A DNA stretch of 64,000 nucleotides from positions 992,001 through 1,056,000 of the forward strand of contig OZ244170.1 in assembly GCA_965216565.1 (NCBI GenBank). Direction: 5' to 3'. A model generated the notes under the pieces. It did no database searches. It was not told the origin of the DNA and saw only the letters and a program-made list of their open reading frames with translations. This document shows positions 1 to 64,000 of the stretch, in pieces (positions within the stretch are counted from its first letter, which is position 1; each line of letters starts with the position of its first letter). The DNA is from Bythopirellula sp. GTDB lineage: Bacteria > Planctomycetota > Planctomycetia > Pirellulales > Lacipirellulaceae. The position numbers were made by a program, and so were the translations under genes.

Positions 1-646
1 TGCCATTGCTCTCTTTTCGTGGATTAATGAAAGCATCCATGTAGCTCTTCGCCTTGAACCTTGGCGATTGCGAATCGGATCCCTTATTCTCGTCGAAGTC
101 GTACCGGCTCTTCTCGTCGCGACGCTGGATAAAGGGGGAATGGATGTCGATCAGGTCTTCGATACTCAAGCAGGCATCGATGAAATCTTCCACCGGCTCG
201 ACACCGACTTCGTCCATGTGACGACGAATCCGCGTGCCGTGGTTGGCCATGTCGTCCATCATTTTGCGGTTCGTCTGAGAGAACCACTGGTTGCACTTGA
301 AAAAGTCGCAGTGCCCGTAAACGTGGGCCATCACCATCTTCTGGTCGATCATCCCATTGCAGCGCATTAGATACGCATAGCAAGGATCGTTGTTGATGAC
401 CATCTCGTAGATTTTTTGCAGCCCGTAATGGTAACCTTTGGAAAGCTGTTCGTACTCCATCCCAAATCGCCAGTGGGGATAACGCGTGGGGAACCCGCCC
501 CGTGCGGCAATGGCGTTCAGTTGGTCGGCATCAATCAGTTCGAAGATGGTCGGGAAGAAGTCTAAGCCATAACTGCGGGCATACTCTTCCACCTCGACCT
601 GAATGGCGGCCAATTCTGGAGTCAGGTTGCCAAATTCTTGAGCCAT
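1..646 (-). CDS. spoVR: SpoVR family protein (5' part; runs off window start)
   Basis: Not in the ORF track; translated by hand from ATG at 646 (GAGGAG RBS): [36 protein letters not shown]...[16 protein letters not shown]...[16 protein letters not shown]. Typical SpoVR motifs, and it lies downstream of prkA-yeaH. Confidence 0.92.
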
Positions 647-668
647 ATCTGTGCTCCTCGGTCCTTGC

Positions 669-860
669 TTAGGCGGCTTGTAGCACCTTGAATCGATCCT
701 TCGTCAGTGTGAATATCACATCGTAGAGCCGTGGTAATTCGAGCGCTAACTGACGTCGGGCCAATGCAATGGCGTCTTCGGGCGACGCTGCCTGGACCAT
801 CACTACAGAATGGCCCAACGAAACATGGAAGTTCTTCAAGTTGTTCAACTGGTCTCGCAT
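669..860 (-). CDS. Small hypothetical protein (63 aa) within the prkA-yeaH-spoVR cluster
   Basis: ATG with GAAGGGG upstream; co-oriented between yeaH and spoVR; natural-looking composition. Confidence 0.6.
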
Positions 861-941
861 TTGTCTGTCCCCTTCTGGAAAAGTTGTGTCCCTCCACCCG
901 CGGGGTGAAGTTAGCAGAGGGCTGAAACGTGTCGATCAAAT

Positions 942-976
942 CTCCCCTAACCCCTCCTTTTCAAAGGAGGGGGACT
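942..976. repeat. REP-like palindrome (CCCCTCC-loop-GGAGGGG-TTAGGGGAG family)
   Basis: CCCCTCCTTT-TC-AAAGGAGGGG hairpin; related sequences at 28306, 37975 and 44621. Confidence 0.7.
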
Positions 977-986
977 AATGAATGAC

Positions 987-2096
987 TTACTTCCCTTTGC
1001 CTAAAAACGTTTTGATGGATTGATAGATTCCGTCTTTGTCCGGAATCTCCGATAGTATCAGTGAGTCGTCGTCGCTGTACTGTTTGCGTAGTGCGTCGAT
1101 AAAGTCGCCACTGCCATACGGGCTTTCTACCTGGCCGTAGCAAAAGATATTGCTGGCGGGCAGCAGGCAATCTGAAAGCAAGTCGAAGGCCTGACGGTTG
1201 TCGTCGCCCCAGTTGTCTCCGTCGGAGAATTGAAAGCAGTAAATGTTCCAGTCGTCCACAGGGAACGAGTGATTGATCAACTCCGCACACACCTTGTAGG
1301 CGGAACTAATCCGAGTGCCGCCGCTCTCGCGGGTGTGATAAAACGTATGTTCGTCGACTTCCTTAGCCACTGCGTCGTGGATGATGTACCGGGTTTCAAT
1401 GCCCTGGTACTGGCTGCCGAGCCAAGTGTCGATCCAAAATGCCTCGGTTCGGACGATTTCTTTTTGCTCGTCGGTCATCGACCCCGAAACGTCCATCAAG
1501 TAAATGACCGCCGCATTCACTTGCGGTTGGGGCACGTCGTTCCACGAGCGATATTGCTTGTCGCTTTTGATAGGAACCACACGAGGGTCCGCCGGTTCGT
1601 AGCTGCCTGTGGAAATCTGACGGCGGAGGGCGTTGAGGTAAGTCCGCTTAAAATGCCTCAGCGACTCGGGGCCATTTTGGCGGATGCTGTTGTACTTAGA
1701 CTTTTCCGAAACAATGTTTGCAGTCCCTTTGGGCTGAATGCGGGGCAGCTCCAGTTCATCGCCCAACATGGCAGCCAACTCGTCGAGGTCCACTTCGACT
1801 TCCAGATAGTGCTCGCCACCCGGATCACTTCCTGCACCGCCAGAACCCGCTGGGCCTTCGCCCGGCTTTCCAACGGGGTCGCCCACTTCACCTTCACCTT
1901 GGCCCACGCCGCCGGAACCATTTTTGCCGAATTTGAATCGAGGCACGTCGAGCTGCGGAACGGGGATGCTAACAACATCTTTTCCCTTCCGGCCGATCAT
2001 CTCGCCGTGAGTGATGTATTTTCGGAGATTGTCGCGAATGCGACCGCGGACAATCTGTTTGAAGCGACGTTGGTCGCGTTCGATATCCATCACCAT
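987..2096 (-). CDS. yeaH: YeaH/YhbH (DUF444) family protein with vWA-like domain
   Basis: [12 protein letters not shown]-terminus, Gly-rich linker, MIDAS-like [16 protein letters not shown] and FSDGDNW; adjacent to prkA. Confidence 0.9.
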
Positions 2097-2130
2097 GGGT
2101 GATAGTTCTCCAATCTTTCAGTGCTTGGGC

Positions 2131-4182
<2,052 letters not shown>

Positions 4183-5262
4183 GGTCCTGCTCCTAAGGTA
4201 GGCGGCTTCGCCGCTCGGGTCTCTGAATGAGTTGCTACTTATGAATCTATGGATTTCGCCTTATCTACATCGCCACACAGGTTCAAGCCTCGCGCAGCGG
4301 CGGACTCAAAAGTGCTGTGATTTCTCGTTATGTTAATGCCAACGGTTGGCAGCGCTTCCATGCGCATTCGATTAGGTGCGTGGTTCCGACAATTTTCGAG
4401 CAGGTCTAGGCAGACCGGGCTCTGTGCGATCGATGGGGAAAAGGTTGATTGGCAGAAACCAATCAATTCCTCGGAGGGAGACGAAACTTCCCGACTAGGA
4501 GCCGTCTGAGTGAGGAAAAGAACGCACACGCGGAAAAAGGGCGATACAAACTGCCCCTCTTTGCATGTCTTGATGCACGCGCCTAATAGAAGGTTGGCAA
4601 AGAGCGCTGAGGTTCATTCACCGATTGGCTTGCCAGATTGGCGTTTCTACAAGCCAGTCTAGTGGTGCTGCGGGCGACAAATCCTGACAGCACGTTTCTA
4701 CTTCTAGTATCGACACAAATTCCAACTAGGGCAACATCGAGTTTTGTCCTACAACGTTGCGGGAATATCTCCCGAGTGGTCAAGCATCGCAATTTCTGGC
4801 AAAAACAACGTGATTCATTGATTCATTTAGAAATATAAGCTCACCTCTCCCTCTACAGAAATAATAGCTGCGCCAGAATCCCCCCGGTGGAGCGGATTGG
4901 ACAATTGTGGGCGATAATGGCTCTCCAGGGCTGGTCGAATTACTGGCATTGATAGCCCTTTTCAGATCCAGGGCGATTTCAGACGCCTTTTCTAGGGCTT
5001 TCAGGGTTTAGCCCAGGCTCTCAGCCAGTGCTGTGCGTCAACTTAGGGGCTTTCAATGGAATCTTCGGATTCTTGCGACTTTGACGAAAGTAGCGATTGT
5101 CCGTGAGCCGATACCAGCAGTACGTGCAAGTTCCCGGGGGGGCTACCGAGACGCGCATGCTGCGGACAATAGGTCCCAAATTGTGTGTCGAAGACCAGCC
5201 AGACAGCCAATTTGCTCGCAAGGCCATACGATCTTGTGAGATTCGCTGTCGAAGGTCGATCC

Positions 5263-6780
5263 ATGATACTCACCCGGAAATATCTACAACGGACATTACT
5301 TGTTGGCGGTCTCACTGCTACGTGGGCGCTTGCGGGAATGTTTTCCCCAGCCTCTGCGCAATCGCTTCGATTTCAGCGTCCTGCAGAATCGCGGCAGTTG
5401 GCGAAAGAAAGGCAGGTGAACGAAGGTTTTCGCTCGCCCAATTCGACAACCCAAGCGACCCAACCCAAGGCCTCTGCGCGCACAGTCCCTTCCAAACGGG
5501 CAAACCAAAAGACAGCTAACACACGCTCCACGTCCTCCACAGCGCCACGCGTTGCGGAGGTGCAAGTAACGCGTCCTCAAACGTCCACGGTCAAGTTGCC
5601 GTTGGAAGTCGCCCAGAGTATTTACGAACTACGCAACGGCGCCCAAGCGAGTCGCGAGAAGGTGCGTCAGACCCAGCATGTGCCTCAATTGGCTCAGGCA
5701 GAGGGCTCCGAAGAAATTCCAGCACCGGTCTCAGGATCGGGAGAGACAGAATACATCCTCGAAGGTGAAGAATTTGGAGGATACGAATATGGAGCGCCCT
5801 GTGCCTCTTGCCAAGGAGGCGGCGGCGGTTGCAACTGTGGCTATGGAGTGGAACCAGGCTGCGGATGCGCTGGGCAGGGATGCGGCGGCGGGGTCGGCTG
5901 TGGGAGCTGTGTTGGTGCTCCCGGGCCCGACTACTGGTGTTTCCCCGTTTGCCTACCACGATTCAAGGATCTAACGATCTGGGGTGGTGTCCATGGATTC
6001 CGTGGCCCTCGAGATTTCTATGCACCGGGAGTGTCTGTGCCCGGTTCGAGAAGCGATTCCAATTTCGGATTCCAAACCGGTTTTAACCTCAGCGGGCGAG
6101 CTCCGTTGGTCGGCTTGGTGTTTCCGGAGCTGAGCTACCAACTCGGTTACCAGGCCGTGGGTAGTCGGCTGTCGGGTACTGTTAACGACACTAGCGACCG
6201 AAGCCAGCAGTTTGTCACCGCCGGCTTCTTTCGGCAGGTGCAAAGTGGCTTTCAGTATGGACTTGTCTGGGACATGGTAAATGATGATCTCCACATGGAG
6301 CACGACATCCACCAAATACGGTATGAACTGAGCCTAAAGAGTCCTCAAGGTCGAGAGATTGGTTTCTGGGCTACGAACTCGACTAATACCGTAGATATCC
6401 TGGGTGTCGGATACGCTGCCGTAGATCAATACGCTGCCTTTTATCGCTGGGACTTTGGCAAGAGCTCAAGTGGTCGATTCTGGGGCGGTTTTACCGAAGA
6501 CAGTGAAGGCCTATTCGGTGGGCAATTCATTACGCCCATCAACGATCGTTGGTCGGTGGAATCGGTATTCAACTATCTGATCCCCGACGAAGACGCAGGC
6601 CTGGCCGGCGTCAGTCAGGAATCTTGGAACGTCGGGATCAACTTCGTTTGGCATCTCGGACGCACAGCACGCAAGTGTGCACGCAGCCCCTATCGGCCTT
6701 TATTCTCGGTCGCTGACAACGGCTGGTTGTTCGTCGATCGAGCCAATGCCGCAGGAAATGGCGACAACGATATCAATTAA
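5263..6780 (+). CDS. Secreted protein with Cys/Gly-rich linker and probable beta-barrel C-terminus (DUF6666-like)
   Basis: Signal peptide (MILTRKY...SPASA), low-complexity and Cys-rich segment, then aromatic/Gly-rich alternating strands (GGVHGFRGP, NFGFQTGFN, WNVGINFVW). Start chosen at ATG 5263. Confidence 0.7.
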   Translation: MILTRKYLQRTLLVGGLTATWALAGMFSPASAQSLRFQRPAESRQLAKERQVNEGFRSPNSTTQATQPKASARTVPSKRANQKTANTRSTSSTAPRVAEVQVTRPQTSTVKLPLEVAQSIYELRNGAQASREKVRQTQHVPQLAQAEGSEEIPAPVSGSGETEYILEGEEFGGYEYGAPCASCQGGGGGCNCGYGVEPGCGCAGQGCGGGVGCGSCVGAPGPDYWCFPVCLPRFKDLTIWGGVHGFRGPRDFYAPGVSVPGSRSDSNFGFQTGFNLSGRAPLVGLVFPELSYQLGYQAVGSRLSGTVNDTSDRSQQFVTAGFFRQVQSGFQYGLVWDMVNDDLHMEHDIHQIRYELSLKSPQGREIGFWATNSTNTVDILGVGYAAVDQYAAFYRWDFGKSSSGRFWGGFTEDSEGLFGGQFITPINDRWSVESVFNYLIPDEDAGLAGVSQESWNVGINFVWHLGRTARKCARSPYRPLFSVADNGWLFVDRANAAGNGDNDIN

Positions 6781-7028
6781 CACATGCCCCCCCTGGGGAC
6801 TGGTATCCTGTCGAAGTGTCCGCTCGAGTTTGCCCGAATCTGTGGTGCAAGTGTTGCAAGCAGGCCACCAATTTCTGCGAAAATGGCTAATTTACGCCGT
6901 TCAACGCGATTTTGGCGCTGCCGTATGCCGAATCGGTGAGTACACTTATAAGCTTTCACTGAGCCGGTTATTGCCCAGTAATGGCCCCGGCACCAAGAGA
7001 TTAGAACTTTTTTTGGGAGTATCGAATC

Positions 7029-7295
7029 ATGCAAACGGTTCAAGCGAATTGGGAGGACGATGAAAACAATCGCCAGGTAGAGTTTTCCGTGGCTTACACA
7101 CGCCAGGAAGACAATCTGGAGATCAAATCGATTACTCCCAGCAAAGTGACTTTTTTCTGCCCCGAAACGAAGAACCCTGTCCGCACGATCAACGTTTGGA
7201 CCGACAAGGGACGCGAGTTGCTCAAAGGGCAGTTGCACACCAGTGGCAACTTAGACAAGATCGAAGAGCAGGTTGAAGCTTCGCTAGCCGTCTAG
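7029..7295 (+). CDS. Hypothetical protein (88 aa)
   Basis: GGGAG RBS, ATG, and a terminator directly downstream. Confidence 0.7.
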   Translation: MQTVQANWEDDENNRQVEFSVAYTRQEDNLEIKSITPSKVTFFCPETKNPVRTINVWTDKGRELLKGQLHTSGNLDKIEEQVEASLAV

Positions 7296-7321
7296 GCTTT
7301 GAAGAAATACGAAGAACCAAT

Positions 7322-7352
7322 AGCCCGTTGGTATCTGCCAACGGGCTTTTTT
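7322..7352 (+). terminator. Rho-independent terminator
   Basis: AGCCCGTTGG-TATCTG-CCAACGGGCT followed by a T run. Confidence 0.85.
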
Positions 7353-7371
7353 ATTGTGCCAGGAGATGGCA

Positions 7372-8547
7372 TCAACGGCGATCGAGATTGATTCGCAAGG
7401 GGGTCAGAACGCGACTCGGGTCTTGGCCGCGTTCGACGGACGGCTGGCCAAGGGCTGTTGTGTCGGCCCCCCATTGATCGAATGTCACTTTCAGTTCCAT
7501 CTCTTTCAACTTAGGACCCCGTCCAAGTTGCCGTTTCACTTTCAACACGACGCTATCATTGGCCCGATGTCTGGCGATCCGCTGAGTTAGTTCTCGAAAG
7601 TTCTTAACCGCCTTGCCATCGATATGCGTGATGTGGTCTCCCTTTTTCAGACCTGCGTTTTCAGCAGCCGTGCCAGGAACCACCTCCATGACGATTGCCT
7701 TGGGATGTTCGTTTCCTCGTATTCCCAGTTTTGCGCCTCCGCGAACCTCCAGAGTGGTACGCTGCGGAAGTCTCGCTTCCAATTGTTCCACAACCTCGTC
7801 CGAAATATTCATTCCGTAGAGTTCAATCCGACGAAGTTGCGGTAAGTCGAGCAGGATGGTTGCGACTTCGTCTCCTAACTTTGCCGAGTGAAAGCTAAGC
7901 GTAATCACCCTACGGAGGTCGCGTAACGGGCTAAGCCCAGCGACTCCTCCCGTCCAATCCTTGTCGATAGTTATCTGAAGCGGACGCACATTGCCGCCGG
8001 GAAGTTGCAAGACAGGAATCCTATTCTGTGTGTCAATCGTGCAATGCGCACCAAGCTCAAGAATCTTGGTCAGTGCCGCCAGTTCCTTGGCATTGGCGAG
8101 CAGTTCGCCAGCTAGGAGCGATTCCTGGGGGTGATCTTCCAACCCGATGATTTTCTTGAGGGCCGCGATCCTCAACTTGTGCCGCTTCGTTTGTTCCGAC
8201 CAAGCCAGCAGAATATTGAGCGCACGCGTCGAACTTTCCAGACTGCCTGAACTTGCCTCTTTGGCAATTTTGTCCAATGCCGCCATTCCCGCTTCTGAAA
8301 GATTCTCCTGAGCGTTTTCGCGATTGTCGAAGAGATTGTCGTCGAGCTCTGAAATCCAGCGATCAATCTGTTCGGCAGTAGGCGGCTCACTCTTGGCTGC
8401 TTCTTCATCTGCTGGTTGAGAAGTGGTCTGGGGAGCTGGCTCAGTTGGTTGAGATGACTCGGCGGCCTGAGAGATGGCGTAACGGCTGAGACCAACCACG
8501 ACGGTCGCAACAACCAGCCCACTAATCATCGCGCGAACGAATTTCAT
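7372..8547 (-). CDS. Secreted protein with helical/LRR-like region and C-terminal PDZ domain
   Basis: Signal peptide from MKFVRAMI; PDZ motif LGIRG...VVPGTAAENAGLKKGDHITHIDG. Confidence 0.75.
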   Translation of the reverse strand: MKFVRAMISGLVVATVVVGLSRYAISQAAESSQPTEPAPQTTSQPADEEAAKSEPPTAEQIDRWISELDDNLFDNRENAQENLSEAGMAALDKIAKEASSGSLESSTRALNILLAWSEQTKRHKLRIAALKKIIGLEDHPQESLLAGELLANAKELAALTKILELGAHCTIDTQNRIPVLQLPGGNVRPLQITIDKDWTGGVAGLSPLRDLRRVITLSFHSAKLGDEVATILLDLPQLRRIELYGMNISDEVVEQLEARLPQRTTLEVRGGAKLGIRGNEHPKAIVMEVVPGTAAENAGLKKGDHITHIDGKAVKNFRELTQRIARHRANDSVVLKVKRQLGRGPKLKEMELKVTFDQWGADTTALGQPSVERGQDPSRVLTPLRINLDRR

Positions 8548-8730
8548 TTTTCTTAGATAGGAGTGCATGGCGGCTGTGTGGAAAGCGAACCGTATTGCGG
8601 TGAATATCGACTGAGTGCCTCCTCTCATTGTAGCATTCTTGGCGAATTGGGGCGCAAGTTGGATGTTTTCCGACTCGTCGAGATTTGCCCGGAGTTGTGG
8701 CCGGAGAAGCTGTTTATTAGGCTCGTAGTC

Positions 8731-9924
8731 ATGGAACTGGCATTACTTGGCTCCGATTACGACACTGTTTCCCTGACAACCGCAGCCCACAATTTGGGCC
8801 ACGCGATCGTGTGGACTGGCGACACCGACTGGGCTCGCCAAGAGTTTCAGCTGCCGTGGCTCACCGAGCAAGATCAGCACGACAATTGGGAATCGCTATT
8901 AGACAGTGGGTTTTGCGATGCAGTCTTGGTAGGTCGGGGCAGTATGCCAATAGCCCTGCGGCAAGAGCAGCTTAGCCAGTTGATGAAAAACGGCATCGCT
9001 GTGCTGACTTCGTTTCCGATTTTCGACTCGGTCCTTGCCTACTATGAAATCGACATGGTCCGCAACGAGACAGGCGCCCTGTTGCGGCATTACAATCCGC
9101 TGGCAAATTACGGCGATCAATCTAACTCTTGGCTCATGCGAGGTAGAGAAGAGGTAGGTCGTATCGAACAGGTTCGCTGGGAACGTCCGCTGGAAGACCG
9201 GAGCCGTGAGAATGTCGTTCGCCACTTTGCCCGTGACGTGGCGGTATTGGAGAGTGTCGCTGGTCGGCTGAATCGGCTGGGCGCACACGGTTCGGGCGAC
9301 GAGGCCGCTACCTATTCCGGATTGAGTGTGCAGCTCATTGGAAAATCCGAAATCCCAGTCCAATGGTCCGTTCGACCCGCCAAGTCGCAAGTCACATCGC
9401 AGTTAACTGTGCTGGCTGAACACGGCGAGATCAATGCATCATTCTCACGAAGTGGCCAGCTAGTGAGCATGGGTGCCGATTACGACGACGGCAATGCAGA
9501 CGCCGATTCGATCCAACCGGCGGACCCTTGTGAGCGTGAAATCGAACAACTCGAAAAGGCCCTGACTCAGGGTGGCCCGTCTTCCACCTGGCCCGAGGCA
9601 TTGCACGGCATGGAATTGGCCGACACGATCGAAATCAGCTTGCGACGTGGGCGGATGATCGACATCCACCCGCAACAGCTAACTGAGGACCTGGCCTTCA
9701 AGGGCACGATGTCTGCCGCGGGTTGTGGCGTGCTGATGATCTTGCCCCCACTATTGCTGTTCTTAGGTTGGATAGCCGGTCTGGTCGGCCTGCCTGTCGC
9801 CGACTATTGGGAGCATGCGTTGCTGGCGCTGCTGTCTTTGTTTCTGGCGATCCAATTTCTGCCGAAATTGCTTGCGGATCCAAAATCTGAAACGGATGCA
9901 GCCGATTCAGATCTCGCCGAGTAA
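8731..9924 (+). CDS. Degenerate Gfo/Idh/MocA-like oxidoreductase-fold protein with C-terminal TM hairpin
   Basis: MELALLG start, WESLLD...DAVLVG and ELADTIEISLRRGRMI motifs, two hydrophobic C-terminal helices. Confidence 0.55.
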   Translation: MELALLGSDYDTVSLTTAAHNLGHAIVWTGDTDWARQEFQLPWLTEQDQHDNWESLLDSGFCDAVLVGRGSMPIALRQEQLSQLMKNGIAVLTSFPIFDSVLAYYEIDMVRNETGALLRHYNPLANYGDQSNSWLMRGREEVGRIEQVRWERPLEDRSRENVVRHFARDVAVLESVAGRLNRLGAHGSGDEAATYSGLSVQLIGKSEIPVQWSVRPAKSQVTSQLTVLAEHGEINASFSRSGQLVSMGADYDDGNADADSIQPADPCEREIEQLEKALTQGGPSSTWPEALHGMELADTIEISLRRGRMIDIHPQQLTEDLAFKGTMSAAGCGVLMILPPLLLFLGWIAGLVGLPVADYWEHALLALLSLFLAIQFLPKLLADPKSETDAADSDLAE

Positions 9925-10207
9925 TGAATAAGCTCGCCCTCGACGCATATCCGCCGTTCATTGACCAGCCGGAGGCTCACCTGCCTCCGAAGTGCGTCGG
10001 ACCGCCCATCACGGCGTGTAGATAGTGGCGGTCTGCTCAAAAGCAGCCCAGCACCTGACTACAGCAACTCACTAGCACCTGCGTGCCCTGTAAAACTTTG
10101 CTGGTTGGGCAAAAGTTGCCGTTCTCTGGTTGCCGATTCTTTCAGTGGAGGGAATGGTTCTGCTGAACTTGCCGCGACGTTGCACGTTGCTGGGCGAGAA
10201 AAAGCAT

Positions 10208-10777
10208 ATGTTGGGGGAGATCTGGGTGGTTTCGCGATTGTATATCTGGGGCGTGCTATGGCTGAGTGCTTCAGCGTGCACTGGCTGCTATAGCGCGATG
10301 AGCCCGTTGGGCTGCCACCCTCATCACGGATGCCCCGGAAACGGCGGCTGTGCCTTGAGAGAGCATGATTTGGGCGAGGCGCTCGATCGGTTCTGCACCG
10401 GAAAGTGCTTCTCTGCGAAGCAGTGCGTCAGTGATTGCGGTTGTGGAGTTGGCAATTGCGGATGCGAAGTCGAAGAATTGTGCGAACCACAGGTATCGGA
10501 CAATTGCCAAGGAATGTGCGTCACACAGTGCGAGGCGTGCGGACCAGGAGGCTGTCTGGGAGAGCATTGCCCGCTGCGAAGCTGCAATTTGCGGCTGGCC
10601 TGCAAGGTTGAGCCTGGACCACCGCCAGTAACTTGCCAGCCGCCCATGCCACCAACCTTCTTACCGGTGCCTACGCGGCCAGTCTTTTCTGCCGTGCCTC
10701 CGTATGGCTCGGGCGCATCGATCCCTTCGGTCGAATCTCACTGGGGACCTCAGCTATCAAGTCCAGGTCGAAACTAG
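10208..10777 (+). CDS. Cys-rich probable exported/lipoprotein
   Basis: Hydrophobic segment ending SASACTGC, about 22 Cys, Pro-rich tail with FLPVPTRPVF. Start uncertain (ORF is open from 10130). Confidence 0.55.
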   Translation: MLGEIWVVSRLYIWGVLWLSASACTGCYSAMSPLGCHPHHGCPGNGGCALREHDLGEALDRFCTGKCFSAKQCVSDCGCGVGNCGCEVEELCEPQVSDNCQGMCVTQCEACGPGGCLGEHCPLRSCNLRLACKVEPGPPPVTCQPPMPPTFLPVPTRPVFSAVPPYGSGASIPSVESHWGPQLSSPGRN

Positions 10778-10918
10778 CGCTGTCTATGCTATCACGCATG
10801 ACAACCTAGGCGGACTGTGAGGGCGACAGGTCGTAACGCTGGAGCGGATGGTAGCGGCAGGCCGATTCCGATTCTGAACCCACCCGGCTGATCCCCCGCC
10901 TTTGCACATCGTCTATCG

Positions 10919-12340
10919 ATGCGCAGGACTAGATACGGACGACCCTTGATGCTCGACCCGCGCCTCCGCCTTGCCGCCCGTCTGTTTCGAAGTTTCCGCA
11001 CCCTCACGATGGGGCTCACGCTTCTGAGCTTATGTGTCGGCCAGACATTTGCTTCGGAGCGTTTCACACCCATCGTTCGAGCAGTGCAAGACTGCTCGCC
11101 TGCGGTCGTAAACATTCAAGGACAAAAGTCAGTTGCTGATCCAGCGGTTGCTGCTGGTCAACGGCAGGTCAACGGGATGGGGACCGGCGTGGTGATCGAT
11201 TCTCGCGGCTACATCTTAACCAATCACCATGTTGTGGATGGCGTGCGGCAAATCAATGTCACACTCGATGGCGGTCGGACGTACATCGCACGCATCGTGG
11301 CACGGGACCCCGAAACCGATTTGGCAATCATCCACATCAAATCCCCTGGTTCGCTACCCGTGGTCCAGTTTGGAACTTCCGACGACTTGATGCCAGGCGA
11401 AACCGTAATCGCCGTCGGCAATGCCTTCGGCTACGAGCATACAGTGACCCGTGGGATTATCAGTGCTTTGCACCGCAACGTGCAAGTGAACGAAACGCAA
11501 CAGTACCTGGATCTCATCCAAACCGATGCGAGTATCAATCCAGGCAACAGCGGTGGGCCGCTATTGAATATTGAAGGCAAGATGATTGGCGTCAACGTCG
11601 CGGTGCGAGCCGGTGCTCAGGGTATTGGGTTTGCCATTCCCATCGACAAGGCGCTCGATGTGGCAGCGCGAATTCTCAATATCGAAGAAGTTGACAATCA
11701 CTGGCACGGAATGACAGCGCTATCGGCTGACGGGCCACGAGGGCCAGTTTCTGTGGCTCGGGTGAAAAAGAATAGCCCGGCACTTTCTGGCGGAATCCAG
11801 CGAGGCGATTTGCTGCAACGCATTGGCACTGTCGATATTCAGCGCCCCATGGATGTCGAGCGGGCTTTCTTAGGTCGGCGAGCTGGTGAGAAAATTGCTG
11901 TCGTCGTTCGCCGCAACAAAGAGACGGTCCACTTGAATCTGACACTGGCGAACTACCCAGGCGGTCGCAAAGTGGCCAAATCTTCGTCCTCGCCAGTGAC
12001 CAGTACCTTGGGCGACGCCACTTGGGACGCGCTGGGAATGGCGTTGGAGCAGGCACCCCGCAGCGAGCTGAGGAAGTCGGGCGTCGCCTATCAGGGAGGC
12101 ATGAAAGTGGTTGCCGTGCGACCGGGGAGCTCAGCAGCCCAACAAGGGGTTCGAGAAGGAGACATCCTTGTCCGCATGCACCGCTGGAAAGTCGACTCGC
12201 TGAGAGATGTGCGCTACATTGTCGAACGAGCCGATACGCTGTCTCGCACAGGCGAAGTAAAATTCTACATCGTACGCGGCAACGATACCTTCTATGGCCA
12301 TATGGAAGTTGCAAGCGCCAAGACATCTAAACGTCGCTAA
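10919..12340 (+). CDS. HtrA/DegP-like trypsin serine protease with two PDZ domains
   Basis: ILTNHHVV, DLAII and QTDASINPGNSGGPL catalytic motifs; two PDZ-like repeats. Confidence 0.92.
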   Translation: MRRTRYGRPLMLDPRLRLAARLFRSFRTLTMGLTLLSLCVGQTFASERFTPIVRAVQDCSPAVVNIQGQKSVADPAVAAGQRQVNGMGTGVVIDSRGYILTNHHVVDGVRQINVTLDGGRTYIARIVARDPETDLAIIHIKSPGSLPVVQFGTSDDLMPGETVIAVGNAFGYEHTVTRGIISALHRNVQVNETQQYLDLIQTDASINPGNSGGPLLNIEGKMIGVNVAVRAGAQGIGFAIPIDKALDVAARILNIEEVDNHWHGMTALSADGPRGPVSVARVKKNSPALSGGIQRGDLLQRIGTVDIQRPMDVERAFLGRRAGEKIAVVVRRNKETVHLNLTLANYPGGRKVAKSSSSPVTSTLGDATWDALGMALEQAPRSELRKSGVAYQGGMKVVAVRPGSSAAQQGVREGDILVRMHRWKVDSLRDVRYIVERADTLSRTGEVKFYIVRGNDTFYGHMEVASAKTSKRR

Positions 12341-12744
12341 GTAGGTGCGCGAACTCATCAGTTCGACGTAACCCATCACTACCAGCCGAGTGTAGTCTGG
12401 TCCTCCCTCACTAGGGTTATCCTCGCAAGAATTTTCTCACATCAAACTCGGAAAAACGGTTGACCGAATCGGGAACCCGCTTAAGTTGAAGGTAGAACGC
12501 TGTAAGCTTCTGCTTTCTTGGGGGGACGAAGCTAGTGAATCTCACATTTCTCAAAGATGGGGCGTAAATTCTTCGCGCCTCGCGGAAATAGTTGCGGTCA
12601 GATTCTCAGATCGCGGTAGTCCGATCACTGCATAGACGCAGATTTCCTACGATTAGCTGGTCATGTTTTCGCTGCGCTAGTGGTGCACGCTGACGAGCTA
12701 TCGATTCCCTTACTTGCGCAAAAAGCGCTGGAGGTCAGTTCATC

Positions 12745-13428
12745 ATGAATTTGAGCCTAAGTCGTCGTCCATTCCTGGTTACCACTGTAGTAGTTTCTCT
12801 TCTCACCCTCGTAAACAGTCAAAGCCAAGCAACTATTGTGGGGGCACAATCGTTCGGCGATGAATTGGATGGGGCACGAATTATCGTGACATTTGCTCAG
12901 CAAGGTGCTCAGGCGACGACCATCAATGCGAATGGTCCAGGTACTGGCACAGCGAATTTGCCAAACTTGTTCACCTTCGAGGTATCGGGTGACACCTTCC
13001 TGAACACATGGAAACTATCTAACGACACGACATTCGACTCGATCCGACTTGTTGAATTCGACCTGTCCACTACGTCTGCCACAGACCCCAATGGGGTGAT
13101 TCACTCACCGGGCGTACTATTTGACGATGGAACGTCGCCGAGCACACCTGACGGATTTGCCGGCCGAGCAGGGGCTCAGTATGTGTCTGGGCCACTGATA
13201 CTCAACAGCTTTGAGTCTGGCTTGTGGGGCGATGCGATGAATACAGGTGACGAATACGTCAAAGAGACAATTGAATACAGCAGTTTTGGACCGTTGGAAA
13301 CTTCTGTCTGGCGCGACGACACCGATATCGTCGGAACCAACACTGGTCCGGAATTGCCCGAGCCGGGTTCCGCCATGTTGTGGATGCTGGCTACTGCATG
13401 CGTGGGGCTAGGTCGCAGTCGAAAATAA
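12745..13428 (+). CDS. PEP-CTERM sorting domain protein
   Basis: GGAGG RBS, N-terminal signal, C-terminal LPEPGS + hydrophobic helix + RSRK. Confidence 0.85.
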   Translation: MNLSLSRRPFLVTTVVVSLLTLVNSQSQATIVGAQSFGDELDGARIIVTFAQQGAQATTINANGPGTGTANLPNLFTFEVSGDTFLNTWKLSNDTTFDSIRLVEFDLSTTSATDPNGVIHSPGVLFDDGTSPSTPDGFAGRAGAQYVSGPLILNSFESGLWGDAMNTGDEYVKETIEYSSFGPLETSVWRDDTDIVGTNTGPELPEPGSAMLWMLATACVGLGRSRK

Positions 13429-13553
13429 TGCAGAGTTTTAGAACCGCTAGATCCAAGTATCAATTGCTGGATGGTCTTGCGGGGCCATCCAGTAGTTTTC
13501 CTTGCTGGGTAATCCGAGAAGGTTCCAAATTCACTTTCGGCCGCCGCAGAGGA

Positions 13554-14753
13554 TCACTCTATTCGTTTCCGCAGAGATTCTTCCACGTCTTTTGGTAAAC
13601 CACGATTTAAGGACTCGAACCGTTTTTGGTTTAGGCCACCACCTTCGCGGACAGACTGGTCCTCTGGGAAGCGGATATGGATGATGATGGCGGGCGTACC
13701 GATGCCAAACGACTTGAATCTGCCGATGAACTTCACTTGCTCTCCCTTCTTGAAAGGTTGAACGCTATCCTCGAAGTCCTTATCAAGTGTAAAAACAATG
13801 TCGAAGGGATCAGGCGGATAAAGGTATTTGAAATAGATCGCGTTTCCCGCCTTTTGGGGCAGATCTTCGTCGAGCATGCCAGTCCACATCACTTCGCCGA
13901 TCCTTTGCACTGCCACATTCGATTTTGCTTGAATCTCCTGCGACTGCTCGCGGGTCACTTGTCCATTTCTAGACTGGACCTCAAGTGACAGTAATTCCCA
14001 CTGCCATCGAAGGTCCTGTAGATTCCCCCATTCAATCTTCCAGTTTGACATGTCATCTACGTCACCTTCAGGATTGATTGGTATGGAGGAGAAGTTCTTA
14101 ATGAATGCGTCGTAGCTCGTCCTCCACGCCGCATTATCTGGCAGCACTGGTGTGTTGAGATCCGGCTTTTGTAAATCATTCGTTGCGATTGGACGAATCG
14201 AAAAACTATCCAAGCCAGGTCTCTTTCGTTGCTCCGAGGGCTGGGGACTGTCTTGAGTGCGCTCCGCTCTTGCGTATTCCTGGCTTGCCGAGCGTGGTTC
14301 GCCGGTAGAATTCGATTCGTCTTCCGTTGCTGCAGACTCACCCACCAGCTCTTCAACTGCTTCGCGAGCCTTAGCGATACGCTTTAGAAGAGTCTGAGCA
14401 CTCTTGTCGAGTTTCTCGATCGGGACATCAACCAGTTTCTCCGTCCGCTCTTCGCCATTTGGCACTAATACCAAAAGCTGGATAGAACTCAGGTCGGGTG
14501 CATGCCCGACGTACTTGCCATAGGTGGAATGCTTGCCAGAAGCCGAATTCCATTGGCGGAGTCGAATCAAGCCTTCCCATCTCTTCGCCAGTGATCGTGC
14601 TTTGGTTGTTTCCAGCTTTTCCAGGTTTTCTAGCAGAACTTCAGCGTCATTAAGTTCTGCGGCAAACGCAGGTGCCATGAGTAGCATGGCGAGCGAAGCC
14701 AGCGCAAGTGATCTGAAGAATGGTCCCATGGCAGTCTCCCGCTGTGTGCGCAC
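13554..14753 (-). CDS. Secreted protein with SHD1-like domain
   Basis: Signal peptide; RQWNSASGKHST...VDVPIEKLDKSAQ resembles the SLA1 homology domain 1. True start may be slightly downstream (MGPFFRS). Confidence 0.6.
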   Translation of the reverse strand: MRTQRETAMGPFFRSLALASLAMLLMAPAFAAELNDAEVLLENLEKLETTKARSLAKRWEGLIRLRQWNSASGKHSTYGKYVGHAPDLSSIQLLVLVPNGEERTEKLVDVPIEKLDKSAQTLLKRIAKAREAVEELVGESAATEDESNSTGEPRSASQEYARAERTQDSPQPSEQRKRPGLDSFSIRPIATNDLQKPDLNTPVLPDNAAWRTSYDAFIKNFSSIPINPEGDVDDMSNWKIEWGNLQDLRWQWELLSLEVQSRNGQVTREQSQEIQAKSNVAVQRIGEVMWTGMLDEDLPQKAGNAIYFKYLYPPDPFDIVFTLDKDFEDSVQPFKKGEQVKFIGRFKSFGIGTPAIIIHIRFPEDQSVREGGGLNQKRFESLNRGLPKDVEESLRKRIE

Positions 14754-14803
14754 AACGGTCGGTACGCATTGGTGTTGCTCGATTTTCCGACAAACCGGTG
14801 ACG

Positions 14804-16291
14804 CTACCGAAGTGAAACCGTGACCGTCTTGTTTTCGGTATAAGCTTCGAGTCCAGCTTCGCCAAGCTCGCGACCTAAGCCGCTTTCTTTGAAGCCACCA
14901 AACGGTGCTGCGGCGTCGAATACGTCATAACAGTTGACCCACACGGTACCGGCACGAACCTTTTCGGCAAAGCGATGGGCTTTGCCGATGTCGCGTGTCC
15001 AAACAGCAGCCGCCAGGCCAAAGTTGGAGTTGTTCGCCCGTGCTGCAACTTCTTCGACGTCGCTGAACTTCAGCACACTTAAGAAAGGCCCGAAAATTTC
15101 CTCACGGGCAATTCGCATTTCGTCGGTAACGTTCGTAAACAAGGTCGGCTCGACGTAGTAACCTTGGTCGCCATGTCGCTTACCACCTGTCACGCAAGTG
15201 GCACCGTCTTCTTTGCCGTAATCAACGTATTGAAGAATCTTGTCGAATTGGGCCTGATCCACCTGCGGGCCTTGCTCGGTATCCAGGTCGAACGGGTCGC
15301 CCAGCTTGCGGGAATCGTTCATGTCCTTCAGTCGATCGATGACCTCGTCGTGGACCTTGTCTTCGACGAACAACCGACTGCCTGCACAGCAACACTGGCC
15401 CTGGTTGAAATAGATTGCCATGTGGGCACCCTTGGCAGCAGCATCCAAATCCGAGTCGGCAAAGATCACATTCGGACTCTTGCCACCCAATTCAAAGGTC
15501 AGCCGCTTCATTGTCTCTGTGGCTTCACGCTGAATAATTTTGGCAGTCGAGAGCTCGCCTGTAAAAGCAACCTTGTCGATGCCTGGATGCTTGACGATCG
15601 ATCCGCCAGCGGTGGGGCCAAACCCGGGCACCACGTTGATCACACCGTCTGGAATCCCCGCCTTCTGAGCGAGACGAGCCATTCTCAAACAGGTCAGCGG
15701 AGTTTGCTCGGCAGGTTTCATCACGATGGTGCAACCCGCGGCAAGTGCCGGTCCCCACTTCCAGGCTGCCATCAGTGCTGGAAAGTTCCAAGGAATAATC
15801 TGGCCCACGACGCCGACCGGTTCCCGCTTGGTGTAGCACAAGAAGTCTCCGCGAATTGGGATCGTACTTCCTTGAATCTTGTCTGCCCAACCGGCGTAAT
15901 AACGGATGCAATCGATCACCAATGCGATATCGGCATTTCGAGCGTCGCTGACTGGCTTGCCGTTGTCCAGGGTTTCGAGCGCAGCCAATTCGTCGGCTTC
16001 TGCCTCGAGTTCGTCAGCCAGTTTATGCATGAGGTGGCCACGATCTCGCGCATCCATCTTCGACCATTCACCACCATCGAATTGGGCCCGCGCGGCATCA
16101 ACAGCTAGATCGACGTCTTCCTTATCGCCTTCAGCCACCTGCGCGATGACTTCTTCTGTGGCCGGATGAATTGTGTCGAACGTCTTGCCACTAGCCGCAG
16201 GAAGCCATTTACCACCGATGAAGCACTGCGTTTGCTTGATCTCGGGGCGAGCTATTTTCTGGGATTCTGATTGTTGGGCGGTCGAGGCCAT
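14804..16291 (-). CDS. NAD-dependent aldehyde dehydrogenase
   Basis: [33 protein letters not shown] and PFGGFKESG motifs. Confidence 0.96.
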
Positions 16292-16472
16292 GGAAAGTTT
16301 CCTCCACGAATAAATAGAAAAAGCTTGGCTGATTACTTCTGACTAGACCCCTGATTGTATGCTATTCGGGGGGGCGGTGGCTAGATGGCGCCATCCTAGG
16401 TAGGGCCGCAAAGACCACGCAATCGCGCTACAACACCATCTTTTGCTGCTAAACGGTTGCGGTTTCTACTGA

Positions 16473-17516
16473 TTAGCTGTGCGCTTCGGCAACCTGAGAC
16501 GCGGCTGCGCTGCCGTTGAACGAAGTCGAGTTCTTTCGATAGATCACACCATGATCGACTTCAGAAAAACCAAGAGCGGCATAGAATTCCTTGGCTGATT
16601 CGTTGGTGTCCATCGTTTGTGCTTCGACAGTCGAAACTCCGCGACGCCTGAGGATTCGGAAAGCTTCGTTCATCAACAGGCTTGCACAGCCTTGGCGTCG
16701 GTAGTCGGGATCGATTTGCAGGTCGCAGAGACCGGCTGTGCAGATTCCCCAACTCATCGAGAGTGGTTGGACATCCCAGAACGAGGCATGGCCAATCAAT
16801 TCCCCGTCTTTTTTGTCGACTAATTCAAATCGGTCTCGCTCATGCGATCCCCACACGCAAGCTTCCCACCAATCTTTGGAACAGGGGTCGGTTTGCTCCC
16901 GGACCACCGTCTTGAACCGCCACTGTCGAACTTTCCGGGTAACCAGCGGACGAAAGTGTACGAGATCGCAATGCTGAATGTTGACTCGTGCCGACTCGAC
17001 ATAGCCATTTCTTATGCAGGCATTGTGCAGCAAGCTGTTGGAGCAGAGTACGCCGGGAATTTCGCTGCCGCCATAGAGGCCCAGGTAGAACGAATTCATT
17101 GGCTTGATGCCGCCGGCATAGAAAACATTTGCCCCGCGGTTACGCAAATAGTTTTCGCTGGCGGCAAGTAAATCGTCGACTAAGGCATCGTCTTCTTCGC
17201 CACTGCGAATCATGAGCATCAGCGTCGTGCCCATGCTGGTGTCGATGCCACTGCCATCCTCGCTCGGCCCAAAGCCCGCATGAACAAAACCAACCGGTTC
17301 GTCGTTCTTGGTAGCAACGATCAACCCTTGCCGATCGAAGTGCATTTTTGAGAAGACAGAATATTCCAAGAGGGGTGCCGTGATCGGCTGCAGCAGGCCT
17401 CGCTGTGGCGGCTGGCTACGCCAGATGGCCGCAATGTGCGGCGGGTCGGTATTTCTAAAAGGCCTTAGCTGATACACGACTGATGCAAACGGGGGGAAGG
17501 TGGGGCAGGACAGCAT
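16473..17516 (-). CDS. Tandem GNAT N-acetyltransferase
   Basis: IDPDYRRQGCASLL acetyl-CoA motif, FYAALGF. True start likely near 17477. Confidence 0.8.
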   Translation of the reverse strand: MLSCPTFPPFASVVYQLRPFRNTDPPHIAAIWRSQPPQRGLLQPITAPLLEYSVFSKMHFDRQGLIVATKNDEPVGFVHAGFGPSEDGSGIDTSMGTTLMLMIRSGEEDDALVDDLLAASENYLRNRGANVFYAGGIKPMNSFYLGLYGGSEIPGVLCSNSLLHNACIRNGYVESARVNIQHCDLVHFRPLVTRKVRQWRFKTVVREQTDPCSKDWWEACVWGSHERDRFELVDKKDGELIGHASFWDVQPLSMSWGICTAGLCDLQIDPDYRRQGCASLLMNEAFRILRRRGVSTVEAQTMDTNESAKEFYAALGFSEVDHGVIYRKNSTSFNGSAAASQVAEAHS

Positions 17517-17628
17517 TCATTGAGGAAGGCTCCTCGATAAGCCTCCGGCTGAAGTAATTATCGCAAGACTGGCGCTTGTCGCAAGTCAAAAGCGAAATTG
17601 CCCCCCCGAACGCACGGCTCAAAGCAGC

Positions 17629-18567
17629 CTATGCCGCTCGTCTCGCCCGCTTTGCCTGGCGAATCGCTCTTCTGTCTCGAGGCTGACTCTTCCACCGACG
17701 ATGCACCCACCAATATTGGTCTGGAGCCTGTCGAATGAGTCCCTCTAAGCGGTTGGTGTACCACTTTGTTAGCTCGGGCAGGCTACCGTAGGCGAAGTCA
17801 TCTTCCTCCGGATCCACCACTTCGGAAACACGCAAATCGAACTTAAGCGGTTCCTTTCTCAAGCAAGCACACAAGGCGGTCGGTACGTTGCCACTAAGCG
17901 TAAAGAGCCCTACCGCTTTGTGGGTAGAAGCAGGTTTCCCAAAAAAGTCGACCCAGCAGCCCCGGGGCCCGGCATCTTGGTCGCCCAAGAGTCCGAGTGC
18001 TCCCCCCCGATTGAGAAGGTCTTCAATCTCTTGGCTACTGCCGCGCTTTGAAAGCATGTATTGGCCGGTTGACTCTCGGAAATCCTGGAAGAATTTGTCG
18101 AGATAGCGATTGTCCAATGGCCGAGCGATTGTGTGCGTTGGAAATCCATGCATGGCGATCAGATAGCCACCCATTTCAAAATTGCCCAGATGTCCGCAAA
18201 TAATCACCGTCGGCCGTTCGTCCAGCATCCGCCGGAGCAGTGCGTTCATGCGGGGACTATCGGTATGATCGCGGAGGTTCGTCCGATGGACCTTTCTTGG
18301 TGTGTGGGCGATTTCCATAATCATCAGGAACAGGTGTTGCCACATGCCGATAGCAATGCGATCTCTCTGTTCGTCGGAAAGCTGAGGGAAAGCAGTACGC
18401 AGATTTTCCTCAACCACGTGGCGCCGGAGACGAAGTACCTTCCAACAGAAGTGGCCCAGGTGGTTGGAAATGCTCTGGCACGCGGCGACAGGTAATGCCT
18501 GGACAACGCACAAGAAGGCCCGCACCACGAGATAGGCCGAATAGTCGATTATAGATTTAGCGCGCAT
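17629..18567 (-). CDS. Lipid A biosynthesis acyltransferase (LpxL/HtrB family)
   Basis: GHLGNFE, LLGDQDAG, VDFFGKPA and PDQYWWVHRRWK motifs; AAGGAGG RBS before ATG 18567. Confidence 0.9.
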   Translation of the reverse strand: MRAKSIIDYSAYLVVRAFLCVVQALPVAACQSISNHLGHFCWKVLRLRRHVVEENLRTAFPQLSDEQRDRIAIGMWQHLFLMIMEIAHTPRKVHRTNLRDHTDSPRMNALLRRMLDERPTVIICGHLGNFEMGGYLIAMHGFPTHTIARPLDNRYLDKFFQDFRESTGQYMLSKRGSSQEIEDLLNRGGALGLLGDQDAGPRGCWVDFFGKPASTHKAVGLFTLSGNVPTALCACLRKEPLKFDLRVSEVVDPEEDDFAYGSLPELTKWYTNRLEGLIRQAPDQYWWVHRRWKSQPRDRRAIRQAKRARRAA

Positions 18568-18761
18568 GAAGCCTCCTTGCCACTGCTGAGAGGATTGTGC
18601 AAGAAAATCCTGGTTTTTGGAAAGAGCGATTCTTGCCATTCATTGCCGTCACCTGCTAGCGTTTGCCTTGAACCGGCGGATAACTTCTGCTCGATTAGAC
18701 ATCTGCAGTCTGCCCTGGCTGTCCGAGAAACACCCGAAACCCTTTGCAAATTGAGTGAAGC

Positions 18762-19244
18762 TTGAGCTATCAGCCGCAACTACACATTGTCCTCTACCAG
18801 CCCGAGATTCCGTACAATACGGGAAGCGTTGGCCGCACGTGTGTGGCTGTCGCGGCAAAGCTGTGGCTCGTTCGGCCACTCGGCTTTCGGGTAGACGACT
18901 ACTACCTGCGTCGCGCGGGGCTCGACTACTGGCAGCATCTAGAGTGGCAAGTGGCCGACGACTGGGCCGATTTGCAGAAGCAGCTTGCCGGCCACGATTT
19001 TTGGTATTTCACAAAAAAAGCGACGCGGCACTACACGGACGCCGAATTTCAAGCTCAGGCCGTCATCGTCTTTGGCAGCGAGTCCAAGGGCCTGCCCGAC
19101 GAGGTTTTGGAGGCGAATCCGGAAAAGAATCTTAGAATTCCTACCCGACCAGAGGTTCGCAGCCTAAATCTTTCCAATTCGGTGGCGGTAGCCACTTACG
19201 AGGCAATTCGACAGGGCCATCTCGGCGATACGGGTGCGTCTTGA
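18762..19244 (+). CDS. trmL: tRNA (cytidine/uridine(34)-2'-O)-methyltransferase
   Basis: LYQPEIPYNTG, LRRAGLDYW, FGSESKGL and RSLNLSN SPOUT motifs. Confidence 0.93.
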   Translation: MSYQPQLHIVLYQPEIPYNTGSVGRTCVAVAAKLWLVRPLGFRVDDYYLRRAGLDYWQHLEWQVADDWADLQKQLAGHDFWYFTKKATRHYTDAEFQAQAVIVFGSESKGLPDEVLEANPEKNLRIPTRPEVRSLNLSNSVAVATYEAIRQGHLGDTGAS

Positions 19245-19477
19245 AAGAAATTTCCCCAGATCCGACGTTTTCGGCAGATTTTTGTCTAACATGGCCCGAT
19301 GTTTGGCGCTTTAGAGGATGAGGTTGACTGCCACTGGCTCTATAGTCGATGTCGAAATTGGGTGTATCCCAGCCGCGACACGGCTCATCCGAAGCAACAT
19401 CGGACAACGTGCCGAATTGACGAACTGCACTGAACCCGTCACCATAAGGTTCTGTAGGAAATGGGTATTTTAGAATT

Positions 19478-20356
19478 ATGACACTGGTAAGTGGCTTCGA
19501 GAAAATTGTCAGGCTCAATGAGCCGCTCGCTAACCGCACCTGGCTGAAGCTAGGTGGGCAGGCGGAGTTCTTTGCCGAACCGAAATCGGTCGACGAGCTG
19601 GCAGCCTTGGTTAGGCGTTGTTACGAGGAAAACGTCCCCATTCGAATTCTCGGTGGCGGGTCCAACGTGTTGATCCGCGACGATGGCCTCTCTGGCATGG
19701 TGGTGAATCTATCGCACCCCTATTTCTCAGAGATTCAAGTCGGTCTGGGTAACCTGGTTGCCGGAGGCGGAGCGACACTGGCACACGCTATTAGCGAAAC
19801 GGTCCGTGCAGGTCTATCGGGTCTCGAGCCGCTCGTTGGCATTCCCGGTACCATTGGCGGGGCGTTGCATGGCAACTCCGGCACGCGGGGCGGCGACATC
19901 GGCCAATGGGCCTGTCGCGCGACTGTCATGACTCGCAGTGGCGAGATTGTGCAGCGTGATCGCGAAGACTTGGTATTCGCCTATCGCCAAAGCAGCTTGG
20001 ACGAATTGGTCATCCTGAGTGCCGAATTCCAGTTGGACGAAGACGATCCTGCTCAGCTCACCAAACGCATGCAGAAACAATGGATTGTGAAGAAGGCCGG
20101 ACAGCCTTTGTCGCACCAAAACGTGGCTCCCGTATTCAAGAATCCTCGCGGCATGAGCGCCGGAATGTTGATTGATCAAGCGGGACTCAAAGGCACAAAA
20201 TTGGGCGGCCTGGAAGTGAGTCAGCGTCACGCTAATTTCATCATCGCCGGCGAAGGAGCATCGAGCCAAGATGCCCTCAGGCTGATTGACATGATTCGAA
20301 GCCGAGTTGCCGAGCGACTGGGCGTTGAGTTGGAGACGGAACTAGAAATCTGGTAA
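19478..20356 (+). CDS. murB: UDP-N-acetylenolpyruvoylglucosamine reductase
   Basis: LGGGSNVL, GIPGTIGGA, FAYRQS, VFKNP, HANFI and LETE motifs. Confidence 0.93.
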   Translation: MTLVSGFEKIVRLNEPLANRTWLKLGGQAEFFAEPKSVDELAALVRRCYEENVPIRILGGGSNVLIRDDGLSGMVVNLSHPYFSEIQVGLGNLVAGGGATLAHAISETVRAGLSGLEPLVGIPGTIGGALHGNSGTRGGDIGQWACRATVMTRSGEIVQRDREDLVFAYRQSSLDELVILSAEFQLDEDDPAQLTKRMQKQWIVKKAGQPLSHQNVAPVFKNPRGMSAGMLIDQAGLKGTKLGGLEVSQRHANFIIAGEGASSQDALRLIDMIRSRVAERLGVELETELEIW

Positions 20357-20388
20357 CCGCTACTTAAGCAGCGCACGGAGGTGTTGCC

Positions 20389-21360
20389 ATGGCCAGCGAA
20401 AAGCGCAAGAAGAAAACGGCTCACCATCCGCAAGACGCGGATCGCTCCCCGTCCTTTCGGATCTCGCGGGGCCGCGTCCTCGTAGCACTAGGCGTGATTG
20501 CTCTGCTGGGTTGGTTGTCCCACGCCGTTTGGCAACAGGTGGGTCCGAGAGTCATCCAGCAGCAAGAGTATCTGCTCGCTGCCGACCGTATTTCTACGAC
20601 TCCGATCCCCGAGTGGATCGAAGGCAACTTTGTCGGCGATGTCGTCCGCGATGCGGGCCTCGATGGCCGGCTTTCGCTTCTGGATGATGCCTTTGCCGAA
20701 GTGGTCGAAAATGCGTTTGTGCTGCATCCTTGGGTAGAGAGTGTGGCAAGGATCGAGAAACGCCACCCTCGCGGCGTGTATGTAGAGCTCGTGTTTCGAG
20801 AACCAGTGGCGGTGGTGGAAATGCCGGCTAGCGAGGGCGTCGTATTTGTGCCGGTCGACAGTGCAGGGGTGCATCTCCCGACCAAAGACGTTGCCGACAT
20901 GAAGAAACGCTACCTCCCACGGATCGGTGGAATTGTCGGACGACCGCCGGTCGGTCAGCAATGGCCCGACGCGCGAGTCATTGGTGCCGCACTCTTAGCC
21001 GAACAGTTGCAGGACGTTTGGGAAGATCTGCATCTGGTGGACATCCTCCCTTCAGCCCGACCCGAAATTCGCGGCGATCATCGTTACTTTGTGTACGAGC
21101 TGGTCACTCGTGGTGGGACGCGAGTTGTTTGGGGCGCGGCGCCCGATGCCTCTCCGCCAGGCGAACATGAATTTGCCGCGAAGCTTTCGCGACTCAAGCA
21201 ATGCGTTGCCGAGCATGGACCATTAAACTCAGTAAGAAGTCCGGCCGTGGTAGACGTCCGACAAAAGCTGGCCATTACGCCGAGGACAGTGAAGAAACCG
21301 GCCTCGCCCGAGGAAGATTCCTCGATGGTTAAGCGGCCCAGCAAAACCGAGCGGCGCTAG
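20389..21360 (+). CDS. FtsQ/DivIB-like bitopic membrane protein
   Basis: Basic N-tail, one TM helix, POTRA-like HPWVESVARIEKRHPRGVYVELVFREPVA, VDSAGVHLP; directly after murB. Confidence 0.65.
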   Translation: MASEKRKKKTAHHPQDADRSPSFRISRGRVLVALGVIALLGWLSHAVWQQVGPRVIQQQEYLLAADRISTTPIPEWIEGNFVGDVVRDAGLDGRLSLLDDAFAEVVENAFVLHPWVESVARIEKRHPRGVYVELVFREPVAVVEMPASEGVVFVPVDSAGVHLPTKDVADMKKRYLPRIGGIVGRPPVGQQWPDARVIGAALLAEQLQDVWEDLHLVDILPSARPEIRGDHRYFVYELVTRGGTRVVWGAAPDASPPGEHEFAAKLSRLKQCVAEHGPLNSVRSPAVVDVRQKLAITPRTVKKPASPEEDSSMVKRPSKTERR

Positions 21361-21391
21361 ACCCGAAGGGCAGAGTTGGTAGTCGAGAAAT

Positions 21392-21552
21392 GGGGACTGG
21401 CTCGCCGCACAATGGTAAACGGTGCTCTGAGCACCTGTCGCGTCGTCGTGCCTGTCCCCATTTTTCGACGGTTAAGAAAGGGGACAGGCACGCGATCGCC
21501 GTAGCGAGTAATCGGTGGCCAAGCGACGACTTGCGATCGCGAGCCAGTCCCC
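21392..21552. repeat. BIME-like pair of GGGGACTGGCTC / GTGCCTGTCCCC palindromic units
   Basis: GGGGACTGGCTC (21392), GTGCCTGTCCCC (21448), GGGGACAGGCAC (21480), GAGCCAGTCCCC (21541); lies between convergent genes. Confidence 0.8.
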
Positions 21553-21579
21553 TTTTCAGGCTCATCCTGCGCTGCAGTG

Positions 21580-21804
21580 CTAGTTGGAACGAGATTGCTC
21601 GTCGAGTTGAGCCTGACGGGCGACTTCGATCGATAGAATTTCCTGTTCGCGCAATTGCTCGGCCAATTCCTCACGGACCACGGCCATTTCGCGGGGTGCT
21701 TCGATGCCGATCCGAACGCCGCCATTGCCCACCTTCACAACGGTCACGACGACATTGTCCCCTATCAGGATTCTTTCACCGACTTTTCGAGATACGACCA
21801 ACAT
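21580..21804 (-). CDS. csrA: Carbon storage regulator CsrA
   Basis: MLVVSRKVGERILIGDNVVVTVV...VRIGIEAP...VVREE; AAAGGAG RBS. Confidence 0.93.
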   Translation of the reverse strand: MLVVSRKVGERILIGDNVVVTVVKVGNGGVRIGIEAPREMAVVREELAEQLREQEILSIEVARQAQLDEQSRSN

Positions 21805-22151
21805 GCTGTGAACTCCTTTTCGCCCCGTACGGCTTGTAGTCCGCTCTGCGGCCAAGCCTCTTGAGACCCCAACGCCTACCCACAAGCCGGAATCGCCGCA
21901 CGGCGCTGCTAGCGGGTACACTCTTGTAACGGTATCAAGGCACGTCGCGATTGCAACGGCCTCGGAGAGCAATCGACGATTTACTGCGATTTAGGTAGGT
22001 TGAGAGCAGAATAGCTTATAAGCTTGGTTGATTAGGTTGTTTGCGGGCTCTGTGGAGCTCGCTCAAACAAACGGGTAAAGGTAAATATCTCGGACGTATG
22101 CCGTGCGTGTTTCTGAATCAAGAATTCGACAGGGTGAGGAGAGCCTGACAG

Positions 22152-23081
22152 GTGTCGCTGGAAAGTGAATTAGTGAAGTGGCTAAAGGAGAACCTACCCG
22201 AGACTCCACGGTTGAGGATTGGGCTGGGGGACGATGCGGCGGAGCTGGGAGGATTCGATTCCTCGCGTGTCGTAGTCACCACCGATACGGTCACCGACCA
22301 GGTTGATTTCATCCTCAAAGATATCGATCCCCGACAGGCGGGGCACAAAGCCTTGGGCGTAAATCTTAGTGACCTAGCGGCGATGGCAACACGGCCAGTG
22401 GCGGTTGTTGTCTCTCTAGTGTTACCGCAGGAAAATTCTCTGCAGTTGGCCTACGCACTCTACGAAGGGATGTTGCCACTGGCGGAGAAGTTTGACGTGG
22501 TGATTGCCGGTGGAGATACCAACACCTGGAATGGCCCGCTGGCGATTAGTATCACCGCGATAGGCGAGCCCACAGAGTACGGGTTGCTCACCCGGAGCGG
22601 GGCCCAAGCAGGCGATGATCTCTTGGTGACAGGCAGCCTGGGCGGCAGCATTCTTGGTAGGCACCTGGCCGTTGAGCCACGTGTGGATGAGGCTTTGTTG
22701 TTGAACGAGCGATACGAGCTGCACGCGGGAATGGACATCAGCGATGGGCTCGCGCTCGATGCTTCGCGATTGGCCACCGAGAGCGAGGTTGGAATTCTGC
22801 TTGATCTCGACGCAGTCCCCGTTTCACCGGCCGCCCAGGAATTGTCCCAGCGCGATGGCGAATCGCCCGTTCAGCATGCATTAGCCGATGGAGAAGACTT
22901 CGAACTCTTGCTTGCAGTTTCGCCAGCCGAGGCAAACAAGATCCTCAAGGACCAACCCCTTGAGGTGCCCGTCACCCACATCGGTGCTGTCATCGCAGAA
23001 CCCGGCCTTTGGCAATCGGACGGCAAAGATTCCAAACAACCGCTCACCCCCCAGGGATTTCAGCACGGAGCCGGCGCATGA
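22152..23081 (+). CDS. thiL: Thiamine-monophosphate kinase
   Basis: GDDAA, NLSDLAAM, GGDT, MDISDGL and GEDFELL motifs. Confidence 0.95.
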   Translation: MSLESELVKWLKENLPETPRLRIGLGDDAAELGGFDSSRVVVTTDTVTDQVDFILKDIDPRQAGHKALGVNLSDLAAMATRPVAVVVSLVLPQENSLQLAYALYEGMLPLAEKFDVVIAGGDTNTWNGPLAISITAIGEPTEYGLLTRSGAQAGDDLLVTGSLGGSILGRHLAVEPRVDEALLLNERYELHAGMDISDGLALDASRLATESEVGILLDLDAVPVSPAAQELSQRDGESPVQHALADGEDFELLLAVSPAEANKILKDQPLEVPVTHIGAVIAEPGLWQSDGKDSKQPLTPQGFQHGAGA

Positions 23082-23542
23082 ACGAGTGGACTTTCACCGC
23101 CACGTCGGAAGACGACACCGACCGCCTGGGTGCCAAGCTGGCTGAGGTCCTGCCTCCCGGCACGGTGATTGCGCTGATCGGTACTTTGGGAGCTGGTAAA
23201 ACCAGGCTGGTTCAGGCGGTGGCCCAGGCGCTCGGTGTTTCTGCCGAGGAGGTGACGAGTCCCACCTTTGTTCTTGTCAACGAATACACCACGGGCCGCC
23301 TGCCCGTTTACCACTTCGACGCATATCGACTACGCGACGAAGACGAGTTCCTGGAATTGGGCCCCGAAGAATACTTCGACGCCGACGGGCTAACGTTTGT
23401 CGAATGGGCCGACCGCGTCCAGCGCTGCCTGCCGCCAGAGTATCTTCAAATCGAAGTCGAAGTCGTCGGCGACACTCTGCGAGAGTTCAAGGTCAGCTCA
23501 CCAAGTGTATCTCTTGCCAGTCGACTCCAGCAATTGGGCTAG
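23078..23542 (+). CDS. tsaE: tRNA threonylcarbamoyladenosine biosynthesis ATPase
   Basis: GTLGAGKT, VTSPTF, HFDAYRL and VEWA motifs; ATGA overlap with thiL. Confidence 0.94.
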   Translation: MNEWTFTATSEDDTDRLGAKLAEVLPPGTVIALIGTLGAGKTRLVQAVAQALGVSAEEVTSPTFVLVNEYTTGRLPVYHFDAYRLRDEDEFLELGPEEYFDADGLTFVEWADRVQRCLPPEYLQIEVEVVGDTLREFKVSSPSVSLASRLQQLG

Positions 23543-23567
23543 TCCCTAGCTCCAAGCCCATAGCCCC

Positions 23568-24911
23568 TTACAATATAAACTTGCTCAGGTCCTCGTCCTT
23601 CGACACCTCTTCCAACTTCTCCTGCACGTAGGCGGCGTTGACTTCTACACGGCCCATCTTCATGTCGGGGGCTTCGAAGCTGAGATCCTCGAGCAATCGC
23701 TCCATGATCGTGTGTAGCCGCCGGGCACCGATGTTTTGCGTCGATTGATTCACGTGGTGGGCGTAGCTGGCCAGGGCGTCGATGGCGTCGTCTTGAAAAT
23801 CGAGCTTCACGCCTTCGGTATCCATCAAGGCGGCGTATTGCTTTGTCAGGGCATTCCGTGGCTCGGACAGAATCCGTTTGAAGTCATCCTTGGAGAGGTC
23901 ATTCAGTTCCACGCGAATCGGAAAGCGTCCCTGCAACTCCGGCATCAAATCGCTGGGGCTACAACGATGAAACGCCCCAGCCGCGACAAACAGAATATGG
24001 TCGGTCTGCACATAGCCATAGCGGGTTTGCACTGTGGTACCTTCGACAATCGGGAGTAAGTCGCGCTGCACGCCTTGGCGAGAGACGTCCGCCCCGCGGC
24101 CACCTTCGCTTGCGACGACCTTATCCATTTCATCGAGAAAGATGATCCCGGTGTTCTCAGCCAGCTCGACGGCCAGGGTGTTAACCTTCTCTTGATTGAT
24201 AAGGGCCTCGCACTCCTGGTCGAACAGCACCTTGCGGGCCTCGGCCACGGTCATTTCGCGGCGGCTGACATTCTTCGGCAAAATCTTCTCGAGCATGCCC
24301 TGCATGTCGAAATCCATCTGATCGCCGCCCGGGCCCATGCCGGGAATCATCATCGCTTGGGCCTTTTGCTCGATGGAGATTTCCACCTTGCGGCCTTCGA
24401 GTTCGCCTCCAACCAGCATGGCCCGCATTTTCTCGCGGGTGCGCTCGTAGCGTTCCGGCGAGTCGGAACTGTCGACCCCCACTTCAAACGAAGCGGGCGC
24501 GGGAGCCAGCAAATCCACGAGCCGATCGTCGACCCGTTTCTTGGCTTCCTCCTCGACGTTGGCCAACTCTTGGGCGCGGACCAGATTGATGGCGTTTTCC
24601 ACGAGCTCGCGGATCATGCTTTCCACATCGCGGCCATAGTAGCCCACTTCCGTGTATTTGGACGCTTCCACTTTGATAAACGGCGCGCCGGTGAGCTTCG
24701 CCAGTCGACGGGCAATCTCCGTTTTACCCACGCCGGTTGGACCGATCATCAAGATGTTCTTGGGATTGATCTCTTTGCGGAGATCGCCTTCCAGTTGCTG
24801 ACGGCGCCAACGATTGCGGATGGCAATCGCCACCGATCGCTTGGCGTTGTCTTGGCCGACGATATGTCGATCGAGGTGTTCTACGATTTCTCGGGGAGTC
24901 AGATTCTTCAC
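23568..24911 (-). CDS. hslU: ATP-dependent protease ATPase subunit
   Basis: [28 protein letters not shown] and NIGARRLHT motifs; GTGA overlap with the hslV stop. Confidence 0.96.
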
Positions 24912-25441
24912 TTCAGCTCTTCGATGGTCAGATTTCCATTGGAATAAACGCAAATGTCGCCGGCGATTTCGAGAGACTGACGAACGATCTCCGCAGCACT
25001 CAGCGAACTATGTTTCACCAGGGCCCGCGCGGCGGACAGGGCATAATTGCCGCCGGAGCCGATACCCAGGATGCCGTCATTTGGCTGAATCACATCGCCC
25101 GTGCCGGAGACCAATAGCGTGTGCTCGGCATTCACGACGGCCAGCAGCGCCTCGAGCCTACGCAAGGCCCGGTCGGTCCGCCACTCTTTGGCAAGTTCGG
25201 TCGCCGCGCGGGGCAGGTTGGCAGGGTGGTCTTTCAGCTTGCCCTCGAACCGTTCCAACAGCGCAAACGCATCCGCTGCCGAGCCGGCAAAACCGACGAT
25301 CACACGATCGTCCAACAGGCGACGAATCTTCATCGCGTCGGACTTCATGACCGTATCGCCCATCGTCACTTGGCCGTCGCCGCCCAGGGCAACCTCACCA
25401 TTGTGGCGAACTGTCAGAATCGTCGTGGAGCGGATCTTCAT
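24908..25441 (-). CDS. hslV: ATP-dependent protease peptidase subunit
   Basis: [19 protein letters not shown] and GIGSGG motifs. Confidence 0.96.
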
Positions 25442-25596
25442 GGGAGTGTACTAGGGGAGGTAAAACAAAAGAGAGGCGAGCACAGCATTGTCGCTAAGAT
25501 TCGCCTCGCAGGCTAGAGGGCGTATGGAACAGAATCAAAGGCCATTCTCGCTCTTAGGACAAACAATAGCCGCAACTCGACGAGTCGCCGGGGCCC

Positions 25597-25779
25597 CTAG
25601 TCATCCCGCTCTAATTTCTTCCCCTTACACAGCCACTTCTTCTTGCTGGCCGCCCGACCGCACTTCGTGCACACATACTTGGGGTCCGCCACAATTTCCT
25701 GCAGCTTGTCGAAGTATTTACGAAAATCGTCCTTCGACCAGTCGCAAAGTTCCTTGTTAAAAATCTTGGGCTGCGTCAT
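25597..25779 (-). CDS. Small Cys-containing protein (60 aa, possible zinc-binding)
   Basis: LCDWSK...VCTKCGRAA...LCK, four Cys; Lys-rich. Confidence 0.65.
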   Translation of the reverse strand: MTQPKIFNKELCDWSKDDFRKYFDKLQEIVADPKYVCTKCGRAASKKKWLCKGKKLERDD

Positions 25780-25938
25780 ACGATGTCGATACTCGGAACT
25801 TGAATTGCTATACCGTCGAAGCTATATCACACTGAATAGCCGCGATCTGATAGATCGCCGGGGCTAGGCCCTATTCTAGGCACGCCGTATCATGGTGGGG
25901 AGTGTCGCCTTCCGTGGATTCGAGCCAATTGATTAGCC

Positions 25939-26541
25939 ATGTCTGAAAACGCCCCCTCACCTGCCGTGCCGCGTAGCCCCGAATTGATGCGGCCTGCCGA
26001 TACCGCGCTGCTGGTGGTTGACATGCAAGCGCGGTTGATGCCGAGCATCTCCGATGCCGAGCGGATCACCTGGAATGCCCGTCGGCTGATCGACGGTGCC
26101 AAACTCCTGGGTGTCGAGACGTTCGCCACCGAGCAGTATCCCGAAAAACTCGGCGGCACCCTCGACGAACTGGCCGAACGGATCGACACCGAGATCCCCG
26201 CCAAGCTCACCTTCAGTTGCAGCAGTTGCGACCAGATTTTTCGCCATCTACTCGACACCGGCAAACACCGCGTGCTTATTTGCGGGATCGAAACGCATGT
26301 GTGCGTGCAGCAAACCGTGCTCGATTTGCTGGCCGCCGGTTTTCAAGTGATCCTTGCCGCCGACGCGATCAGTTCCCGCTTCGCCCTCGACCGCGACTTT
26401 GCCTTCCGACGCATGGAAGCCTCCGGCGCAGTGCTCACCACCACCGAGGCGGCGCTGTTCGAACTCTGCGAAGTGGCGGGGACCGATGAATTCCGCGCGA
26501 TCAGCAAACTGGTGAAAGAGGTGTTTGCTGGGGAGGGTTAA
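25939..26541 (+). CDS. Isochorismatase-family cysteine hydrolase
   Basis: LLVVDMQ, TEQYPEKLG, KLTFSC and GIETHVCVQQT motifs. Confidence 0.92.
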   Translation: MSENAPSPAVPRSPELMRPADTALLVVDMQARLMPSISDAERITWNARRLIDGAKLLGVETFATEQYPEKLGGTLDELAERIDTEIPAKLTFSCSSCDQIFRHLLDTGKHRVLICGIETHVCVQQTVLDLLAAGFQVILAADAISSRFALDRDFAFRRMEASGAVLTTTEAALFELCEVAGTDEFRAISKLVKEVFAGEG

Positions 26542-27277
26542 ACGCAGAGCTCGCAGAGAAGCAGAGGGCCGCGGAGAGGTTTAGCTTTACTGAGAGTGAG
26601 TGAACTACGAATGGCGAAGACAGATAACTCAACTGGCTGGAATGATCATCATGTTGAGTGGGTCATCTGTCTTGCAGTTGGTTCGGTCGGTATGGTTTTC
26701 ATTTTCGGTGTAATTGCCTATTCGCTGCACCGTGCGTCGATTAGAAGCCATCAAGAAAAGGTTGCGAGGCTTCAATCAGAATTTGACATGATAAAGCATG
26801 GCCACAGCCAAACACTTCTTACTACCGATACCGAATTGCTTCCACGGTTAATAGAAGATGAAGACTGTGTGAAAAACTTGACAAGATTAGATTTCCTTAT
26901 GGTCACGTTTACTGAGCAGGACGCCAGGGATATTTCAAAATTGTCTAACGTGACTGAAATTAATTTCTCCTACACCTATGAAACAGGGTCGGTTTTGCGA
27001 GAAGCGTCGGTATTGCCCATCGCGAAACTAAATTTCGAACAGGCAGATCTGGATATGGAATCACTAAGGCAATTAGCCGAATTCGAATATCTTAGAGAAG
27101 TGAGTTTTGGCAACTGGCTGAGCCAAGAGGAGATCGATGCGCTCGATTCACTTCCCAAACATGTTACCGTGAAGAGACCTGTAGAGATCAGACCAACCCA
27201 ATAGTCATCAGGTTTGGACAAGGTCACATTCTGACCTCCGCGGCCCTCTGCTCCTCCGCGAACTCTGCGTTTAACCC
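26535..27277. repeat. 42-bp inverted repeats (39/42 identical) at 26535-26576 and 27236-27277 bracketing one gene
   Basis: GGGTTAAACGCAGAG(C/T)TCGC(A/G)GAG(A/G)AGCAGAGGGCCGCGGAG present on opposite strands. Confidence 0.85.
26596..27204 (+). CDS. Membrane-anchored LRR-like hypothetical protein
   Basis: N-terminal TM helix, LxxLxF-type repeats (LTRLDF, VTEINF, IAKLNF, LREVSF); more AT-rich than its neighbours. Confidence 0.65.
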   Translation: MSELRMAKTDNSTGWNDHHVEWVICLAVGSVGMVFIFGVIAYSLHRASIRSHQEKVARLQSEFDMIKHGHSQTLLTTDTELLPRLIEDEDCVKNLTRLDFLMVTFTEQDARDISKLSNVTEINFSYTYETGSVLREASVLPIAKLNFEQADLDMESLRQLAEFEYLREVSFGNWLSQEEIDALDSLPKHVTVKRPVEIRPTQ

Positions 27278-28098
27278 GCCCACCCCGCCGCTTCTTCTCC
27301 GTCAAGGCGCAGGGTGAGGCATTTCGCACTGCCGCCGGCTTTGACGAATTCGTCCAGGCACGTGCCCTGGGGTTGGTAGCCGTGCTCTGTTAGCGATTGG
27401 TGCAAGCCTTCGCAGCCGGTGTTGGTGACGACGTGCTTGCCTACCACCACGGCATTGCACGCAAAGCGGCGGGCCTCGGGCTCGGCCACTTCAATCAGTT
27501 TCGGCACCTGTTCGGTGAGCACTTTTTGTCCGTATTCGTCGAAGGCCCCAGGGAACCAGATCGCCACACCCGGCTCGAGCGGACAGAAGCAGGTGTCGAG
27601 GTGGTAGTAGTACGGATCGACCAATTCCAACGGCAACACGTGCACGTCGAGCATTTCGCCAATCTGCTGATGCCCGGTGGCGTCGCTCCGCATGCGGTAG
27701 CCAGCAAACAGCGTCTCGCCGCAAAACAGCGCATCGCCGGCGCCCTCGAACGAAAAATCCGCGGGCGGATCGAGCACGTTCCAGCCGTTCGACTCCAACC
27801 ACGCGCGAAAGTGCGGCTCCTCGCCCTGGCGTTGCTCATGTTTGAAGCGAGCCAACACGGCACGCTCTTGGTAAACGATCGCCGCGTTGGCGGTGAACAC
27901 CAGGTCGGGTAATCCCTCGACCGGCGGCACCTCGGAAATCTTGGCCCCGACGTCCACCAGAATTTGCCGCAGTGCCTGCCATTGCTCAACCGCCAGACCG
28001 TGGTCCGCCTGCCGCTCGGTGCTCATCCACGGATTGATCTCGTAGTGGATACCATAATGATCCGGCGGACACATCAGGATGTGGGGTTGTTGGCTCAT
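27271..28098 (-). CDS. Amidinotransferase-fold hydrolase, arginine dihydrolase-like (N-terminal domain of ArgZ/AgrE)
   Basis: ILMCPPDHY...INPWM, PDLVFTANA, FEGAGDAL, YHLDTCFCPL and GGSAKCLTL motifs. Confidence 0.85.
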   Translation of the reverse strand: MSQQPHILMCPPDHYGIHYEINPWMSTERQADHGLAVEQWQALRQILVDVGAKISEVPPVEGLPDLVFTANAAIVYQERAVLARFKHEQRQGEEPHFRAWLESNGWNVLDPPADFSFEGAGDALFCGETLFAGYRMRSDATGHQQIGEMLDVHVLPLELVDPYYYHLDTCFCPLEPGVAIWFPGAFDEYGQKVLTEQVPKLIEVAEPEARRFACNAVVVGKHVVTNTGCEGLHQSLTEHGYQPQGTCLDEFVKAGGSAKCLTLRLDGEEAAGWAG

Positions 28099-28120
28099 TG
28101 TTGTTGAATCCAACTTCTAA

Positions 28121-28260
28121 GTGGTGAGTGGTGAGTGGTGAGTGGTGAGTGGTGAGTGGTGAGTGGTGAGTGGTGAGTGGTGAGTGGTGAGTGGTGAGTG
28201 GTGAGTGGTGAGTGGTGAGTGGTGAGTGGTGAGTGGTGAGTGGTGAGTGGTGAGTGGTGA
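28121..28260. repeat. Perfect heptamer tandem repeat (GTGGTGA)x20
   Basis: 140 nt of uninterrupted GTGGTGA units. Confidence 0.97.
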
Positions 28261-28305
28261 GTATTCCGAAATCCGGGATCAACTATCTCAGCCAGAATTA
28301 GAACG

Positions 28306-28340
28306 CTCCCTCCCCCTGGTGGGGAGGGCTGGGGAGGGGG
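28306..28340. repeat. REP-like palindrome CTCCCTCCCCCTGGTGGGGAGGGCTGGGGAGGGGG
   Basis: 19-bp core CTCCCCCTGGTGGGGAGGG is identical to 44624-44642. Confidence 0.75.
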
Positions 28341-28407
28341 GCCTTGCGTCGAGCAAGATTTCGCCTCTTTCTAACCTTCCGTATCCATGAGAGGGAATTT
28401 TATGTCC

Positions 28408-28432
28408 CCGGCGATCCGTAGGATTGCGGCTA
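28408..28432. repeat. REP-like palindrome (TAGCCGC..ATCCTACGGATCGCCGG family)
   Basis: Reverse complement is 24/25 identical to 47107-47131. Confidence 0.75.
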
Positions 28433-28441
28433 GTCTCCGAT

Positions 28442-29701
28442 TTATCCTTCCTCCAGCCTGCGCACTTCGGCGACCAGCGAGCGCAGGAACGGCTCGACGT
28501 CGGTCACTAAGCCGATCGTCTGGAAGCTGCCGCGATCGTTGAGCTTGATGACCGTCGAAGGATTGATGTCGACGCAAACAACGTTCACACTCGCAGGCAA
28601 CAGGTTGCCCACAGCAATCGAGTGCAGCGTGGTGGCAACCATCAAGCAAAACGTCACGTCCTGGATGCTCGCTCGCATGAGGCGTTGATTCTCAATGGCA
28701 TCAGTCACTACGTCAGGCAGAGGGCCGTCGTCGCGGATACTGCCAGCAAGTAGGAACTCGACGTCGTTCTTCACACATTCATACATAATGCCCGATTTCA
28801 ACGTGCCGTCCTCCACGGCCTTGGCAATCGAACCGGCACGGCGAATCCGATTGATGGCCCGCAGATGATGCTCGTGTCCGGCGTCGGCAAGACTGCCTTC
28901 CTCCACGTTCACGCCTAGGCTGGTGCCGAACAGCGACTGCTCGATGTCGTGCGTGGCCAGGGCATTGCCGGCAAAAAGTTTGTGCAGGTAACCGTCTCGC
29001 AGTAGTTCGCACACTAGCGAGCCACTCCCGGTATGCACAATCGCCGGACCGCCCACGAGCAACGATTTGCCGGCACCGTTTTTGTTTTCGAAGAGCTGCT
29101 TGGCGATACGCCGAATCACGACGCCCTTAGGCTTCTCGGTCGAAACTGCGCTGTTCATAAACGCGAAGGCATGATCTTGCTCCACACGCTCCAGTGGAAA
29201 GACCCGCACGCCCATGTGCCCCACCACAATCGACATTCCCTTGGCCACGTCCGACATGGGAATGCAGCGAACAGCATTGGTTTCTGGATCGACCGTCAGC
29301 CCGCAATCCATTTCTTGGAACGACACCGGATGCCACTGCCCGTCGATGCGGACTTCGGTCCGTTGATTGGTCGTGCTATAGAACCCTTCGGGAAAGGCCC
29401 CTGCGATGTCGGCTTCCACCAGACGACAATCTCCCCCGGCGGTGCTCAACGCGCCATGGTCGGCTATCTGCGAGAGAATCTGCTCGAGCGCCGCATTGTC
29501 GACCGCGCGGACTTCAATGGCCGCGTAACTGGGGTCTTTGCGGTCGTGCCCGATGGTGATGTTCTTGATCCGAAAACTCCCCCTGGCCGAGGTAATGGTA
29601 TCCAGCACCTTGGGTAAGATTAAGCTATCGATGATATGGCCGCGCACTTCCACATCTTCGACGGCAGGGTGGTCGACGGCGGGCGTTTTTTCGTCACTCA
29701 T
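28442..29701 (-). CDS. LOR/SDH-domain (TIGR00300-type) protein, putative ornithine cyclodeaminase (C-terminal part of ArgZ/AgrE)
   Basis: GHIIDS, PEGFYSTTN, EMDC, FAFMNSAVSTEK, GNALATHDIE, LAGSIRDDGPLP, LHSIAVGN and KLNDRGS motifs. Confidence 0.88.
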   Translation of the reverse strand: MSDEKTPAVDHPAVEDVEVRGHIIDSLILPKVLDTITSARGSFRIKNITIGHDRKDPSYAAIEVRAVDNAALEQILSQIADHGALSTAGGDCRLVEADIAGAFPEGFYSTTNQRTEVRIDGQWHPVSFQEMDCGLTVDPETNAVRCIPMSDVAKGMSIVVGHMGVRVFPLERVEQDHAFAFMNSAVSTEKPKGVVIRRIAKQLFENKNGAGKSLLVGGPAIVHTGSGSLVCELLRDGYLHKLFAGNALATHDIEQSLFGTSLGVNVEEGSLADAGHEHHLRAINRIRRAGSIAKAVEDGTLKSGIMYECVKNDVEFLLAGSIRDDGPLPDVVTDAIENQRLMRASIQDVTFCLMVATTLHSIAVGNLLPASVNVVCVDINPSTVIKLNDRGSFQTIGLVTDVEPFLRSLVAEVRRLEEG

Positions 29702-29889
29702 GGCACCTGTTCCTGGGCTGGTAGGACTTCGACAGGGGATTCTATCCGCAAAGCACTCGTTTCAAGCAGTCCGGTTGCCAACTTTCCCGGCTTTCAGTCG
29801 AGCGATTTTAGCTCTATATTAGCGGTTTATCCACAATCGCACTCTCGCTGACAAGTCGAGTAGCAAAGTCGAGTAGAAAAGCCATCCTT

Positions 29890-31113
29890 ATGGAAAACGA
29901 CAAACAGGAATCTCTCTGGGACAGTTTGGCCGATGAGTTGGGTGTCGACGCTGACCCCGATGCCAACGAGCGCAAACAGCCCGAGTCCACCGAATTGCCC
30001 TCGGCCTCTAAGCCAGACCGCTCCCCCGAGCCGCCCAAGGCCAAGCAGGGAGACTGGAATTCTCTGGCCGACGTCCTCGGTCTTGAGATTCCCGCCGACG
30101 AAGAGCCGACTGCGCAGAAGTCGGAACCCGAGAAATCTGAAGAAGAAGTGATCGGGAAATCGACCGACTCCTTCGGACAATCGCCAGAAGAGATCACGTT
30201 CGACGAACTGCCGGAGCTTTCGAGCAGTGCAGATCAGGAGATCGAAGACTTTTCGTTCGACGAAAGCGGTCTGGACGATCTGACGGCAGCAACCTCGGCC
30301 CAGACAGAGATTGATTCAGATTTGGAAGAGGCAAACTCGGGAACAGACTCCGAGGTCGAGGAAGATGAATTGGAGTCGAGCGGTATCTCTGGCGAAGCGG
30401 CCCGCGACGCCTTCGATGCCTTGTTCGCCGAAGCCACGACCGATTGGGAATTGCCTGCGAACAACGAAAGCATGTTCGATACGCCTCTGGAATTCAGTCG
30501 GCTCGCTGACGAGGAAGACTCTGAAACCGATTCTTCAGACATTGAATCAGAAGTCGAGGAAGCAAAAGAGGAATCTGCCGAAGAAGAGCCCTCCGAAAAG
30601 CCGAAACGTCGCCGCCGTCGCCGTCGGCGTGGTCGCCGCGGACGCGGGGACAAAGCCGAGCAAGAGGACAAATCCGGGCAATCCGAATCGGAAGGCTTGG
30701 AGGACGCCGTTGAGGGAGACGCCGGCGAAGGCAAGGACGGCGAAGAAGCGGATTCCGAAGATGGCGAGAAGCAGCAGCGCCCAAAACGACGCCGCCGACG
30801 TCGAGGACGACGAGGCGGAGGCGAAGGCCGCAAACCGCGTGAGTCGGCTGAAGGTGATGATGATGCTCTTGAGAATGACGACGACGAGTTTGGCGCACTT
30901 GGCGACGATGGCGACTCAGAAGACGCAGAGGGTAACGGTTCGGCATCTCCGCGGCAGCGGGCCAGCCATCGCAATTTGCCCACCTGGTCGGAAGCAATCG
31001 GCTGCATCGTCGACTCGAACCTCGAACAGCGCAGCAAAGCTCCCGCCAAGCAGTCTTCCTCCCGCGGCCGGGGACGTGGTCGTGGACGCCGGAAGAACTC
31101 GAACCGCGACTAA
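29890..31113 (+). CDS. Very acidic, probably disordered protein with poly-Arg/RG blocks
   Basis: D/E/S-rich; repeated WDSLADELG/WNSLADVLG; two RRRRRRRGRRG blocks; C-terminal LPTWSEAIG and RGRGRGRGRR. Confidence 0.75.
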   Translation: MENDKQESLWDSLADELGVDADPDANERKQPESTELPSASKPDRSPEPPKAKQGDWNSLADVLGLEIPADEEPTAQKSEPEKSEEEVIGKSTDSFGQSPEEITFDELPELSSSADQEIEDFSFDESGLDDLTAATSAQTEIDSDLEEANSGTDSEVEEDELESSGISGEAARDAFDALFAEATTDWELPANNESMFDTPLEFSRLADEEDSETDSSDIESEVEEAKEESAEEEPSEKPKRRRRRRRRGRRGRGDKAEQEDKSGQSESEGLEDAVEGDAGEGKDGEEADSEDGEKQQRPKRRRRRRGRRGGGEGRKPRESAEGDDDALENDDDEFGALGDDGDSEDAEGNGSASPRQRASHRNLPTWSEAIGCIVDSNLEQRSKAPAKQSSSRGRGRGRGRRKNSNRD

Positions 31114-31158
31114 TGCTGGTCGGGGTTCGCAACGTACTTCAAGCCGCTCAAGGTTGCA

Positions 31159-31187
31159 GTAGGGAATGCCACTGGCTGTGCCAGTGC
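31159..31187. repeat. GTAG-initiated REP-like hairpin
   Basis: GTAGGGAATGC-CACTGGC-TGT-GCCAGTG-C, intergenic. Confidence 0.5.
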
Positions 31188-31255
31188 ACACGCATCTACG
31201 GTAGGCGCTTCGATTTTCACATTGGTGGCCACCGCACTCCGATTAAGGGAATGTC

Positions 31256-32896
31256 ATGTCTTCAGCTAGTTTCAGCATTCGAGGAAATGTGGTCGACATC
31301 GTCGGCAAACAAACGTACGCCGCGGAAGTGCAAGTTGCTGAGGGGCGGATTTCCTCGATCGAGCCGATAGACGAGTCGCCTTCGAATTTTCTCTTACCCG
31401 GCTTTATCGATTCTCATGTGCATGTGGAAAGTTCGATGCTAGTTCCCAGTGAATTTGCTCGAGCCGCAGTGCTGCACGGGACGGTGGCCACGGTGAGCGA
31501 TCCTCACGAAATCGGAAACGTGCTGGGCGTCGCCGGCGTTCACTACATGCTGGAAAACGGAGCGCAGACTCCTTTTAAGTTTTACTTCGGGGCTCCTTCG
31601 TGTGTGCCGGCCACTACATTCGAGACGGCCGGCGCGACCATCACCGTCGACGAAGTCCGCGAATTGCTCGACGACGACCGAATCGTTTACTTAAGCGAGA
31701 TGATGAACTTTCCAGGCGTGTTGGGTGGAGACCCCGAGTGCCTGGCAAAGATTGCCGCCGCCCAAGAGCGCGGCAAGCCGGTTGACGGGCATGCCCCTGG
31801 ATTGCGGGGAGAACAGGCGGCTGCCTATGTGGCCGCGGGGATGTCGACCGACCATGAGTGCTTCACCAAGGAGGAGGCACTCGATAAGCTCGCGGCCGGG
31901 TGCAAGATTTCGATTCGCGAAGGCTCCGCCGCGCGTAATTTCGATGCCTTGTACACACTCATCGGCGAATACCCCCAACAAACTATGCTCTGCAGCGACG
32001 ACAAGCATCCCGACGAACTGCTTGTCGGACATATCAATCTCTTGGTGAAACGGGCCGTTGAGCGCGGCATCGATCTTTACAATGCCCTGCAGGCTGCCTG
32101 CATCAATCCCATCGAACACTACCAACTCGAAGTGGGCCAGCTACGCGTGGGCGACCCGGCCGATTTCATTGAAGTCGATTCGCTCGAGTCCTTCAGCGTC
32201 ACTCGAACTTGGATCGATGGAGAATTAATGGCAGAGAATGGTAAGACAACGATTGCCCGCGTCGAGCCACCCGTTGCCAACCAGTTTGTCGCTCAAACCG
32301 TGACTCCCGAAATGCTTGCCGTGGCTGAAGAAGCTGGGCAGCTGCAGGTTATCGAAGCGCTTGATGGACAACTGATTACAAACCGATTAGCTGTGCAGCC
32401 CGCGATCGCAGACGCTCAAGTTGTCTGCGATGTTGAAAGCGACGTGCTCAAGATGGTCGTTGTGAATCGATACCAAGAAGCCCCGCCCGCAGTCGCTTTT
32501 GTAAAGAACTTTGGCCTCAAACGGGGAGCGATGGCTTCGAGCGTGGCGCACGATTCGCACAATGTGATTGCCGTGGGTGCGAATGACAAAGACTTGGCTG
32601 CGGCAATCAACGCCGTGATGGAAGCCGGCGGGGGTTTAAGTGCCGTGTGTGAGGCAGAGGAAGTAAATCACGTGCTCCCGCTACCTGTGGCAGGCCTCAT
32701 GGCTACCGGCACGTGCGAGGAAGTTGGTGCTGCCTACGAACAACTCGACCAGGCAGTGAAAGACTGGGGCTCGCAGCTTCGTGCCCCTTATATGACCCTT
32801 TCCTTCATGGCGCTGCTCGTGATTCCAGAACTCAAGCTCAGCGACCTTGGTTTGTTTGACGGCGGGAAGTTTGAGTTCACACCACTCTTGGGCTAG
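31256..32896 (+). CDS. ade: Adenine deaminase
   Basis: PGFIDSHVHVESS, DPHEIGNV, EMMNFPG, DGHAP, TDHEC, REGSAARN and SVAHDSHN motifs. Confidence 0.95.
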   Translation: MSSASFSIRGNVVDIVGKQTYAAEVQVAEGRISSIEPIDESPSNFLLPGFIDSHVHVESSMLVPSEFARAAVLHGTVATVSDPHEIGNVLGVAGVHYMLENGAQTPFKFYFGAPSCVPATTFETAGATITVDEVRELLDDDRIVYLSEMMNFPGVLGGDPECLAKIAAAQERGKPVDGHAPGLRGEQAAAYVAAGMSTDHECFTKEEALDKLAAGCKISIREGSAARNFDALYTLIGEYPQQTMLCSDDKHPDELLVGHINLLVKRAVERGIDLYNALQAACINPIEHYQLEVGQLRVGDPADFIEVDSLESFSVTRTWIDGELMAENGKTTIARVEPPVANQFVAQTVTPEMLAVAEEAGQLQVIEALDGQLITNRLAVQPAIADAQVVCDVESDVLKMVVVNRYQEAPPAVAFVKNFGLKRGAMASSVAHDSHNVIAVGANDKDLAAAINAVMEAGGGLSAVCEAEEVNHVLPLPVAGLMATGTCEEVGAAYEQLDQAVKDWGSQLRAPYMTLSFMALLVIPELKLSDLGLFDGGKFEFTPLLG

Positions 32897-32926
32897 CCGA
32901 AGCTACCGACGCTTGCGAGGTATTCG

Positions 32927-33364
32927 ATGGATGAATTTCTAGCTGCCGCTATAGATGAAGCGAAACAGGGACTAGCCGAGGGAGGCATTCCCATTGGCTC
33001 CGTGCTGGTGATCGATAATCAAATCGTGGGAAGGGGGCACAATCGTCGGGTTCAAAAGGGAAGTGCCATTCTGCACGCCGAGATGGACTGCCTGGAAAAC
33101 GCGGGTCGGCTGACCGCGGCCGACTATCGCCGCTCGGTGCTGTACTCCACACTGTCGCCCTGCGACATGTGCAGCGGTACCGTGCTGCTTTATGAAATTC
33201 CCCGAATAGTGATCGGCGAGAATCAAACGTTCCAAGGGCCAGAAGACTATGTCCGCTCGCGAGGTGTCGAGCTGGAGATCGTCGACAACGAAGAGTGCGT
33301 CAACCTCATGAAAGCTTTCATCGCCGACCATCCCCAGTTGTGGAACGAAGACATTGGCGTCTAA
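32927..33364 (+). CDS. Zn-dependent nucleoside/cytosine deaminase (fungal Fcy1-like CDA fold)
   Basis: EGGIPIGS, GHNRRVQ, HAEMDCLENAGR, LSPCDMC and WNEDIG motifs. Confidence 0.88.
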   Translation: MDEFLAAAIDEAKQGLAEGGIPIGSVLVIDNQIVGRGHNRRVQKGSAILHAEMDCLENAGRLTAADYRRSVLYSTLSPCDMCSGTVLLYEIPRIVIGENQTFQGPEDYVRSRGVELEIVDNEECVNLMKAFIADHPQLWNEDIGV

Positions 33365-33437
33365 ACGACATTGCAAATTTGCCATCGGAACTATTCAATT
33401 TACAATTTGCATTATCCAATAACCTATTTGCAATCCA

Positions 33438-34478
33438 ATGTTTTTCACGCCTAGAATTCGCCTCAAGCCCCTAGCCCAGCTCTGCCATCGCTTGGCGATT
33501 GCAACCAATGCGGGACTAGAAGATCGTAAGATCTGGCGAGACGAAGCCGAGCGAGGTTCTCGCGCCCAGCAGCAGGCGGCCGAGATCATTCGCGATGAAA
33601 TAGCCGCCGGTAATTCGCTCACCGAAGCGATCAGCAAGACGGGCAAGTTTTATCCACCGCTGTTCCGCAGCATGATTGGAGTAGGCGAGAATAGTGGTCA
33701 GCTGGGACGCACCTACAAACGCGTTGCCCAACATTACGATAAGACACTCGCTGCCCGTCGTGCCTTTATGGGCCGACTCTCTTGGCCCTTGTTGCAGCTT
33801 TGCCTCGCGCTCTTCGTGATTGGTCTGCTGATCTGGATTATGGGACTACTACCCGCCAACACGGGGCCCAACGGTCCGCAGGCGGATATTCTTGGACTTG
33901 GTTTGATCGGCACTCCCGGGCTCGTGGTCTATCTCAATGTCGTGATCCTGATTGCGATTGGGTTGATTCTGGTGATCGAAGCCGTCCGGCGCGGTGCGCT
34001 TTGGACCCGTTCGTTCCAGCGGATGATCGTGAACGTACCCATGATTGGCGGAGCGATTAAAACATTGGCCCTGGCTCGTTTCACCTGGGCTTTGCAACTG
34101 GTGCTCGACACTTCTATGGACTTGCGCCGCGCTTTGCCGTTGGCGCTCGATGCCAGTGGCAATGAATATTTTGCGCAACACGGTCCAGCGGTAGCCCGTC
34201 GCATTCAACAAGGCAGCGACCTGCATTCCGCACTCGTGCTAACCGAGGCTTTCCCGGTGGAGTTGCTCGACCAGATTGCCGTGGGTGAAGAAAGCGGCCG
34301 ACTCGTAGAAACCATGAAGCATCAGGCCGAGGAATATCAAGAACGAGCTGGGCTAGCGATCTCCATTCTGGCTCAATTCGCCGGCTACGCCGTCTGGGCC
34401 ATGGTCGCGGCGTTTATCATTGTGATCATCTTTCGGCTGTTCTCATTCTACGTCGAACAAATCAACAGCTTGCTCTAG
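33438..34478 (+). CDS. Type II secretion F / PilC family inner membrane platform protein
   Basis: Two T2SSF repeats (GENSGQL, GEESGRL) with TM segments. Confidence 0.88.
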   Translation: MFFTPRIRLKPLAQLCHRLAIATNAGLEDRKIWRDEAERGSRAQQQAAEIIRDEIAAGNSLTEAISKTGKFYPPLFRSMIGVGENSGQLGRTYKRVAQHYDKTLAARRAFMGRLSWPLLQLCLALFVIGLLIWIMGLLPANTGPNGPQADILGLGLIGTPGLVVYLNVVILIAIGLILVIEAVRRGALWTRSFQRMIVNVPMIGGAIKTLALARFTWALQLVLDTSMDLRRALPLALDASGNEYFAQHGPAVARRIQQGSDLHSALVLTEAFPVELLDQIAVGEESGRLVETMKHQAEEYQERAGLAISILAQFAGYAVWAMVAAFIIVIIFRLFSFYVEQINSLL

Positions 34479-34508
34479 CAACTAGAATTTGAACCAGTGT
34501 TCAAAGAA

Positions 34509-34587
34509 TGAGCCGAACGCGCTAGCGTCGGGTAGCACCGGAACAACACTATGATCCACAGAGCCCGCGGCTAGCGCCGTCGGCTCA
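34509..34587. repeat. TGAGCCGA...TCGGCTCA inverted-repeat element
   Basis: TGAGCCGAACGCGCTAGCGTCGGG ... CCCGCGGCTAGCGCCGTCGGCTCA between convergent genes. Confidence 0.7.
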
Positions 34588-34671
34588 CACACATCTGAAA
34601 CAGCTCGTTTTACGCTTAGTAAGGTCGTGGTTTATTCCTCTGCGGCTCCGCGCCTCTGCGAGAAACAAACC

Positions 34672-35466
34672 CTACGGCAAACTCTCCAGATGTTCCAGCA
34701 AAGCCAACTCCGGTTTCGCCATACGATTGCCCAGTTGCGTGCCCAAGAGTGCGCCCGCTCCACCCTGACGCAGATCGGCCAGGTAGTCGATCAAGACATT
34801 GGATAACTCGTGCTCTGACTCCAGCAGCATGTGAACCCAGGCCCAAGCTTCCGCATAGTCCTCCTGAGTCATTCCCGCTGCCGCATCGATTTGCTCGAGA
34901 CGCGCCAAGCTGGGCGACCACTCCTCAGTAATCTGCTTTTGGCTAAGCAGGCGGACGTGAGCCCGATTCATGCCACCGCGAGCTTTGCCAACTTCAAAAT
35001 ACTCAGCCAATCCCTCATCTAACCAGAGCGGTAAATTGGGGATCGCAGCGTGCAGGTAACCGTGCGAAACTTCATGTCGCAAGTCGTCGGCTACGTGTTC
35101 GCCCCAGTGGGCATATACGGAAAGCTGATCGCCGTGAACAACAAATATGGCCCGACGATTTGCAAACTCAGGAAACTTGCGTTCCATCTCCGCGTAGTAA
35201 GCCGCATCGTCGGCAAACAGATACACATGAATCGGTACCTCAGTGGCCGAGAGCCGCAGCGTATTGGTGAGCCATTCGCGCTGAGCGGTTAGCTCCTCAA
35301 TCAAACGGTGCTCTTCGTCCAACGAAAAATCGCTGTGCAAAACAAGTTGGTCACGCGCAATGCGATGCTCAAACGGAGTAACCGGCGCAGGCAGCCGCAG
35401 ACTGTGACAACCGATTGTCACCGCCGCTAGAGCCAAGCCAATGATTCGTACGCTGCGTTGCAACAT
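34672..35466 (-). CDS. DUF1570-like putative zinc metallopeptidase lipoprotein
   Basis: Lipobox-like VTIGC, HEVSHGYLH (HExxH), PLWLDEGLAEYFE and YAEAWAWVH motifs. Confidence 0.8.
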   Translation of the reverse strand: MLQRSVRIIGLALAAVTIGCHSLRLPAPVTPFEHRIARDQLVLHSDFSLDEEHRLIEELTAQREWLTNTLRLSATEVPIHVYLFADDAAYYAEMERKFPEFANRRAIFVVHGDQLSVYAHWGEHVADDLRHEVSHGYLHAAIPNLPLWLDEGLAEYFEVGKARGGMNRAHVRLLSQKQITEEWSPSLARLEQIDAAAGMTQEDYAEAWAWVHMLLESEHELSNVLIDYLADLRQGGAGALLGTQLGNRMAKPELALLEHLESLP

Positions 35467-35705
35467 TTGCTTTTCGCATCGGTGCGTGACAGTCGAGGGT
35501 TGAAGGAGCCCCGAGAACGTTGGAGAATTGTAACGAGCTGTCAAATAGGCATGAAGGTCAGTTAAACAGCCCAATTCTCGGCTAGAAAAACTCTCCCCGG
35601 GGTGTGGCTGGGGATGGTACGATATCTAGGGCAGATTCCTGCCGGTGGCAGCACTTGGGACGCGCAAACTCGTCCTGCCAATCCAGCACCAGAGAAGAGA
35701 CAACT

Positions 35706-37912
35706 ATGATTAAACTGTTTGGAACGAGCAGAGTCTTCAACGCGACTTTGCTGTTGGCTCTCACGGGGCTGGTTGGCCAAAGTGTCGCTGAGGAAGCAGG
35801 GTTTCCCGGCTGGCAAGGGCTACGGGTGATCGAGCAAAAGGGCCGCCCCTATCGAATTTGCCAGGGAAATATCGATGGTCATCCGGGCGACGAGCTGATT
35901 GTCGTCAATTATCGGTCCTCGCGGCTGGACATCTATAGTTGGCTACCACCGCAGGAACGCGAGAAGTCGAGCGAAGCCGGGAGTTCCGCAGAAACTCAGC
36001 CCAACGAATTGCCGATGGCTCGGGAAATTCGTCAGCGGGAACTTCAGCTGGAACGCGTGCCTCGCGATGTGCTGCTCCACGATTTGGACGATGATGGCAC
36101 GGCAGAGCTGATCATCCTGGTTTCGCCTCCCAATCAGCTTTTGGTCTATCGCCATAATGCTGACGGCGAATGGGTTGAGAGGAGCAAATACGACTTGCTC
36201 GATGCCGATGTCTCCTCAAAGCGAAAGGCACTACTGGCTCGGGAATTAGAATCGGGGCATCTCGAAGTGCTTGTTAGTTGCGATGAGGGCATCCAAACGA
36301 TTGAGATCCAGCCAGGCGCTCGCGCCGAGTGGCTTACACCCCGTGAGAAGCAGTCTCGCAAGAATTGGTGGATGGCCGACTTGGATGGCGATGGTCACGA
36401 AGACTTAGTCGAACACACTAGCGATTCCGATGCACCGCTACGCTGGTTTCGAGGCGGCGATGGAGATCGACTCGCCCCGGCCGCGACACTTATTGACCGC
36501 TCGGTCAGCGATGCCGAAGTATTCAGCACAGCTGACGATGCAGAAATCGCATTGCTAGACGGTTCGGTGCGACAACTTATGCGTCGCTATCGGCTGGAAC
36601 ATGGGGATCCTAGCGATTTCGGTTTGCAACGCCCCTTAGCGATGGACGATGCCAGTAAGACAGCTTGGTGTGGCATGTGGCAAGGCGATCAACGGGCTTT
36701 GGTAGTTGCCGATCGGAAACGCCCACAGTTGCTGTGCTACTCGCTTGACGAAAATGGTTGGTCGGAGCAGAAGTCTTACCCGGCTGTCTCGGGAATTCAA
36801 AAACTGGCATCGCCTGCCGCCCAGGCTGGGACGCTACTTATCTGGGCCAAAGAGGCTTCGGATCTATTGGTGAGTGAGTGGAAAGAGGGTCGTCTCACGT
36901 ATCCGCTGCCTGACGTGCGTTCTGGAGAATCGGAAGACCGAAAGATCCTCGCGCTCGAAACGGTCGGTACCACCACTTGGTGGGCACAAAAGTGGGTAAG
37001 CATTTAGACTTTTATCACTGGCCGAAAGAGGCCGCGGAACCTGAAGTGAAACGATTCGAGAATGTTGGTTCTAAATCAAACGAAGTGCTCTGGATTGGTG
37101 GCGAGCGTTTGTTGGTGAAGGACACGCATTCTCGCGGCCTGAAACTGGTCTCGCTCGAAGAGGGAAAGACCAAGATTAGTACACCCACGCATCTCAAAAA
37201 AGCCAATCTGAGTGAGTATGACTTGGTTGAAGTGGGCGACGAGATGCGGCTTGCCCGATTGGTGAATGGCGTCTTGCAATGGATCGGTGACGATTTGCTC
37301 TCGCACGATCAGGTGATGTTGCCGCAAGGGCAGGAATTGGCCGACTACGTTGCCGACGGTACTGATGGCGGGTGGGCGCTGGAGCTTGAAAATCCCTATG
37401 TCCACCGAATCAAGATCGAGCCTTCCGGCCTCAGCGTGGCAGAAGAACGGTTGAAGGTTGCGAATGGAAAGCGGTTGATCCGCGATGATGTGTTGGGTTT
37501 GCTTCTCGTCGGACACGATCGGCTGACGCAGCTTAGTGCTGGGCGACCCTTGGAATTGAAATTGATCGAAGCAATTGACCAACGAGTTGCGCAAACGGGT
37601 GGCGTAAAGAAAACTCGCTTTCATCGGCTCGGAGCTACCGATCTCGATGGCGACGGATACGAAGAGCTCATGCTATTCGACGATCTCGAGCATCGTATCA
37701 CCGCACTCTCAGAGAAAAATGAGCTCCTGAAGCCGGTCATCTCGTGGCCGGTGTTCGACGACAAGGTCTATCCCTATGGGGATGAGTACGAGAGCTTGGT
37801 GCAGGAACCGCGGGCTGCTATTTCGCTCGATATAGACGGCGACGGGCATCGCGATTTGGCGATGCTCTCACAAGATCGACTGATTATTTACCTGGCAAGA
37901 GACGAACCATGA
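35706..37912 (+). pseudogene. Secreted FG-GAP/VCBS repeat protein split by a -1 frameshift near 36988
   Basis: DLDDDG/DLDGDG/DIDGDG repeats in both ORFs (35604-37007, 36977-37912). At GCACAAAAGTGGGT one extra A would give a continuous WWAQKVGKHLD. Confidence 0.75.
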
Positions 37913-39057
37913 TTCAATCAACACAACGAAAGCCAGTTTCAAATGTCCCTCTCCCCTGCAGGGGTACTCCAGAAGTCCCCCTCCCTCACAGGGAGCGGCT
38001 AGGGGAGGGTTATATTGCTCGCAAGCAAGGCACTTCGATTGCCCTTCCCGCAAAGCCAAGTACCGGCAGGCAAATACTGCTTGTAGCGGCTGCGTTGATT
38101 CTCTCACTCGGAATCCACAAGCAAGCTCATGCCGACGATAAGGTGGTCACTGTAAAACTTGCCGGTGGTGCGCAACTCACGGCTACGCTTCTACAGAAGA
38201 CCGACGAACGTGTCGTGCTCGATTTGGGGCATGAGATAGTAACGGTCGACGCCAAACGCGTGCTTTCCATCGAGGGGCCCGGGAACGAGCCAGAGATCCA
38301 AACACGCAGAAGCGATTTCTACACCTTGGGCCGACTAGAGGAAGCTCCTGTGCCAGCCTTAGTCAAGCGTTTTGGCGACGCGGTGGTGACCGTTAATACA
38401 CCGTTAGGACTGGGGAGTGGCTTCGTCATTAGCAAACGAGGTCATGTCATCACCAATTATCACGTTGTCGAGGACAGCCTGAAAGTGAAAGTTACTGTTT
38501 TCAGGCGTGGCGAAAACGCGTATGAAAAACGTCAACTCAAAAAAGTTAAGATCTTGGCCCTCAATCCGCTTCGCGATCTGGCATTGCTAAAACTCGACGA
38601 AGAAGAAATGGCCGAGCAAGAGATCAAGCCGGTTGTGATCGCCGAGAAACCGAGCGTGCGTGTGGGCGATTTGGTGTTTGCCATTGGCAATCCCCTGGGG
38701 CTGGAGCGTTCGGTCACGCAGGGGATTGTGAGCTCCACGACCCGCACGATGGGACATCTGCGGTTCATCCAGACCGATGCCTCCATTAACCCCGGCAATA
38801 GCGGCGGTCCGCTGTTTAATTCCCGCGGTGAGGTCGTCGGAGTCGTCTGTGCCGGTTATAGTTTCTTCGATGGGTTGGCGTTTGGGATCCCGGCTTCAGA
38901 CCTGGTGCAGTTTCTCAAGCATCGGGATGCCTATTTGTTTGATCCCACCCAACCCCAAAATGGCGTTAAGTATTTCGAGCCGCCCTTTCGCAAGGACGAC
39001 GATTCCCAAAACCAATCTGAACAGGCAGTGGCCGTGAAGCCAGCGGTTAAGGAGTAA
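37909..39057 (+). CDS. Trypsin-like serine protease (S1C) without PDZ
   Basis: GSGF, ITNYHVV, DLALL and QTDASINPGNSGGPL motifs; ATGA-coupled to the upstream gene. Confidence 0.9.
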   Translation: MIQSTQRKPVSNVPLPCRGTPEVPLPHRERLGEGYIARKQGTSIALPAKPSTGRQILLVAAALILSLGIHKQAHADDKVVTVKLAGGAQLTATLLQKTDERVVLDLGHEIVTVDAKRVLSIEGPGNEPEIQTRRSDFYTLGRLEEAPVPALVKRFGDAVVTVNTPLGLGSGFVISKRGHVITNYHVVEDSLKVKVTVFRRGENAYEKRQLKKVKILALNPLRDLALLKLDEEEMAEQEIKPVVIAEKPSVRVGDLVFAIGNPLGLERSVTQGIVSSTTRTMGHLRFIQTDASINPGNSGGPLFNSRGEVVGVVCAGYSFFDGLAFGIPASDLVQFLKHRDAYLFDPTQPQNGVKYFEPPFRKDDDSQNQSEQAVAVKPAVKE

Positions 39058-39059
39058 CC

Positions 39060-41102
39060 ATGAGAGCGATCTTGGATCGTGTTCGTCAATTTTTCTTCTT
39101 GAATTCGTTCATTCTTTTGCACTGTGTACTGGCAGCCTCCTGCTTCGGCCAAAGCGTTGGGGCACTGCTAGGTGGCGAAGCTGTTCGCAACGAAATGGCT
39201 TCCGGTGTGGACACCTGGGATTGCCTGCCCGAGGAAACGGCGTTTGCTATGCGCATTCCGAATGGCAAGGCGTTCGCCAGGCAATTTATCGAAAACACAA
39301 AGCTCGGCAGCGTGATACTCAGCGAGAAGCGGAAGGAACTCATTTCGCAGGGACTTGCCAAGCATGGATCGGAAAATATAGACAGCTTTGAATTGGATTT
39401 AAAGAAATTTGGTCTGACATGGGACGATTTGTTGCAACTGTTCGCTGGCGAAACCGGTTATGCAGTAGTTGTGGTCGAAGGCGATCGCGGGCAGTCGGTA
39501 CCCCTGGGCTTGGCGTGGATGGAGCCTGGCCAGGAACTAGCCGACAAGAGTCTCGAAGCACTCGCCCAAGCCATTGATTCCGAAGACGACTCAGAGCATC
39601 CGCCCACCCGAATCGATGTAGAGCTTGCCGGTACGGAAGTCATGCAGCTGACACTTCCGGATATTTCAGTCGAGTATTCCGACGAGTTCGAGTACCCGGA
39701 AAACTACGAAGACTTGCCCCAGGATGAAAAGGAGCAGGCTTGGGAAGAGGCCTACGAGAAATGGGAAAACAGCGCCACCGAAAAAGTGAACTACGGCACA
39801 GCACTAATCGCAACCTATCAAGGCCGGTTACTCATTGGCCATAGTTTTGCTCAGTCGGAGAGCGAAGACACGCATCCAGATGGCGAGCGTTTGGCGGGGC
39901 TCTTTACCCGGTTGTTGGAATCGCACGAGGAGAACTCCTCGGCTGGAGGTTTTGTTGAGAAGTATGCCGATAGCGAAGAGGTAGCCCGAGTCATGGGCAT
40001 CGAGGGCACTGCATGTCTCGAATTGGTTGGCGAGGCGCAGGCACTTATGCAATTGGCCAAACAGAGTGCCGCTGATGAAGGATTTGCCGCTCGAATTGAC
40101 CGTGTGTTTGGGTTCGAATCGCTGGGGCAATTTGCCATCAAGAGTGCATTGGATGGCAATCTATGGGAAACGCAGGCGACCATCTCTATCTCCGAGCCCC
40201 GCGAAGGTGTGATGCAATTGGTCGACCAAGAGGCAGTTGATTTGGATCCACCCGCTTGGGTGCCTGCCAGTGCGGTCAGCTACAGCCAGATTAGTTTCGA
40301 TCTGGGAGCCGCTTACGCCTTGGTAAAAGATGTAGTTACCGCAGAATTCCCTCAGCAATCGCAATACTTCGGGTTGGTTGAGATGCAGTTGTTTGGTTTT
40401 GCCCAAGCAAGCTTAGAAGACGTGCTCAGCTCGCTTGGCACACGGCACGCATTGGCGACGTTTGCCGTGCAAGTCGAAGAATCAGACGACGCGATGCCAC
40501 AGAAACCCGAGGTCATTGCTCTCGTATGGCAATTGGCCGACGAGCAGATATGGAAGAATATCTTCAAAGCCGCTTCGCCCTGGGTCAAGAATCTGCCGGG
40601 CGGTGAGGTAAGCGACGAACAAGGCTACAACGGTTTTCGCTTTTCGAACAACAACTCCAAAGCTGGAGTGTTCCTGGGAAATGGTACTTTAGTGCTGGTC
40701 GTGGGTCCCGGCATGATCGAGGCGGTTCTTTCGGCTGTGAACGATCCGCCGGAAGGATCCGATGCGTATCGTGAAAGCGAAGTCTTCCAAAAGGGCGCCG
40801 GACTGTTACCGTCCGAATCAGGAATCGGGTTCTCGATTACCGATGGCAACGAGTATGCCGTGGTGCTACGCGACTGGATGGCGAGCATGATCGAGAATAT
40901 AGAAACCATGCGCGAAGCCATGTATGCCGCCGACGAACCGGAGGAAGACGAAGAACTCTGGGCGCTGGACCTCATGAAAAAGCTGATGCCCAATGATGAC
41001 GAAATCGAAAACATCATGGGCGTCTCAGCCACTAGCTACGAAGTCAACGACGCGGGCATGCAGTTGTTCTCAATCCAAGAATTGCCCCCGCCTGGGGAGT
41101 GA
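39060..41102 (+). CDS. Large secreted acidic hypothetical protein (DUF3352-like)
   Basis: Signal-like N-terminus, CLPEETAFAMRI and PAWVPASA motifs; 2 nt after the protease gene, with AGGAG RBS. Confidence 0.65.
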   Translation: MRAILDRVRQFFFLNSFILLHCVLAASCFGQSVGALLGGEAVRNEMASGVDTWDCLPEETAFAMRIPNGKAFARQFIENTKLGSVILSEKRKELISQGLAKHGSENIDSFELDLKKFGLTWDDLLQLFAGETGYAVVVVEGDRGQSVPLGLAWMEPGQELADKSLEALAQAIDSEDDSEHPPTRIDVELAGTEVMQLTLPDISVEYSDEFEYPENYEDLPQDEKEQAWEEAYEKWENSATEKVNYGTALIATYQGRLLIGHSFAQSESEDTHPDGERLAGLFTRLLESHEENSSAGGFVEKYADSEEVARVMGIEGTACLELVGEAQALMQLAKQSAADEGFAARIDRVFGFESLGQFAIKSALDGNLWETQATISISEPREGVMQLVDQEAVDLDPPAWVPASAVSYSQISFDLGAAYALVKDVVTAEFPQQSQYFGLVEMQLFGFAQASLEDVLSSLGTRHALATFAVQVEESDDAMPQKPEVIALVWQLADEQIWKNIFKAASPWVKNLPGGEVSDEQGYNGFRFSNNNSKAGVFLGNGTLVLVVGPGMIEAVLSAVNDPPEGSDAYRESEVFQKGAGLLPSESGIGFSITDGNEYAVVLRDWMASMIENIETMREAMYAADEPEEDEELWALDLMKKLMPNDDEIENIMGVSATSYEVNDAGMQLFSIQELPPPGE

Positions 41103-41110
41103 GCATTAAC

Positions 41111-41590
41111 GTAGGGTGCGATGAAGCGAAGCGCAATCGCACCGATACTCTTACCGGAATAGCCACAAGAAACACGAAGAGGATAAGCGAGGATAGTCAT
41201 GTTTGTAGCCATCGTCGCCAGACGGTGGATTCGCATGCAATTTCCACGCTCTGGTGAGCGTGGCTACGGGCACAGATTCTAGTTGGACCGTATGATGGTG
41301 CGATTGCGCGGGTGGCACTGACACTTGTCCGGCGTGAGGCAAGCCACCTCATGGACTTATTCGGACACGTGTCAGTGAGCGTAGCTCAAGAGGTCATGAA
41401 GCCCGCGGTGTTTGCCTCTTGTGTTTCACACACCGACAATCGTTCGAATTAGCGAACGAGATTGCCAACGTTGCTCCGAACGACTGTCGCTGCCACCCGA
41501 AAATCAGAACGCTACCCGGAAATAGTGCGATTGCGCTTCGCTCCATCGCACCCTACCGTCTTTTGTGCCCCTTTGTGCTTTTTGTGGCCA
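41111..41590. repeat. Nested mosaic of REP-like elements
   Basis: Outer GTAG-type IR at 41111-41142 / 41525-41556 (31/32); inner GTAGCCA...TGGCTAC pair; CACTGACAC..GTGTCAGTG pair; GCCACAA..-type heptamer tracts. Confidence 0.75.
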
Positions 41591-41600
41591 TTAATATCCA

Positions 41601-42746
41601 CTACGCAGGCTCACCCTTGCCCGCAATCACATCATCCAACTCTGCCCTCAGTCGTGGCAAAATTTCTTCATAGCCGAACTGCCCGAGAGCGGTGCTGCCG
41701 CGTTTGAGATTCACATAAGTGGGGCCGCACCAGAGACCAAGGTCTGCGTCGTCCGTTTCGCCGGGGCCATTTACTCGACAGCCCATCACGGCAATCGTGA
41801 CCGCGTGGTCGGCGGCGTAGCGGGTCATTTCTTTCACCTGCTCGGCAAGCTCGATGAAAGCCTCGTTCTCCACCCGCGAACAACTGGGGCAACTGATGAT
41901 GTTGAGCGTATCGAGACCGAAATCGACCACCGAGCGGACACGACCATGGCGGATGTCGTCGAGAATCTGTCGGCCCGCTTCGATCTCCTCCGGCTTGCGA
42001 GGATTGGAGACGGTCAGCGAGACGCGAATCGTATCGCCGATGCCGCGGCTGATGAGTTGCTCAAACGCAATGCGCGTTTTGATAATGCCGTCCGGCGGCA
42101 AGCCTGCTTCGGTCACGCCCAGGTGAAGTGGCACGTCGGAACGCTGCTCGGCAAATCGCTGATTCACCTCAATCACCTTCTGCGGGTCGGAATCCTTGAG
42201 CGAGACGCAATACCGCGTGAACCCTAGCCCATCGAGCACCTCGCAATGCTCCCAAGCGCTGGCCAACATGGGGCCAATGGAATCGTCTTCGGCAAACTGC
42301 GCTTTCTTGTCGGGATCGACGCTACCGCAATTGACCCCGACTCGCATCGCACAATCATGCTCAGCAGCGATGCCCGCCAGATACTGTACCTTTTCCTGCC
42401 AGGGCTTTTCGCGTTCGTGATGGTAGAGATGTCCAGGGTTGTAACGGAGCTTGTCGACAAACGGGGCGACGACTTCTGCCAGACGATAGTTTTCCTGCAG
42501 ATCGACGGCCAGATTGGCTAAGGTTTGCTCTCGGATGAATCGCAGGGCTTCGGCATCTTTGGTGCTATCGACAGCCACGCGGACCACATCAGCCCCAGCA
42601 TCGTGCAAAGCCTGGATTTGCTCGACGGTGGCTTCGACATCCTGCGTCGACGTGGCAGTCATGCTCTGGATAGCAATCGGATGATCCTGGCCGATCGTCA
42701 CCGAACCTATCTTCACCGATCGTGTGGGATTGCGAATAATTTCCAT
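41601..42746 (-). CDS. ispG: (E)-4-hydroxy-3-methylbut-2-enyl-diphosphate synthase
   Basis: [39 protein letters not shown] and [12 protein letters not shown] motifs; start approximate. Confidence 0.94.
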
Positions 42747-42835
42747 CTGTTCTGTTTCTAATGCCATCTCACTAAGTGTAACCGAACTTTTGACGTTCAA
42801 TCCACGTATTGGGTTTCAAAAAAAGGCGACTCGGC

Positions 42836-43921
42836 CTAAGTGCTCAGCCAAAGCAGGAGCATCGAGTAAGAATTGAACACCATGTGGGCGGCAATGCAAG
42901 GCACGATTCGATGCGTCCGCTGATAGAGGTAGCCCAGCACAATTCCCAAGAGGATCAGCGGGATAGGCGCTACCCCGTGGCCGAAGTGGGCAAAACCGAA
43001 AAATATGGAACTGATTAAAATTGGCAGCCAACCGTGAGGCAGGACGTGCCACCAGCCTCGCGAGGGCCTCTCGGGGGAATCGAGAACTGCGACCGCATAT
43101 TCGGGCTCTACCAACGAAGGATCTTCAACTTGATCGCCGGCCCATTCGTGAATCTCGACTTCAACTTCGGCTGGTCGTTCTGTGGCTTGGAAATTTAGGC
43201 TTTGATCTTCAAGTTTTTCGAGCCACCCTTGGAGTAGAACGCGAAATGCGAACTCCTCGAAAATCGGAGCGGAGATGATGGCCGCGAAGGCCCCGGCGAA
43301 AAACATCATCGGCGTGCCTCCATTCTGGAATTGCTCGATCATCGGGTGCTGCTTCTCGGTTTGGACCAAGTGAAAGAGCACGATGTTCAAAAGCAGCACG
43401 GGCAACAGGGCTGCGAAACAGGCCGTCACCCCACGCACCACATCGAGCGCAAACTGCTCCATTGACTCGGGCCAACCAAAATCACAGGGGTCGATGTCCG
43501 GGTCCCAGAACATCCACATCAATGCCATTGCAACGAAGGTCAGCTGCAGCGCGGAAAAAATCAAGGCGCCGAGGACGAATTGCTCCGCGGAGATGACGTC
43601 TGCCGCTGGCTCTTCGTCTAAAAGCTCTTCGTCTTCGGAATCTGATTGTTCAACAGTCTCTTTGGTTTCGGTACCGGTTCCTTGTTCTACGAAAGCCTGG
43701 GTCAAACCAGATAGGACAAACAAGAGTGGAATGCACAACACCAACGGCCCCCAAGGCGCTCGGCGTCGAGGCTCGTAGACCAACAGAGGCGCGCCGCCAA
43801 CATGACGTTGGAAAAGGAAGAATCCCGCCAGCAGACTCAACCCCGCAGCCGCGCTCATGACAAACACGACAGGCCCGCTCAGAGCCAAGCCTTCTGCCGC
43901 AAGTTGTTGTTGCTCATTCAA
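42836..43921 (-). CDS. CPBP (CAAX/Abi) family intramembrane metalloprotease
   Basis: APIFEEFAFR, FGFAH and HMVFN motifs; multiple TM helices. Confidence 0.88.
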   Translation of the reverse strand: MNEQQQLAAEGLALSGPVVFVMSAAAGLSLLAGFFLFQRHVGGAPLLVYEPRRRAPWGPLVLCIPLLFVLSGLTQAFVEQGTGTETKETVEQSDSEDEELLDEEPAADVISAEQFVLGALIFSALQLTFVAMALMWMFWDPDIDPCDFGWPESMEQFALDVVRGVTACFAALLPVLLLNIVLFHLVQTEKQHPMIEQFQNGGTPMMFFAGAFAAIISAPIFEEFAFRVLLQGWLEKLEDQSLNFQATERPAEVEVEIHEWAGDQVEDPSLVEPEYAVAVLDSPERPSRGWWHVLPHGWLPILISSIFFGFAHFGHGVAPIPLILLGIVLGYLYQRTHRIVPCIAAHMVFNSYSMLLLWLST

Positions 43922-43934
43922 AACGTAGAAACAC

Positions 43935-44570
43935 TCACTCTGGCTTACTCAGTTCCTGAAGTGCTGCCTGCACGTAGCCAATCGCAGAATAGAGAGTGAG
44001 CAACACCGAGCCCCAGACGACTACGCTGAGTCCCCATGTCATCCAATTCGGCGGCACCTGCTCCCAGGTGTGCGTCTGCTGATTGACATAGGTCAGGTGA
44101 ACAATGCTCCAACCGGCTGCTACGCACTGCAGCACCATCTTCCACTTGCCAATCCACTTGGCAGAGAAATCGCCACCCCCTTGTTCCACAAAGGTCCGCA
44201 GCGCGGTCACTAACAATTCGCGACCCACTACCACCACCGCCATCCAAGCCGCAATGCCCGAAGGCGATCCACCCGACTCCAGCGCTGGGACTGCGGCCAG
44301 CAAAATATAAACGCCGCAGATAAACAGCTTATCGGCAAACGGATCGAGCACCCGACCCAGCTTGGTGACTTGCCCATACTTGCGAGCCCAGTAGCCGTCC
44401 ATCCAATCGGTAGCAGCGGTGATGACGAACAGGACGAAACTAGTTTTATAAAAGCCCAAAATCAGACAAGCAAACAGCACCAAAGAAAGAAAAATCCGCG
44501 ACAACGTGAGCTTATTCGGCACGTTGAGCAATGTGGAACTAGCGGCGGTAGGGGGGGAAGTTTCTGGCAT
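43935..44570 (-). CDS. pgsA: CDP-diacylglycerol--glycerol-3-phosphate 3-phosphatidyltransferase
   Basis: NVPNKLT, DWMDGYWARKYGQVTKLGRVLDPFADK and GKWKMVLQ motifs. Confidence 0.92.
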   Translation of the reverse strand: MPETSPPTAASSTLLNVPNKLTLSRIFLSLVLFACLILGFYKTSFVLFVITAATDWMDGYWARKYGQVTKLGRVLDPFADKLFICGVYILLAAVPALESGGSPSGIAAWMAVVVVGRELLVTALRTFVEQGGGDFSAKWIGKWKMVLQCVAAGWSIVHLTYVNQQTHTWEQVPPNWMTWGLSVVVWGSVLLTLYSAIGYVQAALQELSKPE

Positions 44571-44705
44571 TGAGTAGATTGGAATCGAAGTCCTCTCCTA
44601 GCAATTCTCAATTCTACTACTCTCTCCCCCTGGTGGGGAGGGAACTTGTTTTCACAGATACTGGATGGCCAAAAAAACCTTGCGATTGGTCAGGCTAGAG
44701 CGCAG

Positions 44706-46091
44706 CTAACGCGCCACGCCACACGCAGCCCCGATCAGATCGTATCCTTGACTCCCCACAATTTCACAGGGTACCAACTCGCCCACGGCGAGTCCTTCCC
44801 CGGTTACATAGACTACGCCATCCACATCTGGGGCATCGGCAAAGCTGCGGCCGATCCAAGCCTGGTCTTCGCCGGGCACGGGGGCATCGATCAGCACGTC
44901 GAGCTGGCGGCCCACTTGCGCGTCGTTCCAGGCAAACGCGATCGATTGCTGCTCGGCCATCAGTCGCTCGCGGCGCGATTCCATCACCTCGTCGCTAACC
45001 GCCCCTGGCAATCGTGCCGCTGGGGTATCGGGTTCGTGAGAATAAGTGAACACACCGAGCCGTTCGAACTCGTGTTGGCGGACGAAGTCGACCATCTCGT
45101 CAAATTGCTCGTCGGTCTCACCTGGAAATCCGGTGATCATTGTCGTACGCATTACCAAGTTCGGAATGTTCTGGCGAAGCTTGGCCAAGAGCTCCTCGGT
45201 GTCGTGCCGATTGACTCGTCGTTGCATTCGTTTGAGCATCGTATCGTTGGCATGCTGTAGCGGCATATCGAGATACGGCAGGATCTTGTCGCTGCTGGCA
45301 ATCGCTTCGATCAAACGATCGTCGATATACATCGGATAGAAATACATCAAGCGAATCCAGTCCAGACCGTCCACTTTATTGAGCTCGGTGAGTAGTTCCG
45401 TCAGCCGCGGCTCGCCATACAAGTCCATGCCGTAGTAGGTGGTGTCTTGAGCAACGATTACCAATTCACGTACGCCGTCCGCGGCAAGTTCCTGCGCCTC
45501 GGCAATCACTTCTTCAATTGGCTTCGTGGCGTGCTTGCCGCGCATCTTGGGGATGGCGCAAAATGTGCAGAGGCGATCGCATCCCTCAGAGATTTTCAAA
45601 AAAGCAAAATGCTTCGGCGTAATTCGCAATCGGGCGGTGTCGGGTAAAGGATGCGTCGGGGCCGGTTGGAACACGGTCCGCTGTTCGTCGAGCCCACCGA
45701 CGAGCCGGTCGGCAACCTTCGTCACTTCTTCCCGGCCAAACACGCCCACGAGGTGGTCGATCTCCGGCCGCTCGACGAGCAGATCTTCTTTCTGTCGCTC
45801 CGCCAAACAGCCACTAACGATCACCCCTCGCAAATCACCGCGCTTCTTGAGATCGATCATCTCGTCAATCACGGAAAAAGATTCCTGCCGGGCTTGCTCG
45901 ATAAAGCCGCAAGTATTGACCACGGCAAAGTCGGCGCCTTGAGGATCGTCGACCAGTTCGTAACCGTCGAGCTGCAACATGCCAAGCATCCGCTCGCTGT
46001 CGACCAAATTCTTGGGACAGCCCAAACTAACAAAGGCATAGCGGCCTTTTACGTCGGTGGAATCTTTGGCAGGGGTGTAGGAGCCGGGCAC
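44706..46091 (-). CDS. rimO: Ribosomal protein S12 methylthiotransferase
   Basis: [29 protein letters not shown] radical-SAM motif, AQDTTYYG and DAPDVDG (TRAM domain). Confidence 0.95.
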
Positions 46092-46275
46092 AGGGTGTTC
46101 CTAAAGGGGCAGGTGGCGGAAGGTTAGCCCTGCAGTATAGCGGAATTGGAGAGGGTGAGATACGGGCGAGATCTGTGAACGCAGACGGCGTGGGGGAAGT
46201 TCGCCAGAAACGGCTAACTCGAATCACCGCCTCCAACTATGGCAAACGCTGCAGAACGATCTGGCGATAAAAGGC

Positions 46276-46314
46276 TTGCAATCCCACCACAATCAAATAA
46301 TATACGTATGTACA
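46276..46314 (+). promoter_or_regulatory. Sigma70-like promoter with overlapping imperfect palindrome
   Basis: TTGCAA-N16-TAATAT, overlapped by TATACGTATGTACA. Confidence 0.4.
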
Positions 46315-46336
46315 CTATATACCAGAGGGTGGAGCG

Positions 46337-47071
46337 ATGCTCACCGAAATTCCAGCCGAACAATTCGCCGCTGCTACTGAGACATGTGCCGCGCAAGCGC
46401 TTGCGGAAGTTGGTTGGTCGTTTCCGCCGGTCGATGCGCTGCAGCTTGCCGAGCGACTCCACTTGCAGCTAGCCACCGATACCACAATGGACGTGCGGGC
46501 ACGATTTGTGCGTCTGCCAACGGCGGGGCAGGGGACCATCTTTCTGGCTCAGGACAAGCGGCCCGAGCGGGTGCAGTGGGCGGTGGCTCACGAGGTCGGC
46601 GAGTTCCTGGCTCACCGCGTCGTGGAATTGCTGGGAGTTGATCTAGCAGAAATGCCAACCGCCGCTCGCGAACACATCGCCAATCGTTTGGCCAACTCGC
46701 TGCTGCTGCCACATCAGTGGTTTGCAAAGGATGGCCCGGCGACCGAGTGGGATCTATTTGAGCTAAAGACTCTCTACCGCACGGCCAGCCACGAACTCAT
46801 CGCGCGACGGATGCTGGAAATGTCTCCAGCGATTGTGATCTCCCTCTTCGATCAAGGTAAACTCGTGTGGCGCAAAAGCAATGTGATCAATAATCCGCCG
46901 TCACTTACCTCCGCCGAACGCGACACTTGGCAAGCAGCTTACGACTGCAATCACGCTTCGCGATTCGAGCAAGCGATCCTACCAGCCGGCATCCAAGACA
47001 TCCGCTGCTGGCCCGTTCACGAGCCAGATTGGCGAAGGGAGATTCTCAGGACAGAACTAGCCGATTGGTAA
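46337..47071 (+). CDS. ImmA/IrrE-like metallo-endopeptidase domain protein (HExxE variant)
   Basis: PPVDALQLA, ERVQWAVAHEVGE, EHIANRLANSLLLP and TASHELIARR motifs. Confidence 0.75.
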   Translation: MLTEIPAEQFAAATETCAAQALAEVGWSFPPVDALQLAERLHLQLATDTTMDVRARFVRLPTAGQGTIFLAQDKRPERVQWAVAHEVGEFLAHRVVELLGVDLAEMPTAAREHIANRLANSLLLPHQWFAKDGPATEWDLFELKTLYRTASHELIARRMLEMSPAIVISLFDQGKLVWRKSNVINNPPSLTSAERDTWQAAYDCNHASRFEQAILPAGIQDIRCWPVHEPDWRREILRTELADW

Positions 47072-47220
47072 AGCAAGAAGCAAGCCAAGAATCGCGATGT
47101 CGAGCATAGCCGCGATCCTACGGATCGCCGGTTTAATTTAACCTGTCGGCGTAGGCAATGTGAAAACAGGTGTTTTCGGAGGCAAGTTTCATTGAAACAG
47201 TCGATTTTGCCAAGACTGTG

Positions 47221-48435
47221 TCAATCGTCAAGGTTATCACGTTTCTCAGGCTCGGCTGGCCCGGCATCTTCTTTTTCCTTGTCACTCTCAGTTTCGCCAA
47301 TAGAACATCCACTGGCTCCGCCAAGAAAATCTATGTTGCGCATACAGCGTTTCGCATCTTCATCGTGTAGATGATAGTAGTGGCGAATCATCTCACTTTT
47401 TGAGTGCCCTAGCCATTTCATCACCATACGTTCTGGAACGGCCTTCATTAGCACAGGTCGAACAAAATAGTGCCTGAAGCTATGGAATCTGGCATCCGCA
47501 AAGGTTTTGAGTCCCTGTACTTTTGGGAATTGTGGTGCCAGAGGAGCGATCACATCGCTGACGAAGATTCCTCGAGCAGTCTTGTCATGAAGTTTTCCAC
47601 CCCTAGGACCTCGAAACACCGGACCTTTTTCCGTCCCCATATGTCGGAGCACTTGTAGAAGGTCTGGGTGGATAGGGAAAGATCGACTGCGGCCATTCTT
47701 GGTTTGCCGATTTTGGACCGAATCTGTTTCGATCTGCCCAGATTGATAGGTGAGCATCAGTTGTTCATCATCAAGGTCGAGATCTGACCAGGTGATTGTT
47801 GCCAACTCTGATATCCGCAATCCGGTGCAGGCTAGGGCTACGATAATATTTGCCAGCCAGCCGAGCTGTTCTTGTGCCTGGCAGAATACAACCATGGCTC
47901 GAATCTGGCACGATGTGTAGCAATAAGCCGACTGGCTTTCGACCTTACGCAGCTTTAAATGGACGGGCTCAACGCCCGACAAGTGATTCGCCTCCAAGAG
48001 CCACTTTTGCACACCAGCAATGGTGATGACGTCCTGTCGGATAGTGCTTCCGGCATTTTCCCCTTCAAAATGTTTTACGTAGTCCGTGAGAAACTTGTCG
48101 TTGACTCCATTCCAGGTTTCGACACCTCGCTGCTTGGCGAACGGCGAGAGCTTGTTCAAAACGGAACGATATCGCCGCTACGATGTTTTCTTAAGCCCCC
48201 CTGCTAACTGAGGCCGGGCAACGTGCTCACTAAATAACCTACCACCTTCCTCTAAGGTAACCAAGACAAGCTTCTCGGACTTATGAAGACTCTTGGCCAC
48301 GAGTCCTAGATCTTCGGCACAAACTCGATCAAGGTCTGGCAATTGCCTAAGGGCTTCGTCCCGGTCTCTTGTTCCGAGGGAATGGCGTCCGGCGCTAAGA
48401 GGGTTACTCCTACCGTCGTCGTACCAAACGCCCTT
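47221..48435 (-). pseudogene. Tyrosine recombinase/integrase pseudogene
   Basis: TGLRISEL, HSFRHY, WLGH and YYH motifs; in-frame TAG at 48178-48180 (KKTS*RRYRSVLNK); 5' end replaced by an IS3 remnant. Confidence 0.85.
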
Positions 48436-48612
48436 AGTTGGAGACTCGACTATAACCATCGCCGACCCCACAGTTCGTTGGATTACCAGACCCCGGCAGC
48501 ATTCGCAGCCCGCTGTTGTTCTGGAGTGAGGCCGTAGGCCGAACGGAAGAACAACAGCGGAAACCACCGCAACGCGCTCACTTAGGCTGGTACGAAACTT
48601 GGGAGGTTGTCA
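48436..48612 (+). mobile_element. IS3-family transposase 3' remnant with probable right end
   Basis: WRLDYNHRRPHSSLDYQTPAAFA (IS3 integrase-core C-terminus), then ...CTGGTACGAAACTTGGGAGGTTGTCA ending in CA. Confidence 0.8.
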
Positions 48613-49392
48613 GGCATGTCGGATAGATAATCAAGACGGGCTCTCGGCAATTGCAAAACACTTCCCAAGCATATGTTACAATTTGCAGCGAGATTTAGTA
48701 TTCCGATTTCGATGCGTATGCGGGCAGTTGCTGGTTCTTATCACGTGTCGCTTTAGGATGTGAAAACGCTACTAAGGTTTTAGTCACGCTCTCGGAAGAG
48801 GACGCACGACAATCCTTAATGGCGGTTTCTGCTGTTGTTCTCGGGAAATAGAGCGGTTTCTGTGAGTCTCATCCCGGTGGATTCACAGATGCGGGGCTGA
48901 GCAGGCCTTCTCTCGATTATCTTGAGGATCATTCTCGGGATGACTAATATCGACATTCCCTGAGCCTGCCTCTTGAGTGCAGGGATCTATATATCAAAGC
49001 CATTACTCGGCATAGGACAGATAAACAGGCGATGCGACCTCGGGTCTGTGAAACCCTTCGTGACCTCATCTACAACTAGCTCCTCGACGTAGGTCGATCA
49101 ACATTCTATTGTTGTCCAACAGTTCCAGACGATTTTGGTTTCATCGTATTCACGATAAGCCTTCTCACTTTCTCAAACAAGTATACGTCATCGAAATGAT
49201 ATCATTTGTTAGCCCCCGGCCGGCAATCCACCAGCTTAAGACGACAATAGGTGGAGGGAAGCTTGTTCAGTTTCCACCCGAGGTAAAATTCACCGCATAT
49301 AGTTTATGCAGCCTCCGGCATGCGGCAGTTGGATCTATCAACAGATTGGGTTGAAAGAAGAGAATTAGTTTGACAGAAATCACCGAAGCAAC

Positions 49393-49659
49393 TTACGACG
49401 ATTCGATCTTTGCCGAGAACTTTGACATTTCCCTAGAAGCTGATGTAGATTCATCCGGTCGACTATCGCACAAGTATCGATCGGGGACATAGAAATACTC
49501 GATCCACTCAAGCTCAGCATCACTCCAGAATTCCTCGTCTAGGCCGACAGGGCATCCGGCAGCCTCCCATTTTAGGTAGGCGATCTCTTGGACTTGGCTA
49601 CGCGCAATCTCAAGTTCTTCAGGAGTTAGAATCAAGTCTTCGAGCGATACGATGTCCAC
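49393..49659 (-). CDS. DUF2934 domain protein
   Basis: VQEIAYLKWEAAGCPVGLDEEFWSDAE motif. Confidence 0.8.
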   Translation of the reverse strand: MDIVSLEDLILTPEELEIARSQVQEIAYLKWEAAGCPVGLDEEFWSDAELEWIEYFYVPDRYLCDSRPDESTSASREMSKFSAKIESS

Positions 49660-49691
49660 GTCTGTTCCTCACAATCTCGAAACCTTACGCC

Positions 49692-50519
49692 TTATTGAGC
49701 TAGAAAAAGAGGTCTATCTGCGTGCTGCACGGTATGCAGCATTGTTTCCCCAAATATTCTTCGCAAGATTAGGTTCCTATTACTGTTTCCCATCACTATT
49801 AGGTCAGCGTTCCAGTCGTTGGCATACGGCAGCAAGCTTCGCTTTGCAGATGAAGGTTCGTAGTCGGAATCAACACTGAAGCCGTGGGACCGGAGATAAT
49901 TCACTGCATCGCCGAGGAGTGATCTGGCAGTCGCCTGGGAGTGCTCGAAGGTTACCACTCGCAAATTCGCATCTGGCCAGAGCCGTAACTGAGCAAAACG
50001 CTTCATCGCTTTTGCAGATTCCATCGATCCGCTGTAGGCAATTAGTACATTGTTAATTCTCCTATGCTTCGGCGAGACAGTTATCAATGGACGCACACCT
50101 GCCTGGACTAGCCGAATTAGTTCGGCTGGGGGTTCATCGACGACACCATGTTCAAACAGATGCCCAAGTCCGCAAACAATAAGATCATGATAACGAGCTG
50201 CATCAGACATGCATTGGTAAGGATCACCTTCTGGGTTATTGATCGAGTGTTCGATCGCTGCCCGGGTAGCGGAATTACCAAATTCCTTAGTGACTTCTAC
50301 GATAATCTTCTTGGCTTTAGCAATTCGGTGGGCCCTCAGGTCAGCAGCTGCCGAGCCACCACCTACCGGCACAGGTCCCGTGGCACCAATCCTTTCTCGA
50401 TCGAGTATGCATAGACCTGTTAGCGATGAACGCTGCGCTCGAGCAATGTCAATCGCCATTAGGGTGGCGGCTGAGGCGTATGTTTGATCACCAAGACCTA
50501 CAAGTATGCGACGAATCAT
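49692..50519 (-). CDS. Universal stress protein (tandem domain)
   Basis: RRILVGL, VLIAYSGSMESAKA and DLIVMG...IFGETM...RPLFL motifs. Confidence 0.88.
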   Translation of the reverse strand: MIRRILVGLGDQTYASAATLMAIDIARAQRSSLTGLCILDRERIGATGPVPVGGGSAAADLRAHRIAKAKKIIVEVTKEFGNSATRAAIEHSINNPEGDPYQCMSDAARYHDLIVCGLGHLFEHGVVDEPPAELIRLVQAGVRPLITVSPKHRRINNVLIAYSGSMESAKAMKRFAQLRLWPDANLRVVTFEHSQATARSLLGDAVNYLRSHGFSVDSDYEPSSAKRSLLPYANDWNADLIVMGNSNRNLILRRIFGETMLHTVQHADRPLFLAQ

Positions 50520-50985
50520 TCTTGTTCTCCTTTCGATCTTGCCAGCATGTTCCGCGATATTCTTTGAGCACGAGGACCGGACAATGGGCTAGACGAACAA
50601 CTTTCTCGGTAACCGAGCCTAACAGAAGACGCCTCATACCTGTCCGCCCATGGGAGGGGATTACGATGGCATCAGCCCCGATTTGTTTGGCAAATTCAGC
50701 GATTTCATTTCCTGGGTCTCCAAATTCCACATGGAATGATACTTCCCGAAACCTATCGGACCCCAGAGACTTCTGGTAGTACGCTTCTACATTCTTCCGT
50801 CTTTCATCTATTGGCTTCGCATCCCACATGGCAGCTGGAGAAGTGACTGCTAAATCCTGGTCAATGTGGACGACATGAACATCATGTGGTGTAGATGCCA
50901 ACTTGAGGGCCGTCTTAATCGCACCCGCCGAGGCCTTGCCAAAGTCGATCGGTACGAGCAGTTTCTTATCGGTAAACCAACTCAT
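50488..50985 (-). CDS. Universal stress protein
   Basis: LLVPIDF, GDP and IVIPSHGRTGMRRLLLGSVTEKVVRLAHCPVLV motifs. Confidence 0.93.
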   Translation of the reverse strand: MSWFTDKKLLVPIDFGKASAGAIKTALKLASTPHDVHVVHIDQDLAVTSPAAMWDAKPIDERRKNVEAYYQKSLGSDRFREVSFHVEFGDPGNEIAEFAKQIGADAIVIPSHGRTGMRRLLLGSVTEKVVRLAHCPVLVLKEYRGTCWQDRKENKNDSSHTCRSW

Positions 50986-51503
50986 TGTGGCGCACCTTTC
51001 AAAATAGAAGTGTGATGATCTGCGTCAACAATCGTCTGCAAAATATCCAGAGCGCTTACCACGCCTATTGGGCATGCACGTTCGTCCACAACGATTAGGC
51101 GATGAATGTTTTCTCCGCTGATGTATCTTGCAGCGTCGATCACTGATTGTTCGACCCCGATGGTTTGGACTGCAGAGCTCATGTGCCTTTCGACCCGGTC
51201 CTCTGGGACTACTTCAATCTGAAGCGATCCATAGGCACCTTCATGTGAGACTTCAACTTCATTGGCAACTGACGAATAGCCATCTCCCTGCGAGTTCCGA
51301 TAGCATCTCCTTATGATATCTGAGTTGCTCACGACACCCACGCATTTCCCCATCTCATCGATCACCGGGAGTCCGCTGATGTCGTGCTCTACCAGTAGTT
51401 TTTCGGCCTCTACGATCGTCGCATTCTTGGAAACCGACCAGATCTGCAGTGACATGATGTCTTTTACCTTGTACTCATGTAGTTTCTCGAAAGTGTCGTT
51501 CAT
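50982..51503 (-). CDS. CBS domain pair protein
   Basis: VKDIMS, ISGLPVID...GVVSNSDI, VERHMS and IHRLIVVD..GVVSALDI motifs; ATGA-coupled. Confidence 0.9.
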   Translation of the reverse strand: MNDTFEKLHEYKVKDIMSLQIWSVSKNATIVEAEKLLVEHDISGLPVIDEMGKCVGVVSNSDIIRRCYRNSQGDGYSSVANEVEVSHEGAYGSLQIEVVPEDRVERHMSSAVQTIGVEQSVIDAARYISGENIHRLIVVDERACPIGVVSALDILQTIVDADHHTSILKGAPQ

Positions 51504-51982
51504 CTTTCGGCCACACTTTCTGGTTGAGTACCTTCTGCCAGCAAGGGACTGGAGTTGGCCCGAACAGTAAGCACTGGGCAAGATGCTGTCCTGACAATCT
51601 CTTCGGCAACGCTTCCCAATAGAAGTTTACTAATGCCAGAGACTCCATGAGTGCCAATCACAATCAAATCAGCGTGTTTCCTCTGAGAAAACTTGACGAT
51701 TTCGTCCGCCGCTTCACCTCTAAGAAAGTGGTGCTCGAAGTTAACTCTTGCAGACTGAGGCTTGACTCTCTCCAGCTTTTCCAGTTGCTCCTGGGCAATT
51801 CGATCTATCTGTGGGAGGTAGCCATACCCCACATCTCCTAACACCAGCCCCGGAGTCTCATCATCCACATGCACGATCAGCAATCGGGCCTTCTCCACAG
51901 CAGCAAATGCCGTCGCGTATTGCAGAGCGGCTACACTGCACTGTGAGAAGTCTGTGGCATAGATGATCGTATCGATATTCAT
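51500..51982 (-). CDS. Universal stress protein
   Basis: IIYATDFS and DLIVIGTHGVSGISKLLLGSVAEEIVRTASCPVLTV motifs. Confidence 0.93.
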   Translation of the reverse strand: MNIDTIIYATDFSQCSVAALQYATAFAAVEKARLLIVHVDDETPGLVLGDVGYGYLPQIDRIAQEQLEKLERVKPQSARVNFEHHFLRGEAADEIVKFSQRKHADLIVIGTHGVSGISKLLLGSVAEEIVRTASCPVLTVRANSSPLLAEGTQPESVAER

Positions 51983-52012
51983 TGATCCGATTGGCTAGAG
52001 ATACCGTTCCTG

Positions 52013-52534
52013 CTAATGTTGACTGAACCTCGACATGGCTGGACTGATGGGGGTTTGATTCGACTTTTTCGATGTTTCTTTGCTGTCTCCATGCTTTATC
52101 GGCGACTTAACTGTGAGGACGGGGCATGAAGCCTTCCGCAAGACGCCTTCGGCGATACTACCCATCAGCATTCGCGATAGCCCTGTGCGACCATGAGTTC
52201 CCATAACGATTAAATCAACTTTTTCTCGTTCTGCAAACTCGACGATTTGAGATACAGCCGCTCCGGTTAGGTAGTGCCTTTGCACTCGAACACCCTCTCG
52301 TGTTGGTTTTATGTTTTCAAGCTGCTTTCGCATCACTTGCTCGAGTGAATCTGGAACATCTTCTGCGTAAGCAAAGCTACCATAGCCCCCAAGATAGGAC
52401 TGTGTGTCTTCGGCAGCATGTACGATAAATAAAGTTGCACCTGTTTCGGCCGCAAGAGCTGATGCATAGCCCAGAGCCGCGTTACTCGAGTGTGAAAAAT
52501 CTGTTGGGCATAGAATTGATTTAATTCTCATCAT
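52013..52534 (-). CDS. Universal stress protein
   Basis: ILCPTDFS and DLIVMGTHGRTGLSRMLMGSIAEGVLRKASCPVLTV motifs. Confidence 0.94.
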   Translation of the reverse strand: MMRIKSILCPTDFSHSSNAALGYASALAAETGATLFIVHAAEDTQSYLGGYGSFAYAEDVPDSLEQVMRKQLENIKPTREGVRVQRHYLTGAAVSQIVEFAEREKVDLIVMGTHGRTGLSRMLMGSIAEGVLRKASCPVLTVKSPIKHGDSKETSKKSNQTPISPAMSRFSQH

Positions 52535-52610
52535 AAGCTCCTTTTGATCTCATCAGAAAGCCTCGCTGCCGCGCTTTACCGTTGAACACGAGTGCAGCAA
52601 CTAAAACATC

Positions 52611-52626
52611 CGCAACTCGTGTGCCA
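52611..52626 (-). promoter_or_regulatory. Sigma54 -24/-12 promoter for the USP/CBS operon
   Basis: TGGCACACGAGTTGCG (GG-N10-GC). Confidence 0.8.
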
Positions 52627-52708
52627 TAGTGAAAGACGAACAAGACGAGTCTAGTTGCCGTGAGCATATTCCCTGGCAATAGGAACTGTGCCAGATGGGA
52701 GTGCCCAC

Positions 52709-52724
52709 TGAGCCCTAACGCACA
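52709..52724. promoter_or_regulatory. Candidate enhancer (UAS) palindrome
   Basis: TGAGCCCTAACGCACA, fitting TGTGCG-N4-CGCACA, between divergent sigma54 promoters. Confidence 0.5.
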
Positions 52725-52790
52725 CACCTGGAGAGGTAGTCACCAGCGACATGCTCCGGTTTTCCGAGAAGCTTCACTTGCTGAGTAGCT

Positions 52791-52806
52791 TGGCACGGAT
52801 CGTGCT
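52791..52806 (+). promoter_or_regulatory. Sigma54 -24/-12 promoter
   Basis: TGGCACGGATCGTGCT (GG-N10-GC). Confidence 0.7.
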
Positions 52807-52861
52807 GCCATGTGCGGCAGGTGTTTGTACAGCAAGTTTCAAACCGGAAAGGAGAATCGAC

Positions 52862-53077
52862 ATGGCTACCGTAGATTCTGGGCAACATTGCCGCATCGTC
52901 GGTAAATCGCCGGGCAAGTCGGCAGAGAATGGGCCTATCAGACAACGAAACTTCTTGATTGATGAGGACCTGCACGCCGGTTACCTAATTCCGGCGATTC
53001 TAACTGGAATCATACTGTTTGGATTGCTGTCGATGGTATTTAGCGTTTTGGCAATTCTGTTAACGGGGTCTCAGTAG
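52862..53077 (+). CDS. Small membrane protein (71 aa)
   Basis: AAAGGAG RBS, ATG at 52862, C-terminal hydrophobic helix. Confidence 0.65.
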   Translation: MATVDSGQHCRIVGKSPGKSAENGPIRQRNFLIDEDLHAGYLIPAILTGIILFGLLSMVFSVLAILLTGSQ

Positions 53078-53182
53078 GTCTACGTTGCGAAGCAACCTGC
53101 CAAAGGCATCACCTTCAGTTCACGTACATCACGCTTAGCGCTATGATCGCAGTCTCGGAAAACCTATCTAGCGCAGGCGAAT

Positions 53183-53614
53183 CTACTTTACCAGCAAGAT
53201 AGGGCATTGGCTCATGATAGAAACTTGGTAGCTAAGAGTGGCCCAGCCGTGAGGTTGTTCATCAAGATTTACCCTATGAGAGCTAAGCACGATAAGATCA
53301 AACTCTTTTTGCAATGCGTAACTAACGATAGCATGGGCCCGCTTGCCCATCACAATCTTCTCATCAACGCGAACACCCGCCTGTTCAAAACCTTCCGCCC
53401 GACTGGCCAGGTTGGTACGTGCTTGCTGTTTCAATTTGTCGTAGAAAAGCAGTATCTCCGTATCATCGTCAGCGTACTCAATGGCCTCAATCACATGCAA
53501 TAGTGTTACACAGGAATGATTCTGCTTAGCGACTTTCAGGGCACATCTCAAAGCAGCCTGATTCTTTGCAGTAAAATCAAGAGGCAATAGAATCTTTTGG
53601 AACATGAGATTCAT
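53183..53614 (-). CDS. Universal stress protein
   Basis: FQKILLPLDF, DLIVLSSH and CPILLVK motifs; start at 53605 or 53614. Confidence 0.9.
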   Translation of the reverse strand: MNLMFQKILLPLDFTAKNQAALRCALKVAKQNHSCVTLLHVIEAIEYADDDTEILLFYDKLKQQARTNLASRAEGFEQAGVRVDEKIVMGKRAHAIVSYALQKEFDLIVLSSHRVNLDEQPHGWATLSYQVSIMSQCPILLVK

Positions 53615-53664
53615 CCTCGCATGTTTCGCGGTTCTTTAATGTCAGCCACCTCAATCTTAAATGC

Positions 53665-53680
53665 GGCAAACAATGTGCCG
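53665..53680 (-). promoter_or_regulatory. Sigma54 -24/-12 promoter
   Basis: CGGCACATTGTTTGCC (GG-N10-GC). Confidence 0.7.
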
Positions 53681-53730
53681 ATTGTCTTGGCCTTCTGCAT
53701 TCGGCTCCCAGTCCTGGCTAGCTCTATGAG

Positions 53731-53746
53731 TGTGCGAGTTCGCTCA
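53731..53746. promoter_or_regulatory. Candidate enhancer (UAS) palindrome
   Basis: TGTGCGAGTTCGCTCA, followed by a TGTGCG half-site at 53750. Confidence 0.55.
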
Positions 53747-53840
53747 GTCTGTGCGGACAACGTGAAGGCTAGACAAACAATGTTGTGAATTCACGTAGCA
53801 AAGTGCGCGGAACAAATGCTGGTATTCTCTGCGAAGGCAT

Positions 53841-53856
53841 TGGCATGCATCTTGCA
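53841..53856 (+). promoter_or_regulatory. Sigma54 -24/-12 promoter
   Basis: TGGCATGCATCTTGCA. Confidence 0.8.
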
Positions 53857-53935
53857 AGAAGCTTCTGAAGTGGCGGGCGGAGCGTTGATCAGGGCAGCCA
53901 CCGTTTCTTTTCTATCTAAGTGAGGAGTGTACGAC

Positions 53936-54625
53936 ATGACAACTTACGCGAATTCTCGTGGCGCGGCACTAGAGCGTGCCTATCAACACTGGCGAGAACG
54001 AGGGGCCCTATTGAAGCTGCCAGTTCACAAGGACACTAGACCTCCGTTGACAATAGCCATCAGTAGAGAGCTAGGCGCTGGCGGCAGTGCGATAGCCCAT
54101 GCAATTGCTGAGAAAAAGGGTTGGCCTCTTTACGACCGTGAATTGGTAGAACAGATTTCAGAGGATACGGGCATTCGATCCCAGCTATTGGAAAAACTCG
54201 ATGAGAAGAGCCCTAGCTGGTTGGCGGAGTGTCTCGAAGGGTTCTCCGATGAACGAAATATTAGCGGTGCTGGATACGCAATCCGACTCCGTGATATTCT
54301 GCTAGCCCTATACTATCACGGCAACTGCGTAATTCTTGGTCGCGGCGCAGCTCAGCTGCTTCCGCCAGAGAAAACCCTTCGCATCCGTTTGGTAGCTCCA
54401 AAGAGCTTGAGAATCGAACGGATGTCCAAGATTCTTGGCTCCCAGGATGATGCAGTTCGAATCGTGACAGAATCGGACCGAGATCGCGAGTCGTTTGTAA
54501 GAAGATACTTTTTCAAGGATCCTGCATCTCTGGAGAGCTACGACTTGACGCTAGACACCTCGAGATTCTCACGAAATGGCTGCGTGAATACCTTATTGAG
54601 TGCTATTGAGGGGCACAAAGCCTGA
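53936..54625 (+). CDS. Cytidylate kinase-like family protein (Cytidylate_kin2 type)
   Basis: TIAISRELGAGG, YDREL, CVILGRGA, IRLVAP and YDLTLDTS motifs; GAGGAG RBS. Confidence 0.85.
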   Translation: MTTYANSRGAALERAYQHWRERGALLKLPVHKDTRPPLTIAISRELGAGGSAIAHAIAEKKGWPLYDRELVEQISEDTGIRSQLLEKLDEKSPSWLAECLEGFSDERNISGAGYAIRLRDILLALYYHGNCVILGRGAAQLLPPEKTLRIRLVAPKSLRIERMSKILGSQDDAVRIVTESDRDRESFVRRYFFKDPASLESYDLTLDTSRFSRNGCVNTLLSAIEGHKA

Positions 54626-54797
54626 TATGTGAAATAGTCGAACAAGAGAATTGTGATTCTTCCCTGCCTTGCATGAAGCGAATGTTCGTCCAAGAATGGA
54701 AGTTGCGTTGCAGCTGCTTTCTATGTAACGAATAGTTGCTGCTCGTAGAAATTCGGCATGCGATGGAAATTTAGTGCGCAAGCGCTCTGGAGGAATC

Positions 54798-56624
54798 ATG
54801 GAAAGCCCCAAGTGGGAACGTACTGAATCTCTGGAGCGAGAGTTTGGACGCATTCTTGAGGATTCGTTAAACGAGATCTTTATCTTCGATGCCGATTCGC
54901 TCAAGTTTATTCTTGTAAACCGAGGAGCCAGAGAGAATCTCGGCTTCACGATCGAGGAACTTCAGAACCTCACACCGGTTGACATCAAGCCGGAGTTCTC
55001 GCGAGTGGCATTCGAAGAGTTGATATCGCCGCTCCGCGAAGGTCGCGAAGAGTCAATATGTTTCAACACTGTGCACAGCCGTAAAAGTGGCTCTCAATAC
55101 AATGTAGAGGTGCATTTGCAGCTTGCCACATTTCACGACACCCCTGTATTCATAGCGATTATTCTCGATACGACAGATCGCTTGCGAGCTGAAGGTGAGC
55201 TACGAGTTCGCAATCGTGCCATCGAATCGGTTGGAGTGGGAATCGTTATTACCGATGCAACTCTGTCTGAGATGCCTATTGTCTATTGCAATTTGGCATT
55301 TGAGCAGATTACTGGTTATTCCAAACATGAGATCGTCGGACATAATTGCCGATTTCTACAGCAAGACGACCGTAACCAAGAGGCGCGTCATGCCATTCGA
55401 GAAGCTGTGATAGAAGGCCGCGGTTGCCAAACCTTGATTCGCAACTATCGTAAAAATGGCGAAATGTTTTGGAACAACCTCAGGATTTCACCTGTGAGAA
55501 ATCCTGATGGAGCCGTGACGCACTTCGTAGGTCTCACTGATGATGTAACGCATCGAATTCTGGCGGAAGATGATAAAAAGGATCGGGAAGCTCGACTTGC
55601 GGCGATACTAGACACGGCAGTCGAGGCGATCATCACTATTGACGATAAAGGCATTTGCGAGTCGATCAACACAGCTGGAGAACGGATGTTCGGCTACTCC
55701 GCGGCCGAGATTATTGGCAACAACGTGTCGATGCTTATGCCGTCGCCTTATCGTGAAGAGCATGGGCGATATCTTTCCGACTACTTAGAGACTGGTGAGA
55801 AGAAAATCATTGGCGTAGGTCGGGAAGTTGTCGGAAAGCGAAAAGATGGTAGTGAATTTCCAATTCACCTCTCGGTGAGTGAAGTTCATCTCAAGGAACG
55901 CAGGATCTTTACTGGTATTATTCAGGACATTAGCCAGCGCAAAGCGGCCCAGGTGCGATTGGTTCAGGCGGAAAGGCTTGCGGTGCTGGGCGAGGCGATG
56001 GCGCGTTTGGCGCATGAAGGTCGAAATTCATTACAACGAATCCAGATTGCCGTGGAAACGGCACGAATGTGTGAGCCCTCCTCGGAGATTTTAGCAGCTC
56101 AATTCGACTCGATTGAGAAAGCTAGTGATGGCTTAGATTCATTACTGGAGGAACTCCGCAATTATGCTGCGCCACTGACCCTTGAGAAAACAGAATGTCC
56201 GATCCCAAACGTGTGGCGTTCCGCCTGGCAATCTATCGACTCGCTGCGAGAGGGACGCGACGCTATGCTGGTTGAAGATATTCCAGACGAACAAATACTG
56301 CTTCCTGTCGATAAGTTTCGCTTAGGGCAATTGTTTCGAAACATCTTTGAGAACGCTCTGGCCGCATGCTCTGACCCAGTGGTAATCGTGATTTCAGCTT
56401 CTCATAGCCGCGATCAATGGATGATAAACATCAGAGACAATGGTCCAGGCCTGACAACTGAACAGAGCGAGCGCGTTTTTGAACCTTTTTTCACAACCAA
56501 AACCAAGGGAACTGGTCTCGGCATGGCCATAGCCCGCCGCATCGTGGAAGCCCATGGCGGCTCCATTGCCGTGGCGCGCTCTACGCAACAGGGTGCCGAA
56601 TTTGAAATCGCCCTGCCTCTCTAG
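54798..56624 (+). CDS. Cytoplasmic sensor histidine kinase: PAS, LOV, FixL-like PAS, HisKA, HATPase
   Basis: GHNCRFLQ LOV motif; MLMPSPYREEHGRYL...IIGVGREVVGKRKDG FixL-like PAS; LAHEGRN H-box; N, DNGPG, FEPFFTTK and GTGLG boxes. Confidence 0.92.
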   Translation: MESPKWERTESLEREFGRILEDSLNEIFIFDADSLKFILVNRGARENLGFTIEELQNLTPVDIKPEFSRVAFEELISPLREGREESICFNTVHSRKSGSQYNVEVHLQLATFHDTPVFIAIILDTTDRLRAEGELRVRNRAIESVGVGIVITDATLSEMPIVYCNLAFEQITGYSKHEIVGHNCRFLQQDDRNQEARHAIREAVIEGRGCQTLIRNYRKNGEMFWNNLRISPVRNPDGAVTHFVGLTDDVTHRILAEDDKKDREARLAAILDTAVEAIITIDDKGICESINTAGERMFGYSAAEIIGNNVSMLMPSPYREEHGRYLSDYLETGEKKIIGVGREVVGKRKDGSEFPIHLSVSEVHLKERRIFTGIIQDISQRKAAQVRLVQAERLAVLGEAMARLAHEGRNSLQRIQIAVETARMCEPSSEILAAQFDSIEKASDGLDSLLEELRNYAAPLTLEKTECPIPNVWRSAWQSIDSLREGRDAMLVEDIPDEQILLPVDKFRLGQLFRNIFENALAACSDPVVIVISASHSRDQWMINIRDNGPGLTTEQSERVFEPFFTTKTKGTGLGMAIARRIVEAHGGSIAVARSTQQGAEFEIALPL

Positions 56625-56811
56625 CGTAGATTTAACACACTTCCTGTAAGTGCATCACCAGCTGACAAGTGTGCTGATACGCGCGCTCTATTAGTCATGG
56701 CTGCACACAAGCCGAGGGCAGTCTAGCTGCTTTAGCTACGTTGCGGTCTATCTATTTAATAAAAACCCTCGATTGAATCGCATTGCACTGTGGCCCCATC
56801 GTTCCTGGAAC

Positions 56812-56827
56812 TGGCATGAGTATTGCA
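56812..56827 (+). promoter_or_regulatory. Sigma54 -24/-12 promoter
   Basis: TGGCATGAGTATTGCA. Confidence 0.8.
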
Positions 56828-56911
56828 GTTCAGAAGTTGCAGAGGAAAAGTGCGCTTCAATAGTCTGCGTACTCTGTCCGATCGTTTAGTCCAGATATAC
56901 GAGTCGAGTAG

Positions 56912-57184
56912 ATGGCTATTCAACCAATCAATCAACGTGCTGCAAGAACAAGAGAACCAGGCAAAAAATACGTTATACAGAATGATATAGACTGCCCCGT
57001 TGCCGATGCCCTTCGCAGGAATGCCCGTGGCGGAATGTGGTGTGTGCAGTGCGAGTTTAGGGAGGGGCTGGCAATACTATACGGCAAGGTTGCCAGCTAC
57101 TACCTGAAGCAAATCGCGCAGGAGACGGCAAAAAGCGTTGAAGGCGTCGAACTGGTTATCAATAGGGTAAACGTGTCGGTGTGA
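56912..57184 (+). CDS. BON domain protein
   Basis: LYGKVASYYLKQIAQETAKSVEGVELVINRVNV motif. Confidence 0.8.
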   Translation: MAIQPINQRAARTREPGKKYVIQNDIDCPVADALRRNARGGMWCVQCEFREGLAILYGKVASYYLKQIAQETAKSVEGVELVINRVNVSV

Positions 57185-57297
57185 CGATGTACGTAGGCCC
57201 TGTCGCCAATCTATGCAATATTCGAGCCAGTATGTTTCCAAGGAAGGATTGGTCAATGAGTTAATGAATTGGAAACTACATTGTCAGGGGGAAATAG

Positions 57298-57750
57298 ATG
57301 CCAAAGCACCTCTCAATTCTTATTGTTGAATACGATAACAGAGCAAGAGATGGACTGACGAAAAAGTTCTTGTCTCTGGGAAACCTAGTAGTGGCAGTTT
57401 GCCATCCAAGACTAGCCCTGGAGGCCGCGACGATACACGACTTCGACGCGGCCGTCATTGATCAGTCCCTTCCAGAAATGCAGGGGATAGCGCTGATACC
57501 AAGGCTAAGAGGTTTGGTCGGAGACTTAAAAGTCGTGCTCCTCTCGGGGGATCCCGATGACTTGACCTCCGAAGAAGCTGTCGTGCAAGGAGCCGATGCG
57601 TTTCTGCACAAACCTTGTTTTGTAGATGATGTCGAATCGAGCGTGAGAAAAGTACTGGCAAAGAGGAATCCAGTGGATAGACCACGCTTGCCACAGTTCA
57701 ACGTCCGATTGCTTGCACCGAATGGTCTCACTGATGTAAGAGCAAACTAG
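57298..57750 (+). CDS. Single-domain response regulator (receiver)
   Basis: ILIVE, VIDQSLPEMQG, VLLSG and FLHKP motifs. Confidence 0.85.
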   Translation: MPKHLSILIVEYDNRARDGLTKKFLSLGNLVVAVCHPRLALEAATIHDFDAAVIDQSLPEMQGIALIPRLRGLVGDLKVVLLSGDPDDLTSEEAVVQGADAFLHKPCFVDDVESSVRKVLAKRNPVDRPRLPQFNVRLLAPNGLTDVRAN

Positions 57751-57794
57751 AAAAGACAATTGTTTTCCCGATTCCAAAGACCAATTTCGGCCGT

Positions 57795-57810
57795 TGGTAC
57801 ATGAGTTGCT
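57795..57810 (+). promoter_or_regulatory. Sigma54 -24/-12 promoter
   Basis: TGGTACATGAGTTGCT upstream of hsp20. Confidence 0.7.
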
Positions 57811-57922
57811 ATTCTAGGAATAGAGGGAAGTGACAAATACTCGTGAACTTGCAAGGCCCTGAATCATTGCAGATGCGAATCGCAATGATGAAGTAGCTTA
57901 TGATTTTCGAAAGGAGGATAAG

Positions 57923-58384
57923 ATGTCTGGGACATTAACCACTCACAGTAGGACACCGCACTCTATAAGGAACGAGCCACGGAATAACTTCTTGGACGAA
58001 ATGGAGAATATGGTCGCAAGACTATGGCACAATGGCGAAGATGGCTGGTTTGGTTCGCATAGCATGCCTTTGGTCGATATTGCCGAATCCGATTCTGCTC
58101 TAGAAATGAAGCTCGACTTACCGGGGGTCGCTCCCAAGGAGATTGACATTCAACTCAACGGCAGCGTGTTAACCATCAGTGGTGAGAGAAAAGAAGAAAA
58201 GGAAGGCAAAAGCAAGGCTTACCACCGAATGGAACGGCGAATTGGAAGTTTTTCTCGTACGTTTACACTCCCATGCCCCGTTGAGGAAGACGAAGTGGTA
58301 GCTGCCTATAAGAGTGGTGTTTTAACAATTACGCTGCCCAAGACCGAGGAGGCGAAGACGCGTAAGATTACAATCAAGTCGTAA
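57923..58384 (+). CDS. Hsp20/alpha-crystallin small heat shock protein
   Basis: DLPGV, LTISGER, ERRIGSFSRTFTLP and AAYKSGVLTITLPK motifs; AAGGAGG RBS. Confidence 0.94.
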   Translation: MSGTLTTHSRTPHSIRNEPRNNFLDEMENMVARLWHNGEDGWFGSHSMPLVDIAESDSALEMKLDLPGVAPKEIDIQLNGSVLTISGERKEEKEGKSKAYHRMERRIGSFSRTFTLPCPVEEDEVVAAYKSGVLTITLPKTEEAKTRKITIKS

Positions 58385-58435
58385 CAATGCCTATCGAAAA
58401 CTCAGATTTACCGCACAGGGTGACAACGGAATGTT

Positions 58436-58470
58436 AGTCCCGGAGGGGTTTACCCTCCGGGACTTTTCTT
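58436..58470 (+). terminator. Rho-independent terminator
   Basis: AGTCCCGGAGGG-loop-CCCTCCGGGACT followed by a T-rich tail. Confidence 0.85.
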
Positions 58471-58700
58471 TGTAGTGGAATTTGTGTTACTCCCACGCAG
58501 AATGCCATCTTCTTTCTTTTCAGCTTTGTTCTCGTGGCAGAGGGAGCGGCGTAGCCCAGTGATTCTTGGTTCGAGTATAAGCACACCAGGTATTCACGAT
58601 CTTGAACTGAGCTGCTTTTAACTTAAAGTAGTCTGTAAATCCGAATCGACACCGCCGACGAGCAAGACGGCCAGCGTTCCTGAATCACACGTCGTTACCT

Positions 58701-60134
58701 ATGTCTGAAATTGCAACTCGTACCACTGCTCGTCGGCTGTTGGGAACGCTAACCCCCTCTGGCAGGCGGTCGCTCATTCTGGTTTTGGCATGCCTGTTGC
58801 TGGCATTTGCGGTTGCCTACGTACCCGAATATGAAGGTCTCTCCAAACAGGGAATCACTGCGTTATTCATACTCGTGCTATGCGCGGGACTCTGGATGAC
58901 CGAGGCCATGCCTGCCTTTGCAGTTAGCCTATTGGCGATTGGCTTGGGAATCGCGCTATTGGGCAACGCCAACGGCACAGAACCAGATTGGGAAAAGTAC
59001 GTAGCCACCTGGGGTAGTCCACTCATTTGGTTGTTCTTCGGCGGGTTCATTTTAGCCGCAGCAGCCCAAAAGACAGGCCTGGACCATTGGATGGCCTCCC
59101 AAGTTCTCCAACGGCTTGGTACCCGGCCTGCGGTTGTCCTGCTCGGCATTATGGCAGCAACTGCTGTGCTCTCTATGTTTCTTTCCAATACGGCTACTGC
59201 CGCTTTGATGGTTGCGGTCCTTGGTCCGATTCTTGCTTCTAAACGTGATGACGAATGGACGGCCCGAGGCATGTTGTTAGGGGTCGCAGTCGCGGCCAAC
59301 CTCGGAGGCATGGGCACAATCATCGGAACGCCTCCCAATGCGATTGCAGTGGGGACCCTGTCCGGCGTTGCAGAAATCAATTTCATCCGATGGATGATCT
59401 ATGGGGTTCCCCCAGCCATTCTGCTTCTAGCCATTCTTTGGTGCGTTTTGGTCGCACGCTACCTGGGCCGAGAGGCATTTAAGTCATCAGATCGAATTGA
59501 AATCACGATCACAAAAGAAGAGCATTCATCGAGAATTCAGTTGGGCCTAGTTGTTGTTACCTTCTTTGGTACTGTGATCATGTGGATGGCCAGCCCACTG
59601 CATGGCATCCCAACCCCGGTTGTATCATTCATCCCGATTTGTATTTTAACTGCAACCGGCGTCCTAGATGCACATGATGTGCGTGGAATCTCGTGGGATG
59701 TATTACTGCTAATTGCCGGGGGTTTGTCTCTGGGGATCGCAATCGCTGATAGTGGATTGGCAGAGTGGTTCGTTTCTCAGTTCCCATTCGATAGCTTCGG
59801 CCCAGAGATGATTGCATTGGTTGTTGGCTATGTGGCAATCCTTCTTTCGAACCTAATGAGCAATACGGCCGCGGCAAACATTATCTTGCCAATCATGGTG
59901 GCACTTTTGAGTCGTGAGAACGCCCATCTAGTTATACCAATCGCGCTCTCGGCATCGGCAGCAATGTGTCTGCCAATTTCTACTCCACCCAATGCGATAG
60001 TTTATGGAACGGAGAAGATCCGCTCTTCCGATTTGCTTGTCACAGGCCTATTTACTGGCGTGCTTACACCCCCTGTGGTAGTCGGGTGGACGATGATTGT
60101 CGAAGCTACTGGCCTATTCGCTACAAGTAGCTAA
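58701..60134 (+). CDS. DASS/SLC13 family anion transporter
   Basis: SMFLSNTAT, GTIIGTPPN, SNLMSNTAA and LPISTPPNAI motifs; many TM helices. Confidence 0.92.
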   Translation: MSEIATRTTARRLLGTLTPSGRRSLILVLACLLLAFAVAYVPEYEGLSKQGITALFILVLCAGLWMTEAMPAFAVSLLAIGLGIALLGNANGTEPDWEKYVATWGSPLIWLFFGGFILAAAAQKTGLDHWMASQVLQRLGTRPAVVLLGIMAATAVLSMFLSNTATAALMVAVLGPILASKRDDEWTARGMLLGVAVAANLGGMGTIIGTPPNAIAVGTLSGVAEINFIRWMIYGVPPAILLLAILWCVLVARYLGREAFKSSDRIEITITKEEHSSRIQLGLVVVTFFGTVIMWMASPLHGIPTPVVSFIPICILTATGVLDAHDVRGISWDVLLLIAGGLSLGIAIADSGLAEWFVSQFPFDSFGPEMIALVVGYVAILLSNLMSNTAAANIILPIMVALLSRENAHLVIPIALSASAAMCLPISTPPNAIVYGTEKIRSSDLLVTGLFTGVLTPPVVVGWTMIVEATGLFATSS

Positions 60135-60898
60135 TGCACGATTCCCGCCAGCGCCAATCCAGCAGCATAGGCAAGTGCTGCGGCACCACCACCGACTAGT
60201 AGTGTTTCGGTGCCGGCCCGATACCAAGACTCGTCCACAAACCAAGACTTTCCTGCTCCGACTAAGAAGAAAGCCGCAGCAGTCAGAAATGTACTCACCA
60301 CATACGGGCTAGCTATGGAGACTGGCGAGACCATATCGAGGATGAAAGCCAGTAGTGGAATGAGGCCCACAAGTACGAAAGCGACAAGAGTAGTAAGAGC
60401 AGCGCGAATAGCGGAAGGCCCCCGCAACGATAGGCCAAGTTCCTCAACCAACATCGTGTCGACCCAGCGTTTACGGTCCGAAGTAATAACGTCTACTACG
60501 TGTTCTAAAGGTTCGCCATCGAAACCTTTTTGGGCAAAGATTTGGCGAATCTCTTCTCTCTCGCCTTCCGGGAATTCGGCAATGTGCAGTTCCTCGGTTC
60601 TGCGGGCCCGTTCTCGCAACTCTTCCTCGGTCTTTGTTCCGAGGTAGTTACTTGCGGCCATGCTAAAACCATCTCCCAAGAGATTTGCCACGCCGAGGAT
60701 GATAATCACACCTGTGGACAAACCTGCTCCTGCAACTCCAGACACAACCGCAAAGGTGGTGACGGTTCCGTCGATGGCGCCATACACAAAGTCTCGCAAG
60801 TAACTGTGCTTTGTCGGAGCTTCGAGTCGACTACGGATCTGCTCGGGGGTGTGTGATTCTAGAAATTGCCTGCGCTGCGGAGTCGTCGTCGTTTCCAT
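60131..60898 (-). CDS. VIT1/CCC1 family Fe/Mn transporter
   Basis: DFVYGAIDG, GDGFSMAASNYLG, EREEIRQIF and EELG motifs. Confidence 0.92.
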   Translation of the reverse strand: METTTTPQRRQFLESHTPEQIRSRLEAPTKHSYLRDFVYGAIDGTVTTFAVVSGVAGAGLSTGVIIILGVANLLGDGFSMAASNYLGTKTEEELRERARRTEELHIAEFPEGEREEIRQIFAQKGFDGEPLEHVVDVITSDRKRWVDTMLVEELGLSLRGPSAIRAALTTLVAFVLVGLIPLLAFILDMVSPVSIASPYVVSTFLTAAAFFLVGAGKSWFVDESWYRAGTETLLVGGGAAALAYAAGLALAGIVH

Positions 60899-62256
60899 TA
60901 TTGCAATCCGTTGATCTCGCTCTTTGAAATACTGTACTTTTCTAGCAAACGGTATAGACTTCTTCTACTCACTCCCAGCGCCTTGGCTGAGCGCATCTTG
61001 TTACCGTTTTCTTGCTGCATTGCCTGAACTACTCTGGCACGTGTTAATGTTGCTAAGTCAACTTCGGAATCGAGCACCGCATGATTGGGCGATGTGGTAG
61101 AGCCAAGCACTTCAGGTGGCAGATTCTCTTTTCTTAGCACTTCGTCCTCGGCTAACATCTTGGCCCGTTCGATAGCGTTAATGAGCTGCCTCACGTTTCC
61201 AGGCCACGCATACTGGGCAATAGTTTCCCGACAATCGGGTTCATATTCCCAGCCTGCCCCGGCAAAGTGGTCCGCCAACAGAAGGCGATCGTCGCCTCGC
61301 TCTCGCAAGGGAGGTAGCACGATCGTCATAATATTGATTCTGTAGAACAGATCTTCACGGAATCGCTTGGCTTCGACTTCTCTTGCTAGATCGCGATTGC
61401 TCGCAGCAATGATACGCACGTCGACGCGACGTTCCTTGAGAGAGCCAACACGCCGCAGTGAACCATCTTCGAGGACTCTTAGCAGTTTCGGCTGAAGCGT
61501 CGGTGACAGCTCTCCGATTTCGTCAACAAAGAGAGTGCCTCCGTCGGCCACTTCAAAGAGACCAGGCTTGGCAGTAGTGGCTCCGGTGAATGCGCCTTTC
61601 TCGTGCCCAAACAATTCACTTTCTAGTAGCTGTTCTGGCAATGCCGCACAGTTAACAACAACGAGCGGTTTGTCTGCTCGTGTGCTGGACTCATGAATCG
61701 CACGGGCCACCAGCTCTTTACCGGTCCCACTTTCACCCTGAATCAGAATTGGCTTGTTGCTAGGTGCGGAGCGATCGATGAGCCTAAACACTTCTTGCAT
61801 CGCACGTGAATCACCAACCATGTGGTGAGTGGGGGACGTGTGTTTTACGAGTGCCCGCAACTGGCGGTTTTCCTTACGGATTTTTCCCGATTCAGCCGCC
61901 CTCTGCACGACCGCGTCTAGTTGCTTCATGCGAACAGGCTTTGCTAGGAAATCAAACGCCCCAAGTTTCATAGCTTCGACAGCCTTCTCGATCGTGCCCT
62001 CCCCAGTCAGCAAGACAACTTCCATCTCAGGACTAGCGCTTTTGATTTGCTCCAGAAGTTCAATTCCAGACATGCCGGGCATCACCATATCGAGAATCGC
62101 AACCGTAAACTCACGGCTTTGCATTTGTTCAATTGCGGACTCTGCAGAATCTGCATTGTAGACAGAATGCCCAAGCTGCTTGAAGTAATTGACTAGTCCA
62201 TCGCGAAGTTCATCGTCGTCATCGACGATCAATAATTCCAATTGTGAGTCTGGCAT
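60898..62256 (-). CDS. Sigma54-dependent response regulator (NtrC/ZraR type, REC-AAA+-Fis HTH)
   Basis: VDDD/LDMVMPG receiver, GESGTGKE, ESELFGHEKGAFTGA, FREDLFYR, WPGNVRQL and LGVSRRSLYR motifs. Confidence 0.96.
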   Translation of the reverse strand: MPDSQLELLIVDDDDELRDGLVNYFKQLGHSVYNADSAESAIEQMQSREFTVAILDMVMPGMSGIELLEQIKSASPEMEVVLLTGEGTIEKAVEAMKLGAFDFLAKPVRMKQLDAVVQRAAESGKIRKENRQLRALVKHTSPTHHMVGDSRAMQEVFRLIDRSAPSNKPILIQGESGTGKELVARAIHESSTRADKPLVVVNCAALPEQLLESELFGHEKGAFTGATTAKPGLFEVADGGTLFVDEIGELSPTLQPKLLRVLEDGSLRRVGSLKERRVDVRIIAASNRDLAREVEAKRFREDLFYRINIMTIVLPPLRERGDDRLLLADHFAGAGWEYEPDCRETIAQYAWPGNVRQLINAIERAKMLAEDEVLRKENLPPEVLGSTTSPNHAVLDSEVDLATLTRARVVQAMQQENGNKMRSAKALGVSRRSLYRLLEKYSISKSEINGLQ

Positions 62257-62290
62257 GACGTTACCTAGAAAGTATCAGTCTTTGAATAGT

Positions 62291-63286
62291 TCAGCTTTGC
62301 ACAGGTCCGAAGTCTATGTAGGAAGCGATTGTCGATGCATAGTTGGCTCGCTCAAAACTCTTTGGTGAGCCGCATGAATTCCGGCTTAGTTGCCCTCGCA
62401 GCTGAGTTAGGGAGCAGTATTCATTGTAGCTCATCCATTCCAGTAGTTCCGCCCTCACAGTTTCCAAGTATTCCGCGCCATGCTTTAAGAGGGCGGAGGT
62501 CAGCATGACCACATCTGCTCCTACCGAGACGGCTTTAATCGCATCGATTCCGCTATGGATTCCAGACGAAGCGGCAAGCGAGCAGTGAGGAAGCTGGTCT
62601 CGCAAGATACCAATCCAGCGCAGCGGCAAACGATTGTCGCCAGGGCGACTCAATTCGAGATGAGAGTCGATGCTATGCTCTTTCAGGTTTACTTCAGGCT
62701 CAAGAAATCGATTGAACAGGACCAAGCCGTCCGCCCCCGCCTCAACGACTTGCCGTGCAAAGTAGGGCAAAGAAGAAAAATGGGGACCGATTTTCACCGA
62801 AATGGGGATCTGCAGTCGCTTTCGGACAGCCGCAATCACATCAAGATACTGGGCTTCAACTTGTTGTCCTGAGGTCCCAGGATCAATCGGCACGAAGTGA
62901 ATATTAAGTTCCAATGCAGAAGCCCCGGCGTCGGCGATTTGTTGGGCATACTCAGTCCATCCATCAGAGTTCTTTCCATTGATGCTCGCAATGATGGGCA
63001 TGGAGACGGCCTGACGAGCATGTTCAATGAGCTTGGGATAACAGTCGGCACCCCTATTGTAGGGCCTTAGATACGGAAAGCCTGCCAAGTCTTTGGGCGT
63101 AGGCGTCTCAGTACTTTCCCGTAAGATCTGCTCCTCGAAAAGGGAAGGTAAGACGGCCGCCCCTGCTCCCGAAGCTTCCAATCGCCGAAGCACATCCGGT
63201 TGTCCGGTGCAAGGAGATGCAGATGCAATAAGTGGACTCGTGAGGCGTAGACCCAGGTAATCCGCACTTAGATTGACTTTCTTCAT
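62291..63286 (-). CDS. Dihydroorotate dehydrogenase-like flavoprotein
   Basis: YLGLRLTSPLIASASP, VLPSLFEEQI, ALELN, GLVLFNRF and LRWIGIL motifs. Confidence 0.85.
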   Translation of the reverse strand: MKKVNLSADYLGLRLTSPLIASASPCTGQPDVLRRLEASGAGAAVLPSLFEEQILRESTETPTPKDLAGFPYLRPYNRGADCYPKLIEHARQAVSMPIIASINGKNSDGWTEYAQQIADAGASALELNIHFVPIDPGTSGQQVEAQYLDVIAAVRKRLQIPISVKIGPHFSSLPYFARQVVEAGADGLVLFNRFLEPEVNLKEHSIDSHLELSRPGDNRLPLRWIGILRDQLPHCSLAASSGIHSGIDAIKAVSVGADVVMLTSALLKHGAEYLETVRAELLEWMSYNEYCSLTQLRGQLSRNSCGSPKSFERANYASTIASYIDFGPVQS

Positions 63287-63327
63287 CGTGATCTCACGGA
63301 GATTCAGTTTCCACGCCCTTGGTCAAC

Positions 63328-63343
63328 TGCAATTCGAATGCCA
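63328..63343 (-). promoter_or_regulatory. Sigma54 -24/-12 promoter for the DHODH-like / activator / VIT1 operon
   Basis: TGGCATTCGAATTGCA. Confidence 0.8.
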
Positions 63344-63437
63344 AGCACATCAGGCAACGCACTTGACTGTTTTGGTACTGCACGTCCCACAACAACGAGT
63401 CCGGTAAAAATGGTCGCTGTCACGTGCAGACTCACGA

Positions 63438-63453
63438 AGTGCGTTTTCGCACA
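63438..63453. promoter_or_regulatory. Candidate enhancer (UAS) palindrome
   Basis: AGTGCGTTTTCGCACA. Confidence 0.55.
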
Positions 63454-63516
63454 CCCGCACACATCCAGGGAATCTCGACGCCGGGCAGAATCTGTTTCAT
63501 CCGTAGGGTAGGACTT

Positions 63517-63532
63517 TGGCACAACCCTTGCG
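63517..63532 (+). promoter_or_regulatory. Sigma54 -24/-12 promoter
   Basis: TGGCACAACCCTTGCG. Confidence 0.8.
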
Positions 63533-63584
63533 GGTTTTCTCGCGCTGTTAGCCAGATTGCTCGTATTTCGGGAGTAATGATTCC

Positions 63585-64000
63585 ATGTCCAAAACCAATA
63601 GAGACTCTTCGCTTGCAGAACTCATGAAATCCGAGCACGAGGAAATTGCTCGTGAAGTACAAGCGACCCGAGAAGAACTTGAATCAGCCAGCTGCCAGAG
63701 AAACTGTATTAATGACCAGCTGATTCAACTGTCCGAGCTGATCGAGTCCCACTTCAGGCACGAAGAGCAAGGAGGCTACATGGCCGAGGCACTGGTACGG
63801 GCACCTCAACTGCGTCCCCGGGCAGAGGCCCTTCAAAAACAGCATGAGCAGCTTCAAGAAGCAATCGACAAATTGCAACTCTTAGTGAATTCCGGAGTTG
63901 AATCAGCTTCTTGGTGGGACCAAATCCGCAACGATTTTCAACATTTTGCATCACAGTTGACAGAACACGAACACTGCGAAACAAAGCTCGTGCAAGAGGC
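63585..64000 (+). CDS. Hemerythrin (HHE) domain protein (runs off window end)
   Basis: Not in the ORF track; translated by hand: MSKTNRDSSLAELMKSEHEE...SHFRHEEQGGY...QKQHEQL...TEHEHCE (H..HxxxE..H..HxxxE); GGAG RBS. Confidence 0.82.
   Translation, partial: MSKTNRDSSLAELMKSEHEEIAREVQATREELESASCQRNCINDQLIQLSELIESHFRHEEQGGYMAEALVRAPQLRPRAEALQKQHEQLQEAIDKLQLLVNSGVESASWWDQIRNDFQHFASQLTEHEHCETKLVQE

Follow-up and report, generated by a model that had tools for sequence, protein, structure and literature searches.

Gene content of the block

The window, a stretch of 64,000 nucleotides from the marine planctomycete Bythopirellula sp. (assembly GCA_965216565.1, contig OZ244170.1, positions 992,001 to 1,056,000 of the forward strand), carries a block of genes which continues beyond its end, to about position 69,700 (Table 1). 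Domain annotation of the window recovered, each at its position, all the genes listed in a preliminary description of this DNA: five USP genes comprising six USP domains (five of the six USP genes of the genome sit in the block), genes for CBS-pair, DUF2934, BON, Hsp20, hemerythrin, VIT1, DASS, PF13189 and DHODH-like proteins, a lone receiver, and a GAFTGA-containing activator of REC-AAA+-HTH composition; a conserved gene for a small membrane protein (52862-53077) had been overlooked. The DHODH-like protein is of the type found after nifJ in other genomes, while 3' of the hemerythrin gene, outside the window, lie genes for rhodanese-YgaP, TauE, MBL-rhodanese, PckA and a PEP-synthase regulator.

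Table 1. Genes and predicted regulatory sites of the block and of the left end of the insertion (positions in the window).
Feature	Position	Strand	Remarks
IrrE-like (Peptidase_M78) core gene	46337..47071	+	left flank of 41-kb insertion
Short palindromic genome repeat	47100..47133	.	left end of insertion
Tyrosine integrase remnant	47221..48567	-	split by in-frame TAG (amber) at 48178-48180
DUF2934 protein	49393..49659	-	last gene of USP operon
Tandem-domain USP	49692..50519	-	two USP stretches
USP	50488..50985	-	
CBS-pair protein	50982..51503	-	ATG overlaps upstream stop
USP	51500..51982	-	nucleotide-binding motif G-2X-G-9X-GS
USP	52013..52534	-	G-2X-G-9X-GS motif; first of six-gene operon
sigma54 -24/-12 site	52611..52626	-	USP-CBS operon
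Enhancer palindrome	52709..52724	.	flanked by two divergent sigma54 sites at 98 and 82 bp
sigma54 site (weaker)	52791..52806	+	small membrane protein
71-aa protein	52862..53077	+	C-terminal hydrophobic helix; no Pfam family; orthologues in G009, G004
USP	53183..53614	-	
sigma54 site (two mismatches)	53665..53680	-	USP 53183..53614
Enhancer palindrome	53731..53746	.	strongest in genome list; flanked by divergent sigma54 sites at 66 and 110 bp
sigma54 site (consensus)	53841..53856	+	cytidylate-kinase-like gene and sensor kinase
Cytidylate-kinase-like protein	53927..54625	+	PF13189
Sensor kinase	54774..56624	+	PAS, LOV, FixL-type heme PAS, HisKA (His414), HATPase
Enhancer palindrome	56670..56685	.	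142 bp before BON promoter
sigma54 site (consensus)	56812..56827	+	BON and receiver genes
BON-domain protein	56912..57184	+	
Single-domain receiver	57298..57750	+	adjoins cassette only in G009 among loci examined
sigma54 site	57795..57810	+	Hsp20
Hsp20 / alpha-crystallin	57923..58384	+	
Intrinsic terminator-like hairpin	58436..58474	+	12 pairs; 3' of Hsp20
DASS-family anion symporter	58701..60134	+	
VIT1/CCC1 transporter	60131..60898	-	
NtrC-type sigma54 activator	60898..62256	-	REC, AAA+ with GAFTGA, Fis-type HTH
Dihydroorotate-dehydrogenase-like (DHODH-like) protein	62291..63286	-	PRK07565 over cut-off
sigma54 site	63328..63343	-	DHODH-like, activator and VIT1 genes; autoregulation (predicted)
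Enhancer palindrome	63438..63453	.	flanked by divergent sigma54 sites at 110 and 79 bp
sigma54 site	63517..63532	+	hemerythrin
Hemerythrin, 148 aa	63585..64000	+	end about 64,031

Sigma54 promoters and a putative shared enhancer

When the 23.5 kb between 47,000 and 70,500 were scored against the sigma54 consensus, allowing at most one mismatch, 12 sites were found, to be compared with 0.8 expected from the genome rate, and the block is the best 20-kb window of the whole genome for such sites. Five of the 12 (47087, 58786, 59975, 65433 and 57229) are probably due to chance or unexplained, and an additional real-looking site, with two mismatches, lies at 53680. A site precedes eight of the nine inferred transcription units, in agreement with the preliminary description, the consensus scan of the block having found none upstream of the DASS gene; that of the USP-CBS operon is kept before the orthologue in all seven genus cassettes examined. 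The genome contains rpoN and, besides the activator of the block, 15 other full-score sigma54 activators.

Seven of the sigma54 promoters are preceded, at a distance of 66-142 bp, by a palindrome, TGTGCG-N4-CGCACA, which is conserved in relatives. The seed of this motif was picked by eye, the promoters of the present genome being among those inspected; the matrix was then trained on relatives and run on the window, where it returned four boxes, each 66-142 bp from sigma54 sites, two of them with low scores (10-11 bits). Enhancer-promoter pairs were recovered in 8 of 10 further loci obtained after matrix training and in none of 58 loci of unrelated activators; the distance before the BON promoter, 142 bp here, is 143 bp in G009, G016 and G018. 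No enhancer was found within 170 bp of the Hsp20 sigma54 site. In G016 and G018 the same enhancer also occurs at a separate pyruvate:ferredoxin oxidoreductase (PFOR) cluster, and the enhancer-bearing clusters of relatives include PFOR, lactate/malate dehydrogenase, formate-dehydrogenase-like and flavodoxin genes. The present genome has no nifJ-type PFOR above cut-off, and no enhancer-promoter pair was found at its cytochrome bd genes, so that this block lacks the respiratory genes that hypoxia regulons classically control.

The sensor kinase

The kinase, previously described as a PAS/LOV protein, indeed contains both domains, but that description was incomplete, a FixL-type heme PAS having been overlooked. 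This third domain matches FixL structures (1dp6, E 7e-33), with His330 and Arg350 in aligned positions (1dp6/8js5). Both residues are kept in 28/28 close homologues. The histidine is presumably the proximal and the arginine the distal residue of the pocket, and the domain is predicted to bind heme. The kinase core belongs to the planctomycete HE[SAG]RN clade. The protein scores 257.6 bits against the FixL family NF041777 (cut-off 850) and carries no receiver domain, and close full-length or LOV-bearing kinases occur in Adhaeretor mobilis and Aeoliella mucimassa.

The LOV domain possesses Cys192 of the GXNCRFLQ motif and the flavin-pocket asparagines and would bind flavin; its active-site glutamine is replaced by Thr255. 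Among the 21 LOV-bearing homologues the cysteine is always kept and the glutamine never present, its position varying freely (T, A, V, I, C, S, L, M); the glutamine is dispensable, and LOV domains devoid of it can signal (PMC9098866). The whole LOV domain is missing from 8/13 aligned kinases, which retain the heme PAS.

Genomic setting and distribution in relatives

The block sits in a 41-kb insertion with a broken recombinase at both bounds; the left one is the integrase already reported as dead, whose N-terminus has diverged from that of an unbroken paralogue elsewhere in the genome. The two flanking genes are directly joined in 17/20 relatives, and the GC content of the insertion is 50.2% vs 53.6%, so that the GC profile and the presence/absence comparison proposed earlier both support the cassette as an apparently acquired block in this genome. 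A near copy of the left-end repeat stands at the right end (genome about 1,080,135-1,080,156), this repeat being common in the genome, and no tRNA was found near the insertion ends. Only in this genome is the module both self-contained and island-borne: the activator occurs, in one or the other of two forms, in 20 of 26 genus relatives, this integrase was present at none of the cassette loci examined, and the enhancer of G016 and G018 reaches the separate PFOR cluster.

The activator belongs to a Planctomycetota clade in which the heme sensor varies, being a FixL-PAS kinase, a protoglobin kinase, a full NmpU/T/S relay, or a protoglobin that is part of the activator itself. This one activator clade is fed by heme domains of two unrelated folds, PAS and protoglobin, and in related species a different oxygen sensor appears to drive the same circuit. 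A heme sensor adjoins 14/22 clade activators (activator query) vs 2/58 controls, none being found within the stretch examined at 8/22 clade loci, and three clade loci have a PAS kinase scoring below the heme test; USP genes lie beside 13/18 clade activators vs 2/62 controls. In the sister planctomycete loci L146, L149 and L142, genes for a protoglobin kinase, a receiver and a hybrid kinase stand beside activators of this clade, the hybrid REC-kinase NmpS and the two-receiver NmpT being present in L146 and L149. Within the genus the receiver-form activator is found in 9/27 genomes and the globin form in 12/27, never together; all seven genomes with the kinase also have the activator, and one more has the activator only. 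In single-gene FastTree runs, RpoB groups this genome with two globin-type genomes and the activator groups it with G016/G018; it seems that this genome swapped a globin-form activator for the receiver form. The myxococcal activator from the nmpSTU locus (L173) falls outside the planctomycete clade, the deep branches being weak.

A putative low-oxygen circuit and its alternatives

The block likely encodes a sigma54 regulon by which the cell copes with low oxygen and in which a heme-PAS kinase acts through the NtrC-type activator on the shared enhancer; the low-O2 module wired through RpoN of the preliminary description, with sensor, activator, cis-sites and outputs together, gains support from the heme PAS, the enhancer and rpoN. 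The sign of the response we infer from FixL: most likely the circuit switches on as oxygen falls. The cytoplasmic kinase would sense O2 through its heme PAS and, on loss of O2 from the heme, autophosphorylate at His414 and pass the phosphate to the activator, which would bind TGTGCG-N4-CGCACA and open the seven promoters. The kinase and activator promoters would be among its targets, giving positive feedback, probably damped by the lone receiver in the manner of FixT/NmpT. Predicted outputs fall into proteins for nucleotide sensing and protection (USP, CBS, Hsp20, BON), iron/O2 handling (hemerythrin, VIT1) and the DHODH-like flavoprotein, to which relatives would add fermentative and redox enzymes. 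LOV may be an add-on through which blue light or flavin redox probably tunes the kinase. The circuit is presumably old in Planctomycetota, its FixL-type version having arrived here on the island from another lineage of the genus, and the globin-fused version of the nearest relatives is missing from this genome.

Heme PAS and globin domains bind NO and CO too, and the same circuit could serve a general redox-stress regulon, the heme reporting NO, CO or redox/energy state, or O2 turning the kinase on. This is consistent with the generic stress outputs (USP, CBS, Hsp20, BON, VIT1, sulfur-transfer genes), with the enhancer of this genome standing before no respiratory genes, and with the activity of an NmpU homologue with O2 bound (PMC11841059); it is made quite improbable by the invariance of the FixL distal arginine, by the fermentative and redox genes in the relatives' enhancer clusters, and by a DHODH-named gene, likened by name only, in the Synechocystis nifJ operon that is up under micro-oxia (PMC11368403). 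It is unlikely that the outputs stop growth and carry the cell through anoxia in a DosR-like dormancy programme: their families are common to the DosR regulon (USPs, HspX, Rv2626c; PMC11203133), the longer block of G009 additionally encodes an AAA_33 protein as well as a cation P-type ATPase, and Burkholderia survives anoxia less well once its lxa cluster is deleted (PMC3721108), but sensor and regulator are without homology to DosS/DosT/DosR, relatives tie the circuit to active fermentative metabolism, and nothing in the block indicates growth arrest, which leaves the earlier dormancy label unsupported.

Were light the main input in this strain, the kinase would act as a LOV photoreceptor that sets a day/night stress regulon, the heme PAS being a relay. 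This reading would fit the conserved LOV cysteine, the signalling ability of Gln-less domains and the occurrence of the block in an algae metagenome; the kinases that dispense with LOV and keep the heme PAS, together with the freely varying glutamine position, make it very improbable. Still harder to credit is a decaying cargo cluster, its genes and sites inherited and the circuit dead here: both island recombinases are broken and two enhancer boxes score low, but all cassette reading frames are open with key residues intact, and independent algae-metagenome contigs cover 47150-64000 at about 98-99.9% identity.

The low-oxygen regulon thus preferred may be extended, doubtfully, to a joint reading: the kinase would be a natural light and oxygen logic gate, the counterpart of engineered YHF, turning the regulon on only in the dark and under hypoxia (night, an algal biofilm), and planctomycetes would share one conserved sigma54 hypoxia regulon and enhancer with an exchangeable O2 sensor (heme PAS, protoglobin kinase, phosphorelay, activator-fused globin), swapped between lineages on islands.

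The oxygen-loss response of aerobic planctomycetes, common on algae and particles, is little known; now that a candidate can be named for the master activator, along with its sensors and the DNA site, regulons become predictable across the phylum and testable in cultured species. The natural LOV-heme-PAS kinase offers a route to ask how one protein sums light and oxygen, a question for which an engineered chimera has so far served, and the either-or spread of the two sensor designs that a single regulon uses illustrates evolutionary sensor replacement cleanly. The opinion that such a module was undescribed in planctomycetes stands only in part: the literature already mentions planctomycete USP genes with sigma54 promoters (PMC12316311) and, in Planctomyces, homologues of nmpSTU (PMC6211767).

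Comparison with known systems

Judged from its genes and sites, the circuit would work like NmpRSTU of Myxococcus xanthus (PMC11841059, PMC6211767) without belonging to it. NmpRSTU is a sigma54 hypoxia regulon in which hypoxia-induced NmpR, placed under a heme kinase whose NmpU type is active with O2, governs its own operons together with genes for CBS, USP and hemerythrin proteins (PMC11841059). Both have a heme-sensing kinase (predicted here), an NtrC-type REC-AAA+-HTH activator with GAFTGA, sigma54 promoters, a palindromic enhancer (predicted here), autoregulated sensor and activator operons and CBS/USP/hemerythrin outputs (both here as predicted sites only), and a receiver-only sink (putative here). 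Here, in contrast, the output kinase itself contains the FixL-type heme PAS, and LOV besides; protoglobin (PF11563), which marks NmpU, has no match in the genome (94% complete); the kinase has no receiver domain, unlike the hybrid REC-kinase NmpS, and the lone receiver is single-domain, unlike the two-receiver NmpT; cbb3/hemN targets of the NmpRSTU type were not found; and the activator of the myxococcal locus L173 seems to lie outside the planctomycete clade, on weak deep branches. The site also differs, GCGCA-N5-TGCGC there and TGTGCG-N4-CGCACA here: the former occurs within one mismatch in 0/46 upstream regions and within two in 9/46, vs 3.3 in shuffles.

With FixL-FixJ(-FixT) of rhizobia and Caulobacter the block shares a heme PAS with the FixL histidine and arginine adjoining the kinase core, and a single-domain receiver within the regulon (PMC7078487); the partner here, however, is a sigma54 activator instead of a LuxR-type FixJ/FixK (no FixJ was found in the block), and the kinase, with a core of the planctomycete clade, scores below the FixL family cut-off. 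The lxa locus of Burkholderia cenocepacia, low-oxygen-induced, likewise clusters six USPs, alpha-crystallin and phospholipid-binding proteins, but comprises 50 genes, is not predicted as an island and, in the part of the source consulted, has no sigma54 activator named (PMC3721108). The order LOV, heme PAS, histidine kinase is that of the engineered kinase YHF, which responds cooperatively to blue light and O2 (PMC4469895, PMC6798134). The pairing of LOV and heme pocket previously built by protein engineers is here apparently natural, in a kinase read from sequence, with an extra N-terminal PAS and without the LOV glutamine.

DosRST consists of GAF-heme sensors and a LuxR/NarL-type regulator working with the housekeeping sigma factor, in contrast to the PAS and sigma54 AAA+ domains found here. 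Its heme kinases DosS/DosT are active when deoxy, and USPs, HspX and a CBS protein are among its outputs (PMC11203133). It had been taken as the closest model, a place it loses to the published Myxococcus sigma54 regulon with CBS, USP and hemerythrin genes, the Burkholderia USP/Hsp20 cluster being also known; its wiring being without homology to that of the block, DosR is a looser analogue than NmpRSTU.

Gene content of the stress block

All of the genes that a preliminary description had listed for the stress block (the USP/CBS/Hsp20/hemerythrin cassette with its sensor kinase and sigma54 activator) were found in place by profile and annotation checks of the window, which is part of a single-contig genome of 5.21 Mb; in this genome, rpoN gives one match over the family cut-off, sigma54 activators give 16 strong matches, and five of the six USP genes lie inside the block. 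Past the window the block extends, by adjacency, as far as about 69,700, taking in hemerythrin, rhodanese-YgaP, TauE, MBL-rhodanese, a second PckA and a PEP-synthase regulator; genes like those from rhodanese-YgaP onwards also adjoin related activators in three fetched loci (L134, L140 and L144). Nine transcription units are inferred, eight of them with a sigma54 site, and a hairpin of 12 pairs separates Hsp20 from the DASS gene, for which no sigma54 site was found. The DHODH-like gene is a poor marker of the cassette, since 23 of 40 relatives carry it and it adjoins PFOR in both such loci annotated; an Atlas search with a 71-aa protein returned unnamed planctomycete clusters only.

Location of the features discussed (bare coordinates, window; L, fetched locus; G, genome of a genus relative, G000 being the Bythopirellula genome itself)
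Feature	Location	Description
IrrE-like gene	46337-47071	
Palindromic repeat	47100-47133	~25-30 bp, ~20 genome copies; copies at both island ends
Sensor kinase	54774-56624 (+)	PAS-LOV-heme-PAS histidine kinase
Activator	60898-62256 (-)	REC-AAA+-HTH, NtrC type
Enhancer boxes of the block	52709, 53731, 56670, 63438	
Two-mismatch sigma54 site	53680	Correctly placed before a gene
Other sigma54 sites	47087, 57229, 58786, 59975, 65433	Not correctly before genes
Antisense sigma54 site	57214-57229 (-)	One mismatch; directly past BON gene and antisense to it; no enhancer, no gene behind
Genes past the window	L001:3232-8700 (window-equivalent 64,231-69,699)	Rhodanese-YgaP, TauE, MBL-rhodanese (persulfide-dioxygenase-like), second PckA, PEP-synthase regulator
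Cytochrome bd oxidase genes	L002:12343-14955	5-8 kb beyond the island's right end
Integrase paralogue region	G000:C1 ~4,258,400-4,267,900	Intact integrase paralogue (52%); 189-bp match to window 48613-48801
USP-T2SSE fusion	L030:10820-12493 (G009)	Type II/IV secretion ATPase fusion within extended block
One-component activator	L032:3846-5342 (G012)	Protoglobin-AAA+-HTH, sigma54; also in 11 other genus genomes
Respiratory genes	L060:14000-17299 (G011)	Rieske, cytochrome b and multi-heme cytochrome genes after two boxes and a consensus sigma54 site
Heme-PAS kinase in NmpU position	L131:12144-15678	Followed by REC-PAS hybrid kinase and REC-ANTAR protein, the latter also in L146

The sensor kinase

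The kinase contains three PAS domains, the third of which finds its best structure matches in the heme-PAS of FixL (1dp6, E 7e-33); His330 and Arg350 align with the FixL residues that ligate the heme on its proximal side and bind O2 on the distal side, respectively. Both residues, together with the H-box His414, are kept in all 28 homologues which, among the 120 matches listed, show at least 54% identity and cover the sensor-kinase junction. The second PAS is a LOV domain (GHNCRFLQ; top structure match E 2e-36) with a threonine at the position of the active-site glutamine of LOV receptors; of these homologues, the 21 that extend to the LOV cysteine all keep it and none has the glutamine, and LOV receptors devoid of this glutamine are described as still able to signal (PMC9098866). 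Across the 13 aligned cassette-linked kinases it is the heme PAS that stays constant; five of them have the LOV domain and one lacks the proximal histidine. An AlphaFold model of the kinase (pLDDT 77.5, pTM 0.34), submitted to fold search, gave the same result as the sequence and nothing more.

Sigma54 promoters and the enhancer palindrome

A scan with a -24/-12 consensus gave 12 sigma54 sites with at most one mismatch in 47,000-70,500, where the genome-wide rate predicts 0.8, and no other 20-kb window of the genome is as rich in such sites; seven of the 12 are correctly placed before genes. A sigma70 scan showed no excess (11 sites vs 14.6 in shuffles).

The palindrome TGTGCG-N4-CGCACA (hereafter, box) emerged from lining up 46 sigma54 upstream regions of this genome and ten relatives; it is present within two mismatches in 31 of them, compared to 0.3 in 20 shuffles, a count that is not independent because one box can belong to two divergent promoters and the seed was drawn from the same set. 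A matrix built from the 37 non-self regions finds four boxes in the block, 66-142 bp from sigma54 sites and, in three cases, between divergent ones. Of the 307 boxes in the whole genome, eight lie 55-165 bp from a strong sigma54 site, with 2.7 expected, and four of the eight are those of the block; the predicted box regulon of this genome is thus confined to the block. The four pairs outside it match the chance expectation, look intragenic or unconvincing and were discarded, as was a 19-bit box at ~65,164, lying within tauE without a promoter. Since the kinase unit and the activator unit each carry a box and a promoter, positive feedback on both is predicted; Hsp20 has a promoter and no nearby box.

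On held-out material, box-promoter pairs occur in eight of ten later-fetched loci (sigma54 scores 9.6-18.4); 13 pairs were found among 18 loci with activators of at least 54% identity (five of these pairs coming from two loci that duplicate training loci), four among four planctomycete loci at 48-49% activator identity, and none in 58 other activator loci.

Distribution and sensor variety

Among the 26 other genus genomes, the kinase is present in seven and the activator in those seven and one more. The genus loci share a common core (activator, kinase, USP-CBS-USP) with variable VIT1, BON, Hsp20, hemerythrin, DHODH-like and cytidylate-kinase-like genes, and sit at unrelated chromosomal sites without the Bythopirellula island integrase; in G009 the block exceeds 45 kb and includes lactate/malate dehydrogenase, a formate-dehydrogenase-like pair, a PEP-utilising enzyme, a P-type ATPase and an AAA_33 protein, while in G016 and G018 boxes are also found at a separate PFOR cluster. 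A globin-fused activator occurs in 12 of the 26 genomes, never together with the receiver form; the CBS, USP, BON and hemerythrin genes recur at its loci, as does the box. Neither form was found in six genomes, 77-97% complete. Kin genomes not being independent, this mutual exclusion reflects few events, not 21. The one-component globin activators, which are nested among activators adjoining a protoglobin-PAS kinase, probably arose when the kinase and receiver parts were lost.

A class-wide search found the kinase in at least 14 of 300 genomes, an undercount because merely six candidates were scored per genome; scanning the genome collection with the activator alignment gave at least 80 loci and, among the matches listed, all those of at least 48% identity are from Planctomycetota. 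These and the handle loci form an activator clade of 37 rows, two of them duplicates (FastTree, SH 99; the frameshifted L147 was left out), in which four types of sensor are met: a heme-PAS kinase; a protoglobin-PAS kinase (L133, L137, L140); protoglobin kinase, receiver and hybrid kinase genes resembling NmpU, NmpT and NmpS of Myxococcus (L146, L149, partly L142); and protoglobin fused directly to the activator. A heme sensor stands beside 14 of the 22 clade activators found by activator query, vs two of 58 control loci; the alternative count of 28/36 is biased, as it takes in loci picked via the kinase. Among the output kinases, a clade with the HE[SAG]RN core comprises 15 of 21 rows (SH 99), the L149 hybrid row ending a few residues past its H-box.

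The genomic island

The IrrE-like gene is closely followed, in 17 of 20 relatives, by the gene at genome 1,080,223-1,081,050 (two of the others have different neighbours and one has no downstream match); in the Bythopirellula genome the same two genes are 41 kb apart. The left end of the island has a tyrosine integrase interrupted by an amber stop and the right end a frameshifted serine recombinase, no tRNA being found at either end; a palindromic repeat may be its insertion target. The stress block has a GC of 50.2% vs 53.6%, equally low values being met in 3% of 20-kb windows, and its GC3 is 0.43-0.53, compared with 0.63-0.67 for three genes that flank it. Elsewhere the island holds, judged by look, PEP-CTERM-type, sulfatase and DUF1559-type genes. 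Algae metagenome contigs span 47150-64000 at ~98-99.9% identity. The region with the integrase paralogue would be another such element.

RpoB, in a tree of 26 genomes, places the island-bearing genome beside two genomes of the globin type (SH 99), whereas its activator groups with those of G016/G018 (SH 99), and no protoglobin was found in it; the simplest reading of these single-gene trees would be that a different lineage of the genus supplied the FixL-type cassette and that the globin form was lost.

Proposed mechanism

We consider it likely that the block is a low-O2 regulon in which a heme kinase drives a sigma54 activator. At low O2 the deoxy heme would switch the kinase on, the sign of this response being borrowed from FixL (PMC7078487); the active kinase would phosphorylate the activator, opening the sigma54 promoters, while autoregulation would amplify the loop, the lone receiver would damp it, and light or flavin redox could provide a second input to the kinase. 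Against this mechanism, heme sensors respond to NO and CO too, and respiratory outputs are lacking in the predicted regulon, given that no PFOR over the cut-off and one COX1 were found in the genome and that the cytochrome bd genes have no enhancer-promoter pair.

Comparison with known systems

Of the preliminary description, the low-O2 sigma54 regulon and the acquired island are supported, dormancy and convergence with DosR are not. DosR has outputs alone in common with the block (PMC11203133), as does the Burkholderia lxa cluster (PMC3721108). In Planctomycetia, sigma54 promoters enriched on USP genes, and activators labelled ZraR, are reported in PMC12316311, and Planctomyces sp. SH-PL14 is mentioned as having nmpSTU homologues (PMC6211767). 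In a literature search with subscription papers mostly outside its scope, no paper was found that deals with a natural LOV-heme-PAS kinase, with the exchange of sensors, or with the activator clade and its site; these proteins may figure among the glutamine-less LOV proteins listed with PMC9098866 and in the gene tables that accompany PMC12316311. The LOV-heme-PAS-kinase layout is that of the engineered YHF, for which a cooperative response to blue light and O2 is reported (PMC4469895, PMC6798134); in the kinase of the block it is natural.

The closest known system is NmpRSTU of Myxococcus, described as a heme kinase and NtrC-type activator acting through sigma54 on CBS, USP and hemerythrin targets, induced by hypoxia (PMC11841059, PMC6211767); a sigma54-wired hypoxia regulon as such is therefore already known. 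The NmpR consensus was not found in the sigma54 upstream regions tested, and the activator of a myxococcal nmpSTU locus (L173) falls outside the planctomycete clade in a tree whose deep branches are weak. The two systems would work alike, but the block lacks the protoglobin kinase and the hybrid kinase and differs in binding site.

Follow-up and report, generated by a model that had tools for sequence, protein, structure and literature searches.

The gene at positions 54798-56624 (+) of the stretch of DNA analysed here (hereafter the window, 64,000 nucleotides) codes for a soluble sensor histidine kinase of 608 aa, with the order PAS1, LOV lacking the usual Gln, FixL-type heme PAS, HisKA and HATPase. 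Judged by sequence-based tests, this kinase is a real and conserved new combination of known parts, being neither a FixL nor a canonical LOV histidine kinase. On balance, the sequence evidence leans towards a switch that conveys low O2 through its heme to a sigma-54 activator, with blue light on the LOV domain serving as a second brake.

Domain architecture and the heme PAS core

The ATG start codon is closely preceded by GGAGGA, as read in the sequence. The structure model of the kinase (mean pLDDT 81.6, pTM 0.36) displays three PAS domains with continuous helices between them. In a 19-residue hydropathy scan of the 608 residues, the peak value of 1.51 falls inside the ATPase domain and therefore no TM helix is present, which agrees with an earlier sequence-only reading of this DNA, whose coordinates for the features of the gene also proved correct on recheck. 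In this respect, the kinase resembles the soluble FixL of Bradyrhizobium japonicum (BjFixL). PAS1 (54855-55178, +) is of a type that recurs in the retrieved protein P0088, there beside a LOV with Gln and in a permuted order; a structure search for a ligand clue returned an uncharacterised protein as its best match (E 6e-4) and nothing informative. With regard to the C-terminal HisKA and HATPase_c domains (55980-56621, +), His406 (at 56013, motif HExRN), Asn519, Asp547-x-Gly-x-Gly, FEPF and GxGLG, thus including the N, G1, F and G2 boxes, are invariant in the family rows, while the Pfam score lies over the cut-off for HATPase_c and under it for HisKA (22.9 vs 26.9 bits). A motif scan of the genome revealed that this gene carries its sole Cys-bearing LOV and its sole FixL-type heme PAS.

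The third PAS (55611-55934, +) aligns without gaps to the heme domains of BjFixL and of the Sinorhizobium meliloti protein SmFixL (E about 1e-32). His322 (55761) and Arg342 (55821) correspond to FixL His200 and Arg220, the former being the proximal ligand and the latter the residue that binds O2, according to the consulted part of the FixL work (PMC10765370). The earlier proposal of a FixL-type heme PAS, with the His near 55761 and an FG-loop Arg, is consequently upheld by this alignment. The distal pocket is hydrophobic as well, with Ile337, Ile338 and Leu358 at the positions of FixL Ile215, Ile216 and Leu236, and with Val360 included. His322 and Arg342 are found in 27 of 27 aligned rows, and the heme motif in all 22 genomes carrying the kinase. 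A departure from FixL that the earlier reading did not mention concerns the propionate-contacting Arg206, which is replaced by Asp328 here and is an Arg in only one of the 27 family rows; FixL His214 is also replaced. Since removal of Arg206 is reported to weaken the O2 inhibition of FixL (PMC10765370), and the residue is not conserved in the family, this feature counts against the favoured reading.

From its sequence, the kinase very probably senses a gas through heme. It is improbable that the chief signal of the domain is NO, CO, sulfide or the redox state of the heme rather than O2. Such a role would suit the replacement of Arg206 and His214 and the hemerythrin, rhodanese, TauE and MBL-rhodanese genes of the surrounding island, but the distal Arg that binds O2 and the hydrophobic character of the pocket match FixL, and the USP, CBS and Hsp20 gene sets fit hypoxia regulons of the DosR and FixK kind.

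The family alignment comprises 27 rows including the query, drawn from 120 listed homologues and chosen for an identity of 53% or more across 89% or more of the LOV-heme region; some rows are fragments and some are near duplicates. The named rows are from Pirellulales, Lacipirellulaceae, Adhaeretor, Bythopirellula and Aeoliella, which makes a planctomycete belonging to these taxa the most likely source of the window. When a match at E <= 1e-80 is taken as the mark of a carrier, the kinase is present in 22 of 120 genomes of the same taxonomic family, of which 11 have the LOV domain, eight have only the heme PAS and the kinase region, and three have another PAS in front. As the heme motif occurs in 22/22 and the LOV is missing in 11/22, the sequences describe a sensor of O2 type whose flavin module is optional: the core is the heme-PAS kinase, and the two sensors are unequal. 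In a tree of this core, built from 36 rows and rooted only at the midpoint, rows without LOV occupy at least four separate supported places. Their scattering among LOV-bearing rows suggests that the LOV was lost repeatedly, four or more times, the alternative being regain by recombination. Broken genes were rejected as an explanation of the LOV-less forms, for the loci of all eight LOV-less genomes gave weak PAS matches with tblastn and no match of LOV quality. Because the otherwise similar island is found in the 11 genomes without LOV, light is not needed for the system. In G011 (L028 6571-9303), the LOV-less kinase adjoins a cytochrome b/multiheme-like pair, recognised by eye, under a sigma-54 site and the island palindrome TGTGCG-N4-CGCACA.

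Photolyase is encoded in 11/11 LOV-bearing, 5/8 LOV-less and 3/3 other-PAS genomes, which as kin are not independent, and two of the three absences concern genomes less than 80% complete; the association of photolyase with LOV is thus weak. The genome of the window encodes two photolyase-family proteins. An 880-aa frame at G000:C1 1356642-1359284 (-) fuses a photolyase-family domain to a FAD-dependent oxidoreductase-like C-terminal half.

The LOV domain and its missing glutamine

The LOV domain (55233-55550, +) matches 155 solved sequences (best E 1.6e-36) and harbours the motif GHNCRFLQ, encoded at 55338-55361, with the codon of Cys184 at 55347. The residues N183, R185, Q188, R201, N216 and N226 are invariant in 23/23 rows; they are the counterparts of YtvA N61, R63, Q66, R79, N94 and N104, which we take to be the flavin contacts. 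Cys184 itself is kept in 26 of the 27 family rows. In the final strand, HFVGLTDDVT, Thr247 (codon ACT at 55536) stands where canonical LOV domains have Gln, opposite Gln123 of YF1/YtvA in the alignment with 4gcz, and faces Gln513 of AsLOV2, the head row of Supplementary Data 3 in Dietler 2022 (PMC9098866). The full LOV signature with its adduct-forming Cys and the Thr in place of the active-site Gln, both pointed out by the sequence-only reading, are therefore recovered, and alignments with YtvA/AsLOV2 and BjFixL put the LOV Cys and the heme His at ligand positions. An artefact at the Thr247 codon is ruled out, given that P0007, P0009 and G016 have Thr as well, and that relatives show seven further residues other than Gln. 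Over the 27 rows, the column reads T3 A3 I6 V7 C3 S1 L2 M1 Q1, the lone Gln belonging to P0119, a protein with an extra PAS. By sequence, the domain falls in the LOV-deltaQ subclass, whose receptors keep the Cys and have the Gln replaced (PMC9098866), here by a tolerated residue.

In a tree of 57 LOV segments, which rests on a short alignment and is weak in its deeper branches, all 25 family rows without Gln fall into a single clade (ultrafast bootstrap 100) amid Gln-bearing LOVs. A single loss of Gln in the family, followed by drift at the site, is therefore the most likely history. Outside the family, 78 of 89 LOV motifs have the Gln, eight are unscorable and three carry another residue. The unrelated P0355, a multi-PAS protein of 1416 aa, has a FixL-type heme motif as well as a LOV that bears the Cys and carries Thr in place of the Gln.

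According to the available text of Dietler 2022, most substitutions of the YF1 Gln retain signalling, whereas P, H, W, Y and R abolish the light response; in the Q123L variant, recovery is ten-fold slower and the amplitude falls to about half, and a natural Gln-less LOV, the Mesorhizobium LOV-GGDEF protein, responds to blue light (PMC9098866). None of the 26 natural substitutes in the family belongs to the abolishing set (0/26). Since all of them are of the tolerated class (PMC9098866), a slow and sensitive light brake on the O2 switch is predicted; packing alone could also be the cause of the residues allowed at this site. Against a strong light effect, it must be considered that Q123L halves the response of YF1 (PMC9098866) and that the LOV lies one domain away from the kinase. 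Taking the sequence evidence together, an effect of light on kinase output is somewhat more likely than not.

The predicted geometry of the tandem resembles that of FixL. The LOV-to-heme linker aligns without gaps, and with equal spacing, to the one between PAS-A and PAS-B of BjFixL, and the predicted LOV-heme tandem overlays 8js5 with a TM score of 0.79 on the target and 3.6 A. From the heme-PAS Asp to the phospho-His there are 29 residues vs 36 in YF1/FixL, that is one heptad less, so that the sign of the signal would be kept under the heptad rule, as set out in the consulted part of that work (PMC4469895).

The LOV could alternatively bind flavin, and perhaps photocycle, while acting mainly as a dimerisation or spacer module with little effect on the kinase, which would then respond in practice to O2 only. 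We consider this unlikely, even if the domain is missing in 11/22 genomes and at no fewer than four separate places of the core tree, has lost its Gln, is distal to the kinase and accompanies a regulon of hypoxic appearance. A spacer has no use for the Cys, yet rows with as little as 54% overall identity retain it along with every flavin contact. The LOV also equals the catalytic domains in conservation: over the 17 full-length rows, mean identity amounts to 0.63 for PAS1, 0.64 for LOV, 0.70 for the heme PAS, 0.66 for DHp and 0.60 for the ATPase, and 32 of 106 LOV positions are invariant. A vestigial LOV was rejected because of this conservation, which equals that of the other kinase domains in the same 17 rows.

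Another possibility, which we judge to be quite unlikely, is that the LOV, lacking its Gln, senses redox through its flavin and takes hypoxic flavin reduction instead of light as its input, both domains then reporting oxygen or redox state in a NifL-like logic. Flavin reduction can indeed trigger LOV signalling, according to the available part of a review (PMC6798134), the clade that lost its Gln, in a single event, is linked to an island of low-O2 type, and the photolyase link is weak. However, a redox-only flavin PAS does not need the adduct Cys that 26/27 rows retain, Methylococcales relatives read NPR or SPR at the Cys motif, unlike this family, and the natural Gln-less LOV of Dietler 2022 answers blue light (PMC9098866).

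The sigma-54 island and the probable partner of the kinase

The sigma-54 consensus is TGGYAY-N5-TTGC (-24/-12). It has seven matches in the 23 kb around the kinase gene vs 0.38 expected from the 87 sites of the genome, which also encodes rpoN. Six of these matches point at gene starts; the one at 58786, inside the permease ORF and without a palindrome (4 mismatches), is likely due to chance. The comparison of upstream sequence covered 50 regions, taken from the window and from 17 of the 21 loci; L023 and L062-L064 were set aside, as were some sites outside the island. Of these regions, 19 contain the dyad GTGC-N6-GCAC vs 0.27 in shuffles, and the palindrome TGTGCG-N4-CGCACA, with up to two mismatches, lies ahead of 41/50 sites vs 0.7% of 3000 random windows, a count that is descriptive and not an independent test because the motif was derived from those same regions. 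In the window, three copies (52709, 53731 and 63438) precede five of eight sigma-54 sites.

The first of these sites (52611-52626, -), with a palindrome copy upstream (52709-52724, 2 mismatches), precedes a USP/USP/CBS/USP/double-USP run of four USP genes and one CBS-pair gene (49692-52534, -), which are likely targets. A 108-aa ORF between USP genes (52751-53077) has no Pfam match and is conserved in L021 (53%). The copy at 53731-53746 (1 mismatch), a putative activator site, lies between the divergent sites 53680(-) and 53841(+) and is shared by both. The former is a sigma-54-like CGG variant (53665-53680, -) upstream of a USP gene identified by domain match (53183-53614, -), and the latter (53841-53856, +) is upstream of the kinase and of a cytidylate-kinase-like gene (53927-54625, +), the first gene of its likely operon; through this site, the kinase gene is likely autoregulated. 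Behind the kinase gene, a weaker copy (56670-56685, 3 mismatches) stands 142 nt before the site at 56812-56827 (+), a spacing also seen in L021 and L022, and this site is upstream of the BON (56912-57184, +) and receiver genes. A sigma-54-like site (57795-57810, +) precedes Hsp20 (57923-58384, +), which is followed by an SLC13/CitMHS-type permease (58701-60134, +) and a VIT1/CCC1 family transporter (60131-60898, -); these four assignments, BON included, are domain matches. The site at 63328-63343 (-) heads the DHOD-like/activator/VIT1 run, of which the dihydroorotate-dehydrogenase-like protein (NF005741; 62291-63286, -) is the first gene in the likely operon of the activator. A palindrome copy (63438-63453, 1 mismatch) is common to this site and to the one at 63517-63532 (+), upstream of the hemerythrin run. 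The latter begins with a hemerythrin HHE-domain gene (63585-64000, +), cut at the window end (148 aa in L030), and continues past the window (L030 1232-6700) with rhodanese-YgaP, TauE, MBL-rhodanese, PEP carboxykinase and kinase/pyrophosphorylase genes. Such a gene set suggests sulfide handling within the regulon. As the kinase and activator operons both begin at such promoters, positive feedback is implied.

The targets that we infer are thus five USPs, CBS, BON, Hsp20, VIT1, the DHOD-like protein, hemerythrin, rhodanese, TauE, MBL-rhodanese and PEPCK. This set resembles hypoxia or dormancy regulons, and its members have the look of genes for stress from low O2, stationary phase or sulfide; no photoprotection gene was recognised among them. 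The only sigma-54 site of the genome outside the island that is paired with this palindrome lies upstream of a groES-groEL-like pair, recognised by eye (G000:C1 1499580-1501850). The island (window 49692-64000 and L030 1-6700) has a GC content of about 50% vs 55% upstream, is patchy in the genus (8/27 genomes) and adjoins an integrase; it is possibly mobile. Ahead of it lie an ORF of the phage-integrase family (47221-48159), accompanied upstream by a short fragment at 48178-48567, and a gene for an IrrE/ImmA-like peptidase (46337-47071); the stretch 46337-48567 looks like a decayed mobile-element edge. A tRNA search of the window and L030 found none.

With regard to the partner, the NtrC/AtoC-type sigma-54 activator (60898-62256, -) displays a REC-AAA+-HTH order with an intact GAFTGA and is the putative cognate partner. 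Using an orthologue cut of at least 657 bits, chosen after the gap to the next match (598) had been seen, it was found in 23 of 120 genomes, among them 21 of the 22 that have the kinase; the three genomes holding kinase or activator alone are 64-83% complete. The 21 fetched loci contain the activator in 15 cases, USP genes in 16, and an orthologue of the single-domain receiver (57298-57750, +) in two. This co-occurrence, the sigma-54 promoters and the common enhancer-like palindrome support the link, and we hold it to be highly likely that the kinase pairs with the activator. The sequence-only reading is accordingly supported as to the link with the sigma-54 activator and the Cys and His ligand positions; the small receiver, which it had listed for a phosphotransfer test, is a poor candidate. 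As the main partner, this receiver was rejected in view of the 2/21 loci, and it is likely a target or a side branch.

When the kinase dimer was modelled in complex with the receiver domain of the activator, the prediction scored 0.60 vs 0.00 for the best control (partner pLDDT 83), and was graded weak; the runs agreed in at least 94% of contacts. The mark used was reached by 51/78 solved and 2/108 mismatched pairs, and scores up to 0.60 comprise only five of the 78 solved pairs and all four mismatches that passed. This score was given no weight, because the two proteins form a textbook pair and the method is blind between family members.

Proposed mechanism, known systems and significance

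In the mechanism we favour, O2 bound to the His322-ligated heme and hydrogen-bonded by Arg342 would turn the kinase off, by analogy with FixL, and the deoxy form would phosphorylate the activator (60898-62256). The phosphorylated activator would bind TGTGCG-N4-CGCACA and drive the USP, CBS, BON, Hsp20, hemerythrin and VIT1 genes, together with its own gene and that of the kinase in a positive feedback. The signal of the Cys184-flavin adduct would travel along the continuous helix to the heme PAS and the coiled coil, as in the engineered YHF; loss of the Gln would slow dark recovery and make the LOV a dim-light, long-memory input. Kinase output would then peak in the dark at low O2. By analogy, we expect the kinase to operate as FixL does, with a light input of the YHF kind. 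A bolder version, to which we give tentative credit at most, sees in it a natural YHF, an AND gate firing a dormancy/anoxia program only in the dark and at low O2, with the Gln-less LOV as a slow daytime memory and light as a recurrent proxy for O2.

YHF is an engineered chimera of the YtvA LOV, the BjFixL heme PAS-B and a kinase, in which, according to the consulted parts of two sources, blue light and O2 act cooperatively (PMC6798134, PMC4469895), and a 2019 review considers the molecular basis of its signal integration unresolved (PMC6798134). The present kinase shares with it the LOV-heme PAS-HisKA-HATPase order, a PAS-PAS linker of FixL length and the same ligand residues. Unlike YHF, it is natural, possesses an extra N-terminal PAS, has the Gln replaced and a PAS-to-His linker one heptad shorter, and its output is a sigma-54 activator, whereas that of YHF is FixJ. 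The likeness to FixL of B. japonicum and S. meliloti lies in the His200/Arg220 equivalents, the distal pocket and the tandem-PAS geometry (8js5); in contrast to FixL, LOV replaces PAS-A, Arg206 is absent, the H-box is HExRN and FixJ is not the partner. No adjacent FixJ (REC-LuxR HTH) occurs in the window, the neighbours being the single REC and the sigma-54 activator, and the score for the rhizobial FixL model NF041777, 257.8, lies below its 850-bit cut-off. AtoS/AtoC and ZraS/ZraR likewise couple a HisKA kinase to a REC-AAA+-HTH activator with a palindromic upstream site, but the present pair scores under their equivalog cut-offs and has cytoplasmic heme and flavin inputs. AppA of Rhodobacter sphaeroides, which joins BLUF to a SCHIC heme domain, is described in the parts consulted as a natural integrator of light and redox (PMC3760249, PMC4844311), and thus also unites, in one natural protein, a photosensor based on flavin with a redox/O2 sensor based on heme. 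It differs by its unrelated folds, by being an antirepressor and not a kinase, and by controlling photosynthesis genes in a phototroph.

Two relatives had already been listed in Supplementary Data 3 of Dietler 2022, namely WP_145061629.1, identical to P0021 of Adhaeretor mobilis, and WP_145246018.1, whose LOV row matches P0039 of Aeoliella mucimassa; in the available parts of that study, the tested protein is the Mesorhizobium LOV-GGDEF, and the list gives LOV segments only, with neither the heme domain nor the present family mentioned (PMC9098866). Among 232 retrieved proteins, a set picked by similarity that gives no frequency, 34 have both the LOV and the FixL-heme motifs: 26 belong to the kinase family and eight others have Gln-bearing LOVs. 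P0087, P0088 and P0094 are kinases in which the heme PAS comes first and a LOV with Gln comes last, and P0088 carries a PAS1-type domain in between, so that the three PAS types are permuted. P0181 is a hybrid kinase with the LOV directly adjacent to the heme PAS, P0196 is a doubtful case, and P0154 and P0168 are Methylobacter-type sigma-54 activators with both motifs. P0176, grouped with the latter two, is a Methylobacter-type one-component sigma-54 activator with a LOV and a FixL-like heme PAS. A search of representative proteins yielded two among 141 new rows with both motifs, and multi-PAS proteins dominate. A natural LOV/FixL-heme kinase, or such a regulon, was not found in the literature covered, mostly titles and abstracts outside subscription papers.

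The addition of two cofactor-PAS signals in one kinase has so far been shown, as far as the sources consulted extend, only in an engineered chimera. The family described here provides natural soluble kinases with and without LOV, in which eight different residues fill the Gln site, together with an inferred partner and a set of predicted promoters, and two of its members come from named species, Adhaeretor mobilis and Aeoliella mucimassa. Such natural variants make signal integration and the function of a natural Gln-less LOV directly testable. If the proposed mechanism is true, it would define the first light/O2 regulon of planctomycetes, as far as our literature searches reach. Under the bolder version given above, the combination of LOV and FixL-type heme would have been assembled independently several times, as in the permuted kinases and the Methylobacter sigma-54 activators, and light as a proxy for oxygen would be a recurring, unstudied strategy in non-phototrophic bacteria.
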